This document shows, piece after piece, positions 1 to 64,000 of a DNA stretch of 64,000 nt (position 1 is its first letter; the number at the start of each line of letters is the position of its first letter). The position numbers were made by a program, and so were the translations under genes. This DNA comes from a virus. The stretch is from the IMG/VR virus record IMGVR_UViG_3300050120_000213, positions 35,511 to 99,510 of that record. One strand, 5' to 3'. The notes under the pieces are model-generated. The model made no database searches. It was not told where the DNA came from and worked only from the letters and a program-made list of their open reading frames with translations.

Positions 1-444
1 GTGATACGCCTGTAACAGCATCGGGCCTGCTTCCGCGCCAAAGTCCATAATCTTGGTGCGATAATTCTGCAAGGTAATCCGATTAATTGTCCCCCGCAAG
101 ATATTAACAGCCGGTTCCCAGGCATTTTGATCGGCCTTTAGTACCTTGGTGGATTCAACATTCGCGTAGTTGATCTGGCTGTAAAAATATGCGTTCTCCA
201 AAATCTGCACATAGTAGCTAGCAGGTTCCGGGGTGGGTGCATCCATAACTTCAGGAAACATCTGGGAAAGCGTCTCAATCTGAGGCAAATTATGGTGCTT
301 TCGGACATGCTCATCCACCCACTGAAACACTGGGAGTTCGTTAGGTTTGAATAGTGCTGGTGTTAGCTTTGCTCTAAACCATTCTATTGATTGCTGTTGT
401 TCGCATAGGCGACGGATCGCCTTAAGGCCGCTGTTATACGACAT
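1..444 (-). CDS. probable replicative helicase (DnaB-like), N-terminal part; runs off the window
   Basis: Not in the ORF track. ATG at 444 opens a frame that is open to base 1 (MSYNSGLKAIRRLCEQQQSIEWFRAK...). It follows the initiator and DnaC-like genes; the catalytic domain is not visible. Confidence 0.5.
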   Translation of the reverse strand, partial: MSYNSGLKAIRRLCEQQQSIEWFRAKLTPALFKPNELPVFQWVDEHVRKHHNLPQIETLSQMFPEVMDAPTPEPASYYVQILENAYFYSQINYANVESTKVLKADQNAWEPAVNILRGTINRITLQNYRTKIMDFGAEAGPMLLQAYH

Positions 445-464
445 GTTCTTATTGCCCCGGTTTT

Positions 465-1016
465 TCAGGCTATGGTCTGAAAATGTTCTTTTATGTGTTC
501 CGCAAACACTGGCCCATATGCAAGCTTCAGCCCCTCCAGGGACTCCACACACACCACCGTGGGCTTGTTAGCGGTTAACCGATTTAATAAAACGTCATAT
601 ACCGACTGCACTTGCCATGCGGTCAGTTGTTTACCAAAGCTATTCAGATACAAGTTAGGTACCACTAATACGGTCGGCTCCATGGCTTCGACAGGGTGAC
701 TGACTATGGTATTCAACGAGATCACCCGGGCATCAATAAAATTGCGAACCAATGTCCCGGCAATCGCCATGCACCGGGTTTCTGCGTGATCAGCCCCGAC
801 GAGCGCCAGCCCGCCCAAGCCGTCTTTACGGCTGACATTAAAACTACGGACCCACTCAATTTCGCCGTCTTGGCAAAAACTTTTCATAGAATGACGGATG
901 AACGAAGCGGGGACATTGGCGATCTCGCAGACGCGTTCCATATCTGCAATGATTCGCCCATGCACCACTGGGTCTAACACCACCACCGGTGCGGTCGCTT
1001 TCACGGTCGCATTCAC
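465..1016 (-). CDS. DnaC/IstB-like helicase loader with degenerate ATPase motifs
   Basis: PTVLVVPNL...VYDVLLNRLTANKPTVV resembles the DnaC Walker B/sensor region. It lies between the initiator and the helicase. No GKT is present. Confidence 0.55.
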   Translation of the reverse strand: MNATVKATAPVVVLDPVVHGRIIADMERVCEIANVPASFIRHSMKSFCQDGEIEWVRSFNVSRKDGLGGLALVGADHAETRCMAIAGTLVRNFIDARVISLNTIVSHPVEAMEPTVLVVPNLYLNSFGKQLTAWQVQSVYDVLLNRLTANKPTVVCVESLEGLKLAYGPVFAEHIKEHFQTIA

Positions 1017-1019
1017 GAT

Positions 1020-2117
1020 TTATCCTTTTGACTTCACTAAAGCCATCATCTGCTCAAGGGCCGTCTGTTGTTGGGCTTCAGAAGCCAGATCAGGCGGGTG
1101 GGCAACAAGCTCCTTAATAGGATTATTAGAAGCTTGTGGCACTGTACCTGATTTAATCGGTTTCAGCGAGGTAGGTATGTTCGGTGGCGCACCATGTTTC
1201 TCTTTCTGCTCTGCAATCAATTGCAAAAGGATAGGGTAGTGGTTCCTGAAAAATTTCAAGGTGGGTTGGGTAGGGGGCTCCGCTACAGACTTTCTAATCT
1301 TGCACTCCCAGATAAACGTGCCCCAATCAGACAGGGCAAACAGCATACACTCTCGCGTTTTTTCTTCACCAATGTCCGCTTGAATATCTTTCAGCCAGCG
1401 CTGCTCTAATCTACTCATGGAGAGCTGCCTTACCCCAGTGAGTGCAGACATCTCATTCAACCAAGTAAATTGTAGAGGCTTACCCTGTTTTTTCTTCTCT
1501 GTAAGTCGCTTTAACACTTCTACGAGGTTTGTCATAGCTACATCAGAGGGTGTTGCCTCTGCCTCATTTTCATTCTGCCCTGAAAGCATTACCAGGGGTG
1601 GGGGGGTTTGTATTTCTGTGGCTGGTTTTTCAGCCACCAAAGAATCTTCTTTTAAATCTTTTCTTTTAATTAGGCATGTGGTCGTTATGCCCGAATCCAT
1701 CTGGGCGTTATGCCCGGTTGCAGCCGTACCAAGGGCGGCCATGAGTTCTTCTTTGATATCCTTTTCAATGATGCGTTCGATCACTGCTAGTACATCTATC
1801 CGAAGATGGGTCACCGGCTTACCCCGACTATTTTGATAAATAGCTTTGTGCAATAGCCCTTCGTCAGCGAGGCGTTTCATCGCGGTGCGAAGACTGCGCT
1901 CGGAGAGTCCGGTTTCCTCACACCACTCTTGGCGTGAACGCCCTACCCATTGTTGCCCATCGCGTTCAATCCATGCCCGCGTCTTACCGGCTTTAGATTG
2001 GGTGCCGTAATAGAGCAGTTGGGAAGCCAGCCGCCCTCCTTGCAGCCCAAACAGGGTATTGAGTTCGGAAAGAACGTAGCCGCCCCGGCGCTTACTTATT
2101 TCTGTCCAAGGGGTCAT
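1020..2117 (-). CDS. replication initiator protein (winged HTH)
   Basis: WVGRSRQEWCEETGLSERSLRTAMKRLADEGLL HTH typical of phage/plasmid Rep; upstream of the loader and helicase. Confidence 0.65.
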   Translation of the reverse strand: MTPWTEISKRRGGYVLSELNTLFGLQGGRLASQLLYYGTQSKAGKTRAWIERDGQQWVGRSRQEWCEETGLSERSLRTAMKRLADEGLLHKAIYQNSRGKPVTHLRIDVLAVIERIIEKDIKEELMAALGTAATGHNAQMDSGITTTCLIKRKDLKEDSLVAEKPATEIQTPPPLVMLSGQNENEAEATPSDVAMTNLVEVLKRLTEKKKQGKPLQFTWLNEMSALTGVRQLSMSRLEQRWLKDIQADIGEEKTRECMLFALSDWGTFIWECKIRKSVAEPPTQPTLKFFRNHYPILLQLIAEQKEKHGAPPNIPTSLKPIKSGTVPQASNNPIKELVAHPPDLASEAQQQTALEQMMALVKSKG

Positions 2118-2737
2118 TCTGCTTCCTCGTCAGCCATCTCGGCGTAGAGTTCTTCTATCAGGGTATTTTTTGGCACCTCTCCAAATTCGAACCTAGCTTC
2201 GGTCGCATCTTTGATAGCTGCGCTTATCCACTCTTTATCAAATTCCGTAAGCCCACCATCTAGTAAAGCCATAGCGTCCCCCATAATATGGGCTACTAAT
2301 TCCTCAAACATTGACCCATTCTTGCCCTCAACTGCCCCAAATTCTGGGTGCACCATATAAACGGTATGCTTGCCGGGAGTGCCACATAGAAAGTAAGCGT
2401 GTGGGAATTTGCCTAGTGCTGCGATGGCTTGTAATTTTTTTATTTCTTCATCGGATGGGGGGGCAGGCTTTATTTCTACAAATAAAAAATCCCAACACCC
2501 TAAAGGAATCTGTGCCTTGTACACCCAACCAACACTCCAAGTCTCTGTGTACTCCGGTGGATACCTATTTGATATTTTAAAGTCAGGCAGATAGCAACTA
2601 CTATCAGATAGTTTGTATCCTTCGTCTTCGTACACCCATTTGATGTCGCCTAGCGACTCAAAAAACACAGCCCAACGGGCTTCGAGCCGTGAGCGGAAAC
2701 GGTAACCTTTATATTTAGTTTCTATGGCTGTGACCAC
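2114..2737 (-). CDS. PD-(D/E)XK nuclease-family phage protein
   Basis: FRSRLEARWAVFF...YLPDF...FVEIK. Start reassigned to GTG at 2737 behind an AGGAG RBS. Confidence 0.7.
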   Translation of the reverse strand: MVTAIETKYKGYRFRSRLEARWAVFFESLGDIKWVYEDEGYKLSDSSCYLPDFKISNRYPPEYTETWSVGWVYKAQIPLGCWDFLFVEIKPAPPSDEEIKKLQAIAALGKFPHAYFLCGTPGKHTVYMVHPEFGAVEGKNGSMFEELVAHIMGDAMALLDGGLTEFDKEWISAAIKDATEARFEFGEVPKNTLIEELYAEMADEEAE

Positions 2738-2753
2738 AACAAGACTCCTAACG

Positions 2754-2867
2754 AAAAAAGTCCCACCTGCTCGCTCCCTCTCATTGTTTAGAGAGGGTTG
2801 GCCGACACGGACCAAAGAACCGTGCAGCGAGCATGTGGGACTTCCTTTGGGTTTTCCTAACGGCCAA
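2754..2867 (-). ncRNA. structured leader RNA (attenuator- or C4/CI-like) upstream of the replication operon
   Basis: Stems 2758-2766/2835-2843 and 2768-2775/2826-2833; hairpins 2776-2797 and 2806-2824; alternative pairings 2798-2804/2861-2867 and 2812-2817/2845-2850; followed by a U-tract. Confidence 0.6.
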
Positions 2868-2889
2868 GCTAGGCTGTACTGAGGTTTCC

Positions 2890-2917
2890 AGTATAGCACA
2901 CCCGTTAAGGAATGCAA
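2890..2917 (-). promoter_or_regulatory. sigma70 promoter
   Basis: TTGCAT-16-TATACT with TG extension. Confidence 0.7.
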
Positions 2918-2926
2918 TAGGGTTGT

Positions 2927-3454
2927 TTAGGCTGCAACAGCCCCGGCAGTGAAGTTCGGCAGTGCTACAGGCGGCGTAAACGGCAGTTGCGGGCGCTTGC
3001 CGCCCCGAGTCGGGTGTAGCGCACTGGCGACCTTAGCGCGCAGCGCACGCGGCATTTCGAAGGCGGACTGTACACCTTCAGCGGGGCATACCGTGACGTT
3101 GCGGGTTTGCTCCAGCGCGGCCAGCAATTTTTCCACGCCCTTACGGGAGGTGTAATAGCGCTGGTACCCCGCCGATTCCTTGTGGCGCGAAAGGAAGTCC
3201 CTGGCGTCGTACTTGTCTTCCAGACCGGCCTTGGTAAAACCCCAGTCTTCGAACTTGCCGTACATCTTGACCTTGTAACTATCCTGGCCGAACTTGCCGA
3301 TCACGATGGCTTGGTAGTCATCAGCGCTGGTTTTCGTGGCCGCGATCAGGTAGAACAATTCGTGTGATAGCCCGTCGATAAATACCGGGTGAGTTGACAG
3401 CCCCGCCGCCCATGCGCCCTGTTTTTCGAACAAGGGCTTTTTTGCTTTTGCCAT
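2927..3454 (-). CDS. hypothetical protein
   Basis: 175-aa ORF with RBS, on the coding strand. Confidence 0.7.
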   Translation of the reverse strand: MAKAKKPLFEKQGAWAAGLSTHPVFIDGLSHELFYLIAATKTSADDYQAIVIGKFGQDSYKVKMYGKFEDWGFTKAGLEDKYDARDFLSRHKESAGYQRYYTSRKGVEKLLAALEQTRNVTVCPAEGVQSAFEMPRALRAKVASALHPTRGGKRPQLPFTPPVALPNFTAGAVAA

Positions 3455-3529
3455 GTCGTTCTCTCTTGTTAGGTAATGACGGAAAGCCCGTCCTACTGCC
3501 CTCTACAAGAAAGGGCAGTGAGCCGAGTC

Positions 3530-3715
3530 CTACCGGAAGTGCTTCTCGTAAATCTGGTCAAGTACGTCTAGTTGCTTATCGGTCAAGTCACCGATCTTTT
3601 CAGCCAGCGCCGCCCGCTCTACCGATTCCATGAACTGCTTTTCCCAGTTCGTCAGATCGTGGGGCGTGAGCGACCGGCACTTTTCGACTTTTTTGTTGGT
3701 CGATAGCAACTCCAT
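3530..3715 (-). CDS. hypothetical phage protein
   Basis: 61 aa, LTNWEKQFMESV...LTDKQLDVLDQIY; abuts the upstream gene. Confidence 0.65.
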   Translation of the reverse strand: MELLSTNKKVEKCRSLTPHDLTNWEKQFMESVERAALAEKIGDLTDKQLDVLDQIYEKHFR

Positions 3716-3716
3716 T

Positions 3717-4298
3717 TCAGGCCCCTTCCTCGTCGTCGGATTCGCTGGGCGGCGTGGGGTTCTGGCCGTACTTGGAGTAGTCGATCTGCGTTTCTTTGGC
3801 GGCGTACTCGCCCAGGGGTTTCAACGCCAGCGGGTAGTACTTGGCGTCTGCAGTGGCCGTGTTACCAAAGAACTGGTTGAATATGTCCGACGAGTTATTG
3901 AAGGTCGGCACAATTGCGGCGGCCTCCAGCGTTTCATCGAGCCACTTTTGCAAGACCGGGAGTTGAGTCTCCAAATAGGCCGACAGTTCGAAGCTGGACA
4001 AATTTTCACCCAGCACAACCATGATTTTGTTCAAACGGTGGCCGGGATGTATCGGCAACTTGCCGGTGGGCTTTTCGTTGAAGGCCACCAGGAAACTACC
4101 GCCGTGCCGTGATTTGAACGGGCTACCTTCCGGGGGATCATTCAAGCAGGCCAGCGCCAAAATCAACGACACTTTATTTTCCTTGCCGCTGATTTCAACG
4201 TTCAGGCCATAAATCGTTTCGCCCTGTACGCCGACCACGCTATAGATGCGGCTTTCGCCTCGGAACATGTACGGAATTGCGTTTTGTGCATCAGACAT
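3717..4298 (-). CDS. hypothetical protein (early cassette)
   Basis: ATG after an AATGGAGT RBS, with its own promoter. Confidence 0.7.
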   Translation of the reverse strand: MSDAQNAIPYMFRGESRIYSVVGVQGETIYGLNVEISGKENKVSLILALACLNDPPEGSPFKSRHGGSFLVAFNEKPTGKLPIHPGHRLNKIMVVLGENLSSFELSAYLETQLPVLQKWLDETLEAAAIVPTFNNSSDIFNQFFGNTATADAKYYPLALKPLGEYAAKETQIDYSKYGQNPTPPSESDDEEGA

Positions 4299-4337
4299 TT
4301 TAAACACTCCATTGAGTAAAAAGATGTTTCAGGGGTA

Positions 4338-4365
4338 AGAATAGCACTTATTGCTAGTTTGTCAA
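4338..4365 (-). promoter_or_regulatory. sigma70 promoter
   Basis: TTGACA-16-TATTCT, TG extension. Confidence 0.75.
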
Positions 4366-4426
4366 AGATATTTTTGCAATCAATTGCAATTTCTTCTTCA
4401 AGGGGCTAGGGGCCAATCCTCTGGTT

Positions 4427-4930
4427 TTATTTTAACCACCCCCAGTTCTTTTTTAGGTGTATGCCAAGTACAGTACTACGTGTCACACCGTATATTTCTG
4501 CAATTTTTGACTGTGGCATTTTTGTAAGTAGTAGCTTACGGATTTCTACCACATCTTTAGGAGAAAGTTTTGCCATACCATGCCTAGCGCCCCTACGTAT
4601 TCTGCCATTTCTAATGGCGTCATCTAAGTTATCTTTCCTGCCACCATACCGTAAATTACCAGGGGTGTTATTAGTGGGGGTGTCATCCCAATGCAGAACC
4701 ATTCTGCCATTCCTAGGGCCAATAAAAGCCTCCGCCACCAAAACCGAAACAAGCTTATGCCTACGCTTATTATGTTTGTACAAACTTACTTGTGGGCGTC
4801 CCCCATCTTTTATACTCGTGGCTATTATTCCTCCTGGGGTACAGGGGCGTGGAAGTGAACGAACTCGACCCTGGTTAGACACCTCATATAGCCCTTCATA
4901 ACCCTCTATAGGCAACCAATTTTCAATCAT
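4427..4930 (-). CDS. NUMOD4-HNH homing endonuclease
   Basis: ENWLPIEGYEGLYEVSNQGRVRS (NUMOD4), VLHWDDTPTNNTPGNL (HNH), C-terminal HTH; AT-rich. Confidence 0.9.
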   Translation of the reverse strand: MIENWLPIEGYEGLYEVSNQGRVRSLPRPCTPGGIIATSIKDGGRPQVSLYKHNKRRHKLVSVLVAEAFIGPRNGRMVLHWDDTPTNNTPGNLRYGGRKDNLDDAIRNGRIRRGARHGMAKLSPKDVVEIRKLLLTKMPQSKIAEIYGVTRSTVLGIHLKKNWGWLK

Positions 4931-5256
4931 ATGCCGAGCGCCACACAGCGTTTATGGAAGTTAACCAAAAGTGACCTAATACCGAACCACCCAGAGCCTT
5001 TGTAGGTGTCAGCGGCTGCGCCAGCTTCTTCTAACAATTGCTGATCGTTGCCAGGGTATTGGTACTTCTTGGGGTCGCGCTTCATCAGCGTCATAAGGGC
5101 TTCCCTCAGATAGAACGGGTCAGGGTTTCTCTTGACTAAAAAAAGTCGTTCTTCGTGTGGCAAGCGCACAAAAAAATCCCAACAGTCTTGAGATTCCTTA
5201 AGGTCTGTCACCTTCTGCTCTAACTCTCGCAGACGTAGTTCTTGTTCGGGGGTCAT
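4927..5256 (-). CDS. hypothetical protein
   Basis: ORF overlapping both neighbours by 4 bp. Confidence 0.6.
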   Translation of the reverse strand: MTPEQELRLRELEQKVTDLKESQDCWDFFVRLPHEERLFLVKRNPDPFYLREALMTLMKRDPKKYQYPGNDQQLLEEAGAAADTYKGSGWFGIRSLLVNFHKRCVALGI

Positions 5257-6434
5257 AATTTTAACCAATTACCTTTTTTGATCGCATCGTACACGATATC
5301 GGCCACTTCACTATGGGCCAACTCCGCCTTGCCCGTGGCTTCAATTGCCTCACGCAATTTATTCTGTACCGCCATGGCGGGGGCGTGGCCCGAAATGTCT
5401 TTGAACACTTCCAAACAAAATTGCTTGGCGTCTTTCAACGACAGTTTGGGTAAGTGCAATACCATATCCAAGCGCCCCGCCCGATACAGTTCCGGGGGAA
5501 TTTTTTCTATGGCGTTGGTGGTCATGACAGTAAGTACCCGACTACGGTGCTCATTAAGCCACCACAGCAACGTGCTGAGTATCCGGGTAATCACCCCCGT
5601 GTCATCAGAGTGATTGAAGATCTTTTCGATCTCATCCAGCAGAATCACGCACGGACTTTCCTGTTCGGCCAGGATTAGGCTGCGCTGCACGCGGTTTTCT
5701 GATTCACCGATGTAGCGGTTGAGCGCTTGAGAAATATCAAGACGGTAAAGTGGGGTGCCTAAGCGCCGCGCTACCGCACGGGCCGCCATCGTCTTACCTA
5801 CTCCCGGGGGGCCAGCCAGCATCACGCCGCGTGGCACCAGCTTATGGGGAGTGTTTTCAGATTCGAAGAATTTCTGATTCACCGTGAGCCATTCTTCTAG
5901 CTTAGGCGGCCACACGTAAAAATCGTCGGAATCGGTGTCTAACGGAATTAACCCCTGAATTCCCCCCGTCAACGACAGGCGGGTTTTACGCACTTCGTGC
6001 GGGAGTAGTCCACTGGTGCGGGCAATCGTCAGATCCACCACTTCACTGGCAGTCTTTAGCGATAGCCCCTTCAGAATCTTTATTAGCGCTTCACGCTGGC
6101 TGGCCTGTGTGAAGGGCTTCAGGTAGTCATGCAGCATGTCGGGTGGCGCTGGCAACATACCACCATCAAACATCAGGCTGGAGGGCTTGGAGGGATTGAT
6201 CACCACCAAACTAGCTTGGGCCTTCTTGAGCCTCTGATAGCTGTGTAGGGTTGCTACCTTTTCATCCAGCGTCCAGTAGACGTTGGGAAGTACCACGCCC
6301 TTGTCACCAACGTTGCCCCAGTCGTGAACTTTCTTGGGGCCTGCAATTGATTGCAAAACTTCCTCGCAATGCACCAGATCATCGGTAGTGCAGGAGATGA
6401 GGGGGATACGGGCTTTTATCGCGTCGTGAAGCAT
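5253..6434 (-). CDS. AAA+ ATPase (Ycf46/SpoVK-like)
   Basis: Walker A GPPGVGKT, Walker B ILLDEIEK, SRH TTN...RAGRLD. Confidence 0.9.
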   Translation of the reverse strand: MLHDAIKARIPLISCTTDDLVHCEEVLQSIAGPKKVHDWGNVGDKGVVLPNVYWTLDEKVATLHSYQRLKKAQASLVVINPSKPSSLMFDGGMLPAPPDMLHDYLKPFTQASQREALIKILKGLSLKTASEVVDLTIARTSGLLPHEVRKTRLSLTGGIQGLIPLDTDSDDFYVWPPKLEEWLTVNQKFFESENTPHKLVPRGVMLAGPPGVGKTMAARAVARRLGTPLYRLDISQALNRYIGESENRVQRSLILAEQESPCVILLDEIEKIFNHSDDTGVITRILSTLLWWLNEHRSRVLTVMTTNAIEKIPPELYRAGRLDMVLHLPKLSLKDAKQFCLEVFKDISGHAPAMAVQNKLREAIEATGKAELAHSEVADIVYDAIKKGNWLKL

Positions 6435-6446
6435 GGGTATCCATGT

Positions 6447-6464
6447 AAAAGCCCCTTGCGGGGC
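6447..6464 (-). terminator. intrinsic terminator
   Basis: GCCCC-GCAA-GGGGC followed by TTTT on the minus strand. Confidence 0.65.
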
Positions 6465-6469
6465 AGAAA

Positions 6470-6646
6470 TTACTTCGCTTTACGACGATACAACTCGGTC
6501 GCGGCGTCGTTGATTTGGTCAAGGTATTTGCACTCAGCTTGCTCGTTGCCTAGCTCGCGTGCGCAGGTTGCGGCCTCGTGGGCATCGCTCATGATATAGC
6601 GAAGCTCGGCTTCTGATTTGGCACGCATCATTTGAAGGTTGGTCAT
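6470..6646 (-). CDS. hypothetical protein (early cassette)
   Basis: AATGGAGT RBS and a consensus promoter. Confidence 0.7.
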   Translation of the reverse strand: MTNLQMMRAKSEAELRYIMSDAHEAATCARELGNEQAECKYLDQINDAATELYRRKAK

Positions 6647-6678
6647 GTCGCACTCCATTGCGGTTTGGGTATGAGTTA

Positions 6679-6706
6679 ATTATAACCCATTTTATCGCTT
6701 TGTCAA
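6679..6706 (-). promoter_or_regulatory. sigma70 promoter
   Basis: TTGACA-16-TATAAT. Confidence 0.85.
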
Positions 6707-6710
6707 AGGA

Positions 6711-6791
6711 TTAATACGGCCACAGCACAATAAAAGCCGCCCCACAGAGCGTAACCGCGAATCCTATGGTCATCCAAAAGAGCTTATCCAT
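6711..6791 (-). CDS. small membrane peptide (26 aa)
   Basis: MDKLFWMTIGFAVTLCGAAFIVLWPY*, GAGG RBS; below the ORF-track cutoff. Confidence 0.5.
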   Translation of the reverse strand: MDKLFWMTIGFAVTLCGAAFIVLWPY

Positions 6792-6811
6792 GCTGAGACC
6801 TCAGAGGATTT

Positions 6812-6938
6812 CCCTTCATGGAGGGGCGCAGACTAAAGCTGTCAACTCGTGATGGAGCACGAGGATCGCTCTATACCGTTGCGGCGAGCGCCGCAGGGTG
6901 TCTACGCCCTTTCACGAAGGGGCTGGGATTGCCCCAAC
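6812..6938 (-). ncRNA. putative structured small RNA
   Basis: Own promoter; stems 6812-6820/6913-6921 and 6824-6833/6900-6909; hairpins 6846-6863, 6880-6895 and 6922-6938. Confidence 0.6.
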
Positions 6939-6944
6939 AAATTC

Positions 6945-6972
6945 AGTATATCGCATTTGCGGCAATTGTCAA
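6945..6972 (-). promoter_or_regulatory. sigma70 promoter
   Basis: TTGACA-16-TATACT. Confidence 0.8.
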
Positions 6973-6978
6973 AAGAAT

Positions 6979-7452
6979 TTACACCGTTGCTGGGGGAATT
7001 ACGTCAAGAGCCTGTAGGCCGTGTTGCGCAATGATCTCACCGATCTTCTGCCCATATAGCGGGTCCGTCGCGTAATTAGCAGCGGCCACCGCGTTGGCGA
7101 AGCTAGGACCATCTGTACAAGCGAAGGCCGGGGCATAACGTGGGTTGGTAATCAGGAACTGTGCGTGATCATTCAGGCTGGCGAGCCACGTGCTGTACTT
7201 ACGAAACAGCGCTGGCTCCATCACCCAATGGCCTTTAAGAAACTCCCGAGTTTGGATCGCATACGTAGGTCCGGTCCAACTCGGGTCCGCCTTTACCCCA
7301 AACAAGTTCATTGCAGCTTGGGTCAGTTGCGAACCCCCCCACCCGCTCTCTAGCGCAGCATCAGCAATAACAAAACTGGCCGGGATGTTGGTGGCGGCCA
7401 TGGACTGCTGAGCCGGGGCCGTCAACATCTGAATGAAAAATTGCGGGGTCAT
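6979..7452 (-). CDS. endolysin, GH73 glucosaminidase (FlgJ-like)
   Basis: IADAALESGWG, NLFGVKA, YATDPLY; start MTPQFF after a GGAG RBS. Confidence 0.9.
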   Translation of the reverse strand: MTPQFFIQMLTAPAQQSMAATNIPASFVIADAALESGWGGSQLTQAAMNLFGVKADPSWTGPTYAIQTREFLKGHWVMEPALFRKYSTWLASLNDHAQFLITNPRYAPAFACTDGPSFANAVAAANYATDPLYGQKIGEIIAQHGLQALDVIPPATV

Positions 7453-7482
7453 CGCCACTCCTAGTTTTGCAATCAATTGCAA

Positions 7483-7971
7483 TTAGCGCTTGGTGCTGCC
7501 GCTCCACCACAGCCATTTGTCTTGTGTTGGGGTAGGCACAACGGGGGGTGCTTTTACTGTTGAGGCAGTTTCTGCTACTTTTGCAGACAAATAATCAGTT
7601 TTTGCTGAATTGATCTTAGCTTCCTTTAAAGCGTCTTGAGCAACAGCCTGGGCCTTATCTACAGTAGCGGCGTGCTTATCAACCTTACTCGATAAGCCAC
7701 CAACCTTTTCCGTTAGGGCTGTCACAGCTAGACTTAGGGTATCCAGTTCCCTATCGGACCTCGATAATTCTTGCTGGCTATGGGCATCCTGATCACTCAA
7801 ACGCTTCTCATAATCTGAGCGTAAATCTGAAATCGTCTTGGCATTGTGTTGTTCTGTTATAGACGCTCCTGTGTATAGGCCGGTGATACCGCTACACAGA
7901 CCAGACATCACGATCACAGTAACCCATAGCCATGGGCGGCAATCCAGAGTCTTAGTGGAAGGGGTAGACAT
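7483..7971 (-). CDS. putative i-spanin/Rz-like membrane-anchored coiled-coil protein
   Basis: N-terminal TM, coiled coil, in the lysis cassette. Confidence 0.5.
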   Translation of the reverse strand: MSTPSTKTLDCRPWLWVTVIVMSGLCSGITGLYTGASITEQHNAKTISDLRSDYEKRLSDQDAHSQQELSRSDRELDTLSLAVTALTEKVGGLSSKVDKHAATVDKAQAVAQDALKEAKINSAKTDYLSAKVAETASTVKAPPVVPTPTQDKWLWWSGSTKR

Positions 7972-7984
7972 AGGGGGTTCCTTG

Positions 7985-8140
7985 TTACCGAAGCACGTCT
8001 AACAAACGAAGTATCATCGGCAAATTAAAATTATGGGTTTCAGCAGCGAAAAATAAATGTAGCCCATTCGCTGCAAAGAGAAACAGTATAAATAGGGTTA
8101 CCACCCAGCATTCTTTACACTCACGTATAAATTGTCTCAT
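7985..8140 (-). CDS. small membrane protein (holin/antiholin candidate, 51 aa)
   Basis: MRQFIRECKECWVVTLFILFLFAANGLHLFF...; ATGA overlap with the upstream gene. Confidence 0.55.
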   Translation of the reverse strand: MRQFIRECKECWVVTLFILFLFAANGLHLFFAAETHNFNLPMILRLLDVLR

Positions 8141-8343
8141 TTCAAACCCAAATGGCCGATTAAGGAAATGATTACCGAAGTCAAGATGATTCCGGTTAAT
8201 CCGTATGTAATAAGCTTTACGGGGATGAATTCTTCGCGGGTGACTAGCGTATCAACGGTATTGGACAAATTCTCATAATTCGCTTCCAACGTTGCTAGTC
8301 TTTCTCGCTCGCTCGGTTGCTGCTGGTACCCAGGCACGGTCAA
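8137..8343 (-). CDS. putative holin
   Basis: RLATLE coiled coil plus C-terminal TM, in the lysis cassette. Confidence 0.55.
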   Translation of the reverse strand: MTVPGYQQQPSERERLATLEANYENLSNTVDTLVTREEFIPVKLITYGLTGIILTSVIISLIGHLGLK

Positions 8344-8389
8344 ACCCCTATAAAAATAATGAATTCTTTTGCAAAAAACTCCCTTCTAA

Positions 8390-9742
8390 TTACGCACCAA
8401 TTCCCGTGTACTCGATGAAATACAAGGCATAAAAAGGCGGAAGAATGCTAAAAGGGGTACCAGAACCTACTGCCCCTGAACTAGCAGTTATCCCTGTCCC
8501 AGAAAACGTAGTTTGGGTACCCCCCGCGCTTTGCTGAACGGCATTCGGCCCTGGGGAACCTTGCCCGATACCCGCCGCACCTGCCGATAAGTGAGCGTGT
8601 GTAGGGTCAGAAATAAAAATTGGGTGATTATGCGACGCCATATTCGCTAAACTCAGCGCTGCTGTGCTAGATCCCCCCGTCTGATTAAGGGTAAAGGTTG
8701 TGCCAGCCCCAATCGGCACCTTACCACGGTAATCCCCCGTACCATTGGTCCCGTCAGCAAGTTGCCAACCCGGTCCCCATACCGCTGCAATGTTAGCGAT
8801 AATGCCGTGCCACAGCTTTACTTCACCCACCTTGTACACATTCTGCAATTGCTGTCCGGTCACGACTTGGGTACTGGCGCTGTTCACTGCCCCATTTGCC
8901 GCCGTAACCGTTTCTAGCGCAGAACCCCCCACGTTTGTAACCTTGACCCCACCATTGGCTTCCAAGGTCAATGTAGCTGCCCCAGAAGTCGGGGACGCCA
9001 CAACGGGGGTATTCAACTGTGATGCGGCAAACGCTTGGGTTGATAATCCGGCTAGCTGAGCGTAGTTGGTATTGGCTTGGCCCAGTGTGATGGCCTGATT
9101 GCTGGCAGTGGCCGCCGCTGTTTGCGTTGCGCCGCCCGAACTATACAACAACACGTAGCTAGCCAGTGCCGCATCAAAAGTCATACAGCTAAACGCGACA
9201 ACCTCCCCGCCTTGCAAAGCGCTACGGGCTTTACCCAGCAGTGGGTAAGTAGAGCCACCATTAACCACCACCGTGGAAAACGTGGTGTTGGGGTTAGCCG
9301 CCAGAAAGTAGATCAATGCCCCAGGCACCGGAGTGGACAACGAGGTGGGGTTTAGCGTAATGGCGTACGCGTTAGCTGAACCCGTATCCACGGCGTAATT
9401 AAGCGTGTTTTGCTGAACTTGCTGCTGCTGAGTCAAGTTAGCCATAGCCCCACCAGTTGGGCCGCAAAATACCCTATCCCCGGACGCCCATGCCAACGCG
9501 GTCGTATTTTCCTGCCCACGCAAAATCGTGCACACGTCCCCCCCGCGGGAGGTCACATAAACAATCTCGAATTCCAACCCCGTCAACACGTCGTTGAACG
9601 TCATACGGAAAAACTGCCCTGCAGCGGGGTTAGGAAAGGTTGCCCCTGTGCCGGATAACAGTGTTACGGACACCGCAGTTGGGCTAATACCCGAGGCAAT
9701 TGTCGTTTGATCATTATTGCCATAGATCTCCAAAGCCATCAC
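8390..9742 (-). CDS. tail fibre protein
   Basis: YAVDTGSANAY motif, collar-like WQLADGTNGT.DYRG, tip PPFYALYFI; follows the baseplate genes. Confidence 0.85.
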   Translation of the reverse strand: MMALEIYGNNDQTTIASGISPTAVSVTLLSGTGATFPNPAAGQFFRMTFNDVLTGLEFEIVYVTSRGGDVCTILRGQENTTALAWASGDRVFCGPTGGAMANLTQQQQVQQNTLNYAVDTGSANAYAITLNPTSLSTPVPGALIYFLAANPNTTFSTVVVNGGSTYPLLGKARSALQGGEVVAFSCMTFDAALASYVLLYSSGGATQTAAATASNQAITLGQANTNYAQLAGLSTQAFAASQLNTPVVASPTSGAATLTLEANGGVKVTNVGGSALETVTAANGAVNSASTQVVTGQQLQNVYKVGEVKLWHGIIANIAAVWGPGWQLADGTNGTGDYRGKVPIGAGTTFTLNQTGGSSTAALSLANMASHNHPIFISDPTHAHLSAGAAGIGQGSPGPNAVQQSAGGTQTTFSGTGITASSGAVGSGTPFSILPPFYALYFIEYTGIGA

Positions 9743-9828
9743 AACCCCCTAGTATCTTTATAAAAACCCTGCATTACCATTTCTAAAAAATGCAGGGGGT
9801 GCCTATTATTTTTTCGGCGGTTGGAATC

Positions 9829-10479
9829 TTAAAGTGTAACGGTGTACGTGTATTGAAAGGGCAAATTCAACGCCTGAGATTGCAGGGCGGCTTGAAAAAT
9901 GGTGGGCAACTGAGACGAAGGCTGTGAAGCAATATACGCGGTTAAATCAATCGTGATCGCCCTAGACCCACCATAAGTGACGCTAATCAAATACGTCTGA
10001 TCAATACCCGGGTCGGTGCCATTTAGTCCATTTAAAAACCGCAACACCCGGCGCTTTAACCACGCGGGATTGAAAATCCTCCCATCGCCTTTGTACAAGT
10101 TCCACGTCAAAATACGCTTAAAAATATCATCTGATGTGGCGATTGTGGTAACAGACCCGAGAGACTTCAGCGTGTCATACGGCACGGTGTCGTAAGGGGT
10201 GCTGTCATACCCCCCAACCACCTTCAAATTGCTAAACGACAGTACAGGCCGGTCTACCCCGTAGATCCCCTTAGCCACCCAATCTAACACCGGGCCAACG
10301 ATTAAGTCGCTGGTGTATATCGGTAAATTGAGCGCATTAAACGTGTTGAGAATCTGCTGGGCCAGGGTGTTGTACGATGCCACAAATGCCTGCAAATCCA
10401 CATCATCGTTGTACTGCCAGTACAGATAGCTGGGGATGACCTGCTGCACAGTAGTCGGAGCGGTCGGCAAGCTGGTCAT
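9829..10479 (-). CDS. baseplate wedge protein (DUF2612-like)
   Basis: LDWVAKGIYG..R, DDIFKRILTW; follows the J-like gene. Confidence 0.75.
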   Translation of the reverse strand: MTSLPTAPTTVQQVIPSYLYWQYNDDVDLQAFVASYNTLAQQILNTFNALNLPIYTSDLIVGPVLDWVAKGIYGVDRPVLSFSNLKVVGGYDSTPYDTVPYDTLKSLGSVTTIATSDDIFKRILTWNLYKGDGRIFNPAWLKRRVLRFLNGLNGTDPGIDQTYLISVTYGGSRAITIDLTAYIASQPSSQLPTIFQAALQSQALNLPFQYTYTVTL

Positions 10480-11900
10480 AGCTGCACCACGCTAATAGCT
10501 GCAGCCGTGGTAGAAAACGAGGATTCTAGGTCACCCACAATAATGTCGGTACCAGATTCCGGGGCCGTGATAACACCATTGACCGTTACAAGGAAGGTCA
10601 AGCTGATCAACAGTTGGGCTGGCAGAATGCTCGCCACCGCCGTCTGGAATATGCCCTGCAAATCCAACAAGTTTAGCGGCTGGCCCACCGTGATGTTATT
10701 GATATACGCAACCATCGCGGGCTGAGCTAACGAGGCCACCGCAGCAGGGGCCACAAAATTACTGGAAATAGTGTTCCACGTCGCAGTCAATCCCACGACT
10801 TGCTGGGGTGGATTAACAAACGGCACGGTGTAGGTGTTGGGGTAATCGTTTATGCTGACAGTGATATTCCGCAAGTTCGGGGTTACAACCCCACCACTCA
10901 CATACGCCCCGAAACTTGTAGTGTTCTCCCCAACGCTAAAGGACGTCAGAGACAACACAGTGATTGTCAGATTGACGCCATTCAAGGCGGTCATACCAAC
11001 AATGCCGTTGATTTGAATCACCTGACCGGTAGCGAACCCGTGGGTTATGTTGGTGGTCACCACCCCAGGGTTTGCTTGGGTGATGTTAGACACCGTGAGG
11101 GTGGATCCCACCAAATTCGAGATGTCACCTATCCCCGTAAATATGGCGAACGCCACCTGATAGGGATCCCCACCACCGACAATCACTTCCCACTGACCAG
11201 TCTTCTGTAAGACTGACACAAGGTTAGGTTGCACTCCAGGCACGGCCTGAATGGCGGTACGTAGGGTCGTAGCCATGCCTTGGCATTGAGCTAACCCGGC
11301 TTGTACCACTCGGGCTTGGTAGGCTTCAATACTTTCCCCACTTGACCCAGGTACCCCAGCAATCGGGTTGGTTACCGTCAACGTGATGCCAGCAGGCACC
11401 GAACTTTTGATTTGTACCACAGTGTTGGCGGGAACCGCGAATGACCCGGACAAGATAGCTAAGCAAAAAACTGCCCCAGTTTGCCCAGAACTCGCAATAA
11501 TGGCCGCATCCTGCACAACGTACTGGTAAGAGCCGTCACTAACGGTAAAACCTTTTGATATAACAAAGCCAGCGGGGCCAGTAAAAATGACGTTCACGCC
11601 GGTATTAAACCCAACCCCCTGGGGGATTCCTGCCTGTTGACCGAGCTGAGTCAGGATAAACGGGTTAGCCGAGGTGGGGGAGACCGAATTAATTGTCTCA
11701 ACAAACGCAGCATCACAGAGCGCAAGCGCCCCTACATCGGTGCTGCTGATGTCTTCGATCAGCGTACCCGGTAAATTGGCGGTGTATCCAGGGTTAGAAG
11801 CGGCAACGTTAGCCAACAGTTGTGCCAACAAACTGGTCGGACTCTGGGGTTGCACACCAGCAGGTGTCATTACGATAGGGATCGTGCTCGGTGTGCTCAT
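10476..11900 (-). CDS. baseplate J-like protein with inserted FCCH-like domain
   Basis: ESIEAYQARV and AIQAVPGV motifs; start MSTPST. Confidence 0.85.
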   Translation of the reverse strand: MSTPSTIPIVMTPAGVQPQSPTSLLAQLLANVAASNPGYTANLPGTLIEDISSTDVGALALCDAAFVETINSVSPTSANPFILTQLGQQAGIPQGVGFNTGVNVIFTGPAGFVISKGFTVSDGSYQYVVQDAAIIASSGQTGAVFCLAILSGSFAVPANTVVQIKSSVPAGITLTVTNPIAGVPGSSGESIEAYQARVVQAGLAQCQGMATTLRTAIQAVPGVQPNLVSVLQKTGQWEVIVGGGDPYQVAFAIFTGIGDISNLVGSTLTVSNITQANPGVVTTNITHGFATGQVIQINGIVGMTALNGVNLTITVLSLTSFSVGENTTSFGAYVSGGVVTPNLRNITVSINDYPNTYTVPFVNPPQQVVGLTATWNTISSNFVAPAAVASLAQPAMVAYINNITVGQPLNLLDLQGIFQTAVASILPAQLLISLTFLVTVNGVITAPESGTDIIVGDLESSFSTTAAAISVVQL

Positions 11901-11994
11901 TAAGATGGCCCGATAGTTATGGTCTTCCAAGTGTTAGGAGCATAACATTTACGGCATCTCGTCTGGAAGCCCCGCTGCAATTGATTGCAAACGC

Positions 11995-12336
11995 CTATCC
12001 CGGAATAACGGCGTTGAACGTAGTACCGTTAAACATCAATATTTGGATGTTATACGTGGGAGTTGGGGACGCCACTTTGCTAATGATCAAGCTGGCGAAG
12101 TACTGTTGAAATTGTGCCTGTACTTGGGACACGTACCAATCGGGAAATATTTGCTGAATTACGGACTGGACTGCGGGGATGCCCCAGTTGGCGTAGAACG
12201 GGCTTTCCCCCGTCACCAGCTTAAGGACTTGGATAAGCTGGGTGATGTACACGTACTCATTGCTGCCCTGGGCGTCCGTTTGGACTATTTGCCACGTGGG
12301 CACGCCATTCACAAGGGATCTTCCATATACGCGCAT
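11995..12336 (-). CDS. baseplate wedge (gp25/W-like)
   Basis: LKLVTGESPFYANWGIP; precedes the J-like gene. Confidence 0.75.
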   Translation of the reverse strand: MRVYGRSLVNGVPTWQIVQTDAQGSNEYVYITQLIQVLKLVTGESPFYANWGIPAVQSVIQQIFPDWYVSQVQAQFQQYFASLIISKVASPTPTYNIQILMFNGTTFNAVIPG

Positions 12337-12382
12337 AGTGGCTCACCAAATCTTGGTTAGGTACTTTTGCAATCAATTGCAA

Positions 12383-12871
12383 TCAGGGGTTGACGGCGAA
12401 CATACCACTGTCAGGCAAGTAGATAAAAGTGCTATTAAAGTACCCTGCTGTCATGCTCTGGTTATAAATCACCGACCCACCCACAGAAGACGGGTCCAAT
12501 TCCGCTGGAAGTTGATAGCTGAATTGCGTGTTAGTTAGGATCGAGCAATTAAACGCCCCGTTGTACCCAGAAGGAGTTGCCCCAGAAATCACCAGGGGCA
12601 CAATAGTACCGATCCTAAACGTGTGGGGCACAGTCGTAGTCGCCACCGCAATATTAGCGTTAGCTGTAATCGAGCTTATAACATACCCTAGGGTGGACCC
12701 AATCAATGGCCTGCTGACTATTAGCGTTCCCGCCACAGAGTAAATATTGACGTAATATCGCGCCCCAAACAAATTCCAGGTAACCACCACGTTATAAAGC
12801 TGGTTGTCGAACGTGGCTGGAAACTGAAAATTCTGGTTTACCGAGGGAGTAAAAGGCGTGAAAGTAGTCAT
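12383..12871 (-). CDS. baseplate plug-like protein
   Basis: YNVVVTWNLFGARYYVNIY; synteny. Confidence 0.65.
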   Translation of the reverse strand: MTTFTPFTPSVNQNFQFPATFDNQLYNVVVTWNLFGARYYVNIYSVAGTLIVSRPLIGSTLGYVISSITANANIAVATTTVPHTFRIGTIVPLVISGATPSGYNGAFNCSILTNTQFSYQLPAELDPSSVGGSVIYNQSMTAGYFNSTFIYLPDSGMFAVNP

Positions 12872-13620
12872 ATTATGCTGCTCACTGAACCAATAGCTGA
12901 CGACACAGTTGAACTCGCGGACCCAACCAAACCACTCACAGTGGAGGTGATGCTACCCGCCGCGCCTGTTACGGCGCTAGTGACTGTCGAAGCCAGCCCA
13001 GACCACGAGGGGGTTAGGGACGTCGGCAGACCGCCAGCAATCTTATTCATTAACGAATTATAGACTTGCTGGGCTTGATTAAGCGTCACCAGGGGTTGCA
13101 CAAAATCAAACTGCCACGTGTGCTGTACCTGTTTCGAATCGCCGCCCGACACGTCGCGCACGCTCACCAACAAGCAGTTGGTCCAAATCTGTGACGGGGT
13201 AGCAATCGTATATGTTCCACCAGCGGCGTTATGTTGCAACAACGTTTGTTGCAGGACGGTCAGGGTGGCGAGCTTCGTTGTGTAACCCCCGCTAGCTTGC
13301 ACGGGGCAGTCCATCAACATGGAAACCGTCAAAGGCTGGGCAATGATCGCGTTGCCAGCCACCGCCTGATTAGCAAACGGGTACGTGGCAACTTGATTTG
13401 ATATCAAAGTCGTGCCCGGTAGTGGTTTCCAGTGTGCAAAAAACTGATCTAAGTCAGGCACGCCATTACCACTGAGTAGCCCCAACGTGAAATTGGCGGC
13501 CTCGGTAATAGCTACGATAGGCAGCATTTGCCCCGGGATCTGCGACGCAATCCCATTCACCATGATAATTGGGGAAATCTGATACCCCAACTTGAAGATT
13601 TCCATCCCTAGTGAACTCAT
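12868..13620 (-). CDS. baseplate/tail tube initiator protein
   Basis: YPFANQAVAGNAII..P; located in the baseplate module. Confidence 0.6.
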   Translation of the reverse strand: MSSLGMEIFKLGYQISPIIMVNGIASQIPGQMLPIVAITEAANFTLGLLSGNGVPDLDQFFAHWKPLPGTTLISNQVATYPFANQAVAGNAIIAQPLTVSMLMDCPVQASGGYTTKLATLTVLQQTLLQHNAAGGTYTIATPSQIWTNCLLVSVRDVSGGDSKQVQHTWQFDFVQPLVTLNQAQQVYNSLMNKIAGGLPTSLTPSWSGLASTVTSAVTGAAGSITSTVSGLVGSASSTVSSAIGSVSSII

Positions 13621-13652
13621 TCCTGCCCCTAGCTAAATTGCAATTGATTGCA

Positions 13653-14384
13653 CTACGTTCCTGCTACTGGTGCACTGGTATCTGTACCCGGTGCCGAGGA
13701 AACATGTACGTGATCGATTAGGGAAATCCCCCCAGCAATCACATCTCCTATCACCGTAAGTGGGCCATTTAATGAGGCGTTATAGGCGGTTGCCCCTTCG
13801 CCTTGACTAAGCTGCCCATCTAAAACAATGGAGGGCACTTTAAGCGTAACGGTAGAGGGGGCAGTCATCGTAATACTACTCCCGTCCATTGCTACCGAGG
13901 TACTACCAATCGTCGCCACAATCGAAGTCGGGTGTAGCACCACTGTAGCCCCACTCCCAGTATCACGAATCGTCACCCCATTAGGGGCATAGATTGTTAC
14001 TTGAGCCGGATCGACCGCTACCCAATTCTTATTGCCTAGGGGCATAAAGAAAATCGATTCTAAATTCCCAGGGGTGGAGAGATCAGGAATACCGCCACCT
14101 TGTCCACTGGTATATCCGAGTCGCGCATCACAGGGAATAACAACCCCGAGATCGGTAGCTTTAATCGGGTAGCGAACGTACTCAGGCCCAAACAGGGGAA
14201 TCGTCACGGTGGGCAGGGTATAAAGCCCACTAACATCAAAGGCCACTGTGATTAGAGCACCCTCTACTGCTATGACGTGGCAAGGCAGTGCTTTCCCCGT
14301 CAACTGCACGGCGTCCATAATCTGGGCCGTTACGCCTGCTGGCAAACTGCGAGCAAGCGGGGTTTTTAGATGGTCGGTTGCCAT
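13653..14384 (-). CDS. baseplate central spike (gp138/gpV-like)
   Basis: OB-fold N-terminus, beta-repeat region, terminal ISLIDHVH metal-binding motif. Confidence 0.85.
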   Translation of the reverse strand: MATDHLKTPLARSLPAGVTAQIMDAVQLTGKALPCHVIAVEGALITVAFDVSGLYTLPTVTIPLFGPEYVRYPIKATDLGVVIPCDARLGYTSGQGGGIPDLSTPGNLESIFFMPLGNKNWVAVDPAQVTIYAPNGVTIRDTGSGATVVLHPTSIVATIGSTSVAMDGSSITMTAPSTVTLKVPSIVLDGQLSQGEGATAYNASLNGPLTVIGDVIAGGISLIDHVHVSSAPGTDTSAPVAGT

Positions 14385-15607
14385 TATTGAGTAAACCCAT
14401 AAATGTTATTGCTGGCGTTCTTATAAACAAAAGGCAGCGCCGCCACGGGAGAAGTCGAAGCCTGCAAAAAAATTAAATCATACAATGTGCACCACGCAGT
14501 ACCGGAGGCATTACGACTGTCGCCAACGTGCCGCACGCTTTTTACAAAGAAAACCCCAGAAAACACGGACCCGTCTTTCTGGGTGCTGTTAAACGGGTTC
14601 GTGCCCGCCTGAGAAGCCGCGCCACCTGTAATGGTGCCTTGTGCTGGCGGTAGCTTGATGTAATCCCCAGCTTGAATATCAGCCCTTAACACCGTTGTAA
14701 CTTGTACCTCCCCTGGGGAATTCCAAGTCGGCTGCCCGATCATGTCTTGGAACGCAATGGGGATTGGCGTTGTCTGGGTGCTGTTATCATTAACGTAAAG
14801 AACCCCACCTTGTAGGAGGATACTTATCCCACCATACGTGGAATTCTGTGCCGTGAAATAGATGTTATTCGCTGGGGTAGGGCCAGCAATAATGGAAACG
14901 CTCACGTCGTTAATAAACTGTGCGAACTGCTGCAACGTCTGGAAATACCCGACCTTCGCAGCGCCTGAATTCCAAACCAGATTTGCATTTACTTCCCCCG
15001 CCACATTCAGTTGGGGAAATGCAGTGCTCAAAGTCGTGGTGATAGCCTGCATGATGGGCTGGCCTTGCTGCCAATTGAAAATCAAATTGGCCGGGGTATC
15101 GCCAGTTACCGGGATCAGACCAGCAGCCCCACCAGCAGCTTGGCTATAGGCTGTAGCTGATCCCCCCGGGATGATGTACGCACATAACGATTGCTCGGTG
15201 CCGATCCAGTTACCAAAAGCCCGTAAGATCTGCCCGCTAGTAATCAACCCTGTTTGTTGCGGGTTCGCCAACGGCAGGCCCTTCGCCATACCGGCTTCTA
15301 CCGATATAAATTTTCCATTCAGGTACGAAGCTTGATTGATCTGAGCCAGCGGCACGCCGTAAATCTTAACGTATGGGCTAGCCTTAGTATAAGGAATGTG
15401 CATAGCGGTTGTGGATATATCCACCTCCACACGCTGCGCAGCCAAGTTACTACCACCCACGGAAAACACCGTGGCTTGAGGATTTAGCGTGGTCCAAGTA
15501 CTAGCGTTTGGGTCGGAGCTAAGAGAGAACCCCACGTTTTGCACAGGGCTAGGCACCAGAATTTTTCCGGTGGAGGGGTCAACAACCTTGATTCGATAAT
15601 AACGCAT
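14384..15607 (-). CDS. baseplate hub protein
   Basis: AFGNWIGT, DMIGQPTW, VRHVGDSR...W; follows the tape measure gene. Confidence 0.75.
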   Translation of the reverse strand: MRYYRIKVVDPSTGKILVPSPVQNVGFSLSSDPNASTWTTLNPQATVFSVGGSNLAAQRVEVDISTTAMHIPYTKASPYVKIYGVPLAQINQASYLNGKFISVEAGMAKGLPLANPQQTGLITSGQILRAFGNWIGTEQSLCAYIIPGGSATAYSQAAGGAAGLIPVTGDTPANLIFNWQQGQPIMQAITTTLSTAFPQLNVAGEVNANLVWNSGAAKVGYFQTLQQFAQFINDVSVSIIAGPTPANNIYFTAQNSTYGGISILLQGGVLYVNDNSTQTTPIPIAFQDMIGQPTWNSPGEVQVTTVLRADIQAGDYIKLPPAQGTITGGAASQAGTNPFNSTQKDGSVFSGVFFVKSVRHVGDSRNASGTAWCTLYDLIFLQASTSPVAALPFVYKNASNNIYGFTQ

Positions 15608-15614
15608 AGTGTTT

Positions 15615-17513
15615 TTATTGAACTAGGCTTGCGCCAGTCACAGAAACATCGGCACCAGGGGCGGTGTTTACCGTTACCCCGATGTTTTGCTGGGGTGTAA
15701 CGGTGTTATTTGCTTTTCTAGGGGCGTCTTGGTCATTGTTCATACGCGGGCCGAAAATCTGATTGCCACCCCCCTCACGGAACAGGCTCTTGATGTAGTT
15801 GGCGTATTCCGTCATCTTTACGGACGCGGCACTAGGTGGCACTCCGGTGTGGTTGGGAGTTTGCGTAGCTGGCTGCACTCCGGTAGGAGTGGGAGTTTGC
15901 GTAGCTGGCTGGGCGGCAGAATTAGAGGGATCGTAATCCGCTAAGTTTAAGTCCACCCCATACGCGTCATACTTATTCAAATAATCTGAGGTTTCTTTCG
16001 GCAAAAACTGATCCCACTGGTCGCCATGCCCAGCGTGCCACACACCTTTCTTATCCTTGTACCCGTTGATATCCTTGTCGAGATTGCCCTCACCCCAATC
16101 GTAAGCGGCGAGAGCTTTTCTCATATCCCCGAACTTGGCAAGATCGTGCTGCAACAACTTTTGGGCAGCACCCCGTGAAGCCTTTTCATCAAATGGGTCA
16201 ACTCCGTACTGCTTAGCAGTATCGTCCATTAACTGATAGGCCCCCTTAGCATGGCTATTGGGGTTTTCTGCGTTGGGATTATTGTCACTCTCAATGCCCT
16301 TGACCGAATCGAGCAGTGCGTTCCAGCTACTAGTAGCCCCACCAGCCGAGGGGGCAAGCCCTTCTGGTTGTCCCGCTTCAGTGTGATTTTTCTTCCATCC
16401 ACCCAATACGTTATCCCAGATCCAGTCCCCAGCTTTTTGAAATCCACCCACTACGCCAGGGGCGTAAGGCTCGCCCTCTTTGTGGGGTGGAGACGCAACG
16501 GCATCAACTAAATTTGCAGCGCCTGCTATCAAGCTGACGCTAAGTTTAGTGGCAGCATCAGACCAGCGATCTAATGCGGGGGTGAGCTTAATAACAGCAG
16601 CATCAAACGCGGTTTCGATTTCTTTGAAATTGGCAGCTTGGTGCGTGTCAAACGCGCTAGCTTCGTCAGCCTGTGATTGGCTAACCCCCATTTCTTTCCA
16701 ATGCGAATTGAATTGATCTTGCGCTTTGTCAAGTTCGCCGCTATTAGCGTACGAACCCAGGTTCCGCATTTGGTCGGGGCTGTAGAAATTCGTGTAGCCG
16801 AACGCCTGCGCTTGTGTCAGCGCAAAAGCAGGGCTGGTCTTTTCCCATTCGGAATACTGCTTGCCTACGCGCTTAGCGAAGTCAAACTGTAATTCTTCAG
16901 CGTCTTCGCTGTTGATTTGCTTGCTGGTGATGCCAGCATTCAAGAGTGGAGTTTGCTGAGTAACGTCTTCCTTAGCGTTTTCCATTGACTCTAGATCATT
17001 GGAATTTAAGCCAAATCTCTTGAAAAATGTGTTGAAAGCGGATTCTTTGCCGAGTTCGAGACCTAGACCACGACTGGAGGAATTCTGGGCGGCCACGCTA
17101 CTGGCGGAAAGTAACGTGCTGCCGAATATCGTCGCGCCCAGCCCACCAATAGCCCCGGCCAAACCACCAAACGCCGAGAAATTGATCGAGCCGCGCACCA
17201 GACCTTGCATGAATTTGGAGCTTTTCTCGATTTCTTTCGAGATATTGCCCCACGACTTCTCGCTGGCCTTAGCGTTCTTGGTGATGAGATCGAAAGCACG
17301 GGGTACAGCAGGGTCTTTCGCACCCTTTTGTACCCTATCAAAAGCAGTCCCCGCCGACTCAAACGCGTTCTTAACCCCGCCGATTTCTTTATTGACGGAT
17401 GCCCAGGCTTCGGGGTTGTTCTTTAAATGTTCGCGGTAGGCGTTGAATTTATCCGCAAACACGTCAAAGTCTTCGCTATCGACTTCGATCTTGATAATTG
17501 GTTTATCAGCCAC
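15615..17513 (-). CDS. tape measure protein with lytic transglycosylase (SLT) domain
   Basis: IES...AKGAYQLM...ALAAYDWGEG...ETSDY SLT motifs; located after the chaperone. Confidence 0.85.
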   Translation of the reverse strand: MADKPIIKIEVDSEDFDVFADKFNAYREHLKNNPEAWASVNKEIGGVKNAFESAGTAFDRVQKGAKDPAVPRAFDLITKNAKASEKSWGNISKEIEKSSKFMQGLVRGSINFSAFGGLAGAIGGLGATIFGSTLLSASSVAAQNSSSRGLGLELGKESAFNTFFKRFGLNSNDLESMENAKEDVTQQTPLLNAGITSKQINSEDAEELQFDFAKRVGKQYSEWEKTSPAFALTQAQAFGYTNFYSPDQMRNLGSYANSGELDKAQDQFNSHWKEMGVSQSQADEASAFDTHQAANFKEIETAFDAAVIKLTPALDRWSDAATKLSVSLIAGAANLVDAVASPPHKEGEPYAPGVVGGFQKAGDWIWDNVLGGWKKNHTEAGQPEGLAPSAGGATSSWNALLDSVKGIESDNNPNAENPNSHAKGAYQLMDDTAKQYGVDPFDEKASRGAAQKLLQHDLAKFGDMRKALAAYDWGEGNLDKDINGYKDKKGVWHAGHGDQWDQFLPKETSDYLNKYDAYGVDLNLADYDPSNSAAQPATQTPTPTGVQPATQTPNHTGVPPSAASVKMTEYANYIKSLFREGGGNQIFGPRMNNDQDAPRKANNTVTPQQNIGVTVNTAPGADVSVTGASLVQ

Positions 17514-17547
17514 GGCGGTTTCCTATTCGTGCAATCAATTGCAAAAC

Positions 17548-17863
17548 TTAGCGCCCCCGCTTAGACTTCAACGCCGCCAAAATGTAACGCTGTCGGTACT
17601 GCTGGGCCTCTATAAAACCAAAATCATAAATGGACTGGCCGAAGAACTGTTCGAATCCTTCCTCACTTACCCATGTCAGGATGGTACTGACGAGACTATC
17701 GGCGTCACGCCAGTACTGTCTACTGGTGTCAAGGTCGGCAAGGAAGCTTTGTACGCGGTACAGTCCAACGACGTAGTTTGCCCATCCCAGAATTTCGTCA
17801 TCCCAGCTAAAGCTTTTACCTTTTCTGGCGTTCTGTGCATGACAGAAGCCAAAGTAAAAAAAA
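17548..17863 (-). CDS. -1 frameshift extension of the tail assembly chaperone (gpGT-like)
   Basis: T8 slippery run at 17856-17863; the -1 frame is open from just before it to TAA at 17548 and has no ATG. Confidence 0.6.
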
Positions 17864-18236
17864 CTAACGCATTAGTGACCTCCGACACTTCGCTATCGTT
17901 CAACAGGTTTTGCCGGGTAGCCTCGTACATGGGCAATGTGTTCCACCCGTTATCGCTGGGTAGCATCACGTTAGTCAGGCGATAAATTTCATTCATCAAA
18001 CCCTTCTCGACACCCTCGGGGCCTCCCCACAAACCGTCTTCGATGGAGACTTGCTTTAAGATCATGTACGCCACGCGGGGGCCAGCCAACGAACCCAGCC
18101 CCTCGGCGTACACGCGCGCAAAGGCTTTCGAGATTGGCAGAAAGTACTTTTCGAAAATCGCATACGAAATCGGGGTTGCGTGTACCCAACCGCTCTCTAG
18201 CGGGATAACGAGATTCAGGGCTTTGTCGATTTTCAT
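17676..18236 (-). CDS. tail assembly chaperone
   Basis: Between the tube and tape measure genes; LVFF slippery codons. Confidence 0.75.
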   Translation of the reverse strand: MKIDKALNLVIPLESGWVHATPISYAIFEKYFLPISKAFARVYAEGLGSLAGPRVAYMILKQVSIEDGLWGGPEGVEKGLMNEIYRLTNVMLPSDNGWNTLPMYEATRQNLLNDSEVSEVTNALVFFTLASVMHRTPEKVKALAGMTKFWDGQTTSLDCTAYKASLPTLTPVDSTGVTPIVSSVPS

Positions 18237-18262
18237 TTGGTCTCACTCATTGAGTACGAAGT

Positions 18263-18281
18263 AAAAACCCCCGTTAGGGGG
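18263..18281 (-). terminator. intrinsic terminator after the tail tube gene
   Basis: CCCCC-TAAC-GGGGG followed by T5. Confidence 0.65.
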
Positions 18282-18312
18282 CTTATGGACTGCTGCCCAA
18301 CTGCAGGCTATG

Positions 18313-18759
18313 TTACAGCAAATTCCAGAGCGCGTTATTCACCAGCCAGTAGCCGCGAATCGTGACGGCAAACCCCGCATCTTCACCGCTAAGATTCAAT
18401 TCACGAACCCCTTCGAGGGCGCAGTTCACAATCGGAAACACCGGTAGCGAGGTGGTGTCGGTAATCACCGTACCATTGCCCAGAACCGTGGTGTCCTGCA
18501 TCTGGGATTGGTACTGTGCGGCGAGACCATTGGTTTTCAAGATGTTCATGGTGAGCGTGATCATCTGATACGGCTCGGGGGACGTGACCGCCCCCGTCAT
18601 CGTCTGCACAAAGGTCGTCGCCTCACCGTCAAGGGCCAACCGGATGCCTTCTTTATTCAAGAATGGCGCGGTGACGTTGAGGTTTGGAAAATCAGTCCAA
18701 ACCACACTCGCCCGCAACCGGTTAAGCGTGCCCTGGGGGATAAGAGGATTCGTAGCCAT
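18313..18759 (-). CDS. tail tube protein
   Basis: NPLIPQGTLNRLRASV; 148 aa, after the sheath. Confidence 0.8.
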   Translation of the reverse strand: MATNPLIPQGTLNRLRASVVWTDFPNLNVTAPFLNKEGIRLALDGEATTFVQTMTGAVTSPEPYQMITLTMNILKTNGLAAQYQSQMQDTTVLGNGTVITDTTSLPVFPIVNCALEGVRELNLSGEDAGFAVTIRGYWLVNNALWNLL

Positions 18760-18773
18760 GATCTAGTTACCCT

Positions 18774-20153
18774 TTAAGCGATGTTCGAAACATTCAGGTT
18801 GAACAAGATCTGTTCAAATCCGCGAGCAGGCGTGTACAGGGCAGCCATACCCCCGTAGATACCCTCAGAGAACGTGCTGGGGTTAGCCGCCGTCCACGTT
18901 GCAAACGGTATCGCATTGACCACCACGTTACCGACGTACAACCCTGCCGACACGTTGTTAGCAAACGTGGTCGGGTCAAGCTGGGTTTGTATCAACTGAC
19001 CCAGTGCCAGCCCGAACGAAATGGCTTGCTGCATAGTCTGCACCGCCGACGCCTGCAAGCGATTCACGCCTTGCTGGTCGTAGTACAGCGGGTTGATCGT
19101 GGTATTCGAACCGTTAATGATCGTGTTCGAAATATTCAGGTCAAGGTTAATCTGTGTCCAATCAGCCGAATACCAGTAGTTCCACGGGTTGCCGTCAGGC
19201 ATATTGCCCCACTGCAACATGGTATTGCTGATACCCCCTTCGGCACCGGTCGCCACGAAGTTGACGTTGCTCGACTTGAACGAGGTCAATTGCGGCCCAG
19301 TCCACGTACCAGCAGTCACACCCACGAGGAACGTGAAGCACAGCGGCGGTACTTTGTTCGAAGACGAGGGATTCGCATTCAGCGTGGCCCAAAACATCGC
19401 CGCCATACTGTACTCATCAGCGGGCAGTGCCGGGGTCACCGATTCGATCATGACCGGGCAGCACTTGTTCAAGCCGTTGCTGGTCAGGCTGGCGAAAGTG
19501 CTGAGCGTCACCGTGGTGTAGAAATACACCTTGGCGGTGGTGGAATTGAAGTTAGCCACGAACGGGGCGTACGTCGCATCGGCATCCCAACCACGCGGGA
19601 TTAGATACGAGTAGAAGAAACCCGGATTTGCGATGATGTACGCGTCGAGCGCGGCAATACCAGCGGCGGCAGTGTTCGGACCCAACTCCAGCACATACAC
19701 CGAAAGCTGCCCCGGCTGGTCATAAAACGTGTTGACCATCGCGCTCAGCACCGAAGTGTTCGTCGCTACCACCGTGCCTGCAACAGTCTGCGTGCCCGGG
19801 TTAGCCACCAACGCGTAGGTGAAGGTCGTCGTGCTGGCAATCGTACACGCGAACGTGCCGTTATAACCAGCAGGGGTTACACCAGCGACCGTAAGGTTGA
19901 TAGTCTCCCCGACAGGGTATCCGTGGGCCACCGCGCACGTGGCCGTCACCACAGACGAGAGCCACGTCAAACTGGTAATCGCCTGTGGTGTAGGTAACAG
20001 CGGCGTCAGGTCGCCTTGTGCGGTTAGCAGGCTGTACGTGCCCGTGGGCAGATTAGTACCCCCCTGCGAGATCAACGCGCCTGTGCGCTGCAGCTTATTC
20101 GGAGCAGGCGCAATCGTCTGTGATACGTTAACTTGTACGATGGCGTTAGTCAT
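18774..20153 (-). CDS. tail sheath protein (DUF3383-like)
   Basis: IVQVNVSQ N-terminus, NYWYSADW, PLYYDQQGVNRL. Confidence 0.85.
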   Translation of the reverse strand: MTNAIVQVNVSQTIAPAPNKLQRTGALISQGGTNLPTGTYSLLTAQGDLTPLLPTPQAITSLTWLSSVVTATCAVAHGYPVGETINLTVAGVTPAGYNGTFACTIASTTTFTYALVANPGTQTVAGTVVATNTSVLSAMVNTFYDQPGQLSVYVLELGPNTAAAGIAALDAYIIANPGFFYSYLIPRGWDADATYAPFVANFNSTTAKVYFYTTVTLSTFASLTSNGLNKCCPVMIESVTPALPADEYSMAAMFWATLNANPSSSNKVPPLCFTFLVGVTAGTWTGPQLTSFKSSNVNFVATGAEGGISNTMLQWGNMPDGNPWNYWYSADWTQINLDLNISNTIINGSNTTINPLYYDQQGVNRLQASAVQTMQQAISFGLALGQLIQTQLDPTTFANNVSAGLYVGNVVVNAIPFATWTAANPSTFSEGIYGGMAALYTPARGFEQILFNLNVSNIA

Positions 20154-20191
20154 TGCCGATCCTTATATAGTGGGGGGTTCTAAGCTGGGGC

Positions 20192-20557
20192 TTAAGCAAA
20201 CGAAACTGAAGCCACGCCCGCCGTACCGACCACAACCACAATACCGTTTGCGCACGGCCAGTCGAGATCAACGATCTGTCCTTCGGTGGTGGTAGCTGCT
20301 TGCCAAATCAGCGTGGCGGCACCAATACCTCCCACAGTGGCGGTGTCATAAACACCACACACACCGGTAGCAGCGGTGGTAAAACTCACACGCGCTACAC
20401 GACCAGCAGCGGCCTTGACCACGTTGTTGCCAGCGGCAAGATTAAGCTTTGAGCTAGTACCACCACGGGTCACGCGAAGATCACCAGCCGCGCCAACATT
20501 GGTGGTAACCAGTGCGCCAGCGGGATTCTTGGAATTCAGATTCAACGGGGTTTGCAT
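20192..20557 (-). CDS. virion structural protein
   Basis: Beta-rich 121 aa in the neck region. Confidence 0.6.
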   Translation of the reverse strand: MQTPLNLNSKNPAGALVTTNVGAAGDLRVTRGGTSSKLNLAAGNNVVKAAAGRVARVSFTTAATGVCGVYDTATVGGIGAATLIWQAATTTEGQIVDLDWPCANGIVVVVGTAGVASVSFA

Positions 20558-20590
20558 TTTGTGGCTCCTAAGAAAATACTAATGAAATTA

Positions 20591-21577
20591 CTAGTCAGCG
20601 AAACCGAAGGTCGGGATGCACTTTAAGATCAGTTGCCGAGCGATGTTACGTGCCCGAACCTGATAGTAATTGATCTCCAACTCAAACACCTTTTTCTGCG
20701 CCAGGATGGTTAGCTCGGACTGCGTTCGCTTCTCATCCTGCATCACTGGGGTGTTGCACAGACCCCAAACACTGGGGTTATCAAGACTGTTCTGAAACAG
20801 GTAGTCTTGAAAGTCCAAGGCGTTGTAGTTCCTTAAACCGTACAGCGTGATCTTAACCTTTTCACGTACTAACTGGGAATGCGTACCTGTGCGATCCCAA
20901 AATGGGGCTGCGCCGATTGCTCGTGTGCTATCAGGGGGAATATGCACCGAGGCATAGGGCGGTTCTAGGTTTTCTTGCACTAAAAATGACGGATACATCG
21001 GCATGAACTTATTCAGTGCCAGCCAAATCGGCAAGCTATTACTCACCACCACATTGGTGGCATCAAAATCTTCTAGGCAATCGACCAGTTGGGAAGCCAG
21101 CGCGGGGTAAACAGCGTCCCCTGTGTAGTGGAACAGGCCCGCTTGCTGGTAGAACGACTCACGGCGATTGAAGGCAAAACGTAGCCCTTCAAACTCACCG
21201 ATATACATCACGCAGGGGCCTACCTTATTGAAGTCTTGTACCTCGCTTTCAGCGGTAAAGGTCACGCTTCTTACGGCGATGCTCTCATCCTCATTCTGCT
21301 TGACTTGAGTGGCGTAGTGCAGCGACCCAGGCACGCAGATAACTGGCGCGGGGGGCGGGCCACCCCCATCCGGCACAGAGTAGGAATACGCGCCACCCAG
21401 CGCCATGTCACTCACTAAGTCCGAGCGCACCCAGAATACATAGCGGTCTAGCGGTAGAATCAGCTTCACATACAACGTGAATGTGATTTGTTGGCTAGCA
21501 GAAAGCGTATCCAGCCCCTCTTTTAGCGGGCCTTGGAGAGGGTTGGCACTATTGATACTTTCTGCTATGGAGGGCAT
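20591..21577 (-). CDS. head-closure/tail-terminator protein
   Basis: FYQQAGLFHYTG; synteny before the sheath. Confidence 0.6.
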   Translation of the reverse strand: MPSIAESINSANPLQGPLKEGLDTLSASQQITFTLYVKLILPLDRYVFWVRSDLVSDMALGGAYSYSVPDGGGPPPAPVICVPGSLHYATQVKQNEDESIAVRSVTFTAESEVQDFNKVGPCVMYIGEFEGLRFAFNRRESFYQQAGLFHYTGDAVYPALASQLVDCLEDFDATNVVVSNSLPIWLALNKFMPMYPSFLVQENLEPPYASVHIPPDSTRAIGAAPFWDRTGTHSQLVREKVKITLYGLRNYNALDFQDYLFQNSLDNPSVWGLCNTPVMQDEKRTQSELTILAQKKVFELEINYYQVRARNIARQLILKCIPTFGFAD

Positions 21578-21605
21578 GTTAGCTCACTGCAATTGATTGC
21601 AAAAT

Positions 21606-22106
21606 TTAGTCGTCTTCAATCCACGCTTTCATGGAATTCTGATATAGCCCTGTATCGATAAAAGACGGACGTGGCGAGCCACGACTGATCTTGAGGCGGT
21701 GATTGACCCCCCGCTGGGCGGCCTTGGTTGGGACGCCTGCCACCCCAGCAGCCTCGACTTCGTTCTCATCTAGGAAGGTGCGGAATTCCTGCTGCAAATT
21801 TTCCATTGCAGACTCAAGCGGGAAAGCGGTAGGGGGAGCGCCCAAACTGAGATTAACAATCGCCCCCGAGATCGCCTTCTCAAACTCCATGGTAATCACC
21901 GGCATCTGTTGCTCTACGAAGGTATCCATGATGTGGTACTCATCTTCGAGCCACTCTGCTACATCCCCGGTGGTTACTTGCTTGTCACTGCCAAAACTTT
22001 TGGCCTTGTGGGGCTTGTTACGCTTTCCAGGCTTAGCATGGGAAACTTTCTGCGTAGGTGTGTCGTGAGCGTAGGGCAGTACCACCACCCCCAGAACGAG
22101 CTTCAT
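21606..22106 (-). CDS. neck/tail completion protein
   Basis: RPSFIDTGLYQNS motif. Confidence 0.7.
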   Translation of the reverse strand: MKLVLGVVVLPYAHDTPTQKVSHAKPGKRNKPHKAKSFGSDKQVTTGDVAEWLEDEYHIMDTFVEQQMPVITMEFEKAISGAIVNLSLGAPPTAFPLESAMENLQQEFRTFLDENEVEAAGVAGVPTKAAQRGVNHRLKISRGSPRPSFIDTGLYQNSMKAWIEDD

Positions 22107-22558
22107 TACGAGAGACCCCAGACCGCGCCAAACTTTTGCGCTATCGATAGGTACGTCCGCCCGTAGGGGGTCTTCAGCAATTGCAGGTCGAACAGCGTCA
22201 AGTCGCCCAGCGAATCGGGTACTTTAAGTGAGGTGGAAGTCGATACGTCTGCCGTAGAGGCCACCACCCCTGAGACGAACCCGGTGATGTTGAACTTCTT
22301 ACGTAGATCTTCAAAATAGGTGCTACACATCTGGTCATTAGCCCAGTTGATCAGGTAGTCACCCGCGAAGTTATACACCGCGAGGTTGTAATACGTGAGG
22401 CTGTGGATCTTGATTAACGGGTTCACCGTGTCCAGCGCTATGCAAAATGCCGTGGTGATATCGGGGGACGTCAAAGGCAAAGCTGCTACCGGTACCCCCA
22501 TCACACTCTGGATGAAGTACTCAAAGTCTGTAATGTTGGCAAAGGTAGCAGGGTACAT
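22106..22558 (-). CDS. head-tail adaptor (DUF4054-like)
   Basis: LAVYNFAG, GVVASTAD, KTPYGRTYL. Confidence 0.75.
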   Translation of the reverse strand: MYPATFANITDFEYFIQSVMGVPVAALPLTSPDITTAFCIALDTVNPLIKIHSLTYYNLAVYNFAGDYLINWANDQMCSTYFEDLRKKFNITGFVSGVVASTADVSTSTSLKVPDSLGDLTLFDLQLLKTPYGRTYLSIAQKFGAVWGLS

Positions 22559-22567
22559 GATGAGCCT

Positions 22568-23089
22568 TTAAGCGTTAGCCGCACGTTCGGCACCGCGAGC
22601 AGCGGCCTTGCTACCGGGCTTAGCCACTTGGATGGTTTCAACCATCTTGGGATCATTGTTGCCCACCTTTTGCTGCTCTTGGATTTCAACTTCCATGCCC
22701 TGCAGCTTGCTTTCCGAACCCATCAGATTGTTGTCGATCTTGTCGCTCAAGCTGGCCGCCTGATACTTGCGTAGTTCATGGCCGCGTAGTTCCAGTGCTT
22801 CGTCGTTATGCTGGATCGCGTTCATCATCTTTTCGACGTTGATTGGGGTATCGAAGCTATAGCACAGACCGAAAAAACCTTTGGTGCGGTCGATCTCGCT
22901 AACGGGGATCAACCCATACTTGAGGTGCTGGTCAACAATCGCCTCCAGAATCTCGCGGCTGGTGTCTTTGTACACCTGATTTTGCCCACCCACGGCAATC
23001 GTGGTTTTGAACAGTTGCTGCACTTCCGGCACGCGAAAGATGAAATCTTGGACAAACTTAGAGCAGTTCGCAATATACAGCTTGGTCAT
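22568..23089 (-). CDS. conserved head-associated protein
   Basis: MTKLYIANCSK; directly after the major capsid gene. Confidence 0.6.
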   Translation of the reverse strand: MTKLYIANCSKFVQDFIFRVPEVQQLFKTTIAVGGQNQVYKDTSREILEAIVDQHLKYGLIPVSEIDRTKGFFGLCYSFDTPINVEKMMNAIQHNDEALELRGHELRKYQAASLSDKIDNNLMGSESKLQGMEVEIQEQQKVGNNDPKMVETIQVAKPGSKAAARGAERAANA

Positions 23090-23130
23090 GTTATGTACTC
23101 CGTTGTTTATAAAGGTGCGGTTTTAAATGC

Positions 23131-23164
23131 AAAAGCCCGACGCCCATAACGGGAACCGGGCTTT
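23131..23164 (-). terminator. terminator after the major capsid gene
   Basis: AAAGCCCG...CGGGCTTT inverted repeat. Confidence 0.6.
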
Positions 23165-23190
23165 CACATTGTACAGCTACTTTTGGTAGC

Positions 23191-24210
23191 TTAGAACGGT
23201 GCGCTGATAATGGTCAGAGCTTCAGGGCGAAGCGTCCAACCGCTGGTGATGCGCAGTTCCGACAACACATCAATCGCGCCACCCGGCAACGGCGTGGGAA
23301 TCTCACGCGGGGCTGCCATGTCGCACAACTGGATGTTACAGCCTTCGAATCCCGGTGCCAAACGAGCGAACTCGTTGGTGTTGATCGGGCTGCCAACTGG
23401 CTTCTTTACTTCCGGTGCGGTCATGATGATAGCGTCCGTACCGCCAGCACCTTGGCCGATCAGGGTGTCGTCTGCTACCCAGATAACCTTGTCACCCTGA
23501 TTAGCTGCGACAGCGCTCACCACGCCAGCGGTCACGTCAGTACCTGCACCCACGCGTTGGTATTGCACCAACTGTACGATACCGACATACGACATCTGAG
23601 CAATGACCCGTTGCGGGGCAAGAATCGTGATCGCGGTCGGCTGACCGATTTGCAGCGTGCGGGTCTTCAATGCGCCAAGTTGGGTCAAGAAGAAAATCGC
23701 AAGCTGGCCGTTGTCGTACGTGCTGATCGATACATCGCCGTTGCTGTCTGCCGGGAGCGTAACTGCGGTTGCCCCTTGGGTATTCAGCAAACCTTCGCCG
23801 TTGGCGGCATTGAAGCCGTACAACAGCGCGGTACGCATTTGCTGGAAAATACCCTGACGCACGCCGAGGCGTTGTGCGTCTACCAGCGAAGCGCCCCACT
23901 GACCGAAGGCAGCGATGTCGTGGTGATCGTACTCAGCGCGCACGCGCACCAAGTAGGTCGCCGTGCTGATCATGCGCGGCGTGATCGAGACGGACGGCAG
24001 TTGGTTGTATGCGCTTTGACCCGAAGCCGTGGCCGTGCGAATGTCGAATGCCTTGACATAAGCAACCAAGTCCCCTTGTCCGAGGCGCGTCAACGGCTCG
24101 CCGCCCTGCAGGGTTTCGAATGCTCCCGAAGCCTGCTGATACTGCAGGATAACTTCGGGCATGACATACGACGGGTGAAGCTGGACGTATGAGGGGGTTA
24201 CACCGGCCAT
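23191..24210 (-). CDS. major capsid protein
   Basis: 339 aa, ALLYG...EGLLN, RITSGW.LRPEA; strong codon bias; Bcep781-like order. Confidence 0.85.
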   Translation of the reverse strand: MAGVTPSYVQLHPSYVMPEVILQYQQASGAFETLQGGEPLTRLGQGDLVAYVKAFDIRTATASGQSAYNQLPSVSITPRMISTATYLVRVRAEYDHHDIAAFGQWGASLVDAQRLGVRQGIFQQMRTALLYGFNAANGEGLLNTQGATAVTLPADSNGDVSISTYDNGQLAIFFLTQLGALKTRTLQIGQPTAITILAPQRVIAQMSYVGIVQLVQYQRVGAGTDVTAGVVSAVAANQGDKVIWVADDTLIGQGAGGTDAIIMTAPEVKKPVGSPINTNEFARLAPGFEGCNIQLCDMAAPREIPTPLPGGAIDVLSELRITSGWTLRPEALTIISAPF

Positions 24211-24222
24211 GGTAAGGCTCCT

Positions 24223-25101
24223 TTAGATCAATGCGATGGCCGTGGAGCCATTGTTAGTCCAGTGGACCAGATTATTCACCGCATCGTAGGTCACGATTTT
24301 GCTGTTGCCGATGTTCAGCTTCAGGATCTTGACCGACAGTGCACCCGTGCCGTAATTCAGGAGCAACGTGCCACCCAGCGCACCCGTAGCGATAGCACCC
24401 GAAGCTGCCGTCACTTGGAACGAGAAGTGTTGGTTGTCAGTGAACGCCGTAACGATCTGGTTACCGTTCACAAGGCTCGCGCCCGTGCCGGTCACACCGC
24501 TGATGTTGATCGCGTCACCGACTGCGCCGACCGGGGTAGCGACCGCGCCAACCACCGCGAAGGTGTACACGCCGTTGGCAAACGACGAGGTGATCGACGT
24601 AAGCGAGTAGGTCGCGGTAGCTGCATCGAACGGTTGCAGGCGCTGGTTGTTGAAGTCCCACGAAACTTGCTGGGTGATCAAGCCACCATCCAGCGTGACC
24701 ATCGACGGATCGATTGCCAGCGCGATGCGCGCACCGGAACCCAGGCGGTAGAACGGCACGGTGGTGCCGACACCAGCACTCGGGCATTCCGACTGCGGGC
24801 TGGTAACCCACGCGGTAGCCTGATTGAGCACCGAGAACCCGGTAAGGTTCGTCAGCGAGGTAGCGCGACCGATGTTGCTGCCGACCGAACTGTTTTGCGT
24901 CGAAGTCGGGATATTTTCGAAGATACCCACGCCACCCCACATCGGGAGTGATTCGGTCGCAGCTAGCGGGCCACCCGACAGGGCAAACCGGATTGCCGGA
25001 TCGTCAAGGGCGACGCCCTGTACGTAACCGTCCGATTGGATCGAGAACGAACCAGCGGCGTTCGTGGTCGCAAACGGTTGGAAAGAGATATTCGCGGCCA
25101 T
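24223..25101 (-). CDS. capsid decoration/cement protein
   Basis: DDPAIRFAL, PMWGGV, FYRLGSGARI; upstream of the major capsid gene. Confidence 0.75.
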   Translation of the reverse strand: MAANISFQPFATTNAAGSFSIQSDGYVQGVALDDPAIRFALSGGPLAATESLPMWGGVGIFENIPTSTQNSSVGSNIGRATSLTNLTGFSVLNQATAWVTSPQSECPSAGVGTTVPFYRLGSGARIALAIDPSMVTLDGGLITQQVSWDFNNQRLQPFDAATATYSLTSITSSFANGVYTFAVVGAVATPVGAVGDAINISGVTGTGASLVNGNQIVTAFTDNQHFSFQVTAASGAIATGALGGTLLLNYGTGALSVKILKLNIGNSKIVTYDAVNNLVHWTNNGSTAIALI

Positions 25102-25102
25102 T

Positions 25103-25984
25103 TTAGTTGAACTCCTTGTTGATACGAACTTGCAGTTGAGCAGGCGACTTGAACTGGTCCATCCACGCGCTCGGGGAACCTACGAACTCGCTGATACGGC
25201 GGCCCGTGCGGTCATGCTTGACGATCTCGCGCAGCGTGCCTGGGGCAATGTCTGCCGGGTGAGCGGCGACGCGTTCTGCGTCAGCGTAGATTGCCTTTTC
25301 GGCCACATCGAGCATCGAGTCAGGCACGACGGACAGATCGCGGTCTTTCCAGTCCGAGCTATGCGGCTTGAACTTGGCGGCCAAACGGCGGCGGTAATTC
25401 ACCGGGGTTTCACCAGCCAGGGGGCCGGGAGCGCGGTCACCGAACGCATTTGCGACACCATCGGCACGGGCTTGAATTTCAGCCAGCGCCACGCGGTCAG
25501 CGTCCGAGATGTGCACAGCGCCGGTCAGCGCGGCGAGGCGGTCTTGCATGTCCTTGAATTCAAGGTCACGCTTGGCCGAATCGGCTTTGGCTTCAGCTTC
25601 CGCATCGGCACGCATTTTGTCGGCCTTGGCTTTTTCTTCAGCTTCTGCGTCGGCCTTGGCCTTATCGGCAGCGGTTTCAGCGGGCTTTGCAGCAGCTTCG
25701 GCTTCAGCATCGGCACGAGCTTTATCAGCTTTTGCCTTTTCTTCAGCTTCAGCGTCAGCGCGGGCCTTGTCAGCCTTAGCCTTTTCTTCCTTCTCTTTTT
25801 CTTCGGCATCGGCGCGCATTTTGTCAGCGCGTGCCGCATCGTTCTTGAACACGTCCATCACCGCGTCACACTTGGCGGAGAGATTCTTTGCCCACGCAGG
25901 TTCTGCATCAGCGCGAGCCGCATCGGCCTTTGCCTTTTCAGCAGCTTCCGTATCAGCTTTGGCCTTCAACTCTGCTTCAGTCAT
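25103..25984 (-). CDS. capsid scaffolding protein
   Basis: Ala/Lys/Glu coiled-coil repeats KADKARADAEAEE. Confidence 0.75.
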   Translation of the reverse strand: MTEAELKAKADTEAAEKAKADAARADAEPAWAKNLSAKCDAVMDVFKNDAARADKMRADAEEKEKEEKAKADKARADAEAEEKAKADKARADAEAEAAAKPAETAADKAKADAEAEEKAKADKMRADAEAEAKADSAKRDLEFKDMQDRLAALTGAVHISDADRVALAEIQARADGVANAFGDRAPGPLAGETPVNYRRRLAAKFKPHSSDWKDRDLSVVPDSMLDVAEKAIYADAERVAAHPADIAPGTLREIVKHDRTGRRISEFVGSPSAWMDQFKSPAQLQVRINKEFN

Positions 25985-26011
25985 TTCAACTACTCCTTGG
26001 TGGTTTCAGAA

Positions 26012-27361
26012 TCAGGCTTGGGTTGCGGTGGCGGATTCAGAAATAATTCCGTATGGATCGCCACCCTTATCCCACACCCCTTGCTCACAAATCGCCAGAT
26101 GGTCAAGCAGGCTGGGTTCGCCTTCAATTAACAGTACCGAACCATCATTGAGTGCAATAGTACTATTTACCGTTCTATCGTGGAACACCACAGAAGGTGA
26201 AGTTGACATATTTTCGTTATCGAGAATTGTCACCGTGTCTTCGTCATAGATCTTGGCGATACCCCATACCTCTTTTCCCAGGATAAACGGGCAAACCATC
26301 ATACCTACCAGTCTTTCACTGAACTCAATCGAGTTCAAAACTTTCTTCTCGGGGTGTTGAAAAATCACCGCTAGACCTTGGCACCGGTCCAGAAAATCTT
26401 GATTCAGGTAGCTCTCTGGCCGACGAAAAACGTACTCGTCTTTGATTTCCACCTGAGTAACCTTGCCGTCCTTATCCTTTTTCTCGGGCTGGCCACGTCG
26501 AAAAGCCTTACCAGTGCCAGTGATACGCATCTTGTACATCGACACGTTGGCATATTTCTGTGGCGACGGCAGTGAACCATTCGTCATGGCCCGTGCGATG
26601 TGTAACTCGTTCATCTTGGTCAGACGCAAGGCCGTGACTTCTGGGGAATTGATCACTTCGAGCAGGCCGGGGATTACCGGGCCGCCCATCAACTCACCCA
26701 TCGACAACCATTGATAGCTGACGTGTTCTTCATTCAGCACCACTTCGAACGGTTTGCACACGTTGACGAAGTAGGTGAACTCTGTGCCGTCCACCAGCGT
26801 CTGTGCAATCAATTGCAATCGGCCTTCGACTTCATGGCCGGTTTCTTCCAGCACCTCACGGATGGCGGTAAATTCCAGCGTCTCACCTTCCTCGTGATGG
26901 CCGCCAAAAATTCCCCAGTGGCCCTGGTATTCGCCTTGTTCCGCCCGCAGGCCCACTAGCACCTTGCCCCCGCTGGTAATAAACAAGATGCCCGCCGCCT
27001 GCTTCTTTACTGCCTCGTCATCTTTCTTGATGATGGGGGTGGGGTCGGCAGAAAACTCCACGTCATCAGCGCGGGTTTCCGCTGAATCAGCTTTTACGTC
27101 TGGTTCAAACAGGCATTCAGTTTCTTGGATGGTTTGAATCCCCAGCGACTGCAAAAACACGAGTAAGGGCCACCGACCTTCCCCGACGCAGTATTCCTCT
27201 AACGACTGGGCGGTGTCACCGTGAGTTTCCAGAAAGCGGTCTCGCGCTGCAATCACTTGCAGTGCGGAACCCGAACCCAAATTGGCGTGCGCAATGGCCC
27301 GCTTGGCGTATTCAGCCGGGGTGAGCTTCGAGGTTTCCATAATCTGTTCGGCGGTGCTCAT
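26012..27361 (-). CDS. NUDIX hydrolase fused to DUF2213-type prohead protease
   Basis: Nudix box GGHHEEGETLEFTAIREVLEETG; C-terminal RITGTG, HP, STSPSV, LDHLAIC..GVWDKG. Confidence 0.85.
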   Translation of the reverse strand: MSTAEQIMETSKLTPAEYAKRAIAHANLGSGSALQVIAARDRFLETHGDTAQSLEEYCVGEGRWPLLVFLQSLGIQTIQETECLFEPDVKADSAETRADDVEFSADPTPIIKKDDEAVKKQAAGILFITSGGKVLVGLRAEQGEYQGHWGIFGGHHEEGETLEFTAIREVLEETGHEVEGRLQLIAQTLVDGTEFTYFVNVCKPFEVVLNEEHVSYQWLSMGELMGGPVIPGLLEVINSPEVTALRLTKMNELHIARAMTNGSLPSPQKYANVSMYKMRITGTGKAFRRGQPEKKDKDGKVTQVEIKDEYVFRRPESYLNQDFLDRCQGLAVIFQHPEKKVLNSIEFSERLVGMMVCPFILGKEVWGIAKIYDEDTVTILDNENMSTSPSVVFHDRTVNSTIALNDGSVLLIEGEPSLLDHLAICEQGVWDKGGDPYGIISESATATQA

Positions 27362-28164
27362 GCTGTGGCCTTTGCAAGTGCGTTGCGACCTTTCTCGGTC
27401 AACAGTTCGGTCGGCACATCTGTGATGTTGTACACGTACCTATAGTTGCAGCTACAAAACGGTTCCTCGGCGGGTTGGGTGATATCATCGGTATAACCAT
27501 CGGGGCCGACTTTCATCAAGCCCTTTTCCATCGCCCAGTTGCCCTTGATTACATAGAACTTCAAATCACGTTCTTTGTGGTCCTCCCGGTAGTTATACCC
27601 GGGCCGCCGCCAATGGCTATGCCACACCGCACCTAATGCGGCGCGATCTGTAGCGATGATGCTATTCAGCGACGAAAGAAACTTGTGGCCCTGGTCAATT
27701 GCGACCCGGCGTTCTTCAAACGGTAGTTGCGCCAGCGACTTACGGATGTTGGTTTTCACCTCCACCTTTTCCACTACGTCGCTACCACCAGCAGGAATAC
27801 TGGTGCTCCAGCCCGCAAAGCGCTGCAGGGTTTTCTGTATCGCCGCTTCACGATTGAGTTTGATCAAGTTGGCGTTCGCCATGATGCGCCGATCTAACTC
27901 GTTACGTAGCTTGGGCCGCAACATATCCAGCGTGTAGCGGGCCACCCCAGGGTGGTGCTCCAAGATGTTGCCTTTGACCACCATGCGTTGATAGACCGCA
28001 CGTAGGTTATTCGCCACATCCTTTTCTACCTGGGGGAGTGGAATCAACGACGCCAGTGCCGCTTGGCGCATATTCGACAACCACTTATCAACCCGGGCTT
28101 GCGAATCGTAGCCATGCAGGGAAATATCTTTTACCGCAGCGGTAACCGTCTCGTAGAAATTCAT
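27358..28164 (-). CDS. head morphogenesis protein (Mu F/SPP1 gp7-like)
   Basis: RRVAIDQGHK, R.DH, PAEEPFCSC; follows the portal gene. Confidence 0.85.
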   Translation of the reverse strand: MNFYETVTAAVKDISLHGYDSQARVDKWLSNMRQAALASLIPLPQVEKDVANNLRAVYQRMVVKGNILEHHPGVARYTLDMLRPKLRNELDRRIMANANLIKLNREAAIQKTLQRFAGWSTSIPAGGSDVVEKVEVKTNIRKSLAQLPFEERRVAIDQGHKFLSSLNSIIATDRAALGAVWHSHWRRPGYNYREDHKERDLKFYVIKGNWAMEKGLMKVGPDGYTDDITQPAEEPFCSCNYRYVYNITDVPTELLTEKGRNALAKATA

Positions 28165-29699
28165 TACTTAAACGCCATTTTTACACCGGGTTTAACCGGC
28201 ACCACCCCGGCGCTGCCTTCTGGGGCCAATATTGGGGCGGGCATCGTATTCACGGAATCCGACCGGCTCAACTGATCAAGTGGCTTAGGTTCCGCTGTAG
28301 GCTCTGGCGGAACGTAATTGCGTAAAGCCTCTATATCCAGACTCATCTCATGCTTGAACAACAGTTTCTGTTCGTTAAAGTTGTCCTGAATCCACTGCAC
28401 CATGGATGCCTTGTTGTCCGGGTCGAGTACCGGGAGCATTACTTCGGCTGCAGTTACAATAGCCTTGATTCTGGCCTCGTCTACCTTAACTAGTTCCGAT
28501 TCCGGCTCAATCAATAGGCTAGGCCATGCCGCTTCAAAGCTATTGACCCACTGATAAAATGCCGTCAGGTAAGGAACATCTTTATATTCAGGGAATTCTG
28601 CTTGTATCGTCTTGTAAAAGTCAGGATTCCAAGCGCGGAACTGTACGATCCTATCGAAGAAATCGTACAAGGGCTGCATCTCCGAACGAATCCCTTCGAT
28701 ATATCGAGCCACGCCCTTGGCGTCTTCCGTGCCCTCACCAAACCCGCCAGCAAACGTCTCGTTGTTCAAGATCAGCGCGGGCATACTGGCGCTGGCGGCA
28801 ATGTTCTCCAGAATGTTTTTACGGGCAGTGGTCATCGCGGTATCGACGTTCTGCAGGTTCAATGACTCAATCTTGTCCTCGTGCCCAATGCTCAACACAT
28901 TGCCGGTTTCAGCTTCTTTCAGGAAATTACGCTTAACCGCAATCAAGCCCATGGTGACTTTATCAACAAAAGCCCCTGCTTGTTTGATCATCGCCACTAG
29001 CACCCCGGCCTTGCGGGTCACCAGATCGTCGGTAATCATCGACTGCACAAATGACTTCAGCGGGAATAGCGCCCGCTGGTAGACCGAACGTCCCACGAAA
29101 CCAAATGCTGAAGTCGTGTAGGCAATGTAAATCGGTTCTTCATTGGACACTACGCAGGCACGACTACGGTGATAGGCTTGGCCCGACACCGCAATCGAGG
29201 TGTGCTTTTGAAAGTCCGGGGAATTAGGATTCTGGTTCAACACCAAACTACCTGACGTATTCAGTGGGTCTAGCACGTTGAAATAGATATTCAGCCCCGG
29301 CAAATCTTGGGGTTTGATCGGGCGGTCAGTTGGCACTCCCTCCGCACCGTACACAATCGCGGATATGCCGTAGATGCGGCTTAGACGCATCGTATTGAAA
29401 ATGTGCTTATCCGCGTTAAGGGATTTCCATTCATCCTGAAACGCCTTGCGCACCTTGTCTTCGGGGCCTTCGGGGATCGAGATGTCTCGCTGCTGGCTCT
29501 GGGCAATATTGAGCGGCATTTCCACCATCTTGGCACCCAGCGGGTGGTAGAGGTAGATTACCTTGCACAGTTGGTATGATGCGTCTGCCCCCGGCTCAAT
29601 GCCCCCGGTGGTGAGCAGAGACTGTAATTGAGTACCTAAAGCACTGCCAGTAATACCAAAGGAGGCATTACCGTTGCCTTCGGTTTGGATGTCAGACAT
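28164..29699 (-). CDS. portal protein (DUF1073-like)
   Basis: 511 aa, SRIYG, GFVGRSV, IAASASMP, GTED. Confidence 0.85.
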   Translation of the reverse strand: MSDIQTEGNGNASFGITGSALGTQLQSLLTTGGIEPGADASYQLCKVIYLYHPLGAKMVEMPLNIAQSQQRDISIPEGPEDKVRKAFQDEWKSLNADKHIFNTMRLSRIYGISAIVYGAEGVPTDRPIKPQDLPGLNIYFNVLDPLNTSGSLVLNQNPNSPDFQKHTSIAVSGQAYHRSRACVVSNEEPIYIAYTTSAFGFVGRSVYQRALFPLKSFVQSMITDDLVTRKAGVLVAMIKQAGAFVDKVTMGLIAVKRNFLKEAETGNVLSIGHEDKIESLNLQNVDTAMTTARKNILENIAASASMPALILNNETFAGGFGEGTEDAKGVARYIEGIRSEMQPLYDFFDRIVQFRAWNPDFYKTIQAEFPEYKDVPYLTAFYQWVNSFEAAWPSLLIEPESELVKVDEARIKAIVTAAEVMLPVLDPDNKASMVQWIQDNFNEQKLLFKHEMSLDIEALRNYVPPEPTAEPKPLDQLSRSDSVNTMPAPILAPEGSAGVVPVKPGVKMAFK

Positions 29700-29799
29700 T
29701 CGTACTCCCGCTAAAATATGGCGAATTCTTCCGTCGTGACATTGTACGGTTCAGCAGGTCTACTTGCCTACTCATAAGAATTGCAATCAATTGCAAAAC

Positions 29800-30015
29800 T
29801 CAGTACTTCCATTTGACTGTGCCCAATATTGTGTAGTTTTTACCCACTTTCTTAAATGTGCCACTCGTTAATAATCCGGGATACGGCTCTGAATACGCCG
29901 AACAACATGTCATCTGGTAGGTAATGGGGTCTACATTAGGCACAACAATACACCCAGATAACCCCAGGCATAAAAAAGCCACCCGAAGGTGGCAAAGGCG
30001 AAGACAGTAGAACAT
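29800..30015 (-). CDS. possible small lipoprotein
   Basis: Lipobox LSGC, but the ORF overlaps a terminator. Confidence 0.3.
   Translation of the reverse strand: MFYCLRLCHLRVAFLCLGLSGCIVVPNVDPITYQMTCCSAYSEPYPGLLTSGTFKKVGKNYTILGTVKWKY
29972..29993 (-). terminator. intrinsic terminator
   Basis: GCCACC-TTCG-GGTGGC followed by T6. Confidence 0.8.
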
Positions 30016-30016
30016 G

Positions 30017-30400
30017 TCAAGCTATCCAAACAGGTTGTGCTCCATGCACGTTGCCTTGCGCGTTCGGGTAGACAGGCAAAATTCCGGTATTCGTACCTAC
30101 CACATAAACGGGAATCGCTGCCGCATCGTGGGTAGGATCATTCGAGTGTGCACCCGCAGCGGGCTGAGCTACTACCCTGATTGGAATCGCACCACGATTT
30201 ACCCCCGTGGTGCTCGTACCTTGATTGTTCGGGTAGGGGGGATTGCCGGTCGGGGCTGCCACTTCATACACTGGGGTAGCGCCCCCGGTTAAATTCTTAT
30301 TATTCGGGTACGGGCCAGTAGCAGCAGGGGGCACATCGATCCACACAGGAATCGACGCGGCGGCGTTACCTTGACTATTAGGGTTACCCGGGAATCCCAT
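30017..30400 (-). CDS. repeat protein (5x PN..G...A.PV[WY])
   Basis: Five internal repeats of about 24 aa. Confidence 0.7.
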   Translation of the reverse strand: MGFPGNPNSQGNAAASIPVWIDVPPAATGPYPNNKNLTGGATPVYEVAAPTGNPPYPNNQGTSTTGVNRGAIPIRVVAQPAAGAHSNDPTHDAAAIPVYVVGTNTGILPVYPNAQGNVHGAQPVWIA

Positions 30401-30408
30401 GTCACACC

Positions 30409-31053
30409 TCAGAATTTATAACGTGCCACCAGCAGATACGTCCCGGTCCAGATACCCGGTGAAGGGCTGCCTTTAGTCCGATCAAAGAAGTACTGAAAAG
30501 CTAGGCTGTAGGGGCCACGCCCTACCGATGCCCCAAGCACCGCGCCAACTTGTACCGTAGAAGCATAACGGTAAGTGGTGCTACCGTAGGGGTTGGAGAT
30601 GGTCACTGACCACTGCGGCACAAAAATAAACGGGCCTGCTTCAGCCGCTAAGCGAAAACCATAGTACTCATGGTGAACTTCGCCTGTGAGCGCAATCCCG
30701 ATAATCGAGCCACTGCCATGCATGGTTTCGGTCGGGGCGCATGGGCCGTTACAACCCCCGGTTGACGGGCTATAGTTGGCGTCACTGGAGTCTACCGTTG
30801 CATCGGTCTTTACACTGCCCAGATCCACTAAATCTGCGTGCCAACCAAAGGAACTACCGATATCACCAGTGACGCCAAATTCAAACGCGGGCTCGTGCAA
30901 CGACAACGAGTGCGGGAAGTTCGGGCCGTCCTCGTAGTACACACCATTCCCAGAATCAGGGAAATAGGATTCCCCAACGCCACCCTCAAATTGCCACGCA
31001 TATGCGCCATAGGTGATCAGGCTAAGCAAGCAACCGACAATTATCTTTTTCAT
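30409..31053 (-). CDS. outer-membrane beta-barrel protein
   Basis: Signal peptide ending AYA, alternating beta strands, C-terminal ARYKF Bam signal. Confidence 0.75.
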   Translation of the reverse strand: MKKIIVGCLLSLITYGAYAWQFEGGVGESYFPDSGNGVYYEDGPNFPHSLSLHEPAFEFGVTGDIGSSFGWHADLVDLGSVKTDATVDSSDANYSPSTGGCNGPCAPTETMHGSGSIIGIALTGEVHHEYYGFRLAAEAGPFIFVPQWSVTISNPYGSTTYRYASTVQVGAVLGASVGRGPYSLAFQYFFDRTKGSPSPGIWTGTYLLVARYKF

Positions 31054-31069
31054 CGCAAGCCCCTAACCC

Positions 31070-31540
31070 TCAAATAGCCACGAACACCGACAGAATTAAC
31101 AGTAAATCATCCGGGGCAATCTTATTCGCGGGAGCGCTCAGGGGATGAACAAAACCACTGGCCACCAGCCCCGCCGAATTCAACTCTGAACAAAACCAGC
31201 TATCAGCTTCGTTCCAATTGCGGCCAAAGACAAACGCAGCAATAGCGGTTTCATCGTAAGGCTTGCCGATCTGGGAAGTAACAAACGCATAGTACGCCGC
31301 TGCAATCGGATCGGTGGTGGGCACCAGTACGCGCTTGGTAACCTTGCCCGCCACATATTCCGAAGGGCGGATTTGCACACCTTTGGGAATACCGTTATAT
31401 ACGTCGTCACGAGCACCCAGCAACGAGCCATCTGGCATTACCGAATCCACATGGGAGTACTGGCCATGATCAAACCATTCAATTGCTTGTGAGCCAAACG
31501 ATTTATCGTCACTCACGAACTGCATGATAATCGCACCCAT
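31070..31540 (-). CDS. permuted papain-like NlpC/P60 amidase (YiiX-like)
   Basis: YSHVD...QIGKPYD...WFCSEL. Confidence 0.85.
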   Translation of the reverse strand: MGAIIMQFVSDDKSFGSQAIEWFDHGQYSHVDSVMPDGSLLGARDDVYNGIPKGVQIRPSEYVAGKVTKRVLVPTTDPIAAAYYAFVTSQIGKPYDETAIAAFVFGRNWNEADSWFCSELNSAGLVASGFVHPLSAPANKIAPDDLLLILSVFVAI

Positions 31541-31611
31541 TTTCTCTCCCAGCGAACATAAAAAGAGCGGCTAAGCTGCCTGTGCTAGCACAACTTGCCG
31601 CGATGCTACGC

Positions 31612-31956
31612 TTAAGCGCCCGGTGCAGCGGGAGCAGCGCCAACCAAGCCTGCAGCGATTTCAGCCGGGGTCGGCAACGGTGCCGGGGTGAGCTTGGCGA
31701 CGCCAGCCGCGATGATGGCTTGTACAACATTGGCAAGCGTGGTGGTGCTGGTACTTTCGATTTGCGGCAAGGTTGCTTGCAACGCGGCGAGGGCTGCCGT
31801 GCCTTTCAGGAAGCCAGACGCCGGGTTGGTCCATACTGCCGGATTTGCGGCAATATCAGCCAGGGTCGAATTCACGACAGGCAAAGCCGCAACAACGGCA
31901 TTGTTCAAAAGCAATTCGCCCAGTTGGGCTAGTGCGGTATCAGTGCTGGTGGTCAT
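31612..31956 (-). CDS. hypothetical Ala-rich protein
   Basis: AGGAG RBS, start MTTSTD. Confidence 0.65.
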   Translation of the reverse strand: MTTSTDTALAQLGELLLNNAVVAALPVVNSTLADIAANPAVWTNPASGFLKGTAALAALQATLPQIESTSTTTLANVVQAIIAAGVAKLTPAPLPTPAEIAAGLVGAAPAAPGA

Positions 31957-32038
31957 AATCAACTCCTTTGGGGTGGGTAAATTTACTACGGGCAATTCTA
32001 CAGCATCTTTTTGAGTCTCGGCCCCTGTTTGGGCCGCA

Positions 32039-32230
32039 TCACTGCGACGAAGGGGGTGCCCCCTTGGAAGCGTTATACCCCATCAATCCGCCGTAACCGC
32101 TGATGCTGGCGGCCAACCCCATCAAAAGTGACTTTAATAGCACATCGTCAATCTTGAGGTAGTCCATCAGCACCAGCATGATGAGAAGCACAAACACAGA
32201 AAGTTCTTTTTTCACGGCTTCTAAGTTCAT
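32039..32230 (-). CDS. small two-TM membrane protein (holin-like)
   Basis: LSVFVLLIMLVLM and LLMGLAASISGYGG helices. Confidence 0.55.
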   Translation of the reverse strand: MNLEAVKKELSVFVLLIMLVLMDYLKIDDVLLKSLLMGLAASISGYGGLMGYNASKGAPPSSQ

Positions 32231-32240
32231 CACTGGCTCT

Positions 32241-32663
32241 TTAGAGAACTGCCACACACACGAGGCGTAAGGTCCGCGAGTCCTGCCGACCAATCGGTGT
32301 GGAATTGGTAAGCCACGAAAACGTGATCAGATAGGTCGTGCCAACCACGCCACCACCAATCCAGCCCGTTAGCAAACTCCCCGATACTCCCTCGGGATTT
32401 GCAGTAATCGTTTGAGACAAGATCTCTACATCCCCAGTGCCGGTAGGCGTACCACCATCTGAAGTCACGGTAAGTTCAATCACTTCTTCCCCTGGGGCCA
32501 ACCACGGAACCAGCGTGACTCCAGGCGGGGTCCACGGGTCATTCGACGGCTCAGCCTCTGGACTGAGATCAAAACCGTAATTCAGCACCGCACTAGGGAG
32601 CTTACTTACGGTCGGGATCTTTAGCGGAATAACTGGCGGGCAATATGCCACAATCAAGCCCAC
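32241..32663 (-). CDS. fibre-tail adaptor-like protein
   Basis: K.P.AVLNYGFD...WL..GE...WIGGG..GTTY...RQDSRT. Confidence 0.65.
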   Translation of the reverse strand: MGLIVAYCPPVIPLKIPTVSKLPSAVLNYGFDLSPEAEPSNDPWTPPGVTLVPWLAPGEEVIELTVTSDGGTPTGTGDVEILSQTITANPEGVSGSLLTGWIGGGVVGTTYLITFSWLTNSTPIGRQDSRTLRLVCVAVL

Positions 32664-33280
32664 GTGATCGTGAATGCCGCTGCCGGGAAGTTGGGGGCCG
32701 CGTCACCATTGTTGATCGTCTTCGGGTTAGTCAACATCGACCACACGATAATATTGCCAGCCGACGAGGCATCAGCCAAGAACATGCCCACCACAATCCC
32801 GGTTTGAGCGCTGGTAGGCGCACCGAACGTAATGATGTTGTTATTGCTGGTTTGGCCGCTGGTGCCGGTCGAAGCCGTGGTGCTGCCTGCACTTTGGGTG
32901 CCGGACCAGTCCGCCAGAGACGAAGCCTGAGTGACACGACCGTAGCCGGTGTAGCTAGCCTCGGTAAAGGTACCAGCCAGCAACGACGGGGTTTGCTCCG
33001 TCCACACTACCGAGCCATCTGTAACCGTACCACCAGACGTAGTAGGCCACGTCGGAGCCGTGCCGCCAGAAGTACCGCCCGTAGTCGCTTTATACAAGTG
33101 ACCATTCGGCGTTGCCGGTATCACGGTTTGGCCCGTGGTGTACACCGTGCTAACTGCAGCAAAACCATTCGAAGCAATAAACAACCCATAAAACAGGGAG
33201 GTGGGGATCGCCGTTGTCTGCCCACGAAACAGGTTATCAACCAGAAAGTGATTGACGGTGTAATTCGTCATTGCGGTCAT
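32654..33280 (-). CDS. fibre/structural protein with inserted carbohydrate-binding-like module
   Basis: MTNY...LF, Y.RV, ITF, DASSAGN, KTINNGD; insert NGHLYKATTGGTSG..PTWPT..G.TVTDGSVVW. Confidence 0.7.
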   Translation of the reverse strand: MTAMTNYTVNHFLVDNLFRGQTTAIPTSLFYGLFIASNGFAAVSTVYTTGQTVIPATPNGHLYKATTGGTSGGTAPTWPTTSGGTVTDGSVVWTEQTPSLLAGTFTEASYTGYGRVTQASSLADWSGTQSAGSTTASTGTSGQTSNNNIITFGAPTSAQTGIVVGMFLADASSAGNIIVWSMLTNPKTINNGDAAPNFPAAAFTITWA

Positions 33281-33331
33281 GACAAAGCTCCAAAAATTAG
33301 AGAATCCGGGTTACCGAATGGACATGCGGGG

Positions 33332-34714
33332 CTAGGCCGCCACGTCGAATATCCTAGACTCAGAGGTTACATTAAAAACTCTTATCTCGGAATAGACATT
33401 TGACGATTGGAAGTCATCTACCGCTGTGCCCAACGTGGCTGTGGCAGTCGAAGTTTCTACCCCAACAAAGAAATTCTGGGTCAGTCGGGCGGTAGCGGTG
33501 TTGCTTTCCACCGTAGATGCCGCCAACAAAATCCCAGTATCCAGCGGGGCTTTGACTACAGACTGTTCAATGGCTTGGGCGGCAAACGTCACTACCGCAA
33601 CAATCGTGTTGGTGGCGGTGCTACTTTCATTTGCGGCGGCACGTAAAGTCAGGCTGGTGTGTAAGTTCACACTCGGGGTGCTGAACTCGGATGCCGTTGC
33701 AATCAATTGCAATGACGTACTTAGCCGAGCAGTTGTCAGCAATTGCTCTTTAGCCACAGAACTTAGGGTTAAATTAGTCTCTAACCCCGGAGTGCCCGTG
33801 CTTGATTCCCTGGCTGTGGCTGCCAACGTCGTTGCCGCAACAAGATGTGCGCCAGCCCCACTCGATTCTGCCGATGCCGACAGTAGCTGTATCGAGGTGG
33901 CTAGTGCAGGCTGGCCCACCGAATGCTCAACAGCAGGGGCCGCCAACGTGGTGTGAGTCTCTAATTGCGAAGCACTAAACGACCCCTCGTTAGCTGCTGC
34001 CACCATTTGAATTGAGGTGTGCAGGCTCTCCGTAGCGGCGCTCGTTTCACTGGCCGCTGCTTTGAAATTCACCACAGCTACTATTAAAGACCCCGCTGCA
34101 CTAGATTCTATGGCTTGAGCTTTTACCGTAATCGAAGTACCGAGCGCGGACAGGTCTGTACTAATTTCTTGGGCAGACGCCGCAACAAGAATGCTGGTAG
34201 CTAAATTGGAGGCACCTAACGAATTTTCTACCGCAGCGGCTGCAGCAGCATTTGAAAGCGCGGCAGTGCTTTTGCTTTTCTCTTTTGCGCCTGCGGCCAT
34301 GGCAGCGCTAAGCCCAGCGGTAACTAGGCTGATCTCTGTTGAAGCCGCCGCTAAATTAATGCTCGTGCGTAGGTTAGACGAAGTACTACTAGTTTCAGTG
34401 GCCGCCGTACTCAGGCTGCTAAGCATGTTCGCCATAGCTGACGAAGATTCACTCGCTACAGCCACTAGGGCAATACTGGTTTTAAGCGGAGCAACAGCCG
34501 TTGCGGATTCAGTTCCTTGAGTAGCCAGCAACAGGTTATTAACTAGAGCGGGGATACTCGTAGATACTTCTGTGGCGGCTGCCCCTAGAGTAATACTGGT
34601 GGTTAATGGGGCGGCTGTTGTTGGTTGCTCAACAGCATCAGCAGACAAGTAAATGCCCGCCCCGAGGTTTTCGGAGATTCCTCGCTCTGAGATCGCGCCG
34701 AAACCTAAAGGCAT
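33332..34714 (-). CDS. Ala/Ser/Thr-rich repeat fibre protein
   Basis: About 19-aa repeats L.TSI.L.A.A.E.S; N-terminal LGFGAISE. Confidence 0.75.
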   Translation of the reverse strand: MPLGFGAISERGISENLGAGIYLSADAVEQPTTAAPLTTSITLGAAATEVSTSIPALVNNLLLATQGTESATAVAPLKTSIALVAVASESSSAMANMLSSLSTAATETSSTSSNLRTSINLAAASTEISLVTAGLSAAMAAGAKEKSKSTAALSNAAAAAAVENSLGASNLATSILVAASAQEISTDLSALGTSITVKAQAIESSAAGSLIVAVVNFKAAASETSAATESLHTSIQMVAAANEGSFSASQLETHTTLAAPAVEHSVGQPALATSIQLLSASAESSGAGAHLVAATTLAATARESSTGTPGLETNLTLSSVAKEQLLTTARLSTSLQLIATASEFSTPSVNLHTSLTLRAAANESSTATNTIVAVVTFAAQAIEQSVVKAPLDTGILLAASTVESNTATARLTQNFFVGVETSTATATLGTAVDDFQSSNVYSEIRVFNVTSESRIFDVAA

Positions 34715-34734
34715 AACTTACCAGTAATAGTTAA

Positions 34735-35412
34735 TTAAGGATTGGGAGTTGGCCACACAATCACCTGTACCCCCGCCACAGTTTGGTTAGGGGCCTTAAC
34801 TTGTGCTTTTAGCGTTTGTAATATCTGAAACGCCATCGCCCCCTGGGTACCAAATGCCACCGCTAACCCTTGCATATCCGCGTAGGTAAATGGTACTTGG
34901 GTATTATCTGCTGATACCCAATAAAACCCAAACGGAACAGTTGCTGATGCCCCAAACGCCAATAGCATCTGGGTTAAATTCGCCACGCTCTGGAGGGTAG
35001 CTTGATAGGTTTTTGTTATCCCGCCCTGGCTCTTATAAGGTACAGGTTGCTGAATAGCGACGTTATACGCGGCAGTCAGGGTGGCAATTTGCGTTGCTTG
35101 CACTTGTGCCAGCGTAGGAGGCGGGGGTGTTAGAGCAAATCCTATTGGCAATGCCCCAAGTGCCTCTACCACTTCAGACGCACCCGTGCTCTGGTCATAT
35201 ACAGTCTGCCCGATGTAATCATCTTGCAATGACCAAGCACCCTCGGCAAAAATAGCGATCTGATTCTCCCCAGGGGTTGGCGGGGGGGCATCAGTCGAAA
35301 AAATGGGTTCGATAAACACCCCCGGCTCAAGCGGACTTTCTTGAGCTTCATATACCCCAGCATAAGCGCCAGTTACAGCGTCATACAAATAGACGGTTTT
35401 CATCGTGCTCAA
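34735..35412 (-). CDS. tail fibre assembly chaperone (Tfa) with DUF4376-like domain
   Basis: VYLYD..TG.Y, SPLEPGVF, W.L..D..G; FYWVSADN. Confidence 0.8.
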   Translation of the reverse strand: MSTMKTVYLYDAVTGAYAGVYEAQESPLEPGVFIEPIFSTDAPPPTPGENQIAIFAEGAWSLQDDYIGQTVYDQSTGASEVVEALGALPIGFALTPPPPTLAQVQATQIATLTAAYNVAIQQPVPYKSQGGITKTYQATLQSVANLTQMLLAFGASATVPFGFYWVSADNTQVPFTYADMQGLAVAFGTQGAMAFQILQTLKAQVKAPNQTVAGVQVIVWPTPNP

Positions 35413-35414
35413 CC

Positions 35415-36143
35415 TTAGAATTTGATGGCAAAGTTAAACCCCACACCGGCTGCTAAGTTAGCAGCGCCACCTGTAGAAGTCGTAGTACCTCCCGAAGCGC
35501 CGTCGCCTACAAATGCAGGGCTACCGCCCGACTCGTAGCCGATTTCCAAATCGATGAAATCCCCAATTGTATGGAAGTGAGAAATAACTGAACCCACCGA
35601 CTGCGCCGCTAGAGTTCCCTGTACAAAGGTGTACCCACTAGGCAAAAACGGCAGGCCAAATGTGGTTGAGCCATCGCCTGCACCCCAAGTAGTTCCCAGG
35701 ACCGCAAACAACGGCGCGAAGGTGGTGCGGCTTACGGTCGTTGCCGCTGTTGGTATAGCCAGATATCCGGCTGGAACCGTTGCTCCGGCATAGACTATGA
35801 TTGACCCCACCTGCGTCATGGCTACACTGGAAGCAATGACGTCAATCCACACCTGGGTCGTGCCTGCAGCTAATGAAACTAGCGCGCCAGCATTACTAGA
35901 GGACGTGACGGTGGTACGTGTCAGGGTATTACCCGAAGTGGTGTACGTGCCTAGCCCGCACTCCCAATTTCCTGTTGGCGTGCCCGAACTATTAACCGCC
36001 TGTAGTGCGTAGTAGCACGTGTCGGCATTAGAGCAAACTGAAGAAAAGGCACGAAACCCCGTAATTGCACCTGCTAGGGACAACGCCCCCGTGCCGGTGG
36101 TGGTCGTGGTTTCTTTAACTCGGTCTTGGATTTGCAGCGTCAT
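35415..36143 (-). CDS. fibre protein with tail collar domain
   Basis: DRVKETTTTTGTG N-terminus; VSRTTFAPLFAVLGTTWGAGDGSTTFGLP collar. Confidence 0.85.
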   Translation of the reverse strand: MTLQIQDRVKETTTTTGTGALSLAGAITGFRAFSSVCSNADTCYYALQAVNSSGTPTGNWECGLGTYTTSGNTLTRTTVTSSSNAGALVSLAAGTTQVWIDVIASSVAMTQVGSIIVYAGATVPAGYLAIPTAATTVSRTTFAPLFAVLGTTWGAGDGSTTFGLPFLPSGYTFVQGTLAAQSVGSVISHFHTIGDFIDLEIGYESGGSPAFVGDGASGGTTTSTGGAANLAAGVGFNFAIKF

Positions 36144-36230
36144 ACCGCACCTATTCTAAATTGAGCGTGTCCGCCCGGTCTGTCCGTAGAGTACCATTTG
36201 AACCCACTATTCAGGAACCCTGGCGTTGCC

Positions 36231-38090
36231 TCACTTTATGCCCCTATAGCCCCGATATACCTTATAAACCCGCGTTTCTGCATATACCGGCACCGGTTTG
36301 CGAGGCGCAACAAGGGTTCCTAGTAGGGCAGTTGTGCTCGATGTCTGTACCGCCCCGGCTGCCAAATGCTCTTTGACGTCGATAAACGACGCCGTAGCAA
36401 ACGAGCTTTCATTGGCTACGGCGGCCAGCATCAACACCGTTTGCAGGTCCACCACAGCCACACTGACTTCTTGTGCATCGGCACTGAGTACGTTTGCGGT
36501 ATCTAATCCAACTTGTGCGGCGGAAAACTCTAAAGCATCTGCCGATAGCAGCACCCCAGTGCTTAAATCTACCTCAGCCACGACAGTTTCGATGGTTTGG
36601 GCCACCAAATTGATCGAGATAGTTAAATCTACTGAGGTGGTGCTAGTCTCGCTGGCCGTTGCAATCAATTGCAAAACCGTCACCAGTTCCGACGTAGTGG
36701 TGAATTGTTCTACAGCCCCAGCCACTAGCGTTAAATCAACAGCAATAACGGCATTGGCCGTACTAGCCTCAATCGTCGCAGCAGCGAGCGTGGCACTAGG
36801 GCTAGCGAATTCCGCCGACGCTGTAGAATTTTCCGACGAATCGGAGGCCAGCGTGATACTGGTGACTATCCCTATGTTGCTAGTTGACGTCTCTATGGGC
36901 GTAGCCATAAAGATCGTATTAGTCACAAGCGGTGCGGCACTGGTACTGGTCTCAATAGCGGTTACCGCTAAAACAAGATTCGTCGTTAGCTGCGCCGCGC
37001 CCGTTGACGTTTCTGTACTACTTGCCGCCAAGGTGTTTGCCAGCGCCGCGCCCGCCGTGCTCTGTTCGGTAGCCGTTGCAGCAAACGTCGTCACCGCGAT
37101 AAGCGGGGCGGCTGTCGTAGCTACCTCGGACGTCGAGGACTTCATTATTATGGAAGTCGTGAGCGGGGCCGTTACAGTAGCCGTCTCACCCGCCGCAGCG
37201 GCAAACGTATTGGCTAAGGCTGCCGTAGCGAGTGAAGTTTCGACTGCAGCAGGGCTATCAGTGATGCTCGTGGTTAGCGCTGCCACCCCCGTCGATAATT
37301 CAGTTGGAGTGGCACCCAACACTGCCCCGCCGCCACCCGCCGTATAGGTGATCGTGATCTGGCCGCCGCCACCCGCACCGCCCGTGTTGGAACCCGTGTC
37401 ACCCGACCCAGCGCCGCCACCACCGCCGGGAAGTCCGCCCGCTGCGCCGTTACCCGCTGTTGCCCCAGCGATATCCCCGCCGCCACCGCCACCACCACCC
37501 AGGGCGTTAGATGCCCCCGCTGTAGGCCCGACAGTCGAACTAGTGCCGCCAGTGCCGCCAGCACCAGCCCCAGGGCTACTACCGCCCGCCCCGCCTACAG
37601 TAGTGCCACCAGCAGTTCCCACACCCCCTGTACCGGCAGCGCTAGCTGCACCCCCACCACCCGGGCCTGAGTGCGCTGAAGTGCCAGCCCCGCCCGCCCC
37701 ACCAGAGAAGGGGGTTGTGCCCACGCCTGAAGTGCCAACTCCCCCCAACCCGCCAGCCGTGCTGATACTGACAGCCCCGCCCTTCGCACCGACAGAACTA
37801 CCGGCTAGGGTTGTGCCGTTAAACCAAGTATCGGTACCCGCAACTGCGTTTTTGCTTGAAGTTTCTCCGGTGCCGCCAACCCCGATACTAATCGTGATTG
37901 ACGCCCCAGGGGTGACGGTAAGGTTGGCGATGGAGTTATAGCCCCCAGCACCCCCGCCACCTTTAGCACTTGAATTATTATTTGAGGAACCCCCAGACCC
38001 CGCGCCCCATGCCTCTACCAGCGTCAGCGAAGTGACGCCAGCGGGCACTGTCCAGCTAGTACCGGAAGTGAGAACGACGACTGTGGCCAT
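36231..38090 (-). CDS. glycine-rich-domain repeat fibre protein
   Basis: SWTVPAGVTS..VEAWGAG Gly-rich domain followed by repeats like those of 33332-34714. Confidence 0.75.
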   Translation of the reverse strand: MATVVVLTSGTSWTVPAGVTSLTLVEAWGAGSGGSSNNNSSAKGGGGAGGYNSIANLTVTPGASITISIGVGGTGETSSKNAVAGTDTWFNGTTLAGSSVGAKGGAVSISTAGGLGGVGTSGVGTTPFSGGAGGAGTSAHSGPGGGGAASAAGTGGVGTAGGTTVGGAGGSSPGAGAGGTGGTSSTVGPTAGASNALGGGGGGGGDIAGATAGNGAAGGLPGGGGGAGSGDTGSNTGGAGGGGQITITYTAGGGGAVLGATPTELSTGVAALTTSITDSPAAVETSLATAALANTFAAAAGETATVTAPLTTSIIMKSSTSEVATTAAPLIAVTTFAATATEQSTAGAALANTLAASSTETSTGAAQLTTNLVLAVTAIETSTSAAPLVTNTIFMATPIETSTSNIGIVTSITLASDSSENSTASAEFASPSATLAAATIEASTANAVIAVDLTLVAGAVEQFTTTSELVTVLQLIATASETSTTSVDLTISINLVAQTIETVVAEVDLSTGVLLSADALEFSAAQVGLDTANVLSADAQEVSVAVVDLQTVLMLAAVANESSFATASFIDVKEHLAAGAVQTSSTTALLGTLVAPRKPVPVYAETRVYKVYRGYRGIK

Positions 38091-38190
38091 AATACCGAGT
38101 CTAGGGGGGTTAAACTTCTGCAAGAAGTTTAGTCTTTGACGCCCTGACTTGGAATAGCACCTAAAATGGTGGTTTGCGGCCTATAAATAC

Positions 38191-38212
38191 AAAAAGCCAC
38201 CCGAAGGTGGCT
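38191..38212 (-). terminator. intrinsic terminator
   Basis: Hairpin identical to the one at 29978-29993, followed by T5. Confidence 0.8.
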
Positions 38213-38232
38213 AGGATTGCAATTGATTGCAG

Positions 38233-38607
38233 TTACTTTTTGGGGATTTGGTACTCAGGTTTGAGCCAGTACTTACCGTCTGTGCAGTTGAATACGGTGT
38301 TTATTTGCAGCGTAAGCTTGTAAAAATGGTCTTTCAGCAGATCGCGCAACACTCCATCAGCCGAGTCCAAGCCCGGTAATGACGCTTCCGTCTTAAACAC
38401 CGCATCCCAGCCGTCCACGGCGCAGATAACGCCCCAGCTTCGCTCAGACCATGTAGCATCTTCACGCACGGGAAACACTTTAACCATGAAGAAAAATGGG
38501 AAGCCTTCTTCTTGAGCAACGACATAGGATAAATCTAACAGACGCTCATGGACGGGGGTGATTCTGTGTGGTGGTAGAGTTTCGACTTTCTTAAGCATTA
38601 CTTCCAT
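38233..38607 (-). CDS. hypothetical protein
   Basis: ORF in a tightly packed operon. Confidence 0.55.
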   Translation of the reverse strand: MEVMLKKVETLPPHRITPVHERLLDLSYVVAQEEGFPFFFMVKVFPVREDATWSERSWGVICAVDGWDAVFKTEASLPGLDSADGVLRDLLKDHFYKLTLQINTVFNCTDGKYWLKPEYQIPKK

Positions 38608-38804
38608 CCCTGAAATAGATCATTTTCAGCCTGTTCTTCGGCATCGCGTTCTGCTTGTTCGTCGGTTTTGCCACGTTTCCATCCCACGATCCAATCCAGC
38701 GATCTGAAGTCGTTTGGGTAGTACGGATTGTCACCGATTTGATCGCCCAAGTAATAGGCGCGATACCCCTCTGCCACGACCTCTTGCTTCATTACGACTG
38801 ACAC
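38598..38804 (-). CDS. hypothetical protein (Rmf-like EGY..NPY..W..GW motif)
   Basis: EGYRAY...NPY...WIVGWKRG. Confidence 0.55.
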   Translation of the reverse strand: MSVVMKQEVVAEGYRAYYLGDQIGDNPYYPNDFRSLDWIVGWKRGKTDEQAERDAEEQAENDLFQGWK

Positions 38805-38814
38805 GAGGTACTCC

Positions 38815-39138
38815 TTACTGTATAGGTTGCTGGGTTTGGGCGTACTGATGTTTCAGACACAAGGCCATAAAAACGCCCAGTACTTGCTCTTTAGTCATGA
38901 CAGCAAGATTGGGGTTTTCATAGACGTCTACCACCACATTAATAGCCTGCTTTTTCTGCGACGGCGAAAGGGTGGGGTGCGCCAGCACATCGTTGATCAT
39001 TGCACTTTCCGGTGCCCCGTGCTGTTTGAGTGTGGCGGCGGCACTGGCGAGCGACACAGTGAAATCATCAGCGCAATCGACTTGTGCGTAGACCATGGGA
39101 GAAAATACCAGCAGTGCTAAAATCCATAAGGTTTTCAT
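38815..39138 (-). CDS. secreted protein
   Basis: Signal peptide MKTLWILALLVFSPMVYA. Confidence 0.65.
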   Translation of the reverse strand: MKTLWILALLVFSPMVYAQVDCADDFTVSLASAAATLKQHGAPESAMINDVLAHPTLSPSQKKQAINVVVDVYENPNLAVMTKEQVLGVFMALCLKHQYAQTQQPIQ

Positions 39139-39146
39139 CTAAATCC

Positions 39147-39518
39147 CTACCTAAGAGGGCGGTAAGAGGCTTTGCCTTCAGGATCAAGGCACGCCGCGTA
39201 AGCCCCATCTGCCAGGGCGTCATTACTCCCGTGTGCAAACGCGGGATCAAAATACAGGGCGTTCACCAAATGCTTTACCCAGCTAGCACTGAACGTGGGG
39301 TAGCTATCGTGCAGCAACATAAACGTACTTTCAGGGGACTGGCCTTGTCCCCTAAGTTCGGCGGCGCTCATCACGACCCCGCTGATGGTGTTACACCGCA
39401 TATCGCGCTCGCCATTGTATAGGCCGTGCTGCATTTGGTACATGCGTATCATTTCTGACGATTGTGCCTGGGCAGCGCCCGACACCAATAACAGCAACGC
39501 AATTAGATACTTGGTCAT
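39147..39518 (-). CDS. secreted protein
   Basis: Signal peptide MTKYLIALLLLVSGAAQA; two Cys, like its neighbour. Confidence 0.65.
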   Translation of the reverse strand: MTKYLIALLLLVSGAAQAQSSEMIRMYQMQHGLYNGERDMRCNTISGVVMSAAELRGQGQSPESTFMLLHDSYPTFSASWVKHLVNALYFDPAFAHGSNDALADGAYAACLDPEGKASYRPLR

Positions 39519-39655
39519 GGTTAATGCCCCGTGTAATGTCGGAACAACAACTTGCTGCCATCCACCAACAGAATCAAGAGTACACCCAATGCTAACAGGC
39601 TATCGATTTGGTCTAGGAGTGTCATTGTTATTCCCCGATTAAAGTCCGTACGGGT

Positions 39656-39683
39656 AATATAGCACGGCCACGGAGTTTGTCAA
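39656..39683 (-). promoter_or_regulatory. sigma70 promoter
   Basis: TTGACA-16-TATATT. Confidence 0.75.
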
Positions 39684-39694
39684 ATATATTGCAA

Positions 39695-40207
39695 TCAATT
39701 GCACAAATCTCGTGCTAAAGCTAACAGCCCAGGGTGGCCACTAGTCATAACGTCTAGTAGCAAACGCTTTTCTTCGAGGTATACCCCCGCAAAATTTGGA
39801 TCATGCATGACAATACTAGACGTGTTACTGATCAAATCAGCGTACTTGATTGTCTGAACCCAGCCCGGTGCCGCCGATAATCGTGCCCGAGAAGCGGATT
39901 TACGTGTAGCACGATTGCCTACTTCTAAATCAGAAAGCTGGGTTACACCATACGCGACGTTAAGGCCAAATTTTTCCACCAGAGTTTCTTCGGTCACTCC
40001 TTGATCTTCTCGGCAATCATGTAACCACGCCACTGCAATCATCTGCTCAAAACTACACCAACTAGTGCCAGTAATTTCATGGGCTACCGTTGCCACAATG
40101 CCCGCCACTTCAGCTAAGTGGTCGGCATAAGGCTGCTCAGTGTACTTACGTTTTTGGCCACGGTGAACATGGCAGGCAAACTGCATAGCAGCAAATGCTT
40201 CGTTCAT
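39695..40207 (-). CDS. HD-domain small alarmone hydrolase-like protein (Mesh1/SpoT-HD family)
   Basis: H.GQ.RK...PY..H...VA, AWLHDCRED, IKYADLISN. Confidence 0.85.
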   Translation of the reverse strand: MNEAFAAMQFACHVHRGQKRKYTEQPYADHLAEVAGIVATVAHEITGTSWCSFEQMIAVAWLHDCREDQGVTEETLVEKFGLNVAYGVTQLSDLEVGNRATRKSASRARLSAAPGWVQTIKYADLISNTSSIVMHDPNFAGVYLEEKRLLLDVMTSGHPGLLALARDLCN

Positions 40208-40449
40208 GACTGCTCCGGTACTACCGAAAAGCCGCACTCGGGGCAAAGTACCCCTTCTTCGCCAGGTATCGAGACTTTTCTCGTACACCCCTTGGGGTTT
40301 GTGCATGGGATTCGGATAGGCTCACCCGGGTCTTGGTGGTCTTTTAGGATCGAGGCCAGCACCCGGTAAGTCGCCTTGAAATCCTGGCCCAACATATAAC
40401 CAGAGGCAAACGTTAGGGCGTCGCGTTGTTCTTGGGTGAGTTTACTCAT
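40204..40449 (-). CDS. hypothetical Zn-ribbon protein
   Basis: CTNPKGC...CPECG. Confidence 0.55.
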   Translation of the reverse strand: MSKLTQEQRDALTFASGYMLGQDFKATYRVLASILKDHQDPGEPIRIPCTNPKGCTRKVSIPGEEGVLCPECGFSVVPEQS

Positions 40450-40810
40450 GGACTTCGATCTCCATATACAGGTATTGATCCACGTGGGTTTTAAGTTCGG
40501 CCAGCAGATCATGGCCGCCGATCTTTAGATCTTCATCGGTCCACAGGTAGCCGGTGTAATCACTGTAGGCAACATTGTACTTTACATCGGCGTAGCCCAG
40601 CACTTTCTGCAGCCACAACTCTTTCATTTGCTCGGGCGGCAATTTGCAGGCCGAAAGCCAGTACTGCACACTGACTTGTTTTTTACGAATACGGCTCTGC
40701 ATGGCATCAACCAAAGGTTGGTTAATGCCTGACAAATACAGAATGTCATCTGGTCCTTCGTTGTTAGCGTTGCGTAACGAGATAAAGCCGCTGTAAATTA
40801 GCACAGTCAT
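40442..40810 (-). CDS. hypothetical protein
   Basis: YSDYTGYLWTDEDLKIGGHDL..EL. Confidence 0.65.
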   Translation of the reverse strand: MTVLIYSGFISLRNANNEGPDDILYLSGINQPLVDAMQSRIRKKQVSVQYWLSACKLPPEQMKELWLQKVLGYADVKYNVAYSDYTGYLWTDEDLKIGGHDLLAELKTHVDQYLYMEIEVHE

Positions 40811-41018
40811 ATCAGTTTTTCTCCATCGATTTCTATGACAGTGGGAGGCATGTAATCCGCTTGGACGCTTTGGATATCAACAGGATTGGAGTCTGCGTAC
40901 TTATACACCAACTTGAACCCTGGGATAGACGCCACCAAAAGCTCTCGCGCTTGGGCCACGTTGTCCGCTTCTATCGCCGCTACGGCATTGAAGCGCAGTT
41001 GAAACTTGTACTTATGCA

Positions 41019-42200
41019 TTATTGCTCCAGACAAATATGCGGGTTTGCTATCAAGAAGTCACCAGCGCGTTTAGCCTCTAGTAAGCCCACCCCACTAGCT
41101 TCTCGGTAGGCTTTCATCCAAGACACTAGGTTGTGGTGTTTGCCTATTTGTTTGGTCGGCCAGCCCGCTTTGCTTATCGCGGTGGTAAGGTGATCAATCT
41201 TCGCAACCCATTTGTGACCGCCTTGCCAGAAGTATAGACTGCCTTTGAGAATATTGTAGTCTTCTACCCCCACCCCACTGCCCAGTTCTAAGCTTGGGTG
41301 TTCGTGTAGAAAGCGCCACGTATCGCGGGCAGCTTTTAGATCTAGGCCACTGCTCAAGCGGTACTTCTCAACCCAGATGTTTTTATTGATCGGGTTCGGC
41401 CAGCCACACATCGCGTTGACTTTCTGTAGCAGGCCCACATTAGCCGTGTAGGTCCACCCGGTGTTATTAGTTACTATCTTGAAATGCAGGTCAGGGCCAG
41501 CAACATAATAGGGAGTGGCTTCCAGCGTGTCTGAACCTTTCTGAAATTGTAGACTGATGTTGCCCCGCAGGTAGTCACAGACTTGCTTGGACGTTTTCAA
41601 CCACGCCCCACTGATTTCACGATAGCGCTTGATCCACGGCACTTGGTTACTGATCGCGGGCCAACCCAATTCGCCCACCACCGTAGTGATATCAGCAGTC
41701 TTAGCGGTAATCTTCTCGCCATTTTGGTGGAAGGTGAGCACCCCATTATCGACAAACGCCACTTCGTCATAAGCCACTTGGGCCATGCTATCGACTATGA
41801 AAAATTTATCGCCCCACGACTTATCCACTGTTTGAATATGCAATGGCTCACCATCAGGGCCGGTGGTGGGGCCTTCCTGTTGCTTAGCCTTATGAATATG
41901 CTCGTCTAGGTTGACGTTATCTTGGGTGATCCCACCGTAAATCAACGCGTGCTTTAGTGCGTCATGCGTCGCTTTAGACAGCGGGTTTTCCCACGACTTT
42001 ATAGTGTCGTCTTTTTCTTTCTTAGCTTCCAGAAAGGATTCAACAGCACTATCGAACGCTTTTTCTGCGTCGGTGCCCGTTTCTATTTCCACAGGGACGT
42101 TATTAAACAATAAATCAAAGATCTTTCGGGCAGCATCAGCACCGTAGTTGTGCTGCATCATAAACACCGCTTGGATCTTCTCGTAATCGTATTCGATCAT
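41019..42200 (-). CDS. protein with three bL12 (L7/L12) CTD-like repeats
   Basis: IKRYREISGAWLKTSK, VEKYRLSSGLDLKAAR, MKAYREASGVGLLEAK. Confidence 0.65.
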   Translation of the reverse strand: MIEYDYEKIQAVFMMQHNYGADAARKIFDLLFNNVPVEIETGTDAEKAFDSAVESFLEAKKEKDDTIKSWENPLSKATHDALKHALIYGGITQDNVNLDEHIHKAKQQEGPTTGPDGEPLHIQTVDKSWGDKFFIVDSMAQVAYDEVAFVDNGVLTFHQNGEKITAKTADITTVVGELGWPAISNQVPWIKRYREISGAWLKTSKQVCDYLRGNISLQFQKGSDTLEATPYYVAGPDLHFKIVTNNTGWTYTANVGLLQKVNAMCGWPNPINKNIWVEKYRLSSGLDLKAARDTWRFLHEHPSLELGSGVGVEDYNILKGSLYFWQGGHKWVAKIDHLTTAISKAGWPTKQIGKHHNLVSWMKAYREASGVGLLEAKRAGDFLIANPHICLEQ

Positions 42201-42708
42201 TTCTGCCCCATCCCACGGAACGCTTTAAAGAAAAACGCGATATTGTCCACCGTTTCCTTGTTTTTAGCGATAGCGGCCTTCTTCTGCGCCGTGATCGAGC
42301 CAGCCGGGGCGGTCGCTTGCGCCAAGGGTGGCACCGGCATAGGCACTATTTTCGTGCCCGTGGTGTTACCACGAAAGAATTTGATGGTCATGCTAAGTCC
42401 TTGATCAATTCAATCTCAAACTGGGTCGCCAGTTCCTCGCACAAGTCGGCTTTGCCATCGTAGTACTGGCGGTCGTGTTCGTTCTTAGCCCTGGCCCGAC
42501 GCCACATCGCAGCGCGATAGGCCATCCTCAACAAATGCCCAACGTTCTTGTTGTTGGTGAAGCCGTTCATGACGCCAGCCATTCTTCGTAGGTCTTGATT
42601 TTCCAACCGAGGTCGGTCGCGCAATCGACATAGATTTGATACTCTGCGTCGTTAGTACCGCGTTGCTGAGTTTGCCATCCGGCATTGGTAAGCAGGGTTT
42701 CTGACATT

Positions 42709-42897
42709 TCAGACTCCTTTCACGTGGGCGTTGAGGGCACGGGCGGCGTCCTTATTGTCACTCAGGTACAGCCAGTTAATGCACTCATCTAGGCCATCGA
42801 ACTGGTACAGATTCTTTAGGTCTTCATTGGACAACATGAGTTTACCTGTATCGGTCACTTCCCAGATGTGCCACTTGCCGTATATAAAGGGCTTCAT
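42709..42897 (-). CDS. hypothetical protein (early cassette)
   Basis: AATGGAGT RBS plus promoter. Confidence 0.65.
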   Translation of the reverse strand: MKPFIYGKWHIWEVTDTGKLMLSNEDLKNLYQFDGLDECINWLYLSDNKDAARALNAHVKGV

Positions 42898-42928
42898 GTC
42901 CGACTCCATTCGGTAGGGTAATGTGTTT

Positions 42929-42956
42929 ACTATAGCAGATTAACGAGATTTGTCAA
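42929..42956 (-). promoter_or_regulatory. sigma70 promoter
   Basis: TTGACA-16-TATAGT. Confidence 0.75.
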
Positions 42957-43177
42957 ACGAAAGGTCCTTCCTCGCGGTCCAACGGGCATTGAAAAAACTT
43001 GGCCCATTGCTCGGCCAGGGTCTTGGCGACTGATAACGGTAGTGAGCCACCTGGGGTGAGGTGTTTGCGCTCGCCTTGGTCATTGACCAGTGCTACGTAG
43101 CAGAATCGCCCCAACTTGAAGTTCTGAATTTCTAGCACGACGCGCATAGCTTTCCCCGGTTGCAATCAATTGCAAAA

Positions 43178-44038
43178 CTAGATGTGGCAATCATACACCG
43201 ACAATAGCGTTTCAGCGGGCAGTTCGTCTAAGACTTTATTGAAATCGGCTGCCCAGGTGTCTTCATCTTTTTCGTCGGCCACCATGCCAAACCACCCCAT
43301 GTCCCCGCGCTCGAACCACAGCCCATCCCCGATTACCGCAAAGGTGCTGATCGCACTGTTCATTTTCGATTCAACGTAGGCGTCTTTGTTGGTGCCGAAC
43401 GTTTCGAACGGATCATCGAAGGGGTAGAGATCGAGTTTCCGCAACGCTATCTTCGCGGGCTGGGCATGATAAAACTCCCGGGCCTTATCGGTATCGGGAT
43501 AGAGCTTACGAAACTCGGCAAACGATTTGCCCGGTTCCAACCCCGCCACTGCAGCGGCATATGCGTCGTATTCTTTCTCGGCCTTCGCCATGGCTTCATA
43601 ACGCATTCCTTCGATGTCGATATCACACTTCATCGCGGCATTGGCCCGGCTGCCATTTTTCAGCTTGAAGTAGTTATTCCAGCGCCCACCCAACTCATAC
43701 CAATCCCACTTGGCGTGCGGGTTGGTGCGCTGAATCACCTTAATCTGCGTGTTGAGCAGATCGTTAAACACATAGCCGAACTTGTGGTCTTCGGTGCGCT
43801 CGGCCAAATCTTCGATGACCTTGTAGCCGTAGTAATCCTGCACGTATTCGAAAAACGTTTGCGGTTTTTCTTCACGGGGCACTGTCAGGAAATACTTTTC
43901 GTAGGCGGCCTTGGCATCAGCGGTCAGATCGACGTCCACCACATACTCGTCGTCTTGGCCGGTGCATTCGAACTCGTGGTAGGGCGCAAGCTGTTTTTCG
44001 GGATCGTTACCGAACACTAATACGGTGAAATGACTCAT
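43178..44038 (-). CDS. conserved hypothetical phage protein
   Basis: MSHFTVLV...NP.AKWDWY..GGRW...VYDCHI; biased codons. Confidence 0.8.
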   Translation of the reverse strand: MSHFTVLVFGNDPEKQLAPYHEFECTGQDDEYVVDVDLTADAKAAYEKYFLTVPREEKPQTFFEYVQDYYGYKVIEDLAERTEDHKFGYVFNDLLNTQIKVIQRTNPHAKWDWYELGGRWNNYFKLKNGSRANAAMKCDIDIEGMRYEAMAKAEKEYDAYAAAVAGLEPGKSFAEFRKLYPDTDKAREFYHAQPAKIALRKLDLYPFDDPFETFGTNKDAYVESKMNSAISTFAVIGDGLWFERGDMGWFGMVADEKDEDTWAADFNKVLDELPAETLLSVYDCHI

Positions 44039-44068
44039 TTCAACACTCCATTGTTGGTTGATACGTTA

Positions 44069-44096
44069 ATCATAGCACATAATAGGTGCTTGTCAA
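44069..44096 (-). promoter_or_regulatory. sigma70 promoter
   Basis: TTGACA-16-TATGAT. Confidence 0.75.
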
Positions 44097-44321
44097 AGCG
44101 GATTGCAATTGATTGCAGCGCTTACGGCTTCAAATTCTCGGTGAGATGCAAGCGCATTTCATCCACCCAGGCTTCAAACACTGCCCTAGGGTTGTTCGTG
44201 TTCACGACATGACGTATTACCGCCATTTCCGCCAGCGTTTTGAGATCTTTATACGTTTCTGCCGTAAACCCGCAACTGACTTCAACAAGTGCGTACCGGT
44301 CAATCGTGTACATTGTCGCCA

Positions 44322-44606
44322 TCACTTACTCCCTTCGCAAATCAAAATCTGACGATGGTTGGTAGAACACACATCCGGGTTGCCGGGAACTATGCCATAC
44401 CAGCACAGATAGGCGGTGCCGTCTTGCGCAATCGCCTTCCACATCCTGCCCGGGTAAACGCCAGTGGGTTTGGAGCGTGAATACTCCATCAACTTATCAT
44501 AGGCGTCTTGGCCCATTACGGCGTGGGTTTCATCTATGGTGACTTCTGTGCGGTTCGGTTGCTGCCAATACCGGCCCAGGTCGTCGGTCATGTCAGGGAT
44601 GCTCAT
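44322..44606 (-). CDS. hypothetical phage protein
   Basis: GRYWQQP...EYS.S.PTGVYPGRMWK. Confidence 0.65.
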   Translation of the reverse strand: MSIPDMTDDLGRYWQQPNRTEVTIDETHAVMGQDAYDKLMEYSRSKPTGVYPGRMWKAIAQDGTAYLCWYGIVPGNPDVCSTNHRQILICEGSK

Positions 44607-44781
44607 GCTGGCTCCCCACGTACAGGCCGATGCAATAGCCCACCGCCCCCGCAGCCCCCACACAAATTGCTACTGCAAGACACTGTAGCCACGAAGTTTT
44701 GGGGATTGCAGCAACTGCTGCAATCGTGCCAACAAAACAAACTAGGCCCACTAGCACGTTGGGCAAATACTGTTTCATCTT

Positions 44782-45096
44782 CTACTCCGGTAATGATGCA
44801 GGGAAATACTGACCTGCTTGGTCGGCATTGACCGAATTATTCAACATGTGGTCGATCCAAGCAATGCGGTCTGCCCTACGTTCGGTGTACATGTGGTCAA
44901 CATCGTGATAACTCTGCCACCCCGTTAGACTCAAATGGCCTTCCAGCGCGCTGGTAATGCGACGGCGCAATTTAAGTGACTGATCTGGGTATTCCTCTGC
45001 GCCCAGCAACGCCGTACAGATGAAAGGACACCTATGGTCGACAAGGGCGGCCCTGGCGAGCCACAACAAGTCGCGTTCTTCTTCAGTTAGTTTCAT
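44782..45096 (-). CDS. hypothetical protein
   Basis: ORF with RBS, ending R.AWIDHML. Confidence 0.6.
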   Translation of the reverse strand: MKLTEEERDLLWLARAALVDHRCPFICTALLGAEEYPDQSLKLRRRITSALEGHLSLTGWQSYHDVDHMYTERRADRIAWIDHMLNNSVNADQAGQYFPASLPE

Positions 45097-45416
45097 GTCA
45101 CTCCCCTCTCAAATTCCGCGTAAACGGATCAAACAATGGTGGACTACACTTCGCCAAATACTTAGCGGCTTCACTCCAAGTTTGACAGATAGTGATGGGG
45201 TAGTTCGCGTCTAGCGGGGTGGCGTGCCATTCTTCATTTTTTTGGGTTAGCCACCCGCCAGCCCACAATTCTGCCTCACCACCAATCATTGTCTTCCTCG
45301 TCGTTTGGAGATTTGCAATAAAGCCACACAATAAACAGAGCCATGGCGTTGGCTAATGCAAAAATCCCCCCGACGCCGCAGGCCAACATTACGTAGGCGT
45401 CTAGGAGGGACATGGT

Positions 45417-45752
45417 TTAGTGAGCGCGGCTTTCGATGCGCTTCATTGCGCCCTTGAGCGTGTCGGCCTGACCAATCAGGTTCAACAGGTACTGGTCGGC
45501 GTAAGGCATCGGCACGGTTTCGCGCACTGCGGAAAGCAGGGCTGCCTTGTGTGGGGTGAGTTTGCTGACCTTGCCGGAATAAACCTTGCTGAAGCGGCCC
45601 AGCGCCTTGTTGACGCGATCCGCCGTCACGATGGTGCCAATGGCCTTGAGGTTGCCGACGATATCAGCGGTCTTGGCTTTTGCGCCATAAAAAGTCACGA
45701 TGCACAATTTGAGTTCTTCGAGGGTCAGGCGGGATTGGGTAGCTTGGCTCAT
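45417..45752 (-). CDS. basic hypothetical protein (early cassette)
   Basis: AATGGAGT RBS, promoter, biased codons. Confidence 0.7.
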   Translation of the reverse strand: MSQATQSRLTLEELKLCIVTFYGAKAKTADIVGNLKAIGTIVTADRVNKALGRFSKVYSGKVSKLTPHKAALLSAVRETVPMPYADQYLLNLIGQADTLKGAMKRIESRAH

Positions 45753-45807
45753 TTTCGGACTCCATTCCGGGTTATTTGGGTAGGGCGTTTGTTTCGCCCA
45801 TGTAAGT

Positions 45808-45835
45808 ACTATAGCACTTTGACTGAATTTGTCAA
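45808..45835 (-). promoter_or_regulatory. sigma70 promoter
   Basis: TTGACA-16-TATAGT. Confidence 0.75.
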
Positions 45836-45869
45836 AGGATTATTTGCTGATTTTTGCAATTGATTGCAA

Positions 45870-46460
45870 TCAAATGTGGAACGGCGAGGCTTTCCACATT
45901 GCCACCAGCATCAGGTACGCCTCTAGCTGATCGTCATTCCAAACGGTATTGTGCGCCACTGCGTTCTCAATGGTCTTCATCAGCTTGAGGATGTGTTCCC
46001 ACCGTTCGTAGCCATTAAGCTGTTTTACCCAATACACTTGTTCCACCAAGGTCAACTGTAATTGCACGTGGTACGGGAGTGGAAACTCCGCCGTCATGGT
46101 GCCTGTGTGCTTATCACCATGTACTTTGATATCGAGCTTGCTCGGGTCGTAAGGAGTCGTCTCCCACATGTACTTATAGGTCGCGGCGCTCAGCAGATCA
46201 TCATGCTTATCGATATGCCCCCCGGGGTTGGGCGTTAACATATGAAACTTCTTCATGTCTTCGGTGAGTTTCTTTATCTCTTGGTACTTCAGCAATTCCT
46301 CTGAGTGCCACTGAGCACTGTAGTGGAGCTTGTCTTTCTCGTTATCGACTTTACCGATAATGTCAGCAAACCAAGATGGATCTATCGTAGACATATATGC
46401 CTCACTAGTTGGTACGTACGCCCATATGGAGGGGGGTGTAGCCCCAGGGGTCGCCGTCAT
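45870..46460 (-). CDS. hypothetical protein (start uncertain)
   Basis: Long minus-strand ORF. Confidence 0.55.
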   Translation of the reverse strand: MTATPGATPPSIWAYVPTSEAYMSTIDPSWFADIIGKVDNEKDKLHYSAQWHSEELLKYQEIKKLTEDMKKFHMLTPNPGGHIDKHDDLLSAATYKYMWETTPYDPSKLDIKVHGDKHTGTMTAEFPLPYHVQLQLTLVEQVYWVKQLNGYERWEHILKLMKTIENAVAHNTVWNDDQLEAYLMLVAMWKASPFHI

Positions 46461-47071
46461 TATCTCTGAGGTACTGATTATAGTGTTCTTGTTCGGCGTC
46501 TTGGCGTCGCTGGTGTTCGTACTGGATTCTGGCGTGTACTGCAGCTAGCGATTCAGGTGAGTAAACCCCTTCTTCCACACACCACTTGCAATAGCCGTTC
46601 TTAACAGGTCTATCGTCGTAATAATTGTGACCACAGCCAGGACACCGATCCACATTTCGCTCAGTATTACCATTTTTCGTAGATGACATTGCTGATCCCC
46701 ATATGCTGTTCACATTGTTGTTTTACATCTAACAGAAATAGCAGTGCTTCGAGGCGGTCGTCATCCATATCATTCAAGAACTGTACGTCGGATTCAATCA
46801 CACCGACCAGGGAACAGATCTTAGTGATAAGGACGCCGCCCATCGGGGTAGGCCCCGACAAATTGTAGGCCATTTCTACATAGGTCATCGCGGGGGCGCC
46901 ACTTCCTTGGGGATCGTTACCGTGACGGTTTTCGTTTCCGGGATAGGTTTAGACACCGTGCCGCCTTTGGTGTACTTCTTAATATCGTTGATCTGATCGA
47001 GTATAAAACCCGCAATTTCTTCGTTGGAATAGGTTTGGAACGAGTTTGGGTCCATGCTTCACTCCATTGAA

Positions 47072-47164
47072 TCACGTCCTAATTGTGCCACAGTTTTTAC
47101 ACCATGTCTCATAGGCTAGAAAGCGTCGCCCACACTTAGGGCAGGCCCGCCACCGGTAGGCCAT
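47072..47164 (-). CDS. 30-aa Zn-ribbon peptide
   Basis: MAYRWRACPKCGRRFLAYETWCKNCGTIRT*; TGATG-coupled to the upstream ORF. Confidence 0.5.
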   Translation of the reverse strand: MAYRWRACPKCGRRFLAYETWCKNCGTIRT

Positions 47165-47380
47165 CAGTGAGTACCCATAGAGTAAGGACTCCACGCGGGG
47201 AAATTACAGAGTAATTCGATTGATTGCCCCGTGATTGCACTTTCTTCACTGACTGCAGCCAGCCAATCTTCGTAGCAGAACGTCATATGTGCTATCAGGC
47301 TGTGCACCATCCGAGCGCGGTACTCCATATACAGTACGAGTAGCATTCTTCACTCCATTGCAATCAATTGCACAGCCTAT

Positions 47381-47408
47381 AGTGTAGCACTGTTGGCTGA
47401 TTTGTCAA
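47381..47408 (-). promoter_or_regulatory. sigma70 promoter
   Basis: TTGACA-16-TACACT. Confidence 0.7.
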
Positions 47409-47414
47409 AGCAGT

Positions 47415-47699
47415 TTACACCGAGGTCCAGACTCCTTGCTTTAGCCAACCATGCCACTTACCCGGCGTGCGTTGGCTCCAATCTAGTGAAGGCGAGACGG
47501 TGATAGTGCCGTCTTCGTGTTCGATCACCGTATGTTTCTCGGGGCTGATTGAACCTTGCGAGCCATCGGGAGCGCAGACTTGCCACCACCCCAGGCGAGA
47601 ACCCGCCGTATCTTCGTGGGTTGCGCGCCCGTAATCACCGGGTTCTAAATGCAATGGCAACCAACCTTCGGCGTCAGGCATTACGCGACGACCTTTCAT
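47415..47699 (-). CDS. hypothetical protein (TVSPS...WHG family)
   Basis: EHEDGTITVSPSL...WHGWLKQGVW. Confidence 0.65.
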   Translation of the reverse strand: MKGRRVMPDAEGWLPLHLEPGDYGRATHEDTAGSRLGWWQVCAPDGSQGSISPEKHTVIEHEDGTITVSPSLDWSQRTPGKWHGWLKQGVWTSV

Positions 47700-47947
47700 T
47701 TTTCACTCCGTTGTATCTCACCACAGATCAGGATGGGGAAGCCGTCAGGAAACCAACCTATCATACTCATGGCTTGGACCACGTAGGTGCATAGCTCAAT
47801 CCACAATTCGAATGGCGCAAACTTAGCCGCCACCATCGGGCAATCATCGGGGCCGCCCAGCCATACCGGCACACTAAACATCCTGCCATGGTGCGTGAAG
47901 TTCTCAGCCAGTGCCTCGGCTTGGGTCATGAACAGTTTCATCAACAC
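47696..47947 (-). CDS. hypothetical phage protein
   Basis: FTHHGRMFSVPVWL. Confidence 0.6.
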   Translation of the reverse strand: MLMKLFMTQAEALAENFTHHGRMFSVPVWLGGPDDCPMVAAKFAPFELWIELCTYVVQAMSMIGWFPDGFPILICGEIQRSEK

Positions 47948-48444
47948 TCCAGACGTGCAAAAGCCGATTGGTCTACATTCGCAATCGGCACGGCCCCACT
48001 CAAATTGTAGGCACGAGCCGATCCCGGGTCATGCCACTGCATTTTACAACGGTATTACTTTCACTCTATGCCACTACTACGTATCGTTTCCTGTCTTAGC
48101 GCCGGACGATCCCGTAGGGCCATTGCCAAGTGTGCTACTCCGATACCAGCAGTTTAACTCAGTTAGAATTCGCTTGCAAGTGGGAATGGTGTTGTACGTT
48201 GAGGCGTTCTTCGCATACCGCACAGTAATACCACGACCAGCCGATGCCGTTGTCGTGATAGGCACCGGTAATGTGACCCAATTGAGCGCAATGCTCGCGC
48301 AATTTCATGCGTTCTTCCCGCTGTTGAGCGTCAAAATCGACCATCAGGCGCTGGATTTCGGCACGGCGTTCCTTGGTCATGGCGGCCAAACGCTTGCGGA
48401 TTTCTTTATGAGTCATACCCACTCCATTTTGCAATTGATTGCAG

Positions 48445-49059
48445 TCACTTGGTAGTCAGTGCCCGTTCTATTGTCCAACCCCGGCGCAGTCGGTCGTAAA
48501 TCTGACCTCTGCGCAACCCTAGTTCATCTTCCCATTGCACTTGTGTCTGTGTCTTGTTGGCATAAGCGATTAGCTTATTTGAGCGCCTATTGTTAGCTTG
48601 TTCGACTTTGGTGGCCCAACGCCAATTTCCAGGCTCGTAGTTCCCGTCATTATTGGGGTAGCGGTCTAACGTCATGCCATCCGGTGGCAAGCCCACATCG
48701 GCAAAAAAGTCCTCAAACACCAACCAGCGGTCGCAAACCGTAATCCCACGCCCTCCATAACTGGGGTATGCCTTGCACTTCTTGTCATTACAGCGCTGCA
48801 ACATGCTTAGCCAGATATTATGAATCGGCGTGTGGGACAGGCCGTGACGCTTACTGGCTTGGGAAGCCCGTTCTTTTTGCAGGCAACCGCACGATTGTGT
48901 TTTGCCCAATCGGAGTAATTGAGCACGTACTAAAACCTGATTCCCACACTCACAATTGCACCAATAGTGCAGAACCTCTTTTTTAAGCTCGGTGCATTCA
49001 GTTGCAACGAGTCGCCCAAATACTTTCAGTGCTAAATCAATCCGGTTTACCGCAGTCAT
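48445..49059 (-). CDS. HNH homing endonuclease
   Basis: C.CECG, SCGC, YGGRGITVCDRW, LDR.PNNDGNYEPGNWRWAT..EQANN. Confidence 0.9.
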   Translation of the reverse strand: MTAVNRIDLALKVFGRLVATECTELKKEVLHYWCNCECGNQVLVRAQLLRLGKTQSCGCLQKERASQASKRHGLSHTPIHNIWLSMLQRCNDKKCKAYPSYGGRGITVCDRWLVFEDFFADVGLPPDGMTLDRYPNNDGNYEPGNWRWATKVEQANNRRSNKLIAYANKTQTQVQWEDELGLRRGQIYDRLRRGWTIERALTTK

Positions 49060-49135
49060 TATGCCCTCCCAAAAGTGCATCTTACCACTTTTGGCAGATT
49101 GAGTCAAACGTATTGAGTTTATGGTACTACCCGTG

Positions 49136-50470
49136 CTATGATAGTAAATCCTCACCAATACCCAATAAAACTGCTGGCCCATAAACGAAACAGTCTAACA
49201 AATCGTCACTGCGTTTGTAGGCGTCTTTATCACTAATAAAGAACTTACTGATTTGATCTAGCAAATGGTTTTTCTCATTGCCCTTGTAGTTCTTGGTGCG
49301 ATTAAAGGCCACTTCGTGAATTTTGATCAGTTCTTGGTGGTAATGACTACTGATGCCCAAGGCGCGGCCATCTTTACCTTTGTCGGTAATGTTGCCCGGG
49401 ATGCCCGCCGCTTGATAGCCCTTGACCAAAGATTGCTGAATCAGGATCGTGCCACTCATCTTGTCTTCGATAAATGCCCCCGCACTGCCATAGCGGGCTT
49501 GGCACCGTTTCGCCAACTCATTCAGATTCGCAAACACGGTGGGGAGCCAATCTATTAACAGATTGCCGGTGATCTGTAATATATCCCAGTCCAACAAGGT
49601 AATCGGTGCACCCAGCCCATACTTGTTGAAGGCCCAATACACCACAGCGGTGCCATCATTTTCCTGGCCGTCTTTTACAGCGGTATCAATAGTGGCACAG
49701 ACGTACTCGACGTGTTGGGGGTAGGCTACTGGTTTCTTATTCACCAGCATCTTTTCCACGTCAAAAAACGCATCGCCGCCCCAACTGACGAATTCAGCCA
49801 AGAACTCCTGTTGATAGACCAGGGGTGGCTTGGTGTCTTTAACCTTTTGAAATTCTAAGCGCCGCCGTATCAGGTAATCGACTTCGGGTTCTCCAGCACG
49901 ACGTAATGGAATCAACGGATTCTGATAGGTCGGGGCGTGGAACATCGTAAAGCCCTGTTTATTCCCGGGCTGGCACACCTGATAAAAGAAATTCTCATCA
50001 TTAACGCCATTGGGGGTGCTCATCACCAAAGCACTACCGCCAGTATCAAAGATGGTTGGGTAGATAGCTTTATCCCACTGGTCCATCATGGTGGCGTTCT
50101 TGGTGAAGGCCGCCTCATCAATCACCACCAGATCGTATTTTCTTGAGCGTCCCGCCTGTTCGTTCTCTAACGTCCAATAATCGATACGGGCGTTAGTAAC
50201 GAAGCGTTGCACCCATTCGCCCTTACTGGAAGATTTCTTAATCGGTAGCAGCAAGTTTTCCAGTTCGTTATACATTTCGGTCTGGATCTTGTAGTTAGGC
50301 ACGAATACACCCACGTTTTTGCCCCGGCATACCGCATCGCCAACAATGATCTTCGCCATGTCGGTCTTGCCCCAGCGTCGGCCACAGCACAACGCAAAGA
50401 AGCGCGTCCGAGCGCGCAACGCCATCTGCTGCCCGGGATGCAGCGTGGGTAACTTCACCTTCATCGACAT
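49136..50470 (-). CDS. terL: terminase large subunit
   Basis: Walker A CGRRWGKT, Walker B VVIDEAA, STPNG, nuclease IDTA..DGT and DDLLD. Confidence 0.92.
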   Translation of the reverse strand: MSMKVKLPTLHPGQQMALRARTRFFALCCGRRWGKTDMAKIIVGDAVCRGKNVGVFVPNYKIQTEMYNELENLLLPIKKSSSKGEWVQRFVTNARIDYWTLENEQAGRSRKYDLVVIDEAAFTKNATMMDQWDKAIYPTIFDTGGSALVMSTPNGVNDENFFYQVCQPGNKQGFTMFHAPTYQNPLIPLRRAGEPEVDYLIRRRLEFQKVKDTKPPLVYQQEFLAEFVSWGGDAFFDVEKMLVNKKPVAYPQHVEYVCATIDTAVKDGQENDGTAVVYWAFNKYGLGAPITLLDWDILQITGNLLIDWLPTVFANLNELAKRCQARYGSAGAFIEDKMSGTILIQQSLVKGYQAAGIPGNITDKGKDGRALGISSHYHQELIKIHEVAFNRTKNYKGNEKNHLLDQISKFFISDKDAYKRSDDLLDCFVYGPAVLLGIGEDLLS

Positions 50471-51465
50471 TAGGCTAAATCTCCCACATTCCCCACCAAC
50501 CCACCGCTCACATCGCTTCCTGACCCACCCGTGACTTCTTCCGACCCACTTGCTTGTGCTAGCGACTGCGACGATAGCGGCTGACTAGTAGGTGACTGTC
50601 CCGGAACAAGGTACTGTTTCTGTTCGGCGTTATAGCGCCGTTGTTCTTCTAGGTTGCTTGCTTTAACTTCAGCACTCAAAGTATCTGGCAATGGCGTATC
50701 CGGTAATCCCCCCTCTATGACTACATGTACTGTTCCACTCTCAGCTACTGGATGTGCTTCATTTCCATAGGTATGTGGCAATATTTTAGACATTAGGAAT
50801 TTTCTTGTTTCTATCTGTAGTCGTGATCGTGCTGCGCCATCAATTACTTGTATCTCGACGCTGCCATCTGATTTGTGGATCGTATTAGCGATCATGCGCG
50901 GCTTATCAGAGAGTTCGATAATTTCTTCTGCCCATACTTCTGGGCGTAATTGCATAGCGAGGGTGTAGCGTTCTTTTAATGAAGGGTTTTCTTGTAACCA
51001 ACAAAAGAAGCGGCCCGCAAATGGCATATGAGGATCTCTACAGATGTGTCTTAGTGGCTCTCCATCTATGATTCTTTCTATGATGAAGTCAGCGACTTCT
51101 GGACAGTAATTCTGACTGCCAACGGCGCGGCCCGCAAATTTATCTCTTGAAATGATGTTTGCCACCACATATTTGCGTTCCCTGGGTCCGAGTGGCTCGC
51201 CGTACCGGTCTTCGATATATTCGATGATTTCTTGAGCGCTGATGCGGCCACGGGCAATGCCTTGTTCGATGGTTTCAGGGATGTGCTTAGCATCGAGCAG
51301 GGCTTGCAATTCTTCGTCTACGCGTTGTCTAGCATCCCAAAATGCTTCACGTTCTTTAGCTCTGATTTGTTCTTTCTTGGTTAGAGTTATAGATCGTGGC
51401 TTAGCCTTATCCCGATTGGTTTTATATTTTAATGTCTTGAGGGGTTTAAGGAATGTGACGGCCAT
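50470..51465 (-). CDS. terS: terminase small subunit (Sf6-like core, extended)
   Basis: YCPEVAD.I.ERI.DGEPLR.IC...RLQIETRKFLMSK..P..YG. Confidence 0.85.
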   Translation of the reverse strand: MAVTFLKPLKTLKYKTNRDKAKPRSITLTKKEQIRAKEREAFWDARQRVDEELQALLDAKHIPETIEQGIARGRISAQEIIEYIEDRYGEPLGPRERKYVVANIISRDKFAGRAVGSQNYCPEVADFIIERIIDGEPLRHICRDPHMPFAGRFFCWLQENPSLKERYTLAMQLRPEVWAEEIIELSDKPRMIANTIHKSDGSVEIQVIDGAARSRLQIETRKFLMSKILPHTYGNEAHPVAESGTVHVVIEGGLPDTPLPDTLSAEVKASNLEEQRRYNAEQKQYLVPGQSPTSQPLSSQSLAQASGSEEVTGGSGSDVSGGLVGNVGDLA

Positions 51466-51567
51466 GGTGGACTGTAGGGTGGACTTCAGAGTTGTTTATT
51501 CTACAGTTTCTTTAGTGGTCAGCAATGACTTTCTTTGGCCGCCATTTTTTTAGGGGGTATAAATGAC

Positions 51568-51595
51568 AAAAGCCCCCGTATTTGGGAGCTTTTTT
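51568..51595. terminator. bidirectional terminator downstream of the tRNA
   Basis: A4-GCCCCC-loop-GGGAGC-T6. Confidence 0.6.
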
Positions 51596-51599
51596 GTGA

Positions 51600-51676
51600 T
51601 GGTGGGCCGGACAGGGATCGAACCTGTGACCTTCGAATTATGAGTTCGCTGCTCTAACCTACTGAGCTACCGGCCT
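51600..51676 (-). tRNA. tRNA-CAT, probably Ile2 (lysidine); Met not excluded
   Basis: Cloverleaf AGGCCGGTAGCTCAG...CTCATAA...GGTTCGATCC...ACCA; C4:G69 and C5:G68 TilS determinants. Confidence 0.85.
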
Positions 51677-51693
51677 ATTTACAAACTTCGTGA

Positions 51694-51879
51694 TTAAACT
51701 CCCAGAAAGTGCCGGTAAACTTCATTTACGGGTTTTCCATCCTTCAACATGACGGAGCATTCATGGCAGCGCTTAATCATGGCATTCTGAAATTCCCAAC
51801 CAGGGTGCGTGCGGTGGAAACAGCCCCGGTCACGACGGTGTTTGGCGGCGGCTACTTGGTATTCAGCGATTGTTTTCAT
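51694..51879 (-). CDS. hypothetical protein (early cassette)
   Basis: AATGGAGT RBS plus promoter. Confidence 0.65.
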   Translation of the reverse strand: MKTIAEYQVAAAKHRRDRGCFHRTHPGWEFQNAMIKRCHECSVMLKDGKPVNEVYRHFLGV

Positions 51880-51915
51880 GTCGGACTCCATTCCGTGTTG
51901 TGTTTCAGTGATTCA

Positions 51916-51943
51916 AGTATAGCACTTGGCACTGATTTGTCAA
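51916..51943 (-). promoter_or_regulatory. sigma70 promoter
   Basis: TTGACA-16-TATACT. Confidence 0.8.
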
Positions 51944-52122
51944 TTATTTTGCAATTGATTGCAATTAGTCGTTACAGAAGTCGTTATACCATGCCGCTAA
52001 GTAATCTTCATAACAGCCAGGGTCTCTACCTTTTCCTCGTTGGTGTCTAGCTTTATCATTGAATCAGGGTTGCAGCTATTAAAGTTTTCATCATGGTCCT
52101 TTGCACTCAATTGCAATTGTAG

Positions 52123-52557
52123 TTATGGGGTTGCTGGTTGCCCCCACCAGGGTAAGGCGCTGAGATCTACGCCCCAGGTATCAGGACGTTCTTCCACCGC
52201 AATCTTACTGAATTGATGGGAGTGACTGTAATTCTTGAACTGATTGTCTAAATTCGGTCGGCCAGCATACAACGCCGACAACACCGGGGATAACAGCCCG
52301 TGCTTCACCAAAAATTGATGGAAGCGTTTGCCGGTCATCGGGCTGGGGTAAGCGATCTTGGTGGTCTTACTCAGCATCCCCAGCGTAATGCCGGTGCTGA
52401 CCGAGTGAAACAGCATATCGACTACCGGGCGTTGATCCATTCGAGGTCGGCCACAATTTCTGGCACTATCGAGTTGATTAAGAATCGGGGCAATGATTTG
52501 ATCCACTGCCTTCCATTCTGCATCAGTCAATGGACTGTATGATGTGTCTTTGCCCAT
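52123..52557 (-). CDS. IS5/DUF4096-like transposase N-terminal DNA-binding domain, no DDE domain
   Basis: LTDAEW....P...GRPR.D.R.VVD......TG....YPSP.T..RF.....HGL. Confidence 0.65.
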   Translation of the reverse strand: MGKDTSYSPLTDAEWKAVDQIIAPILNQLDSARNCGRPRMDQRPVVDMLFHSVSTGITLGMLSKTTKIAYPSPMTGKRFHQFLVKHGLLSPVLSALYAGRPNLDNQFKNYSHSHQFSKIAVEERPDTWGVDLSALPWWGQPATP

Positions 52558-52687
52558 GCCCGCCCCCGAACAGATTTTGCAACCAATTGTAATTTATGTC
52601 TTATTGATCGGCTGACCGCTCCGACAAGTAAAACCTTTATTGCCGCGTTCTAACTGACGTTTCAATTTACTGCCAGCCGGGTTGCTC

Positions 52688-53026
52688 TTACTCGGGGGGT
52701 TTTTCTTCTTCGTTTGCGCCATCTTTGACTCCTTCGGGTTGTGGTTCAAGTACTTCGATTTTCTTGCCAGGGGCAACGGTGGGTTGAGGAATAATAGCAC
52801 TCGCCCCTGCGGTAACTGGCCAAGGTAAGGTAGATACAAATCGTGGGGGTGCGCGATAGATCAGTTGCAACCCATTAGGCTTGATGAGAGTACTCATGGA
52901 GTTGTTTACAGGCTTGTCGTACTGGACTTGCAAAAACCCCACAAAAATCCCCGTCACTTTGCCGGTAAATGCCGGTTTCTTACCCGGCAGACTACCGACA
53001 CGATCATTAAGCTCAAACGTTTCCAT
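52688..53026 (-). CDS. hypothetical protein (SH3-like N-terminus)
   Basis: F.LNDRV....FTGKV.....QVQYD. Confidence 0.55.
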   Translation of the reverse strand: METFELNDRVGSLPGKKPAFTGKVTGIFVGFLQVQYDKPVNNSMSTLIKPNGLQLIYRAPPRFVSTLPWPVTAGASAIIPQPTVAPGKKIEVLEPQPEGVKDGANEEEKPPE

Positions 53027-53286
53027 GACGCACTCTCAGTGGTATGCACTTAGGCAGTGTAAGCTCTTTTGCAATCAATTGCAAATTTCATTTATGGCTG
53101 TTCTGCCAGCAATTTGCGTATGTAGTCTTCGTCACGGATGCTGTAGTCCACGGTCCAAACGAGCATTTTGGTGAGGCGGTCGAACATGCCGCCCACTTCG
53201 GTTTGGCCGATGTAAAACTTCAGCGAGCCAGCTTGGCACACGTCTTGCGCCAATTCTTCATAGGTTTTCTTAACCATGGTGATCCC

Positions 53287-53481
53287 TTAATTGTTGCCCC
53301 AACCCAATTGCTTGGAGATTGCTGGGGTAAAGCCACCAAAATGCGACCAGAGCCGGTTCTTGGCGTAGTTGCCCACTTCCCCTTGCCAAAAGGTATCACC
53401 AATCGATGAGAAGCGCCAGAGGCGGCACAGTTCTAAGTGGGATAGCGCATCGATTCCGGCTTTCTGTTCGTCAGTCATCAC
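53287..53481 (-). CDS. hypothetical phage protein
   Basis: L..LWRF...G...GG.TP.ISK.LGW. Confidence 0.65.
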   Translation of the reverse strand: MMTDEQKAGIDALSHLELCRLWRFSSIGDTFWQGEVGNYAKNRLWSHFGGFTPAISKQLGWGNN

Positions 53482-53704
53482 TTGCCACCTTCTTTATTAG
53501 CCAGTCATTAACAAATTGAATGCCCGCACCCTCAAGCGCTTCACGAATGGCTTTCGCGTTATTTGCCATAGGCAGGCGAGCGTGGCGCTCAAAATCTGCC
53601 ACGGTAGAAATAGCCACTTGGGCATTCTTAGCCAAATCTTTTTGGGTCCAACCCAATAGCGCCCGAGCGGCTTTTACTTGTTCTGGCGAAAGGCTTTTAC
53701 TCAT
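53471..53704 (-). CDS. XRE-family HTH transcriptional regulator
   Basis: PEQVKAARALLGWTQKDLA..AQVAISTVADFE. Confidence 0.9.
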   Translation of the reverse strand: MSKSLSPEQVKAARALLGWTQKDLAKNAQVAISTVADFERHARLPMANNAKAIREALEGAGIQFVNDWLIKKVASDD

Positions 53705-53868
53705 GGCAATTTTTTCAGGTGATCCAGCAGCTTTTGCTTGGAGAGTTCCACTCTCTCATGCAGTATCTGCCAAGTGCGCTCGTCTTGTGGGCAATTGCGC
53801 AGGTTTACCTTATCGTCTACCAGTGTATCGATCAGCGCTAATAGCAACTGGGACTGTTGATCGGTCAT
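53701..53868 (-). CDS. small helical protein (55 aa)
   Basis: MTDQQSQLLLALIDTLVDDKVNLRNCPQ...; ATGA overlaps. Confidence 0.55.
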   Translation of the reverse strand: MTDQQSQLLLALIDTLVDDKVNLRNCPQDERTWQILHERVELSKQKLLDHLKKLP

Positions 53869-54029
53869 TGTACTTCCTTCAAGCGGGCAATCAAATTGCG
53901 GCGTGCTTGATCAGCTTCCTGCTTAGCCCGAAGCCAGTCCCCCTGGTGTTCGCAGTTCTTCATATCCGACCTAGCGCGACATAGCGCATCTACAAATACC
54001 ATTACTGATTGGATATCGTCATCGCTCAT
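53865..54029 (-). CDS. small helical protein (54 aa), likely paralogue of its neighbour
   Basis: MSDDDIQSVMVFVDALCRARSDMKNCEH...; ATGA overlaps. Confidence 0.55.
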   Translation of the reverse strand: MSDDDIQSVMVFVDALCRARSDMKNCEHQGDWLRAKQEADQARRNLIARLKEVQ

Positions 54030-54346
54030 CCTAACCCCCGTATAAAGCTTTTATGGGCGTCCCAGTCACAGGTTTCAGGATCTAGGCCCGGGATGTGGGG
54101 CTTGGCCGCATTCTTAATGGTGTCCATCCCAGGCAAGGTAATCTGGGCCTTGTCTTCGGGGTAGGCATACTGGAGTTGGCTATAAGCCACTCTCCACTCA
54201 CCATTCGGGCCGCCACCGCGTACGCCGTCATCACGAATGATGAAAACACGTCTGCCAGCCGCGCTGAGATCTATCGATACGATAACCCCAGTCCACTCCA
54301 TGTCTGGTCTGGTTACGTGATCCCCCACCACAAATTGTTCGTTCAT
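54026..54346 (-). CDS. hypothetical protein (SH3-like)
   Basis: FVVGDHV...TGVIV; AGGAG RBS. Confidence 0.6.
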   Translation of the reverse strand: MNEQFVVGDHVTRPDMEWTGVIVSIDLSAAGRRVFIIRDDGVRGGGPNGEWRVAYSQLQYAYPEDKAQITLPGMDTIKNAAKPHIPGLDPETCDWDAHKSFIRGLG

Positions 54347-54358
54347 TTCCACTCCTAG

Positions 54359-54433
54359 GGTGCGGGGAGTGGGACTCGAACCCACAAATCTTGGAAGCTA
54401 TCCAAGGCGTTTACCAATTTCACCATCCCCTGC
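54359..54433 (-). tRNA. atypical tRNA-like element (Leu-type D and T arms, non-canonical anticodon arm)
   Basis: GGTGAAATTGGTAAAC D arm, GTGGG-TTCGAGT-CCCAC T arm, CTTGG-ATAGCTT-CCAAG stem; no long variable arm, no CCA. Confidence 0.55.
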
Positions 54434-54478
54434 CACGATTACTCAACTTCAACCACTCAGTCACCTGCACGTATGCAA

Positions 54479-54494
54479 TGTTTCACGTGAAACA
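54479..54494. promoter_or_regulatory. parS: perfect chromosomal-type parS site
   Basis: TGTTTCACGTGAAACA, intergenic. Confidence 0.8.
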
Positions 54495-54495
54495 A

Positions 54496-54864
54496 CTACC
54501 TTTGTTTCAGCGGTAGCCCCGCCTCCGCCAACACATCACGCGCCAGCACCATCAAGGCGTAGATATGCGTTTCGCCAGGGTCTGCACTGGCAATTGATTG
54601 CAGTGCCGCGATCATCTTCGGCATCGCTACAATACGCCGCGCCAACTCCACGCCGGGAACATAAGGGGGATCGGTTTCTGTGTCATCTTCGAAATGAATT
54701 ACGACCTTGGCAATGTTGCCATGCCGATCTGTGGCATTAATCGTCTGCCAGTTGTCTTCGATATCGCCCAGTTCTAAATCATCCAACATGGACAACACTT
54801 GGGCACGATGGTGCTCTTTCCACTTTTTGTCTGAAGCTTCCGTCAATTCGCGGGCAGTACTCAT
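54496..54864 (-). CDS. hypothetical protein
   Basis: LARRIVAMPKMIAALQ pattern common in phage proteins. Confidence 0.6.
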   Translation of the reverse strand: MSTARELTEASDKKWKEHHRAQVLSMLDDLELGDIEDNWQTINATDRHGNIAKVVIHFEDDTETDPPYVPGVELARRIVAMPKMIAALQSIASADPGETHIYALMVLARDVLAEAGLPLKQR

Positions 54865-55215
54865 TGCCGTGGTCCTTAATGTCTGTAGGTGGCGTAAAGC
54901 AGGCACCCAGCCAGGATACCGCCCAACAGCAGACCGATCAGACAAGCCTGCATGTACTCCTTCGGAGTGGGTTTTTGGGGGTGGTTCATTTGCATTCCCT
55001 CTCGCAATGGCAAACTTCCAAACCATCCACGCTGCCTTCAACTATGCGAACGGACAAGGTAGTTTCTTTGGCAAATTCCCTGCACAAGTACCCGAGAGCC
55101 GCTGCTGTGCTTTGCAGGGGCTCGGATACAGCGGGGCCGTCTTTAGCCATGGTGATGACAAAGTAGATCGACATTGCGAACTCCATTTCGTTAATGTTTT
55201 CGAGGTACTGAGTTA

Positions 55216-55243
55216 AGTATAATGCATTTTAGGCGTTAGTCAA
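55216..55243 (-). promoter_or_regulatory. sigma70 promoter
   Basis: TTGACT-16-TATACT. Confidence 0.7.
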
Positions 55244-55256
55244 AGAGTTTTTGCAA

Positions 55257-55535
55257 TCAATTGCAGGAATCAACCTGTTCTTCGCTGGGGTGACTACGTT
55301 GCATCGGGAACCACAGGGCTAGTCCAAACACAATATTCGCGGCGCACCACGCGTGTTCGGATAGCTGCAGCGAGCCGTTGAGGTCCAAGGCCATAATCAG
55401 CCCCGCCACACCCGCCACGACCAGGGCAGCGCCCTTGAGTATCTTGGACGAGATATAGATCTCGATGGTGTGATCGCTATTGGGCACCGGTACTACTTGT
55501 GTGGTGCGCCCCGCCAAACGTTGTTTCAATGACAT
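55257..55535 (-). CDS. membrane protein
   Basis: Two TM helices. Confidence 0.6.
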   Translation of the reverse strand: MSLKQRLAGRTTQVVPVPNSDHTIEIYISSKILKGAALVVAGVAGLIMALDLNGSLQLSEHAWCAANIVFGLALWFPMQRSHPSEEQVDSCN

Positions 55536-55545
55536 GTTCAACTCC

Positions 55546-55566
55546 AAAAAGCCGCCCGAAAGCGGC
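55546..55566 (-). terminator. intrinsic terminator
   Basis: GCCGC-loop-GCGGC followed by T5. Confidence 0.65.
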
Positions 55567-55646
55567 ACGTTAACGCTTATTAAATACCGGGCTGAAGACC
55601 GCCACGACGCCGATAATCAGAAATACTACGATTACGCCGTCCATGA

Positions 55647-55928
55647 TTAGTCTCCAAAAAGGGCTTTAATTACCCGGTCAGCAAAAGGCGCAACGCCAAA
55701 CACTTCGACGCCGTGAGCCGCGCCTTCGTAGTGGAGCACGTATTCCAACACTGCCCACACTACCACAAAGGCCAGGAACGTGACAACACGGTGTTCAGCC
55801 GGTGCCTTCACCAAGGCATGAACTACCCGGCGATGAATGCCTTGGTGGACAACTGCCACCGTGGTGTCGAACGGATCGACATCCAGCGGTACAACGCGCT
55901 TGCGGGTAAAAACGATTTTTATCGGCAT
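55647..55928 (-). CDS. membrane protein (early cassette)
   Basis: TM VVTFLAFVVVWAVL; AATGGAGT RBS. Confidence 0.65.
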   Translation of the reverse strand: MPIKIVFTRKRVVPLDVDPFDTTVAVVHQGIHRRVVHALVKAPAEHRVVTFLAFVVVWAVLEYVLHYEGAAHGVEVFGVAPFADRVIKALFGD

Positions 55929-55979
55929 TTCGCACTCCATTGCGTTGGTGAAAATGAGGTTGGGTCAGGCAGTTGTTAG

Positions 55980-56007
55980 ACTATAGCACACTGCATAAAT
56001 TTGTCAA
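55980..56007 (-). promoter_or_regulatory. sigma70 promoter
   Basis: TTGACA-16-TATAGT. Confidence 0.75.
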
Positions 56008-56370
56008 AGGACAGTATAAATAAATCGTAAATATTTCCAGTGAAACCCGCTCATTTTATCGCCCACGCTATTCTTCTTTCTTGTTGTTAGTGAAGTCCAG
56101 AGTGTAAAGGCCGTGTATAAATCAGTCAATCCCCAATTTGCTAATTTGTCAAAATACTACGTCACGCGATCTTCATCAAGCATCGTGCGTAGAGCCCACA
56201 TACTAGCGTGGCCGGTGCAGTAGTACTTGCCCTCGATACAGTACTTAGCGTATTTCTTACACTGCCGGTCAGTGTTAATGGTGTCATTAGCATAGTCATG
56301 TTCGCGCTCGGCTTCACAGCGCGGTAAGCTGGCTATGCTGGGACAGAGTGCGGTGGCACGTTTGCTAATA

Positions 56371-56883
56371 TCAGTCCAGTATGTAATAGGAGGCGTTCTT
56401 AGCCAGCAGGTCAGAAACGACCACATCATTATCGACCAGCCACTTTTGCCAGTCGAAGCGTACCGGGCAACCGTGTTCGAATGGGTCTACGACAAAGCCG
56501 TGCATAATCTTCGCGTGTGCTTCGGCTGCCGAGATGCCGCTAACCCCCGAAAATATGCGGGCACGGTTGGGATCCCATACTAACTGGAAATTAGCCTCAA
56601 ACATCGCCAAGAAAATCCCCGACTCATCAAGTCTGAATACCGTGCGAATCGGTAGGTATTTTTCTAAATGGTACTTGAGGCCATCAGCAATCGCGGTGCT
56701 CTTGTAGAATTCTTCTTTTACGAAGTCAGGGGTAGGCATAGGCTCATGAAATACGGCGTAGCCGCAATATAGGCAACTAGGTTTCGCAGTGTCCGTATTC
56801 AACGGGTGGCTACACATCGGGCACTTAACTTTCGTAGGTAATACGGTTGTCATGAAAGGATTAAACACCATATTAAGCGCCAT
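56371..56883 (-). CDS. Zn-ribbon hypothetical protein
   Basis: CPMC...CLYCG. Confidence 0.6.
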   Translation of the reverse strand: MALNMVFNPFMTTVLPTKVKCPMCSHPLNTDTAKPSCLYCGYAVFHEPMPTPDFVKEEFYKSTAIADGLKYHLEKYLPIRTVFRLDESGIFLAMFEANFQLVWDPNRARIFSGVSGISAAEAHAKIMHGFVVDPFEHGCPVRFDWQKWLVDNDVVVSDLLAKNASYYILD

Positions 56884-56888
56884 AGTGC

Positions 56889-57245
56889 TTAAAACACCGT
56901 GTAATAGCAAGGTGGGTTGAGGGGGTCAATCTGTGGCGTAGTGCAACTCCAACCTTGGCGCTCAAAATACTGAGAGAAATGAGTGGTGAGCACGTTTTCT
57001 ACATACAGGCCATTGAACATACGGATGTTGGCTTCTTCTGTTAGGGCTAACAGGAATTTTTTAAACACCCCCTGCCCTTGATGGTCTTCGCTGACTGTGA
57101 CATTAGCGATGTCGATAACGCACCGCACTTGCCCGCCCAGCATCCGATTACTCTTGCACAGGTACACCGACATATTGCGAAAGTAGAGCCACTGGTTGCG
57201 GTCTGGGCCTTCTAAAAACAAGCCAATCTTCGATTTGGTGCTCAT
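56889..57245 (-). CDS. GNAT acetyltransferase
   Basis: IANVTVSEDHQGQGVF motif A; YFERQGW. Confidence 0.8.
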   Translation of the reverse strand: MSTKSKIGLFLEGPDRNQWLYFRNMSVYLCKSNRMLGGQVRCVIDIANVTVSEDHQGQGVFKKFLLALTEEANIRMFNGLYVENVLTTHFSQYFERQGWSCTTPQIDPLNPPCYYTVF

Positions 57246-57559
57246 GTAATGATCCAGCAGACTTTCACAGGTGTAAAACCACCCCTTTCTAGCGAGGTAT
57301 CTCCCCACTGATAGAGCCACACCATCAAGCGATTAAAGTCGGTTTTATCTACATAAGGCGCTTTGGGCAGGTCCTCAAAATCTATGGCGAGTGTCAGCAT
57401 ACGGGCGTTGATATGCCCCGACCCGACGTCGGTAAACACTGGGATTGCTCTGATCTTGGTGGCGACCATCGACGCCAATGCCCGCAGTTGATCTTCGTCT
57501 TCTGCGTCGCACTGTTCGTAGTCGGGTGTCAAATCCAATTCACGTTGCCACTTGGTCAT
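57242..57559 (-). CDS. hypothetical protein (early cassette)
   Basis: FN..M..LY.WGD; AATGGAGT RBS. Confidence 0.65.
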   Translation of the reverse strand: MTKWQRELDLTPDYEQCDAEDEDQLRALASMVATKIRAIPVFTDVGSGHINARMLTLAIDFEDLPKAPYVDKTDFNRLMVWLYQWGDTSLERGGFTPVKVCWIIT

Positions 57560-57591
57560 TCCGAACTCCATTCCGGGTTATTAACGATAAT

Positions 57592-57619
57592 ACTATAGCA
57601 CGATTTACTCAGTTGTCAA
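57592..57619 (-). promoter_or_regulatory. sigma70 promoter
   Basis: TTGACA-16-TATAGT. Confidence 0.75.
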
Positions 57620-57837
57620 AGGCGTTTGCAATCAATTGCAGCTTGCAGCCCATCTGCTGCCGCTTGTTCAATAGGGTCGGTCGAAGCCAAGATGACCTCT
57701 GGACTCCATAGGCCGTGTGGATTGCAATCACAGTTCGTTCCTGCGCCACCACACCCGCACCCATAGCCATCCCCCCAGGGGATATGAAGGTGGTTCTCAC
57801 ACACCCACCCCGTGTCCAGGCACTTGTGGCAAGTCAT
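57616..57837 (-). CDS. Cys-rich hypothetical protein
   Basis: C..C.D.GWVCENH...CGGAG..C.CNP. Confidence 0.6.
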   Translation of the reverse strand: MTCHKCLDTGWVCENHLHIPWGDGYGCGCGGAGTNCDCNPHGLWSPEVILASTDPIEQAAADGLQAAIDCKRL

Positions 57838-58169
57838 TCTGGTTTTATCCCAAGCGCCAGCAACAACCGGTGTAGGTGATTGGACTCCACGCGGCACTTA
57901 CCATCATGCACCCCCATACCCGTGGGATGTGTGGCGTCGTGAATCGCCCGCTGAAATCCGCGCACCATAAACTCAGGCACATCAGGTACGACATGTGCCC
58001 AATGCACAGCAATAAAATCTTGTAGCGCCTGTTCCGCGTCAGTGTAATGTACGTCAGTTCTACTCAACTGAAAATGGATAACATCCGCCACAGACATACG
58101 ACATGTCACCGCAGATTTTCCGTCTGCACTGTAGGGGTCCATCCATTCAATCATTATGTCGTTACTCAT
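57834..58169 (-). CDS. hypothetical protein
   Basis: ATGA-coupled ORF. Confidence 0.55.
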   Translation of the reverse strand: MSNDIMIEWMDPYSADGKSAVTCRMSVADVIHFQLSRTDVHYTDAEQALQDFIAVHWAHVVPDVPEFMVRGFQRAIHDATHPTGMGVHDGKCRVESNHLHRLLLALGIKPE

Positions 58170-58849
58170 GACGCGCTCCCAGTAGCCTGAGCAGCAGCGA
58201 CGATAGCGCTCAAGACTTCCTGCGCCTCGGTCCCGTGCGATACGCCGCGCTTCCCTTCGTCAAATGCCAATTCCCAGTAGCGGCCCAGCAAATCACTCAG
58301 CCCGCTCGGCGCTGCTTGCGGCTGGGCGGCGAGAGAATCTCGAAGTTCGATAGCGAAACTGACAATGCCGCTCCATGTAAAACGCTTGTAACCGTTTTGC
58401 GCATCTACCATGTGCTTCTTTGCCAGCGAAATTGCCAACGCTCCAATCGGCTCCGCCACCACTCCCCCAGCCTCACCGATAGGCGCCCACTTGCTTCCCG
58501 TACGGTCGATGCGATGCTGCGCTACTTCGGCGCTTGAATGCTCGTGGGGCGCGTCTTTACCGCAGATCGGGCAGGCGAACGTACCATCAGGGACTGGTTT
58601 TCCGCTTAGTTTCGCGAGCGCTGATTCCGCAAGAGAACGGCTAGCGAAAGAATCGCCCATGTCCGTGATGACGCTGTGCTGAGCGGACGTCCTGCGCACA
58701 ATCACAAAGACTGCCTTGCCATCCTTAAAACTGGTGCAGATTTGTAATTGCGAAGCTGGGTAAGTTGTCTGCTCCGGCAATTCTGGCGCAGCCTCACCGC
58801 TATGGGGCGCGGGGGCGGATTCTTTATCTAGATCGCGCATATGAGGCAT
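58166..58849 (-). CDS. hypothetical mosaic protein
   Basis: CPICGKDAPHEH module. Confidence 0.55.
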   Translation of the reverse strand: MPHMRDLDKESAPAPHSGEAAPELPEQTTYPASQLQICTSFKDGKAVFVIVRRTSAQHSVITDMGDSFASRSLAESALAKLSGKPVPDGTFACPICGKDAPHEHSSAEVAQHRIDRTGSKWAPIGEAGGVVAEPIGALAISLAKKHMVDAQNGYKRFTWSGIVSFAIELRDSLAAQPQAAPSGLSDLLGRYWELAFDEGKRGVSHGTEAQEVLSAIVAAAQATGSAS

Positions 58850-59571
58850 CCTTGCTGTTCGTTTCGGGCTTTTCCGCCCTTGGATGTGAATATCGGCTTC
58901 CCGATTTGTTCCGCGACGATCTGGATCGTTTTGTATTGCTTGCGGCCGAAGTCGTCCAATTGGAACGCCTTCTCTTTGTGCTTATCGCCAGCCGCTAGGC
59001 ACGGGAAACAACCGACGCGACCGAACCACTGATAAAGGAGGTTTTCGCGCCCGTTAAGCAAACTGAAGACTTCGGCTTCGGACCAGTCCAAAACTGGAAG
59101 CCTAAATCGGACACCCATGCAGCCAAGGTATTTTGGGTACTTCGATGGAATGACCTCGTGGGGCTCGTACAGTGTCGTGTCAATCTTTCCGGCGTAGCGC
59201 TTCTCACGCTCCGGACTCTCAGCGGATCGCATCCCGTACCAGACTTCAAATCCACCTTGTTGCTCGGCAAGCGCTTTGCAGTAAATGCGTGTTTCCCTGA
59301 TCTTCAATTCGTCGGTGCAGTGGCGAGCGCCGCCGCCAGGGAACCGCCCGTACTTGATACTTTTCTCAAGCACCGAACCACCGCTTACCCGGTCGATTTG
59401 AATACCGTAATAGCCGTGCATCCATTCGATGTGGGCATAAGTGATTGGATGTTCAAATTGGGTATCGCAGAACAGTCCGCGAATATCAGATGGTGAATGC
59501 TCCAGTAATGCCAGTTCAAGGCACGCTTGCGAATCCTTGCCGCCGCTGATCGGGACGAGAATCTTAACCAT
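58828..59571 (-). CDS. PAPS reductase-family protein
   Basis: PP-loop SGGKDS, DT, CT.ELK, G.R..ES, P.LDW, RVGCFPC. Confidence 0.9.
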   Translation of the reverse strand: MVKILVPISGGKDSQACLELALLEHSPSDIRGLFCDTQFEHPITYAHIEWMHGYYGIQIDRVSGGSVLEKSIKYGRFPGGGARHCTDELKIRETRIYCKALAEQQGGFEVWYGMRSAESPEREKRYAGKIDTTLYEPHEVIPSKYPKYLGCMGVRFRLPVLDWSEAEVFSLLNGRENLLYQWFGRVGCFPCLAAGDKHKEKAFQLDDFGRKQYKTIQIVAEQIGKPIFTSKGGKARNEQQGCLICAI

Positions 59572-60109
59572 GCGCATCCCCTTGCGGCTCGATGCTCGCA
59601 TCTACCGGCGCAGCGACGGGCGCGGCAGGGGCGGCGCAAGCTTTGCGAGCATCAGCGAGCGCTTTGGGTTCTTCATAGGCGGTAAATCCGCCCCGATCAT
59701 CCGCCCACTTCCGGCCGCATCCATCGCAAATGGTCCAGATTGCGCCGCCACGGTGCGTTTCCTCGTGTCGGCATTCGTTACGGTCGACATATTCGATCAG
59801 ATTGCCGAGTGCCGCACGGAGGTCAGCCCCCTCGCTCTTGTGGGCGAGAGCTGCTCCGCTGATTTTTGCCAGCGTGTGGCGCGCCCGGTTTTGTGCCCAC
59901 AAGAAGAATTCATGGTATGGGTTTGTAGCCACAAAATTCTTGATATCGGCGCTGGCGATGTTCTGTAGTTCGGCAATAACAAAATCAGAAGGCTCGGTCC
60001 CGGCAAGAGCCGCAGCTATGACTTTTCGGGCACACGCCACGAAGTCGCTGGTGCTATTGCTGCCCGGATAAAACCTTACGATTTCCGCGTCGCTAAGTTG
60101 TTTGTTCAT
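59564..60109 (-). CDS. hypothetical mosaic protein
   Basis: C.HEETHRGGAIWTICDGCG.KWADD module. Confidence 0.6.
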   Translation of the reverse strand: MNKQLSDAEIVRFYPGSNSTSDFVACARKVIAAALAGTEPSDFVIAELQNIASADIKNFVATNPYHEFFLWAQNRARHTLAKISGAALAHKSEGADLRAALGNLIEYVDRNECRHEETHRGGAIWTICDGCGRKWADDRGGFTAYEEPKALADARKACAAPAAPVAAPVDASIEPQGDAHG

Positions 60110-60332
60110 GATTGTTCCTTTTTATGGGCAGCACTGCGGAGAACGTCCGCAATAATGGTCGTAGCCGGTCATCGGGATTTCGCTGATATCGACAGGGATT
60201 TCGTCTCTATTTCCGCAGCGACGGCACTCAGCCATGTATTTTCCATCGACCTCCCAAATGTCTTCGGGGAGTTCCTTCGCTGATTCCGTGGGCGCTATTG
60301 GCTGGCGCAACCATGCATCGAAGTTCAGCATC

Positions 60333-60608
60333 TCAATCCTCCAGTGCGCGTTTAATCTGCTTCGCGTCTAGACCGGCTTCTCGGCACCCGGCCTCAGTCG
60401 CGTGAAAGAACGTCATGCTGCCGTCACGCTGGGCTGCCACAACCAGACCAAGCCGCTCCATGCGGCGCATCGATTCGTATGCGCCGCCAACAATGCCTGA
60501 CGCGTAGTGGTTTCGATAACCCCAGTTCCGCATCGGTCTATCAGGACCAGCACCGAGCATGTGCCATAGCCTTCGCAGGTCCGATGCGGTCAGAACTTCT
60601 TCGCTCAT
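60333..60608 (-). CDS. hypothetical phage protein
   Basis: HMLG....WGYRNHY...FHATEAG. Confidence 0.65.
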   Translation of the reverse strand: MSEEVLTASDLRRLWHMLGAGPDRPMRNWGYRNHYASGIVGGAYESMRRMERLGLVVAAQRDGSMTFFHATEAGCREAGLDAKQIKRALED

Positions 60609-60973
60609 CCCAACCCCTTCGCAGCCTTAATGGCGGCACGGGCCTTTTCGACAGTCGCATCCACACGGGCTCGCAATCTCTGTTGATTCGATAAATTCAC
60701 ATCGCGCTCGCTCCATTCGCCCAGCACCTCGATGTTACTTCGCTGCCCCAACAGTTCCTCAAGCGCTGCTAGTAGTGCTGCATGTGAGGCGGTGAGGCGG
60801 TCAACGTTCGATTTCATGACATATTCGATATCGTCAGAATCCTGTTTGTCTTCGCACCAAGTGACTTCCTCCAAGGTCGAGAACTGGATCTCTTCGGCAG
60901 GAAAGTCGTCGCCAAGGCAGAGCCATATCGGGCTAGGTGCGCCGATTATTGTTGCGCGGTCTTCGCTCATCAC
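60605..60973 (-). CDS. hypothetical phage protein
   Basis: P..IWL...EVTWCED...DIEYV. Confidence 0.65.
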   Translation of the reverse strand: MMSEDRATIIGAPSPIWLCLGDDFPAEEIQFSTLEEVTWCEDKQDSDDIEYVMKSNVDRLTASHAALLAALEELLGQRSNIEVLGEWSERDVNLSNQQRLRARVDATVEKARAAIKAAKGLG

Positions 60974-61065
60974 GCACCTCCCTTAGTCGCCGACTGGACG
61001 GCTGGCACCACTTGGGAAATATAACTACCGTTAGTCATGACTATCCTTTTTGCAATCAATTGCAA

Positions 61066-61521
61066 TTACATGTACACCCCAGCCAACCCCCGTTCGATCA
61101 GATCATCAATAATGACGATGCCTTCGGGGGTAGCCATGACAGTGATTGGCCGCTGGTTTCCTAACGCGGGGATCTCACTCTGTAACCAGTGCGTTGCAGC
61201 CCCCCGGTCACCGCACAAACCCATCAACTTTAGCGCCACAGGTACCACTTTTTCGAGGTGCTCGGTGTCAGCCAGCGGCATAACCGCCTGCAAAAACCCA
61301 GCCCACCAGCTAAAATCAGAGCGACCATCGGGACGGCTCAGAGGAATGCGCAGTGCCCAGTACCCGTCTGTACGCTCCACCCACTCTCCGAAATTGAGGC
61401 TATTCCCCTCGGTGTCTTCGACTTCTACAAAACGAAATTCAGGGGGGCGAGTGCCGCTTGCGTGCCTAGCAAACACAATATCCACTTGAGCGGCGGGCTG
61501 ACTGCCTTCTTCGGTGTTCAT
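61066..61521 (-). CDS. protein with MbcA/ParS/Xre antitoxin C-terminal toxin-binding domain
   Basis: GD..AA..WL.....ALG..RP......PEG...I..LIER...GVYM C-terminus. Confidence 0.75.
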   Translation of the reverse strand: MNTEEGSQPAAQVDIVFARHASGTRPPEFRFVEVEDTEGNSLNFGEWVERTDGYWALRIPLSRPDGRSDFSWWAGFLQAVMPLADTEHLEKVVPVALKLMGLCGDRGAATHWLQSEIPALGNQRPITVMATPEGIVIIDDLIERGLAGVYM

Positions 61522-61813
61522 AGCGCCCCGAGCAGGAAGCAAAACACACAAAATACCCACAAAGCCCACACGCTGTGATCTCCGTGAGTGGTGAGGTACA
61601 CCGCCATCATGGCAAGGCTCAGCCCAAACGCGAGGATAAATCCACGTCGAATTAGTGCGATCATAACAATGGGTTCCTTTTGGGGGGGCGGTCGTACGTG
61701 GGCAGGGAGTGACGGCCCCACAACTTGGGCAGGACATACCCAATCGACACCAGGGCAATAAGACATACCCACGCCGCAACCCACAGCATTGTGTTAATAG
61801 ACATGATTTAACC

Positions 61814-62404
61814 TTAGCAACTGCAAGAAAAGAAATTGCCTTTGTCAGTCGGATCAACGTGGTGATCCGTGATCAGCTCATAGTGATCCCAAAACTCCAC
61901 TGGGACACTCATGCTTTCGAACTTACCACCCTCACTCCAGTAATCCCCGTACTCAACGTACGACCTAGCTCGGTCCAACAATTCGCTATAACCCACCTCG
62001 ATTTCATCGGCGTAATTCTGCATCCAGGCAATAGCCTTGCTGACTTCATCCGAGGGTGGTGCTACGGCAGCGACTACAGTTGGGCCTTCCATATCCTTAA
62101 ACTTCGGGTGGGTCCAGACATGGCGCAAGCTCGTGATTTGACGAGGATACACCACTAGCCAAAAATGTTCACCTTTCTGGATGAACTCATTCAGAAACGG
62201 ATCAACAATTCCTACCGGATCATCGCAAGCCCCAACCCCATTATCGTTGGTCACAAAGCCCACATGCTGGCCGGGGTGCAGCGTTTCTACTGCGTAGACC
62301 GGTTCCACCGCTAAATGGATCGCATCACGCCCAGCGCCTTCACCAAGGATGGTGCCCAGGGTTTCGAGTGCGTCGGTTGCCACCGTGTGTTTTGCCCCAC
62401 TCAT
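61814..62404 (-). CDS. conserved hypothetical phage protein
   Basis: RDAIH.AV, GIVDPFL, ITSLRHVWTHP, FFSCSC. Confidence 0.75.
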   Translation of the reverse strand: MSGAKHTVATDALETLGTILGEGAGRDAIHLAVEPVYAVETLHPGQHVGFVTNDNGVGACDDPVGIVDPFLNEFIQKGEHFWLVVYPRQITSLRHVWTHPKFKDMEGPTVVAAVAPPSDEVSKAIAWMQNYADEIEVGYSELLDRARSYVEYGDYWSEGGKFESMSVPVEFWDHYELITDHHVDPTDKGNFFSCSC

Positions 62405-62769
62405 TTATTTCTCCCAGCTAAATGTGCTTCGTTTTCGAGTTGATCCAACTTGAGCGTGGCACGGGCTTCGGCCATCTTGACGAATGAGTTATGTAACATC
62501 CCAATATACAGAGAACCCAGCAACTCAGTCCGATCACGGGGGGCCGTAAGCAAGTTGCTCGTTTGGGTCGCCCCATCAGTATGGAACCACGTAAAGGCTT
62601 CTTGGATATCCCCCGGCGTGGGGGCAGTCATAAGGCGGGCGTATTCTATACTTTCAAACTCAGCCTTCTGAAGATCAAATTCTTCATCTTCGGCCAAACG
62701 CTGGGCACGGCGATCCAAGTCGCTTTGCAAGCGGGCATCGCCTATCGTTTCGGTTTTCTGCAGATCCAT
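62401..62769 (-). CDS. hypothetical protein (early cassette)
   Basis: AATGGAGT RBS plus promoter. Confidence 0.65.
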   Translation of the reverse strand: MDLQKTETIGDARLQSDLDRRAQRLAEDEEFDLQKAEFESIEYARLMTAPTPGDIQEAFTWFHTDGATQTSNLLTAPRDRTELLGSLYIGMLHNSFVKMAEARATLKLDQLENEAHLAGRNK

Positions 62770-62801
62770 TTCGAACTCCATTTCGGGGGCAGCTATGTAT
62801 T

Positions 62802-62829
62802 AATATAGCATAGCCACCAAATTTGTCAA
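62802..62829 (-). promoter_or_regulatory. sigma70 promoter
   Basis: TTGACA-16-TATATT. Confidence 0.75.
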
Positions 62830-63039
62830 ATCAAATCGGTGGGGTTTGGCGCACAATTCGGGTATCCGCCACCGATTCATAGCCCCCCATGCGCAACGGT
62901 GTAGTCGGCATTAACAGGATCTCGACTATCACACCATCTTGGCGGGCAAGGTTGGCAAGCAACTCCGCCTTCATACGCCAGTGCGCTAACTTCACTTCGT
63001 CTAAGTAAGTCATATTGCCCCCGCTGCAATTGATTGCAA

Positions 63040-64000
63040 TTAAAATTTGATCTTCTTCAGGTTGCCCAGGTTCGGGCCAAACTTCGCGTCTGCCGTAAAC
63101 TTAAGCTGTGGTTGCCAGCCAACCTTATGGAATGGCAGAGACTCCATTACCTCGATCTGCAACTTCGCTACTTCCTCAATCCGATCCTCTCTCACGTAAT
63201 CATACCCTGCATCGTGGCAAGCCATAAACGGCAAAATGATCTGTTGCTCGTACAGGTCGGGGAAATTGAGTTGGCTCTCCGAGAACGCCCACAACATCAT
63301 ATCGCTAAGCGTGCCTTGGGTGGGGGAGTTGACCGACTGACGCTCCGCCTGTGCTCGTATGTCTTGTTTCGAGCTACGGATCAACGGCAAATGCCGTACC
63401 CGTCCCAGTGGCCCACGCACATACCCGTGCTGCTTCACAAATGACTTTTGCTCGCGGTGATAGCGGGGCAACCCAGGGTAACTACCAAAGAAACTTTCTT
63501 CGAAATCCGCAGACTGCTTCTGAGTCAGGGACACTCCATAGTTATTGAGTGCATACAAGATAAACCCATCAATGCCCATCCCGTAAATCTTACCGAAGTT
63601 GCCCGCCTTACCCAACTGCCGGGTTTCTTCAAACAAGTGCTGCATCGCGGGGTCGGGGGAATTCTTCATCGCCATCATTTCATCGTAGGTGTACCCAGCG
63701 AATTGCCCAGCCGTGATTGAGTGCAAGTCCATCCCTTGCAGGTACGCCTTAATCATGTTGGTTTCGTTGGCAATGCAGGCAATCACCTTCAACTCGCCCT
63801 GGCTATAATCTCGCTCCAACACCACATACCCGGGCGGCGCGGGGTAGCATTCACGGATGCGTTGCGCCCAGGCCGTGTGTTTGGGTATGGTGTTGTGAAC
63901 AACAATACCGTTTGCCACAAATGAATGGCTACTTTGAATGGTCAAGTCAAACGTCTCTCTATACCCAGCTTCTTCAATGGATATGAGAACTACTTCATTG
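63040..64000 (-). CDS. polA: DNA polymerase family A, C-terminal part (5' end outside the window), intein-containing
   Basis: Motif A DYSQGELK, motif B RQLGKAGNFGKIYG, AERQSVNSPTQGT, motif C CHDA. Confidence 0.93.
   Translation of the reverse strand, partial: NEVVLISIEEAGYRETFDLTIQSSHSFVANGIVVHNTIPKHTAWAQRIRECYPAPPGYVVLERDYSQGELKVIACIANETNMIKAYLQGMDLHSITAGQFAGYTYDEMMAMKNSPDPAMQHLFEETRQLGKAGNFGKIYGMGIDGFILYALNNYGVSLTQKQSADFEESFFGSYPGLPRYHREQKSFVKQHGYVRGPLGRVRHLPLIRSSKQDIRAQAERQSVNSPTQGTLSDMMLWAFSESQLNFPDLYEQQIILPFMACHDAGYDYVREDRIEEVAKLQIEVMESLPFHKVGWQPQLKFTADAKFGPNLGNLKKIKF
63892..64000 (-). mobile_element. intein C-terminal splicing region in the DNA polymerase
   Basis: TFDLTIQSSHSFVANGIVVHN followed by Thr (TIPK): blocks F/G. 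Confidence 0.9.

Follow-up and report, generated by a model that had tools for sequence, protein, structure and literature searches.

The genome of the virus analysed here carries a single 14-base palindrome, TGCAATCAATTGCA, in many regularly spaced copies, and the conservation of these copies in very distant relatives indicates that the motif is under selection as a DNA word itself, with dyad symmetry. We consider that it is the operator of a phage-encoded dimeric protein that binds double-stranded DNA, probably the protein c23, in a KorB/OB-like or stoperator-like lattice, and we give this reading a probability of roughly one half.

The window, that is, the whole stretch of 64,000 nucleotides that was analysed, corresponds to positions 35511-99510 of the complete virus record (99,510 bp; G000). 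An exact scan of the window found 26 copies of TGCAATCAATTGCA (16 + and 10 -), the outermost at 1212-1225 and 63025-63038 as the initial annotation implied, and three variants with one mismatch, which confirmed its count of about 29 copies; two further variants had two mismatches. The expected number of exact copies was 0.00 (100 dinucleotide shuffles of the window). The whole virus contained 40 exact copies (22 + and 18 -; expected 0), or approximately one per 2.5 kb over a 100-kb phage, versus four one-mismatch variants and six within two mismatches. The CA/TG centre, which had been described as invariant, was found in 40 of 40 copies, and the spacer is constantly 2 nt for 6-bp arms, or 4 nt for 5-bp arms. 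Because the sequence flanking these copies is unique except for a T..A extension, the possibility that the motif is part of a longer repeat or a MITE was rejected. Our search of the literature found no paper describing this motif.

The spacing of the copies in the virus, a check that the initial annotation had proposed, was far more regular than under random placement (CV 0.49 vs. 0.96+/-0.14, p<5e-5), and the regularity persisted when the null consisted of random gene junctions and random coding positions. The widest copy-free gap in the window was 5216 bp (21588 to 26804), in line with the earlier figure of about 5.2 kb. It had also been suggested that the copies usually lie in gene junctions that have no promoter. 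About half of the 40 copies are indeed at junctions, mostly 0-5 nt past a stop codon and also 10-30 nt ahead of start codons, but approximately one third are within genes, and 9 of the 40 precede the -35 box of a strong sigma-70 promoter by 6-19 nt, so that the promoter-free part of the suggestion fails for these copies (Table 1).

Table 1. Exact copies and one-mismatch variants of the motif; all coordinates are window positions
Position	Strand	Context
1212..1225	+	in DnaD/O-like initiator gene (1020-2117, -), reading LQLIA
4375..4388	+	9 nt upstream of sigma-70 -35 box (TTGACA at 4365, -)
6342..6355	-	in AAA ATPase gene (5253-6434), reading LQSIA
7468..7481	+	junction, 1 nt past stop codon
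11976..11989	-	intergenic, stop +5 nt, 45 nt ahead of baseplate wedge gene start
12368..12381	+	intergenic, 1 nt past stop
13639..13652	-	intergenic, abutting stop, next start 18 nt on
17530..17543	+	intergenic, lytic tail protein gene start 16 nt downstream
21588..21601	-	intergenic, stop +4 nt, next start 10 nt on
26804..26817	+	within 449-aa gene (26012-27361); fills otherwise ~8 kb gap
29782..29795	+	intergenic, stop +4 nt, upstream of portal gene
33698..33711	+	within 460-aa gene (33332-34714)
36660..36673	+	within 630-aa tail-fibre-related gene (36231-38123)
38218..38231	-	intergenic, 1 nt past stop
39690..39703	+	over HD-domain gene stop, 6 nt upstream of promoter -35 box (39683)
43161..43174	+	junction, 3 nt past stop
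44104..44117	-	7 nt upstream of -35 box, promoter at 44096
45855..45868	-	stop +1 nt, 19 nt upstream of -35 box (promoter 45835)
47359..47372	+	leader, downstream of -10 (promoter 47408), 12 nt ahead of start codon
48430..48443	-	1 nt past stop of HNH-like gene 48445-49182
51950..51963	-	6 nt upstream of -35 (promoter 51943, reading towards small terminase gene)
53070..53083	+	intergenic, 43 nt upstream of 112-aa gene
55252..55265	+	over stop codon (its internal TGA), 8 nt upstream of -35 (promoter 55243)
57627..57640	+	7 nt upstream of -35 box, promoter at 57619
61051..61064	+	junction, 1 nt past stop
63025..63038	-	stop +1 nt of DNA polymerase A C-terminal gene (63040-63945), next start 11 nt
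27248..27261	+	one-mismatch variant TGCAATCACTTGCA
52102..52115	+	one-mismatch variant TGCACTCAATTGCA
54589..54602	-	one-mismatch variant TGCAATCAATTGCC, within 181-aa gene

In distant relatives spanning 47-62% GC, this 14-mer again ranks first among the repeats; among cultured phages, it occurs in the Stenotrophomonas phages DLP5 (26-27 copies) and DLP3 (25 copies). More distant relatives possess their own versions of TGCAA-N4-TTGCA, and the motif or its co-evolving variants are found in hundreds of related phages of approximately 80-120 kb, a clade comprising Delepquintavirus (DLP5/DLP3), RcZahn, RHph_TM16, SIO-2-like phages and hundreds of uncultured ones. The virus and the other motif-bearing phages have only a replication/recombination module in common, and it is this module, not host or virion genes, that the motif follows. 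Positional conservation, another check that had been proposed, was seen within genes, where the motif is kept exactly at the same alignment columns of orthologues, while the codons and residues around it differ and its centre switches between CA and TG. The copy in the initiator gene (1212..1225) occupies the same column in G002, G006 and G008 with differing flanking codons, and that in the AAA ATPase gene (6342..6355) the same column in G006, the motif-less orthologues reading LQLLT or LQTIT.

The lineage variants include TGCAATTAATTGCA, present in 27 copies in 20.7 kb in the relative L370, as well as GGCAATCAATTGCC, TGAAATTAATTTCA, TGACATTAATGTCA, TGCAACATATTGCA and TGCAATCGATTGCA. All of them retain the dyad and a strict 4-nt spacer, and variants of one half-site that break the potential hairpin are frequent (e.g., CGCAATTGATTGCA, 7 times, and TGAAATTGATTGCA, 6 times), as would be expected for an operator that is read by a homodimer.

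The motif is also linked to promoters. In one third to one half of the strong sigma-70 promoters, a copy precedes the -35 box by 6-9 nt (9/26 in G000, 5/13 in G001, 9/19 in G002 and 3/7 in G006), and about 15 of the 27 copies in L370 are likewise placed before CTTGCA-N17-CTAGAG promoters, which look to be of the alphaproteobacterial type; no promoter-linked copy was found in G003, G007 or G008. This fixed distance in several lineages suggests contact with RNA polymerase. The order of stop codon, motif, 7-9 nt and -35 box precedes the c23 gene in eight genomes (G000, G001, G002, G003, G006, DLP5, RcZahn and RHph_TM16); each genome places its own version of the motif there, and the site is retained from gamma- to alphaproteobacterial phages.

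The c23 gene itself (22686-23486 of the virus record, -) lies just outside the window and is present in every complete motif-bearing genome. Its product, a member of phrog_17202, has no match among the Pfam families. The structural model (pLDDT >87 at residues 27-155) aligned with ParB-parS (6s6h; Z 7.8, 106 residues), Spo0J (Z 7.2), the KorB-operator complex (1r71; Z 6.5), KorB (8qa8; Z 6.1) and SopB, VirB and P1 ParB (Z 4.1-4.8), and c23 is thus predicted to have an HTH DNA-binding domain of the ParB/KorB type but no N-terminal CTPase domain. These matches to the ParB family are moderate (Z 6-8), and the Foldseek E-values are about 0.5; the top single VIA-align match was Raf1 (Z 9.1), which is not known to bind DNA, and no sequence homology between c23 and KorB was detectable. 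The putative recognition helix of c23, R-K-A-x-Y-L, is otherwise invariant and changes where the motif changes: YRKA(T/S)YW pairs with a TTAA centre, DRTIRYM with GGCAA arms and YRTAMYQ with a CATA centre. These amount to approximately three clade-level changes, which are not phylogenetically independent. Lineages sharing the helix core YRKAMYL differ in motif arms, many c23-bearing relatives (helix ..YLISIY) have few motif copies, and no c23 was found in a Paraburkholderia genome in which an accessory-gene island carries 10 exact copies. Co-inheritance is the ground on which c23 is probably linked to the motif. The readers named in the initial annotation fared worse: no motif-bearing relative has a homologue of the XRE (53471-53704), DUF4096-like (52123-52557) or basic (45420-45863) protein, the initiator is missing from several motif-bearing genomes, and no result supported the idea of a protein that coats the whole genome.

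We therefore propose, as a working model, that operator and reader co-evolve across the clade of ~80-120 kb phages and that there are two classes of site, like the KorB operators on plasmid RK2. At sites of the first class, which lie directly upstream of the -35 of strong early-type promoters with their centre at about -50 and include c23's own promoter, the protein, once bound, would tune initiation and most probably repress it; for a simple repressor, a position around -50 is unusual. At sites of the second class, which lie at operon junctions or in genes and leave no site-free stretch longer than ~5 kb, it would block read-through transcription or form a regularly spaced anchoring or bridging point. 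The likely role would be genome-wide silencing and/or organisation of a plasmid prophage, because DLP5 was a phagemid when isolated, and DLP3, whose lysogens are stable, has been suggested to be one too (PMC5834331, PMC7326821).

Stoperators, P1 C1 operators and nucleoid-organising sites, to which the initial annotation likened the motif, are reasonable analogies. Cluster A stoperators, which are read by L5 gp71, are asymmetric 13-mers recognised by a monomer, oriented with transcription and suggested to halt read-through in the lysogen. Like the motif, they occur at tens of sites over a temperate phage genome, mostly in short intergenic gaps in operons; however, the motif is a dyad with 1:1 orientation in G000, and a stoperator-like polarity is seen only in G007 and G008. 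Stoperators are also discussed in PMC4351075. The KorB/OB system of the IncP plasmid RK2 has 12 sites (PMC11790492). Both OB and the motif are 13-14 bp palindromes repeated many times throughout a mobile replicon that is kept as a plasmid, some directly upstream of -35 and others distal or in genes, and the OB reader is a ParB-type HTH protein, to whose DNA-binding domain c23 aligns (Z 6.1-6.5; 1r71 and 8qa8). Unlike the 12 OB sites, the 40 sites here are regularly spaced and many lie in coding sequence, and the two sequences are unrelated. None of the RK2 partners KorA, TrbA and IncC was found here, nor was a ParA or KorA partner of c23. KorB has a CTPase domain that enables sliding, whereas c23 is predicted to lack it and would not be expected to behave as a sliding clamp. 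Cluster O mycobacteriophages carry 17-bp palindromes (5'-TGTTCGGNNNCCGAACA) in >30 copies per genome, for which a dimeric DNA-binding protein was predicted (PMC4351075). These share with the motif invariant inverted arms, a short, mostly fixed asymmetric centre, the lack of an orientation rule and a distribution with about one third in genes and many at junctions. However, the two have no relation in sequence, phage clade or host phylum; the Cluster O sites are mostly not promoter-linked and are denser at one genome end, whereas the motif is regularly spaced, and they are confined to one cluster of five close phages, whereas the motif and its variants extend from phages of Vibrio to those of Rhizobium.

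A centromere-like or nucleoid-organising array without a primary role in transcription, serving segregation or compaction, seems unlikely to us. A phage protein would bridge, condense or tether the ~100-kb phagemid or replicating genome at regularly spaced sites, as RacA does at ram, Noc at NBS and ParB at parS. The regular spacing, the capped gap, the copies that have to lie in coding sequence for want of a junction, the phagemid state of DLP5 (and probably DLP3), with no ParA noted, and the ParB-like domain of c23 would fit such an array, and the virus also bears one perfect host-type parS. The ram and NBS sites are likewise 14-bp palindromes dispersed in tens of copies and read by small HTH proteins (MerR-like and ParB-like), and the shared module encodes a MerR/RacA-like winged HTH protein (vs. 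RacA-DNA 5i44: probability 1.0, rmsd 1.4 A, 57 residues). However, ram and NBS belong to host chromosomal systems, no membrane- or pole-anchoring part was identified for the phage motif, and the MerR/RacA-like gene is missing in the densest-motif relatives. Moreover, an essential structural lattice would hardly be expected to vary in site density from <1 to 27 per 20 kb among relatives, and the fixed distance to -35 boxes points to RNA polymerase.

The copies are strand-biased in G007 (21/22) and G008 (29/30), where the sense strand consistently bears the CA form, and this is not accounted for by a symmetric dimer on duplex DNA. It argues for a motif that works on one strand by folding into a small hairpin in mRNA or single-stranded DNA, which we regard as a somewhat fainter prospect than an organising array: either a lagging-strand priming or helicase-loading signal, or a junction signal for RNA processing, stability or translation. 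With its flanks, the dyad in G008 is 18 nt long (RNA hairpin -6.8 kcal/mol, z = -3.5), the 2-3 kb spacing with few very short or long gaps is comparable to the size of Okazaki fragments, the motif accompanies a DnaB, primase and RecA module, and the copies past stop codons and ahead of start codons would suit a junction signal. However, the hairpin has little stability in most genomes (-2.5 to -3.5 kcal/mol, z ~-1.3), the common variants break its pairing, and the arms are conserved clade-wide in their actual bases, beyond mere pairing. Orientation is 1:1 in G000 and G003, though ~85% of G000 genes are on one strand, and a fixed distance to the -35 box would make no sense for an RNA or priming signal.

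It is improbable that the motif is the target of a site-specific phage nickase or recombination enzyme (e.g., an HNH endonuclease or the exonuclease/RecA/resolvase set), which would create T5-like nicks or hotspots from which recombination-dependent replication or module exchange would begin. The genome has several NUMOD4/HNH genes and a full recombination module, sites flank genes, including those of the Paraburkholderia island, and regular spacing would suit replication restart; however, the HNH genes are not conserved among motif-bearing genomes, the sites are kept inside orthologues and not at insertion/deletion borders, and the promoter-linked geometry is unexpected for nick sites.

Finally, a conserved host factor exploited by the phages (a LacI-type or other transcription factor, or a nucleoid protein) is very improbable: the formal likeness to LacI-family operators (TGNAANCGNTTNCA) that had been noticed stands, with a CG centre used by G005 and G004 and an easily kinked pyrimidine-purine step at the centre in every case, but no LacI-type protein was found among the proteins scanned, the hosts range over alpha-, beta- and gamma-proteobacteria, the variants track phage lineage rather than host, and, among the bacterial matches listed, nearly every record has a single, chance copy, clustered copies occurring only in two phage-like islands.

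An exact scan of the window returned 26 copies of the palindrome TGCAATCAATTGCA, 16 on the plus strand and 10 on the minus strand, the same count as in the initial annotation. No copy appeared in 100 dinucleotide-preserving shuffles of the window, and only five near-variants with up to two mismatches were present. The whole virus record (G000; 99,510 bp, rated complete by CheckV), of which the window covers bases 35511-99510, contains 40 exact copies, 22 on the plus and 18 on the minus strand. Exact copies outnumber one-mismatch copies by 40:4 in G000 and by 50:2 and 47:3 in two IMG/VR relatives, G002 and G006. The flanks of the copies in G000 are unique, save for a frequent T..A extension; therefore, the repeated unit is the 14-16-mer itself. 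The gaps between copies have a mean of 2472 bp and range from 392 to 5751 bp, and a spacing test against random placement revealed that the lattice is regular (CV 0.49 vs 0.96+/-0.14, p<5e-5), a result that was unchanged when the null instead placed copies at randomly chosen gene junctions and coding positions. Together with the occurrence of copies in coding sequence, this regularity hints at an action of limited range, such as bridging, spreading or coverage.

Crude ORF calls were used throughout, except for the cultured phage DLP5, for which the author annotation was available. About 85% of the ORFs of G000 lie on the minus strand. Approximately half of the copies in G000 are intergenic, very often 0-5 nt past the stop codon that ends the preceding gene, and 22 of the 40 copies lie no more than 30 nt after a stop codon, compared with 16% of random positions. 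Approximately one third are intragenic and use three frames, encoding LQ(S/L)IA, AINC or CNQL. All 26 near-consensus sigma-70 promoters identified in G000 lie on the sense strand; the antisense strand has none. This family has the consensus TTGACAaa-N13-TGc-TATACT, and each member precedes a conserved leader with a ribosome-binding site (..GGAATGGAGTyCGAAATG). A motif copy precedes the -35 box of nine of these promoters by 6-19 nt, and in seven of the nine by 6-9 nt. One other promoter carries the motif within its leader. The remaining copies are found at gene junctions or within genes. In G000, G001, G002 and G006, 35-47% of the strong promoters have the motif 6-9 nt (up to 19 in G000) upstream of the -35 box. 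Among natural cases, this promoter-linked class is clearest in L370, a 20.7-kb stretch of another IMG/VR record in which the perfect palindrome TGCAATTAATTGCA occurs 27 times. About 15 of the 27 stand 6-8 nt upstream of CTTGCA-N17-CTAGAG promoters, each directly past a stop codon, and between 12.5 and 20.6 kb of the stretch there is roughly one such copy per small gene. These promoters look to be of an alphaproteobacterial type.

Coordinates of the features discussed (window positions unless another record is named)
Feature	Position	Strand	Remark
c23 gene	G000 22686-23486	minus	outside the window; 267 aa (P0001); phrog_17202
ParB_N-like/glycosyltransferase cluster	G000 15847-22091		outside the window; L168/L169
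Initiator	1020-2117
NUMOD4/HNH_3 homing-endonuclease-like genes	4427-4930, 48445-49182		examples; scattered in G000
Basic protein	45420-45863
331-aa protein with Sf6-type small terminase domain	50470-51465		directly downstream of motif-linked promoter 51943
DUF4096-like protein	52123-52557
XRE protein	53471-53704
Host-type parS TGTTTCACGTGAAACA	54479-54494		perfect; intergenic gap; sole copy in G000
PolA (family A)	63040-63945		C-terminal 301 aa only; gene cut by record ends
Promoters	4365, 6706, 6972, 39683, 42956, 44096, 45835, 47408, 49107, 51943, 55243, 56007, 56129, 57619, 62829	minus
L370	IMGVR_UViG_3300025572_000001, 66939-87616
Paraburkholderia elongata island	L290:11286-20000 + L291:1-9000		20 kb; contig ~47-67 kb

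The repeat that was noticed in the window also recurs in other viruses. A pattern scan of IMG/VR revealed many contigs of ~93-101 kb with 20-50 motif copies each, and eight of them (G001-G008; GC 38.6-62.4%) were examined in detail. In G000, G001, G002, G003, G006, G007 and G008 the TGCAATCAATTGCA word ranks first among 12-mers; the main clade keeps the asymmetric CA/TG centre, and a CG centre is found only in G004 and G005. G000 is a myovirus whose genes include those for sheath, baseplate and portal; its virion genes are unrelated to those of the motif-bearing relatives, and no close cultured relative was found by virion genes. What the eight relatives have in common with G000 is limited to a replication/recombination module, whose proteins show 25-60% amino-acid identity; it consists of DnaB, a Toprim primase, an SF2 helicase, RecA, an SSB-like protein, an exonuclease, RuvC, a Holliday junction resolvase, a DnaD/O-like initiator, an AAA ATPase, PolA, a ParB_N-like protein and several unknowns. 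One unknown protein of this module was used to locate cultured members of the clade: Stenotrophomonas phages DLP5 (26-27 copies of TGCAATYRATTGCA) and DLP3 (25 copies), Rhodobacter phage RcZahn (8 copies, three with a TA centre), Rhizobium phage RHph_TM16 (nine copies of TGCAACATATTGCA and relatives of it) and Vibrio phage SIO-2 (six copies of TGAAATTGATTGCA and five of TGCAATTAAGTGCA). According to the abstract of its announcement, DLP5 is temperate and was isolated as a phagemid (PMC5834331); DLP3 is also temperate, and a phagemid route of lysogeny has been suggested for it (PMC7326821). The repeat is mentioned neither in that abstract nor in the DLP3 (PMC7326821) and R. capsulatus phage papers, and a full-text literature search for the 12-mer core returned no relevant paper that contains it. 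The 'DLP3' of a NAR 2026 paper is an unrelated Acinetobacter phage.

The initial annotation had considered that relatives might lack positional conservation, and this proved not to be the case. The motif occupies the same alignment column in orthologous genes encoding the initiator (G000, G002, G006 and G008), the AAA ATPase and the SF2 helicase (both G000 and G006), RuvC (G000 and G001) and a ParB-like protein (G001 and G006). At these columns the 14 bases are exact amid divergent adjoining codons and residues; coding copies are therefore gained and retained through substitution, and the protein sequence bears the cost. Orthologues free of the motif encode similar, non-identical peptides (LQLLT, LQTIT and LHLIA), and two columns show a flipped centre, CA in one genome and TG in another. 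The reading of the motif as a host site was rejected: among the matches listed from 185,579 species genomes, all but two records contained single copies. A 20-kb island of Paraburkholderia elongata, which adjoins an IS5 transposase, carries 10 exact and 6 one-mismatch copies among accessory or defence-like genes (an ADP-ribosylglycohydrolase, DUF4145, a 1441-aa NOV_C protein and a Sel1-repeat protein). The exact to decayed ratio, 10:9 when two-mismatch variants are counted, led us to read the island as a decaying relic, probably of cargo from a phage of the clade. The island contains no phage protein or protein common to the clade phages, and c23, a conserved protein encoded by G000, was not found in the P. 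elongata genome.

To characterize variants of the motif, eighty IMG/VR loci encoding c23 were surveyed. In about two thirds of them, a TGCAA-N4-TTGCA version with a strict 4-nt spacer was a leading repeat, while a sizeable group (with helix ..YLISIY and others) had few or no copies near c23. The L370 version recurs with 7-14 copies in five other loci, and further lineages have their own versions, namely GGCAATCAATTGCC, TGAAATTAATTTCA, TGACATTAATGTCA, TGCAGACATCTGCA, CGCAATTGATTGCA and TGCAATCGATTGCA. The arms change symmetrically from lineage to lineage, single-arm variants that would break a hairpin are tolerated within a lineage, and a pyrimidine-purine step nearly always forms the centre. 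This pattern is the signature of a homodimeric reader of duplex DNA that co-evolves with its operator. The best-supported reading is that the motif forms a lattice of operators to which a phage-encoded dimer would bind. A rival explanation is that the motif acts strand-specifically, as suggested by G007 and G008, in which 21 of 22 and 29 of 30 copies share one orientation relative to genes, no copy is promoter-linked and the dyad is extended to 18 bp. This polarity, which resembles that of mycobacteriophage stoperators, is confined to these two genomes; stoperators are asymmetric and oriented with transcription, whereas the G000 site is a dyad, distributed 22:18 between strands despite the one-strand bias of the genes. 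An intrinsic terminator was rejected on the basis of the weak RNA hairpin (-2.5 to -3.5 kcal/mol) and a sense-strand 3' flank that is A-rich or unique. A mobile REP/MITE-like repeat was rejected because the flanks are unconserved and coding copies arose by substitution rather than insertion. Finally, a lambda CII-like TTGC-N6-TTGC site is a coincidence of the palindrome, arising only where the flank is T, and is wrongly positioned relative to the -35 box.

Among the binders proposed initially, the XRE, DUF4096-like and basic proteins have homologues in no relative; these proteins and the neighbouring genes are all private to G000 and were rejected as universal readers, and the initiator was found only in G000, G001, G002, G006, G008, DLP5, RcZahn and TM16. 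The MerR-like HTH protein of the module (DLP05_060 in DLP5), whose best structural match is a RacA-DNA complex, is a good fold match. Nevertheless, its gene is absent from L370, with its 27 copies, from the loci L386, L372 and L387, and from RcZahn, TM16, G004 and G005, while its syntenic slot is present in the densest-motif relatives that lack the gene. A protein missing where the motif is densest cannot be the general reader, and in this respect the lattice also differs from the RacA/ram kinetochore. The ParB_N-like protein (phrog_26387) is conserved in most relatives and is a minor candidate; in it, GxHR (GGHHRW) replaces the CTP-binding GERR, and in G002 it is fused to a methyltransferase-like part. 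Its gene in G000 lies in a cluster with those for a glycosyltransferase, a DegT/DnrJ aminotransferase and a PIG-L deacetylase, and HNH endonuclease genes interrupt the cluster. DLP3 lists the same set (ParBc, glycosyltransferase, aminotransferase, epimerase and methyltransferase), and a possible role of the cluster is sugar modification of DNA or the cell surface.

By comparison, every complete motif-bearing genome encodes c23, as do all of the cultured relatives; the orthologues in DLP5 and DLP3 are DLP05_067 and DLP3_062. It falls into at least 394 metagenomic clusters, all annotated as hypothetical, and matched no family in Pfam or NCBIfam. In eight genomes (G000, G001, G002, G003, G006, DLP5, RcZahn and RHph_TM16) the gene is preceded by the order stop codon, motif, 7-9 nt and -35 box, and the motif is each genome's own version, such as TGAAATATGTTGCA in TM16; no equally constant upstream site was found before any other conserved gene. 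The protein shows a ParB-like HTH pattern (F..F....FGF.SRKA.YL..IY), and residues F80, R93, K94, A95, Y97, L98, I101, Y102, W120 and K122 are invariant. Its AlphaFold2 model (pLDDT >87 over residues 27-155) opens directly with the putative helical DNA-binding domain, and Pfam ParB_N, the N-terminal CTPase domain of ParB, was unmatched. In VIA-align comparisons the model was matched to Raf1 (8ilb, Z 9.1), which to our knowledge does not bind DNA, to the ParB DNA-binding domain with parS (6s6h, Z 7.8 over 106 residues at 3.5 A), to Spo0J (1vz0, Z 7.2), to the KorB DNA-binding domain with its operator (1r71, Z 6.5), to KorB (8qa8, Z 6.1) and to SopB (3mky), VirB (3vwb) and P1 ParB (1zx4) at Z 4.1-4.8. 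Foldseek gave the ParB family probabilities of 0.7-0.89 with E-values of only ~0.5; the fold evidence is therefore moderate, and c23 may contain a ParB/KorB-type HTH DNA-binding domain. A profile search against PDB sequences found nothing meaningful, and an ESM Atlas search gave weak leads to DUF3102 and DUF1016/ParB-HTH. In addition, the helix YRKA(T/S)YW accompanies a TTAA centre, DRTIRYM accompanies GGCAA arms and YRTAMYQ (TM16) accompanies a CATA centre. Because this covariation amounts to only about three clade-level events and lineages with the common core YRKAMYL differ in their arms, it is suggestive rather than conclusive that helix changes track motif changes. We regard c23 as the candidate that probably reads the operator lattice.

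Judged by analogy, the KorB/OB system of RK2 (PMC11790492) is the closest working analogue. As in that system, the G000 palindrome is dispersed and multicopy (40 in 99.5 kb), with sites both immediately upstream of -35 boxes and distant from promoters. However, c23 has no CTPase domain, and neither a ParA nor a KorA partner was seen, which places the c23 system outside the strict KorB family. Among phages, stoperators are the closest analogue; they too occupy short intergenic gaps within operons, and the DLP5 and DLP3 relatives are temperate. Dispersed palindromes in phage genomes have already been described, and those of Cluster O mycobacteriophages (PMC4351075) are the closest described phenomenon. 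The LacI-family operator TGNAANCGNTTNCA, whose resemblance to the motif had been pointed out, has a central CG, whereas all 40 copies in G000 have CA/TG, and no LacI-type protein was found among ~60 proteins scanned. Chromosomal parS, TGTTNCACGTGAAACA, is a different sequence.

If c23 reads the lattice, class-I-like sites beside -35 boxes would control initiation, with repression the likelier effect because the promoters are already near consensus, and distal or intragenic sites could be roadblocks or points of anchoring and bridging. We assign a probability of about one in four to the broader proposal that c23 and the palindrome constitute an undescribed phage genome-management system, coupling genome-wide promoter control with organisation or segregation of a plasmid-prophage. 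In such a system, a ParB-type DNA-binding domain would act without a CTPase clamp, and c23 would be loaded on a regular lattice of one site per 0.8-3 kb that is kept inside coding sequence too. The strand polarity would have been acquired in G007 and G008, which suggests interplay with a directional machine (transcription, replication or packaging).

The phenomenon extends to a very large environmental clade, as the number of c23 clusters indicates, with cultured relatives among Stenotrophomonas, Rhodobacter, Rhizobium, Vibrio and Aeromonas phages. It is tractable, offering cultured lysogenising members (DLP5 and DLP3), a candidate reader of unknown family, natural motif/helix variants for specificity swaps and a conserved, autoregulatory-looking site. 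Solving the lattice would reveal by what means a phagemid-type prophage of ~100 kb is silenced or organised, would give a function to the widespread 'hypothetical' c23 family and could explain the cost of keeping a regularly spaced 14-mer in coding sequence. The motif is also a practical marker of the clade and its remnants in metagenomes and bacterial genomes. Separately from the lattice, we observed the perfect host-type parS in the window, which is absent from the eight relatives examined and may allow the phage to borrow the host ParABS for plasmid-like maintenance.

Follow-up and report, generated by a model that had tools for sequence, protein, structure and literature searches.

What is the role of the strongly folded RNA element that lies directly in front of the replication genes of a phage from a lineage known only by metagenomes? 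The window, the whole stretch of 64,000 nt of DNA analysed here, corresponds to positions 35511-99510 of a 99.5-kb IMG/VR virus record, which is rated 100% complete by CheckV. Nearly all genes of the phage are located on the minus strand, and so is the leader element, which is flanked by a 175-aa ORF on the one side and by the first gene of the replication module on the other; it is assigned to this strand because of its U-tract, the promoter and the orientation of the genes. At a length of ~150 nt the element is easily testable.

The replication module and its branched leader hairpin

The 175-aa ORF upstream of the element (2927-3454, minus strand, stop codon TAA at 2929-2927), to which no function is assigned, is the final gene of a unit under a consensus promoter at ~4365. 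On the downstream side, the ribosome site AGGAG (2749-2745, minus strand) is followed after a spacing of 7 nt by the GTG start codon (2737-2735) of the first replication-module gene, and the database copy of the 207-aa product begins at the same GTG. This protein (2114-2737, minus strand) is a putative PD-(D/E)XK-type endonuclease: its sole family match is phrog_21138, a family of unknown function, one of its homologues has been named RecB-superfamily nuclease by JGI, and a weak Atlas lead points to T7 endonuclease I/DUF1064. The start of the subsequent gene for the 365-aa replication initiator (1020-2117, minus strand), a winged-helix, DnaD/O-like protein with PHROG matches, overlaps the stop of the nuclease gene (ATGA), and further downstream are located a 183-aa ORF without a family match (465-1016, minus strand) and the 5' part of the gene for a DnaB-type helicase (1-552, minus strand), which continues past the edge of the window. 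The first-pass annotation had labelled these genes a nuclease-initiator-loader-helicase operon; the initiator and the DnaB-type helicase are borne out, the nuclease is plausible in the light of the weak leads above, and the loader is a purely positional assignment.

Between the two gene units, positions 2843-2754 of the minus strand are predicted to fold into a three-way-junction hairpin of -47.3 kcal/mol that ends in U6 and has the features of an intrinsic terminator or attenuator. The outer stem (2843-2826/2775-2758) comprises 18 nt with one A/G mismatch. It encloses a first inner hairpin, GCACGG (2825-2820) paired with CCGUGU (2810-2805) around the 9-nt loop UUCUUUGGU, the junction CGGCCAA (2804-2798), and a second inner hairpin, CCCUCUC (2797-2791) paired with GAGAGGG (2782-2776) around an 8-nt loop. 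The GC-rich stem, terminating in GGUGGGAC, runs directly into UUUUUU at 2759-2754, as in an intrinsic terminator, and only the four nucleotides CGUU separate the U-tract from AGGAG. Folding thus confirms the structured leader that had been described from the sequence, with an interrupted outer stem, a U-tract before the ribosome site and two inner hairpins. Its stability exceeds chance (z = -5.0, with none of 200 shuffles as stable), the plus strand reaches an equally good value (z = -5.8), and among all hairpins with a trailing U-tract in the whole 99.5-kb genome this one is the most stable. On the other hand, the hairpin is not compact, as its arms are separated by 50 nt that contain two hairpins, a branched insert that is atypical of intrinsic terminators; a standard terminator scan with loops of 3-8 nt missed it.

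A promoter motif and competing pairings in the 5' flank

Upstream of the hairpin, a candidate promoter is recognized by its motifs at 2890-2917 (minus strand), with TTGCAT at 2917-2912, a 16-nt spacer and the extended -10 sequence TGCTATACT at 2898-2890. The nonamer TGCTATANT occurs in 15 copies genome-wide, every one on the minus (coding) strand, and 14 of the 15 copies are intergenic with TTGACA positioned 16 nt upstream, while the fifteenth, at 2898-2890, has TTGCAT instead. We therefore read 2890-2917 as a probably genuine, but weaker, extended -10 promoter, and judging by the promoter motif only, transcription would start near 2884. The arrangement of an upstream promoter motif and a terminator-like stem in front of the operon's first gene is that of an attenuator. 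The promoter family has no further member from the U-tract to the end of the helicase gene, and the nearest promoter upstream of the leader promoter is the one at ~4365, from which no U-tract terminator separates it.

The same layout, TTTGACAAA followed after 16 nt by (G)TGCTATANT, is found in many intergenic regions and delineates a sigma-70-type promoter family of ~22 members, all of them on the minus strand (in the window, for example, at 4365, 6706, 6972, 39683, 42956, 44096, 47408, 55243, 56007 and 62829). The copies at genome positions 13742 and 87453 are identical over ~40 nt. Not a single member is located in the block of virion genes (genome ~43-75 kb), and this absence suggests that the late genes are transcribed by a different mode, while the early and middle units would be transcribed by the host polymerase.

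The 5' flank between the promoter and the hairpin (2845-2867, minus strand) contains two segments with complementarity to the core of the structure. UUGGCCG (2867-2861) is the exact complement of the junction CGGCCAA, and CCAAAG (2850-2845) is the exact complement of CUUUGG (2817-2812) in the loop of the first inner hairpin, precisely as had been noticed at first reading. Together with the pairing of CCAAAGGA and UUCUUUGG, the UUGGCCG/CGGCCAA duplex can form an alternative, antiterminator-like helix, which encloses the 5' arm of the outer stem, so that the two folds should be mutually exclusive. For every nascent length from 2812 to ~2766, pairing of the flank with the core is the predicted minimum-energy fold, and the prediction flips to the three-way junction only once the 3' arm is complete.

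How unusual this complementarity is depends on the measure. Only 74 of 20000 dinucleotide shuffles provide exact matches to the unpaired segments that are as good (p ~0.004), while by three energy measures between 140 and 243 of 1000 shuffles of the 45-nt flank reach the observed value (p ~0.2), two of the measures giving 207 and 140. The direct-path barrier for refolding from the nascent to the terminator fold is predicted to amount to 23.9 kcal/mol, compared with a median of 6.6 kcal/mol in shuffled flanks, 6 of 300 of which reach 23.9 (p ~0.02). A crude home-made heuristic of co-transcriptional folding arrives at the one fold or the other according to where the barrier threshold is set. In these models the alternative fold does exist on paper and is a little out of the ordinary, which falls short of a proof of design. 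With respect to a sensor, the riboswitch and T-box models of Rfam were unmatched in the leader, and the sole leader-peptide candidate is a putative 17-codon ORF.

The flank harbours further short repeats and complementarities. The octamer CGUUAGGA at 2862-2855 duplicates an octamer that overlaps the ribosome site (2753-2746), and the flank segment CCUAGC is able to pair with either copy. A near-complement, UUCCUUAACGG (2912-2902), is located in the promoter spacer and pairs with CCGUUAGGAA (2862-2853). The octamer CGTTAGGA is not enriched, with 3 occurrences in 64 kb versus 1.3 expected.

The junction in related phages

No homologue of the leader RNA was found by blastn against the INPHARED phages or by nhmmer against 20 loci encoding relatives of the nuclease. 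The single-sequence covariance model R1 retrieved only the element itself when it was run on the genome of the phage, on four related records and on 65 loci, and no match was obtained with exact patterns in IMG/VR and in metagenome contigs. Protein searches did not retrieve any relative of the nuclease above 42% identity, nor any relative of the initiator at E <= 1e-10. The leader RNA, the nuclease and the initiator are consequently singletons across all collections searched. A leader that travels together with the nuclease gene was considered as well and is unsupported, as the regions upstream of the 20 nuclease homologues do not share a leader.

Syntenic relatives became accessible with a recurrent palindrome, TTGCAATTGATTGCAA, as the search key in combination with alignment of the helicase. 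In IMGVR_UViG_3300046512_000087 (G001) the helicase is 50% identical and the homologue of the 175-aa protein has 136 aa, while in IMGVR_UViG_3300046463_000247 (G004) the helicase is 51% identical and the homologue has 158 aa. Both have kept the gene order AAA ATPase, 175-aa homologue, initiator, loader and helicase, and both carry a plain GC-rich hairpin with a U-tract directly past the 175-aa homologue and ahead of the initiator-side gene. These terminators are non-homologous in sequence and lack a branched body, and no recognisable promoter is present between the 175-aa homologue and the initiator-side gene in either genome. A third relative (L144) has a different organisation and no such element. 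As judged from these comparisons, conservation is limited to where an intrinsic terminator sits, in front of the initiator gene, and does not extend to the branched body, the promoter or the flank pairings.

The nuclease-like gene (2114-2737) is missing at the junction in both syntenic relatives (L141 and L151 compared), which identifies it as an indel; G001 carries a 69-aa ORF where the gene would sit. Two genes upstream of the nuclease-like gene, at 4427-4930, an HNH/NUMOD4 homing-endonuclease gene is located, and from this proximity and the indel of the nuclease-like gene mobile nuclease genes seem to gather in this region.

The palindrome TTGCAATTGATTGCAA itself recurs genome-wide and in several other IMG/VR phages of ~100 kb. 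Intergenic copies in the window are found, for example, at 1212, 4390, 11985, 29790, 38225, 47365 and 61060, and in G004 one copy is located directly past the terminator at the junction.

Attenuation and competing explanations

We tentatively favour, with somewhat less than even confidence, the reading of the element as a leaky or kinetically bypassed transcription attenuator that gates the replication operon of the phage. What the sequence shows is the fold, the gene order, a promoter motif and terminators at the corresponding junction of the relatives; we infer where transcription starts, that it stops or reads through at the U-tract, and that the flank acts as an antiterminator. A weak promoter, devoid of a -35 consensus but equipped with the extended -10 sequence, would start an RNA near 2884, which ~40 nt later would fold into the very stable three-way-junction hairpin running into U6. 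The terminator would halt most polymerases, those arriving from the upstream unit as well as those from the local promoter, and the terminated local transcripts would be released as a leader RNA of ~130 nt, while a fraction of the polymerases would pass the stop into the replication operon. As the four downstream genes have no other recognisable promoter, they should be expressed only by polymerases that cross 2754-2759, and as these genes need read-through, the stop must be leaky or bypassed. A kinetic leak is likely in this model: 50 nt separate the halves of the stem, and the flank would pair first, before the 3' half exists, with UUGGCCG and CCAAAGGA engaging CGGCCAA and UUCUUUGG in an alternative fold that competes with the terminator.

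If the attenuator reading holds, the dose or timing of initiator, loader and helicase would be set by a terminator in front of their operon, a design that would be common to the two syntenic relatives and that would here be elaborated with an own promoter and a possible bypass.

The closest documented analogue is the greA leader of E. coli with its constitutive termination, where two-thirds of the transcripts stop at a leader terminator, a simple 11-bp stem, and form the GraL RNAs (PMC2836576). As in greA, an intrinsic terminator is encountered within ~130 nt of a promoter, still before the first gene, and the predicted products are short terminated RNAs next to read-through mRNA. In contrast to the 11-bp stem of GraL, the stem of the phage element is 18 bp long and encloses two hairpins, and termination is a prediction here. 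The element is thus of an ordinary kind in an unusually elaborate form, in a phage without close relatives, and does not constitute a new class, as attenuators, terminators in leaders and small RNAs that derive from leaders are all familiar, and nothing points to a new sensing mechanism.

In phage lambda, the terminator tR1 is located before cII-O-P, and the PR'-tR' arrangement yields the 6S RNA until Q acts. The phage element parallels tR1 in that a terminator precedes replication genes, and PR'-tR' in that it directly follows a promoter, an arrangement that makes read-through or antitermination necessary; in contrast to lambda, the N/Q-type antiterminator families PF06530 and PF03589 were not detected and there is no sign of a temperate phage. 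With classical attenuators and riboswitch platforms the element shares a predicted alternative helix that would form earlier, exclude the terminator and be separated from it by a high barrier of interconversion. It differs from classical attenuators in that the alternative helix encloses the terminator strand instead of using it, and from attenuators and riboswitches alike in that neither a ligand aptamer nor a tRNA or protein site was identified and nothing is conserved.

The best-surviving alternative is a plain terminator or insulator that ends the upstream unit, with complementarities that arose by chance and replication genes that live on a basal leak, thus no switch at all. The relatives carry just such ordinary terminators at the same junction, the shuffles of flank-pairing energy are not significant, and the flank and the branched body are conserved nowhere in the searches. 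A plain terminator, however, sits less well with an extended -10 sequence of the family type upstream, and not downstream, of the stop; the refolding barrier (p ~0.02) and the exact matches to unpaired segments (p ~0.004) are unusual, and a branched stem of -47 kcal/mol is much more elaborate than the other terminators of the phage. We consider this explanation rather unlikely, if to be taken seriously.

A stand-alone small RNA gene, the ~130-nt product of which acts in trans, is improbable, and so is its version as an immunity RNA of the C4/CI type. The succession of promoter, structured RNA and terminator is the anatomy of a small RNA gene, and the two exposed segments have exact upstream complements in the manner of a1/b1 of P1. 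As far as the work of Citron and Schuster (1992) is cited in PMC8546580, P1 C4 and P4 CI are characterized by exposed segments of a structured RNA, and to that extent the phage element, with two short exposed segments that are exactly complementary to a target copy further 5' in the same transcript, resembles them. From this layout the first-pass annotation had drawn the analogy with C4 and CI and proposed a switch that controls replication or the lifestyle decision. No C4 match was obtained in 2600-3050 with E values up to 10 in the covariance-model check against Rfam that had been suggested; with the whole window searched at the gathering score and 2600-3050 searched at E up to 10, Rfam yielded only two tRNAs and one chance snoRNA match, and ARAGORN did not predict a tRNA-like gene at the leader.

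Furthermore, the coding strand of the 99.5-kb genome contains the pair UUGGCCG...CCAAAG a single time, hence there is no second, downstream target of the a2/b2 type, and the best duplex of the exposed segments with translation-initiation regions of the phage, -16.9 kcal/mol, is weaker than the shuffled mean of -19.5 kcal/mol. The CheckV-complete genome does not encode a Phage_integrase or Resolvase domain, that is a tyrosine or serine recombinase, and on this basis a temperate or immunity context is not indicated. Unlike the immunity RNAs, the phage structure also ends in a terminator before replication genes. Neither the analogy nor a C4/CI-like lifestyle switch is supported. Of the proposed RNA switch, a structured regulatory leader with alternative pairing in front of replication genes is still a reasonable reading, while control of the lifestyle is unsupported.

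Alternatively, the structure might be a site for RNase III processing or an mRNA-stabilising structure of the 5' untranslated region, comparable to the early RNase III sites of T7, with an incidental U-tract. If an A/G-rich run pairs with the U-tract, the lower helix is extended to ~21 bp with one mismatch, and two further promoters precede large structures without a U-tract (window 6815-6945; genome 1047-1221). The leader hairpin, in contrast to these other structures, ends exactly in U6, and canonical terminators occupy the junction in the relatives, so that we give this explanation little credence.

More far-reaching, and a long shot, is the notion that the terminator discriminates between promoters by folding that depends on the 5' end of the transcript, which would constitute a protein-free RNA device of three parts. 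Transcripts from the internal promoter would form the flank helix, become kinetically trapped and read through; transcripts from the upstream unit would additionally carry UUCCUUAACGG, which would pair with CCGUUAGGAA, disable the antiterminator and cause termination. If true, the replication operon would be insulated from early transcription, while its own weak promoter would pass.

Very improbable is a leader-peptide attenuator in the manner of pyrBI. The putative 17-codon leader ORF MLAARFFGPCRPTLSKQ (2781-2834, minus strand, stop codon UGA at 2783-2781), as read from the sequence, has AAGGA 8 nt ahead of its AUG, covers the 5' arm and stops 5 nt short of the 3' arm; a ribosome on this ORF would melt the 5' arm and cover the 3' arm, and termination would be suppressed when translation closely trails the polymerase. 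The AAGGA falls within CCAAAGGA and would be sequestered by the alternative fold. An open frame of 17 codons after an AUG is, though, expected by chance in ~4 of 10 cases, conservation and a codon signal are lacking, and the AUG is buried in a strong stem. A DNA-level element, such as an origin, a cruciform or a protein-binding inverted repeat, is hardly credible despite its position next to the initiator gene and the equal folding of both strands, as there are no iterons, no AT-rich unwinding region and no enrichment of the octamer repeat, and only one strand carries the arrangement of U-tract, promoter and ribosome site.

Besides the putative attenuator, several other structures were observed in the genome. 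A second promoter-driven three-way-junction RNA with a long outer stem and two inner hairpins (window 6815-6945, minus strand, z = -5.7) has the architecture of the leader element with an unrelated sequence, is not matched by model R1, lacks a U-tract and precedes a hydrophobic ORF of 26 codons. Outside the window, at genome 1047-1221, a consensus promoter precedes an imperfect leader hairpin of ~35 bp (-0.43 kcal/mol per nt), which is a candidate RNase III-type site, and long intergenic arrays of short repeats of the GGY-NN type are present at genome 9969-10112 and 11629-11892. Within the nuclease ORF, ~50 nt past its start, a terminator-like hairpin at 2666-2691 (minus strand), followed by UUUUUU, overlaps the conserved RSRLEARWAVFFE motif and may be a coincidence or a second point of attenuation.
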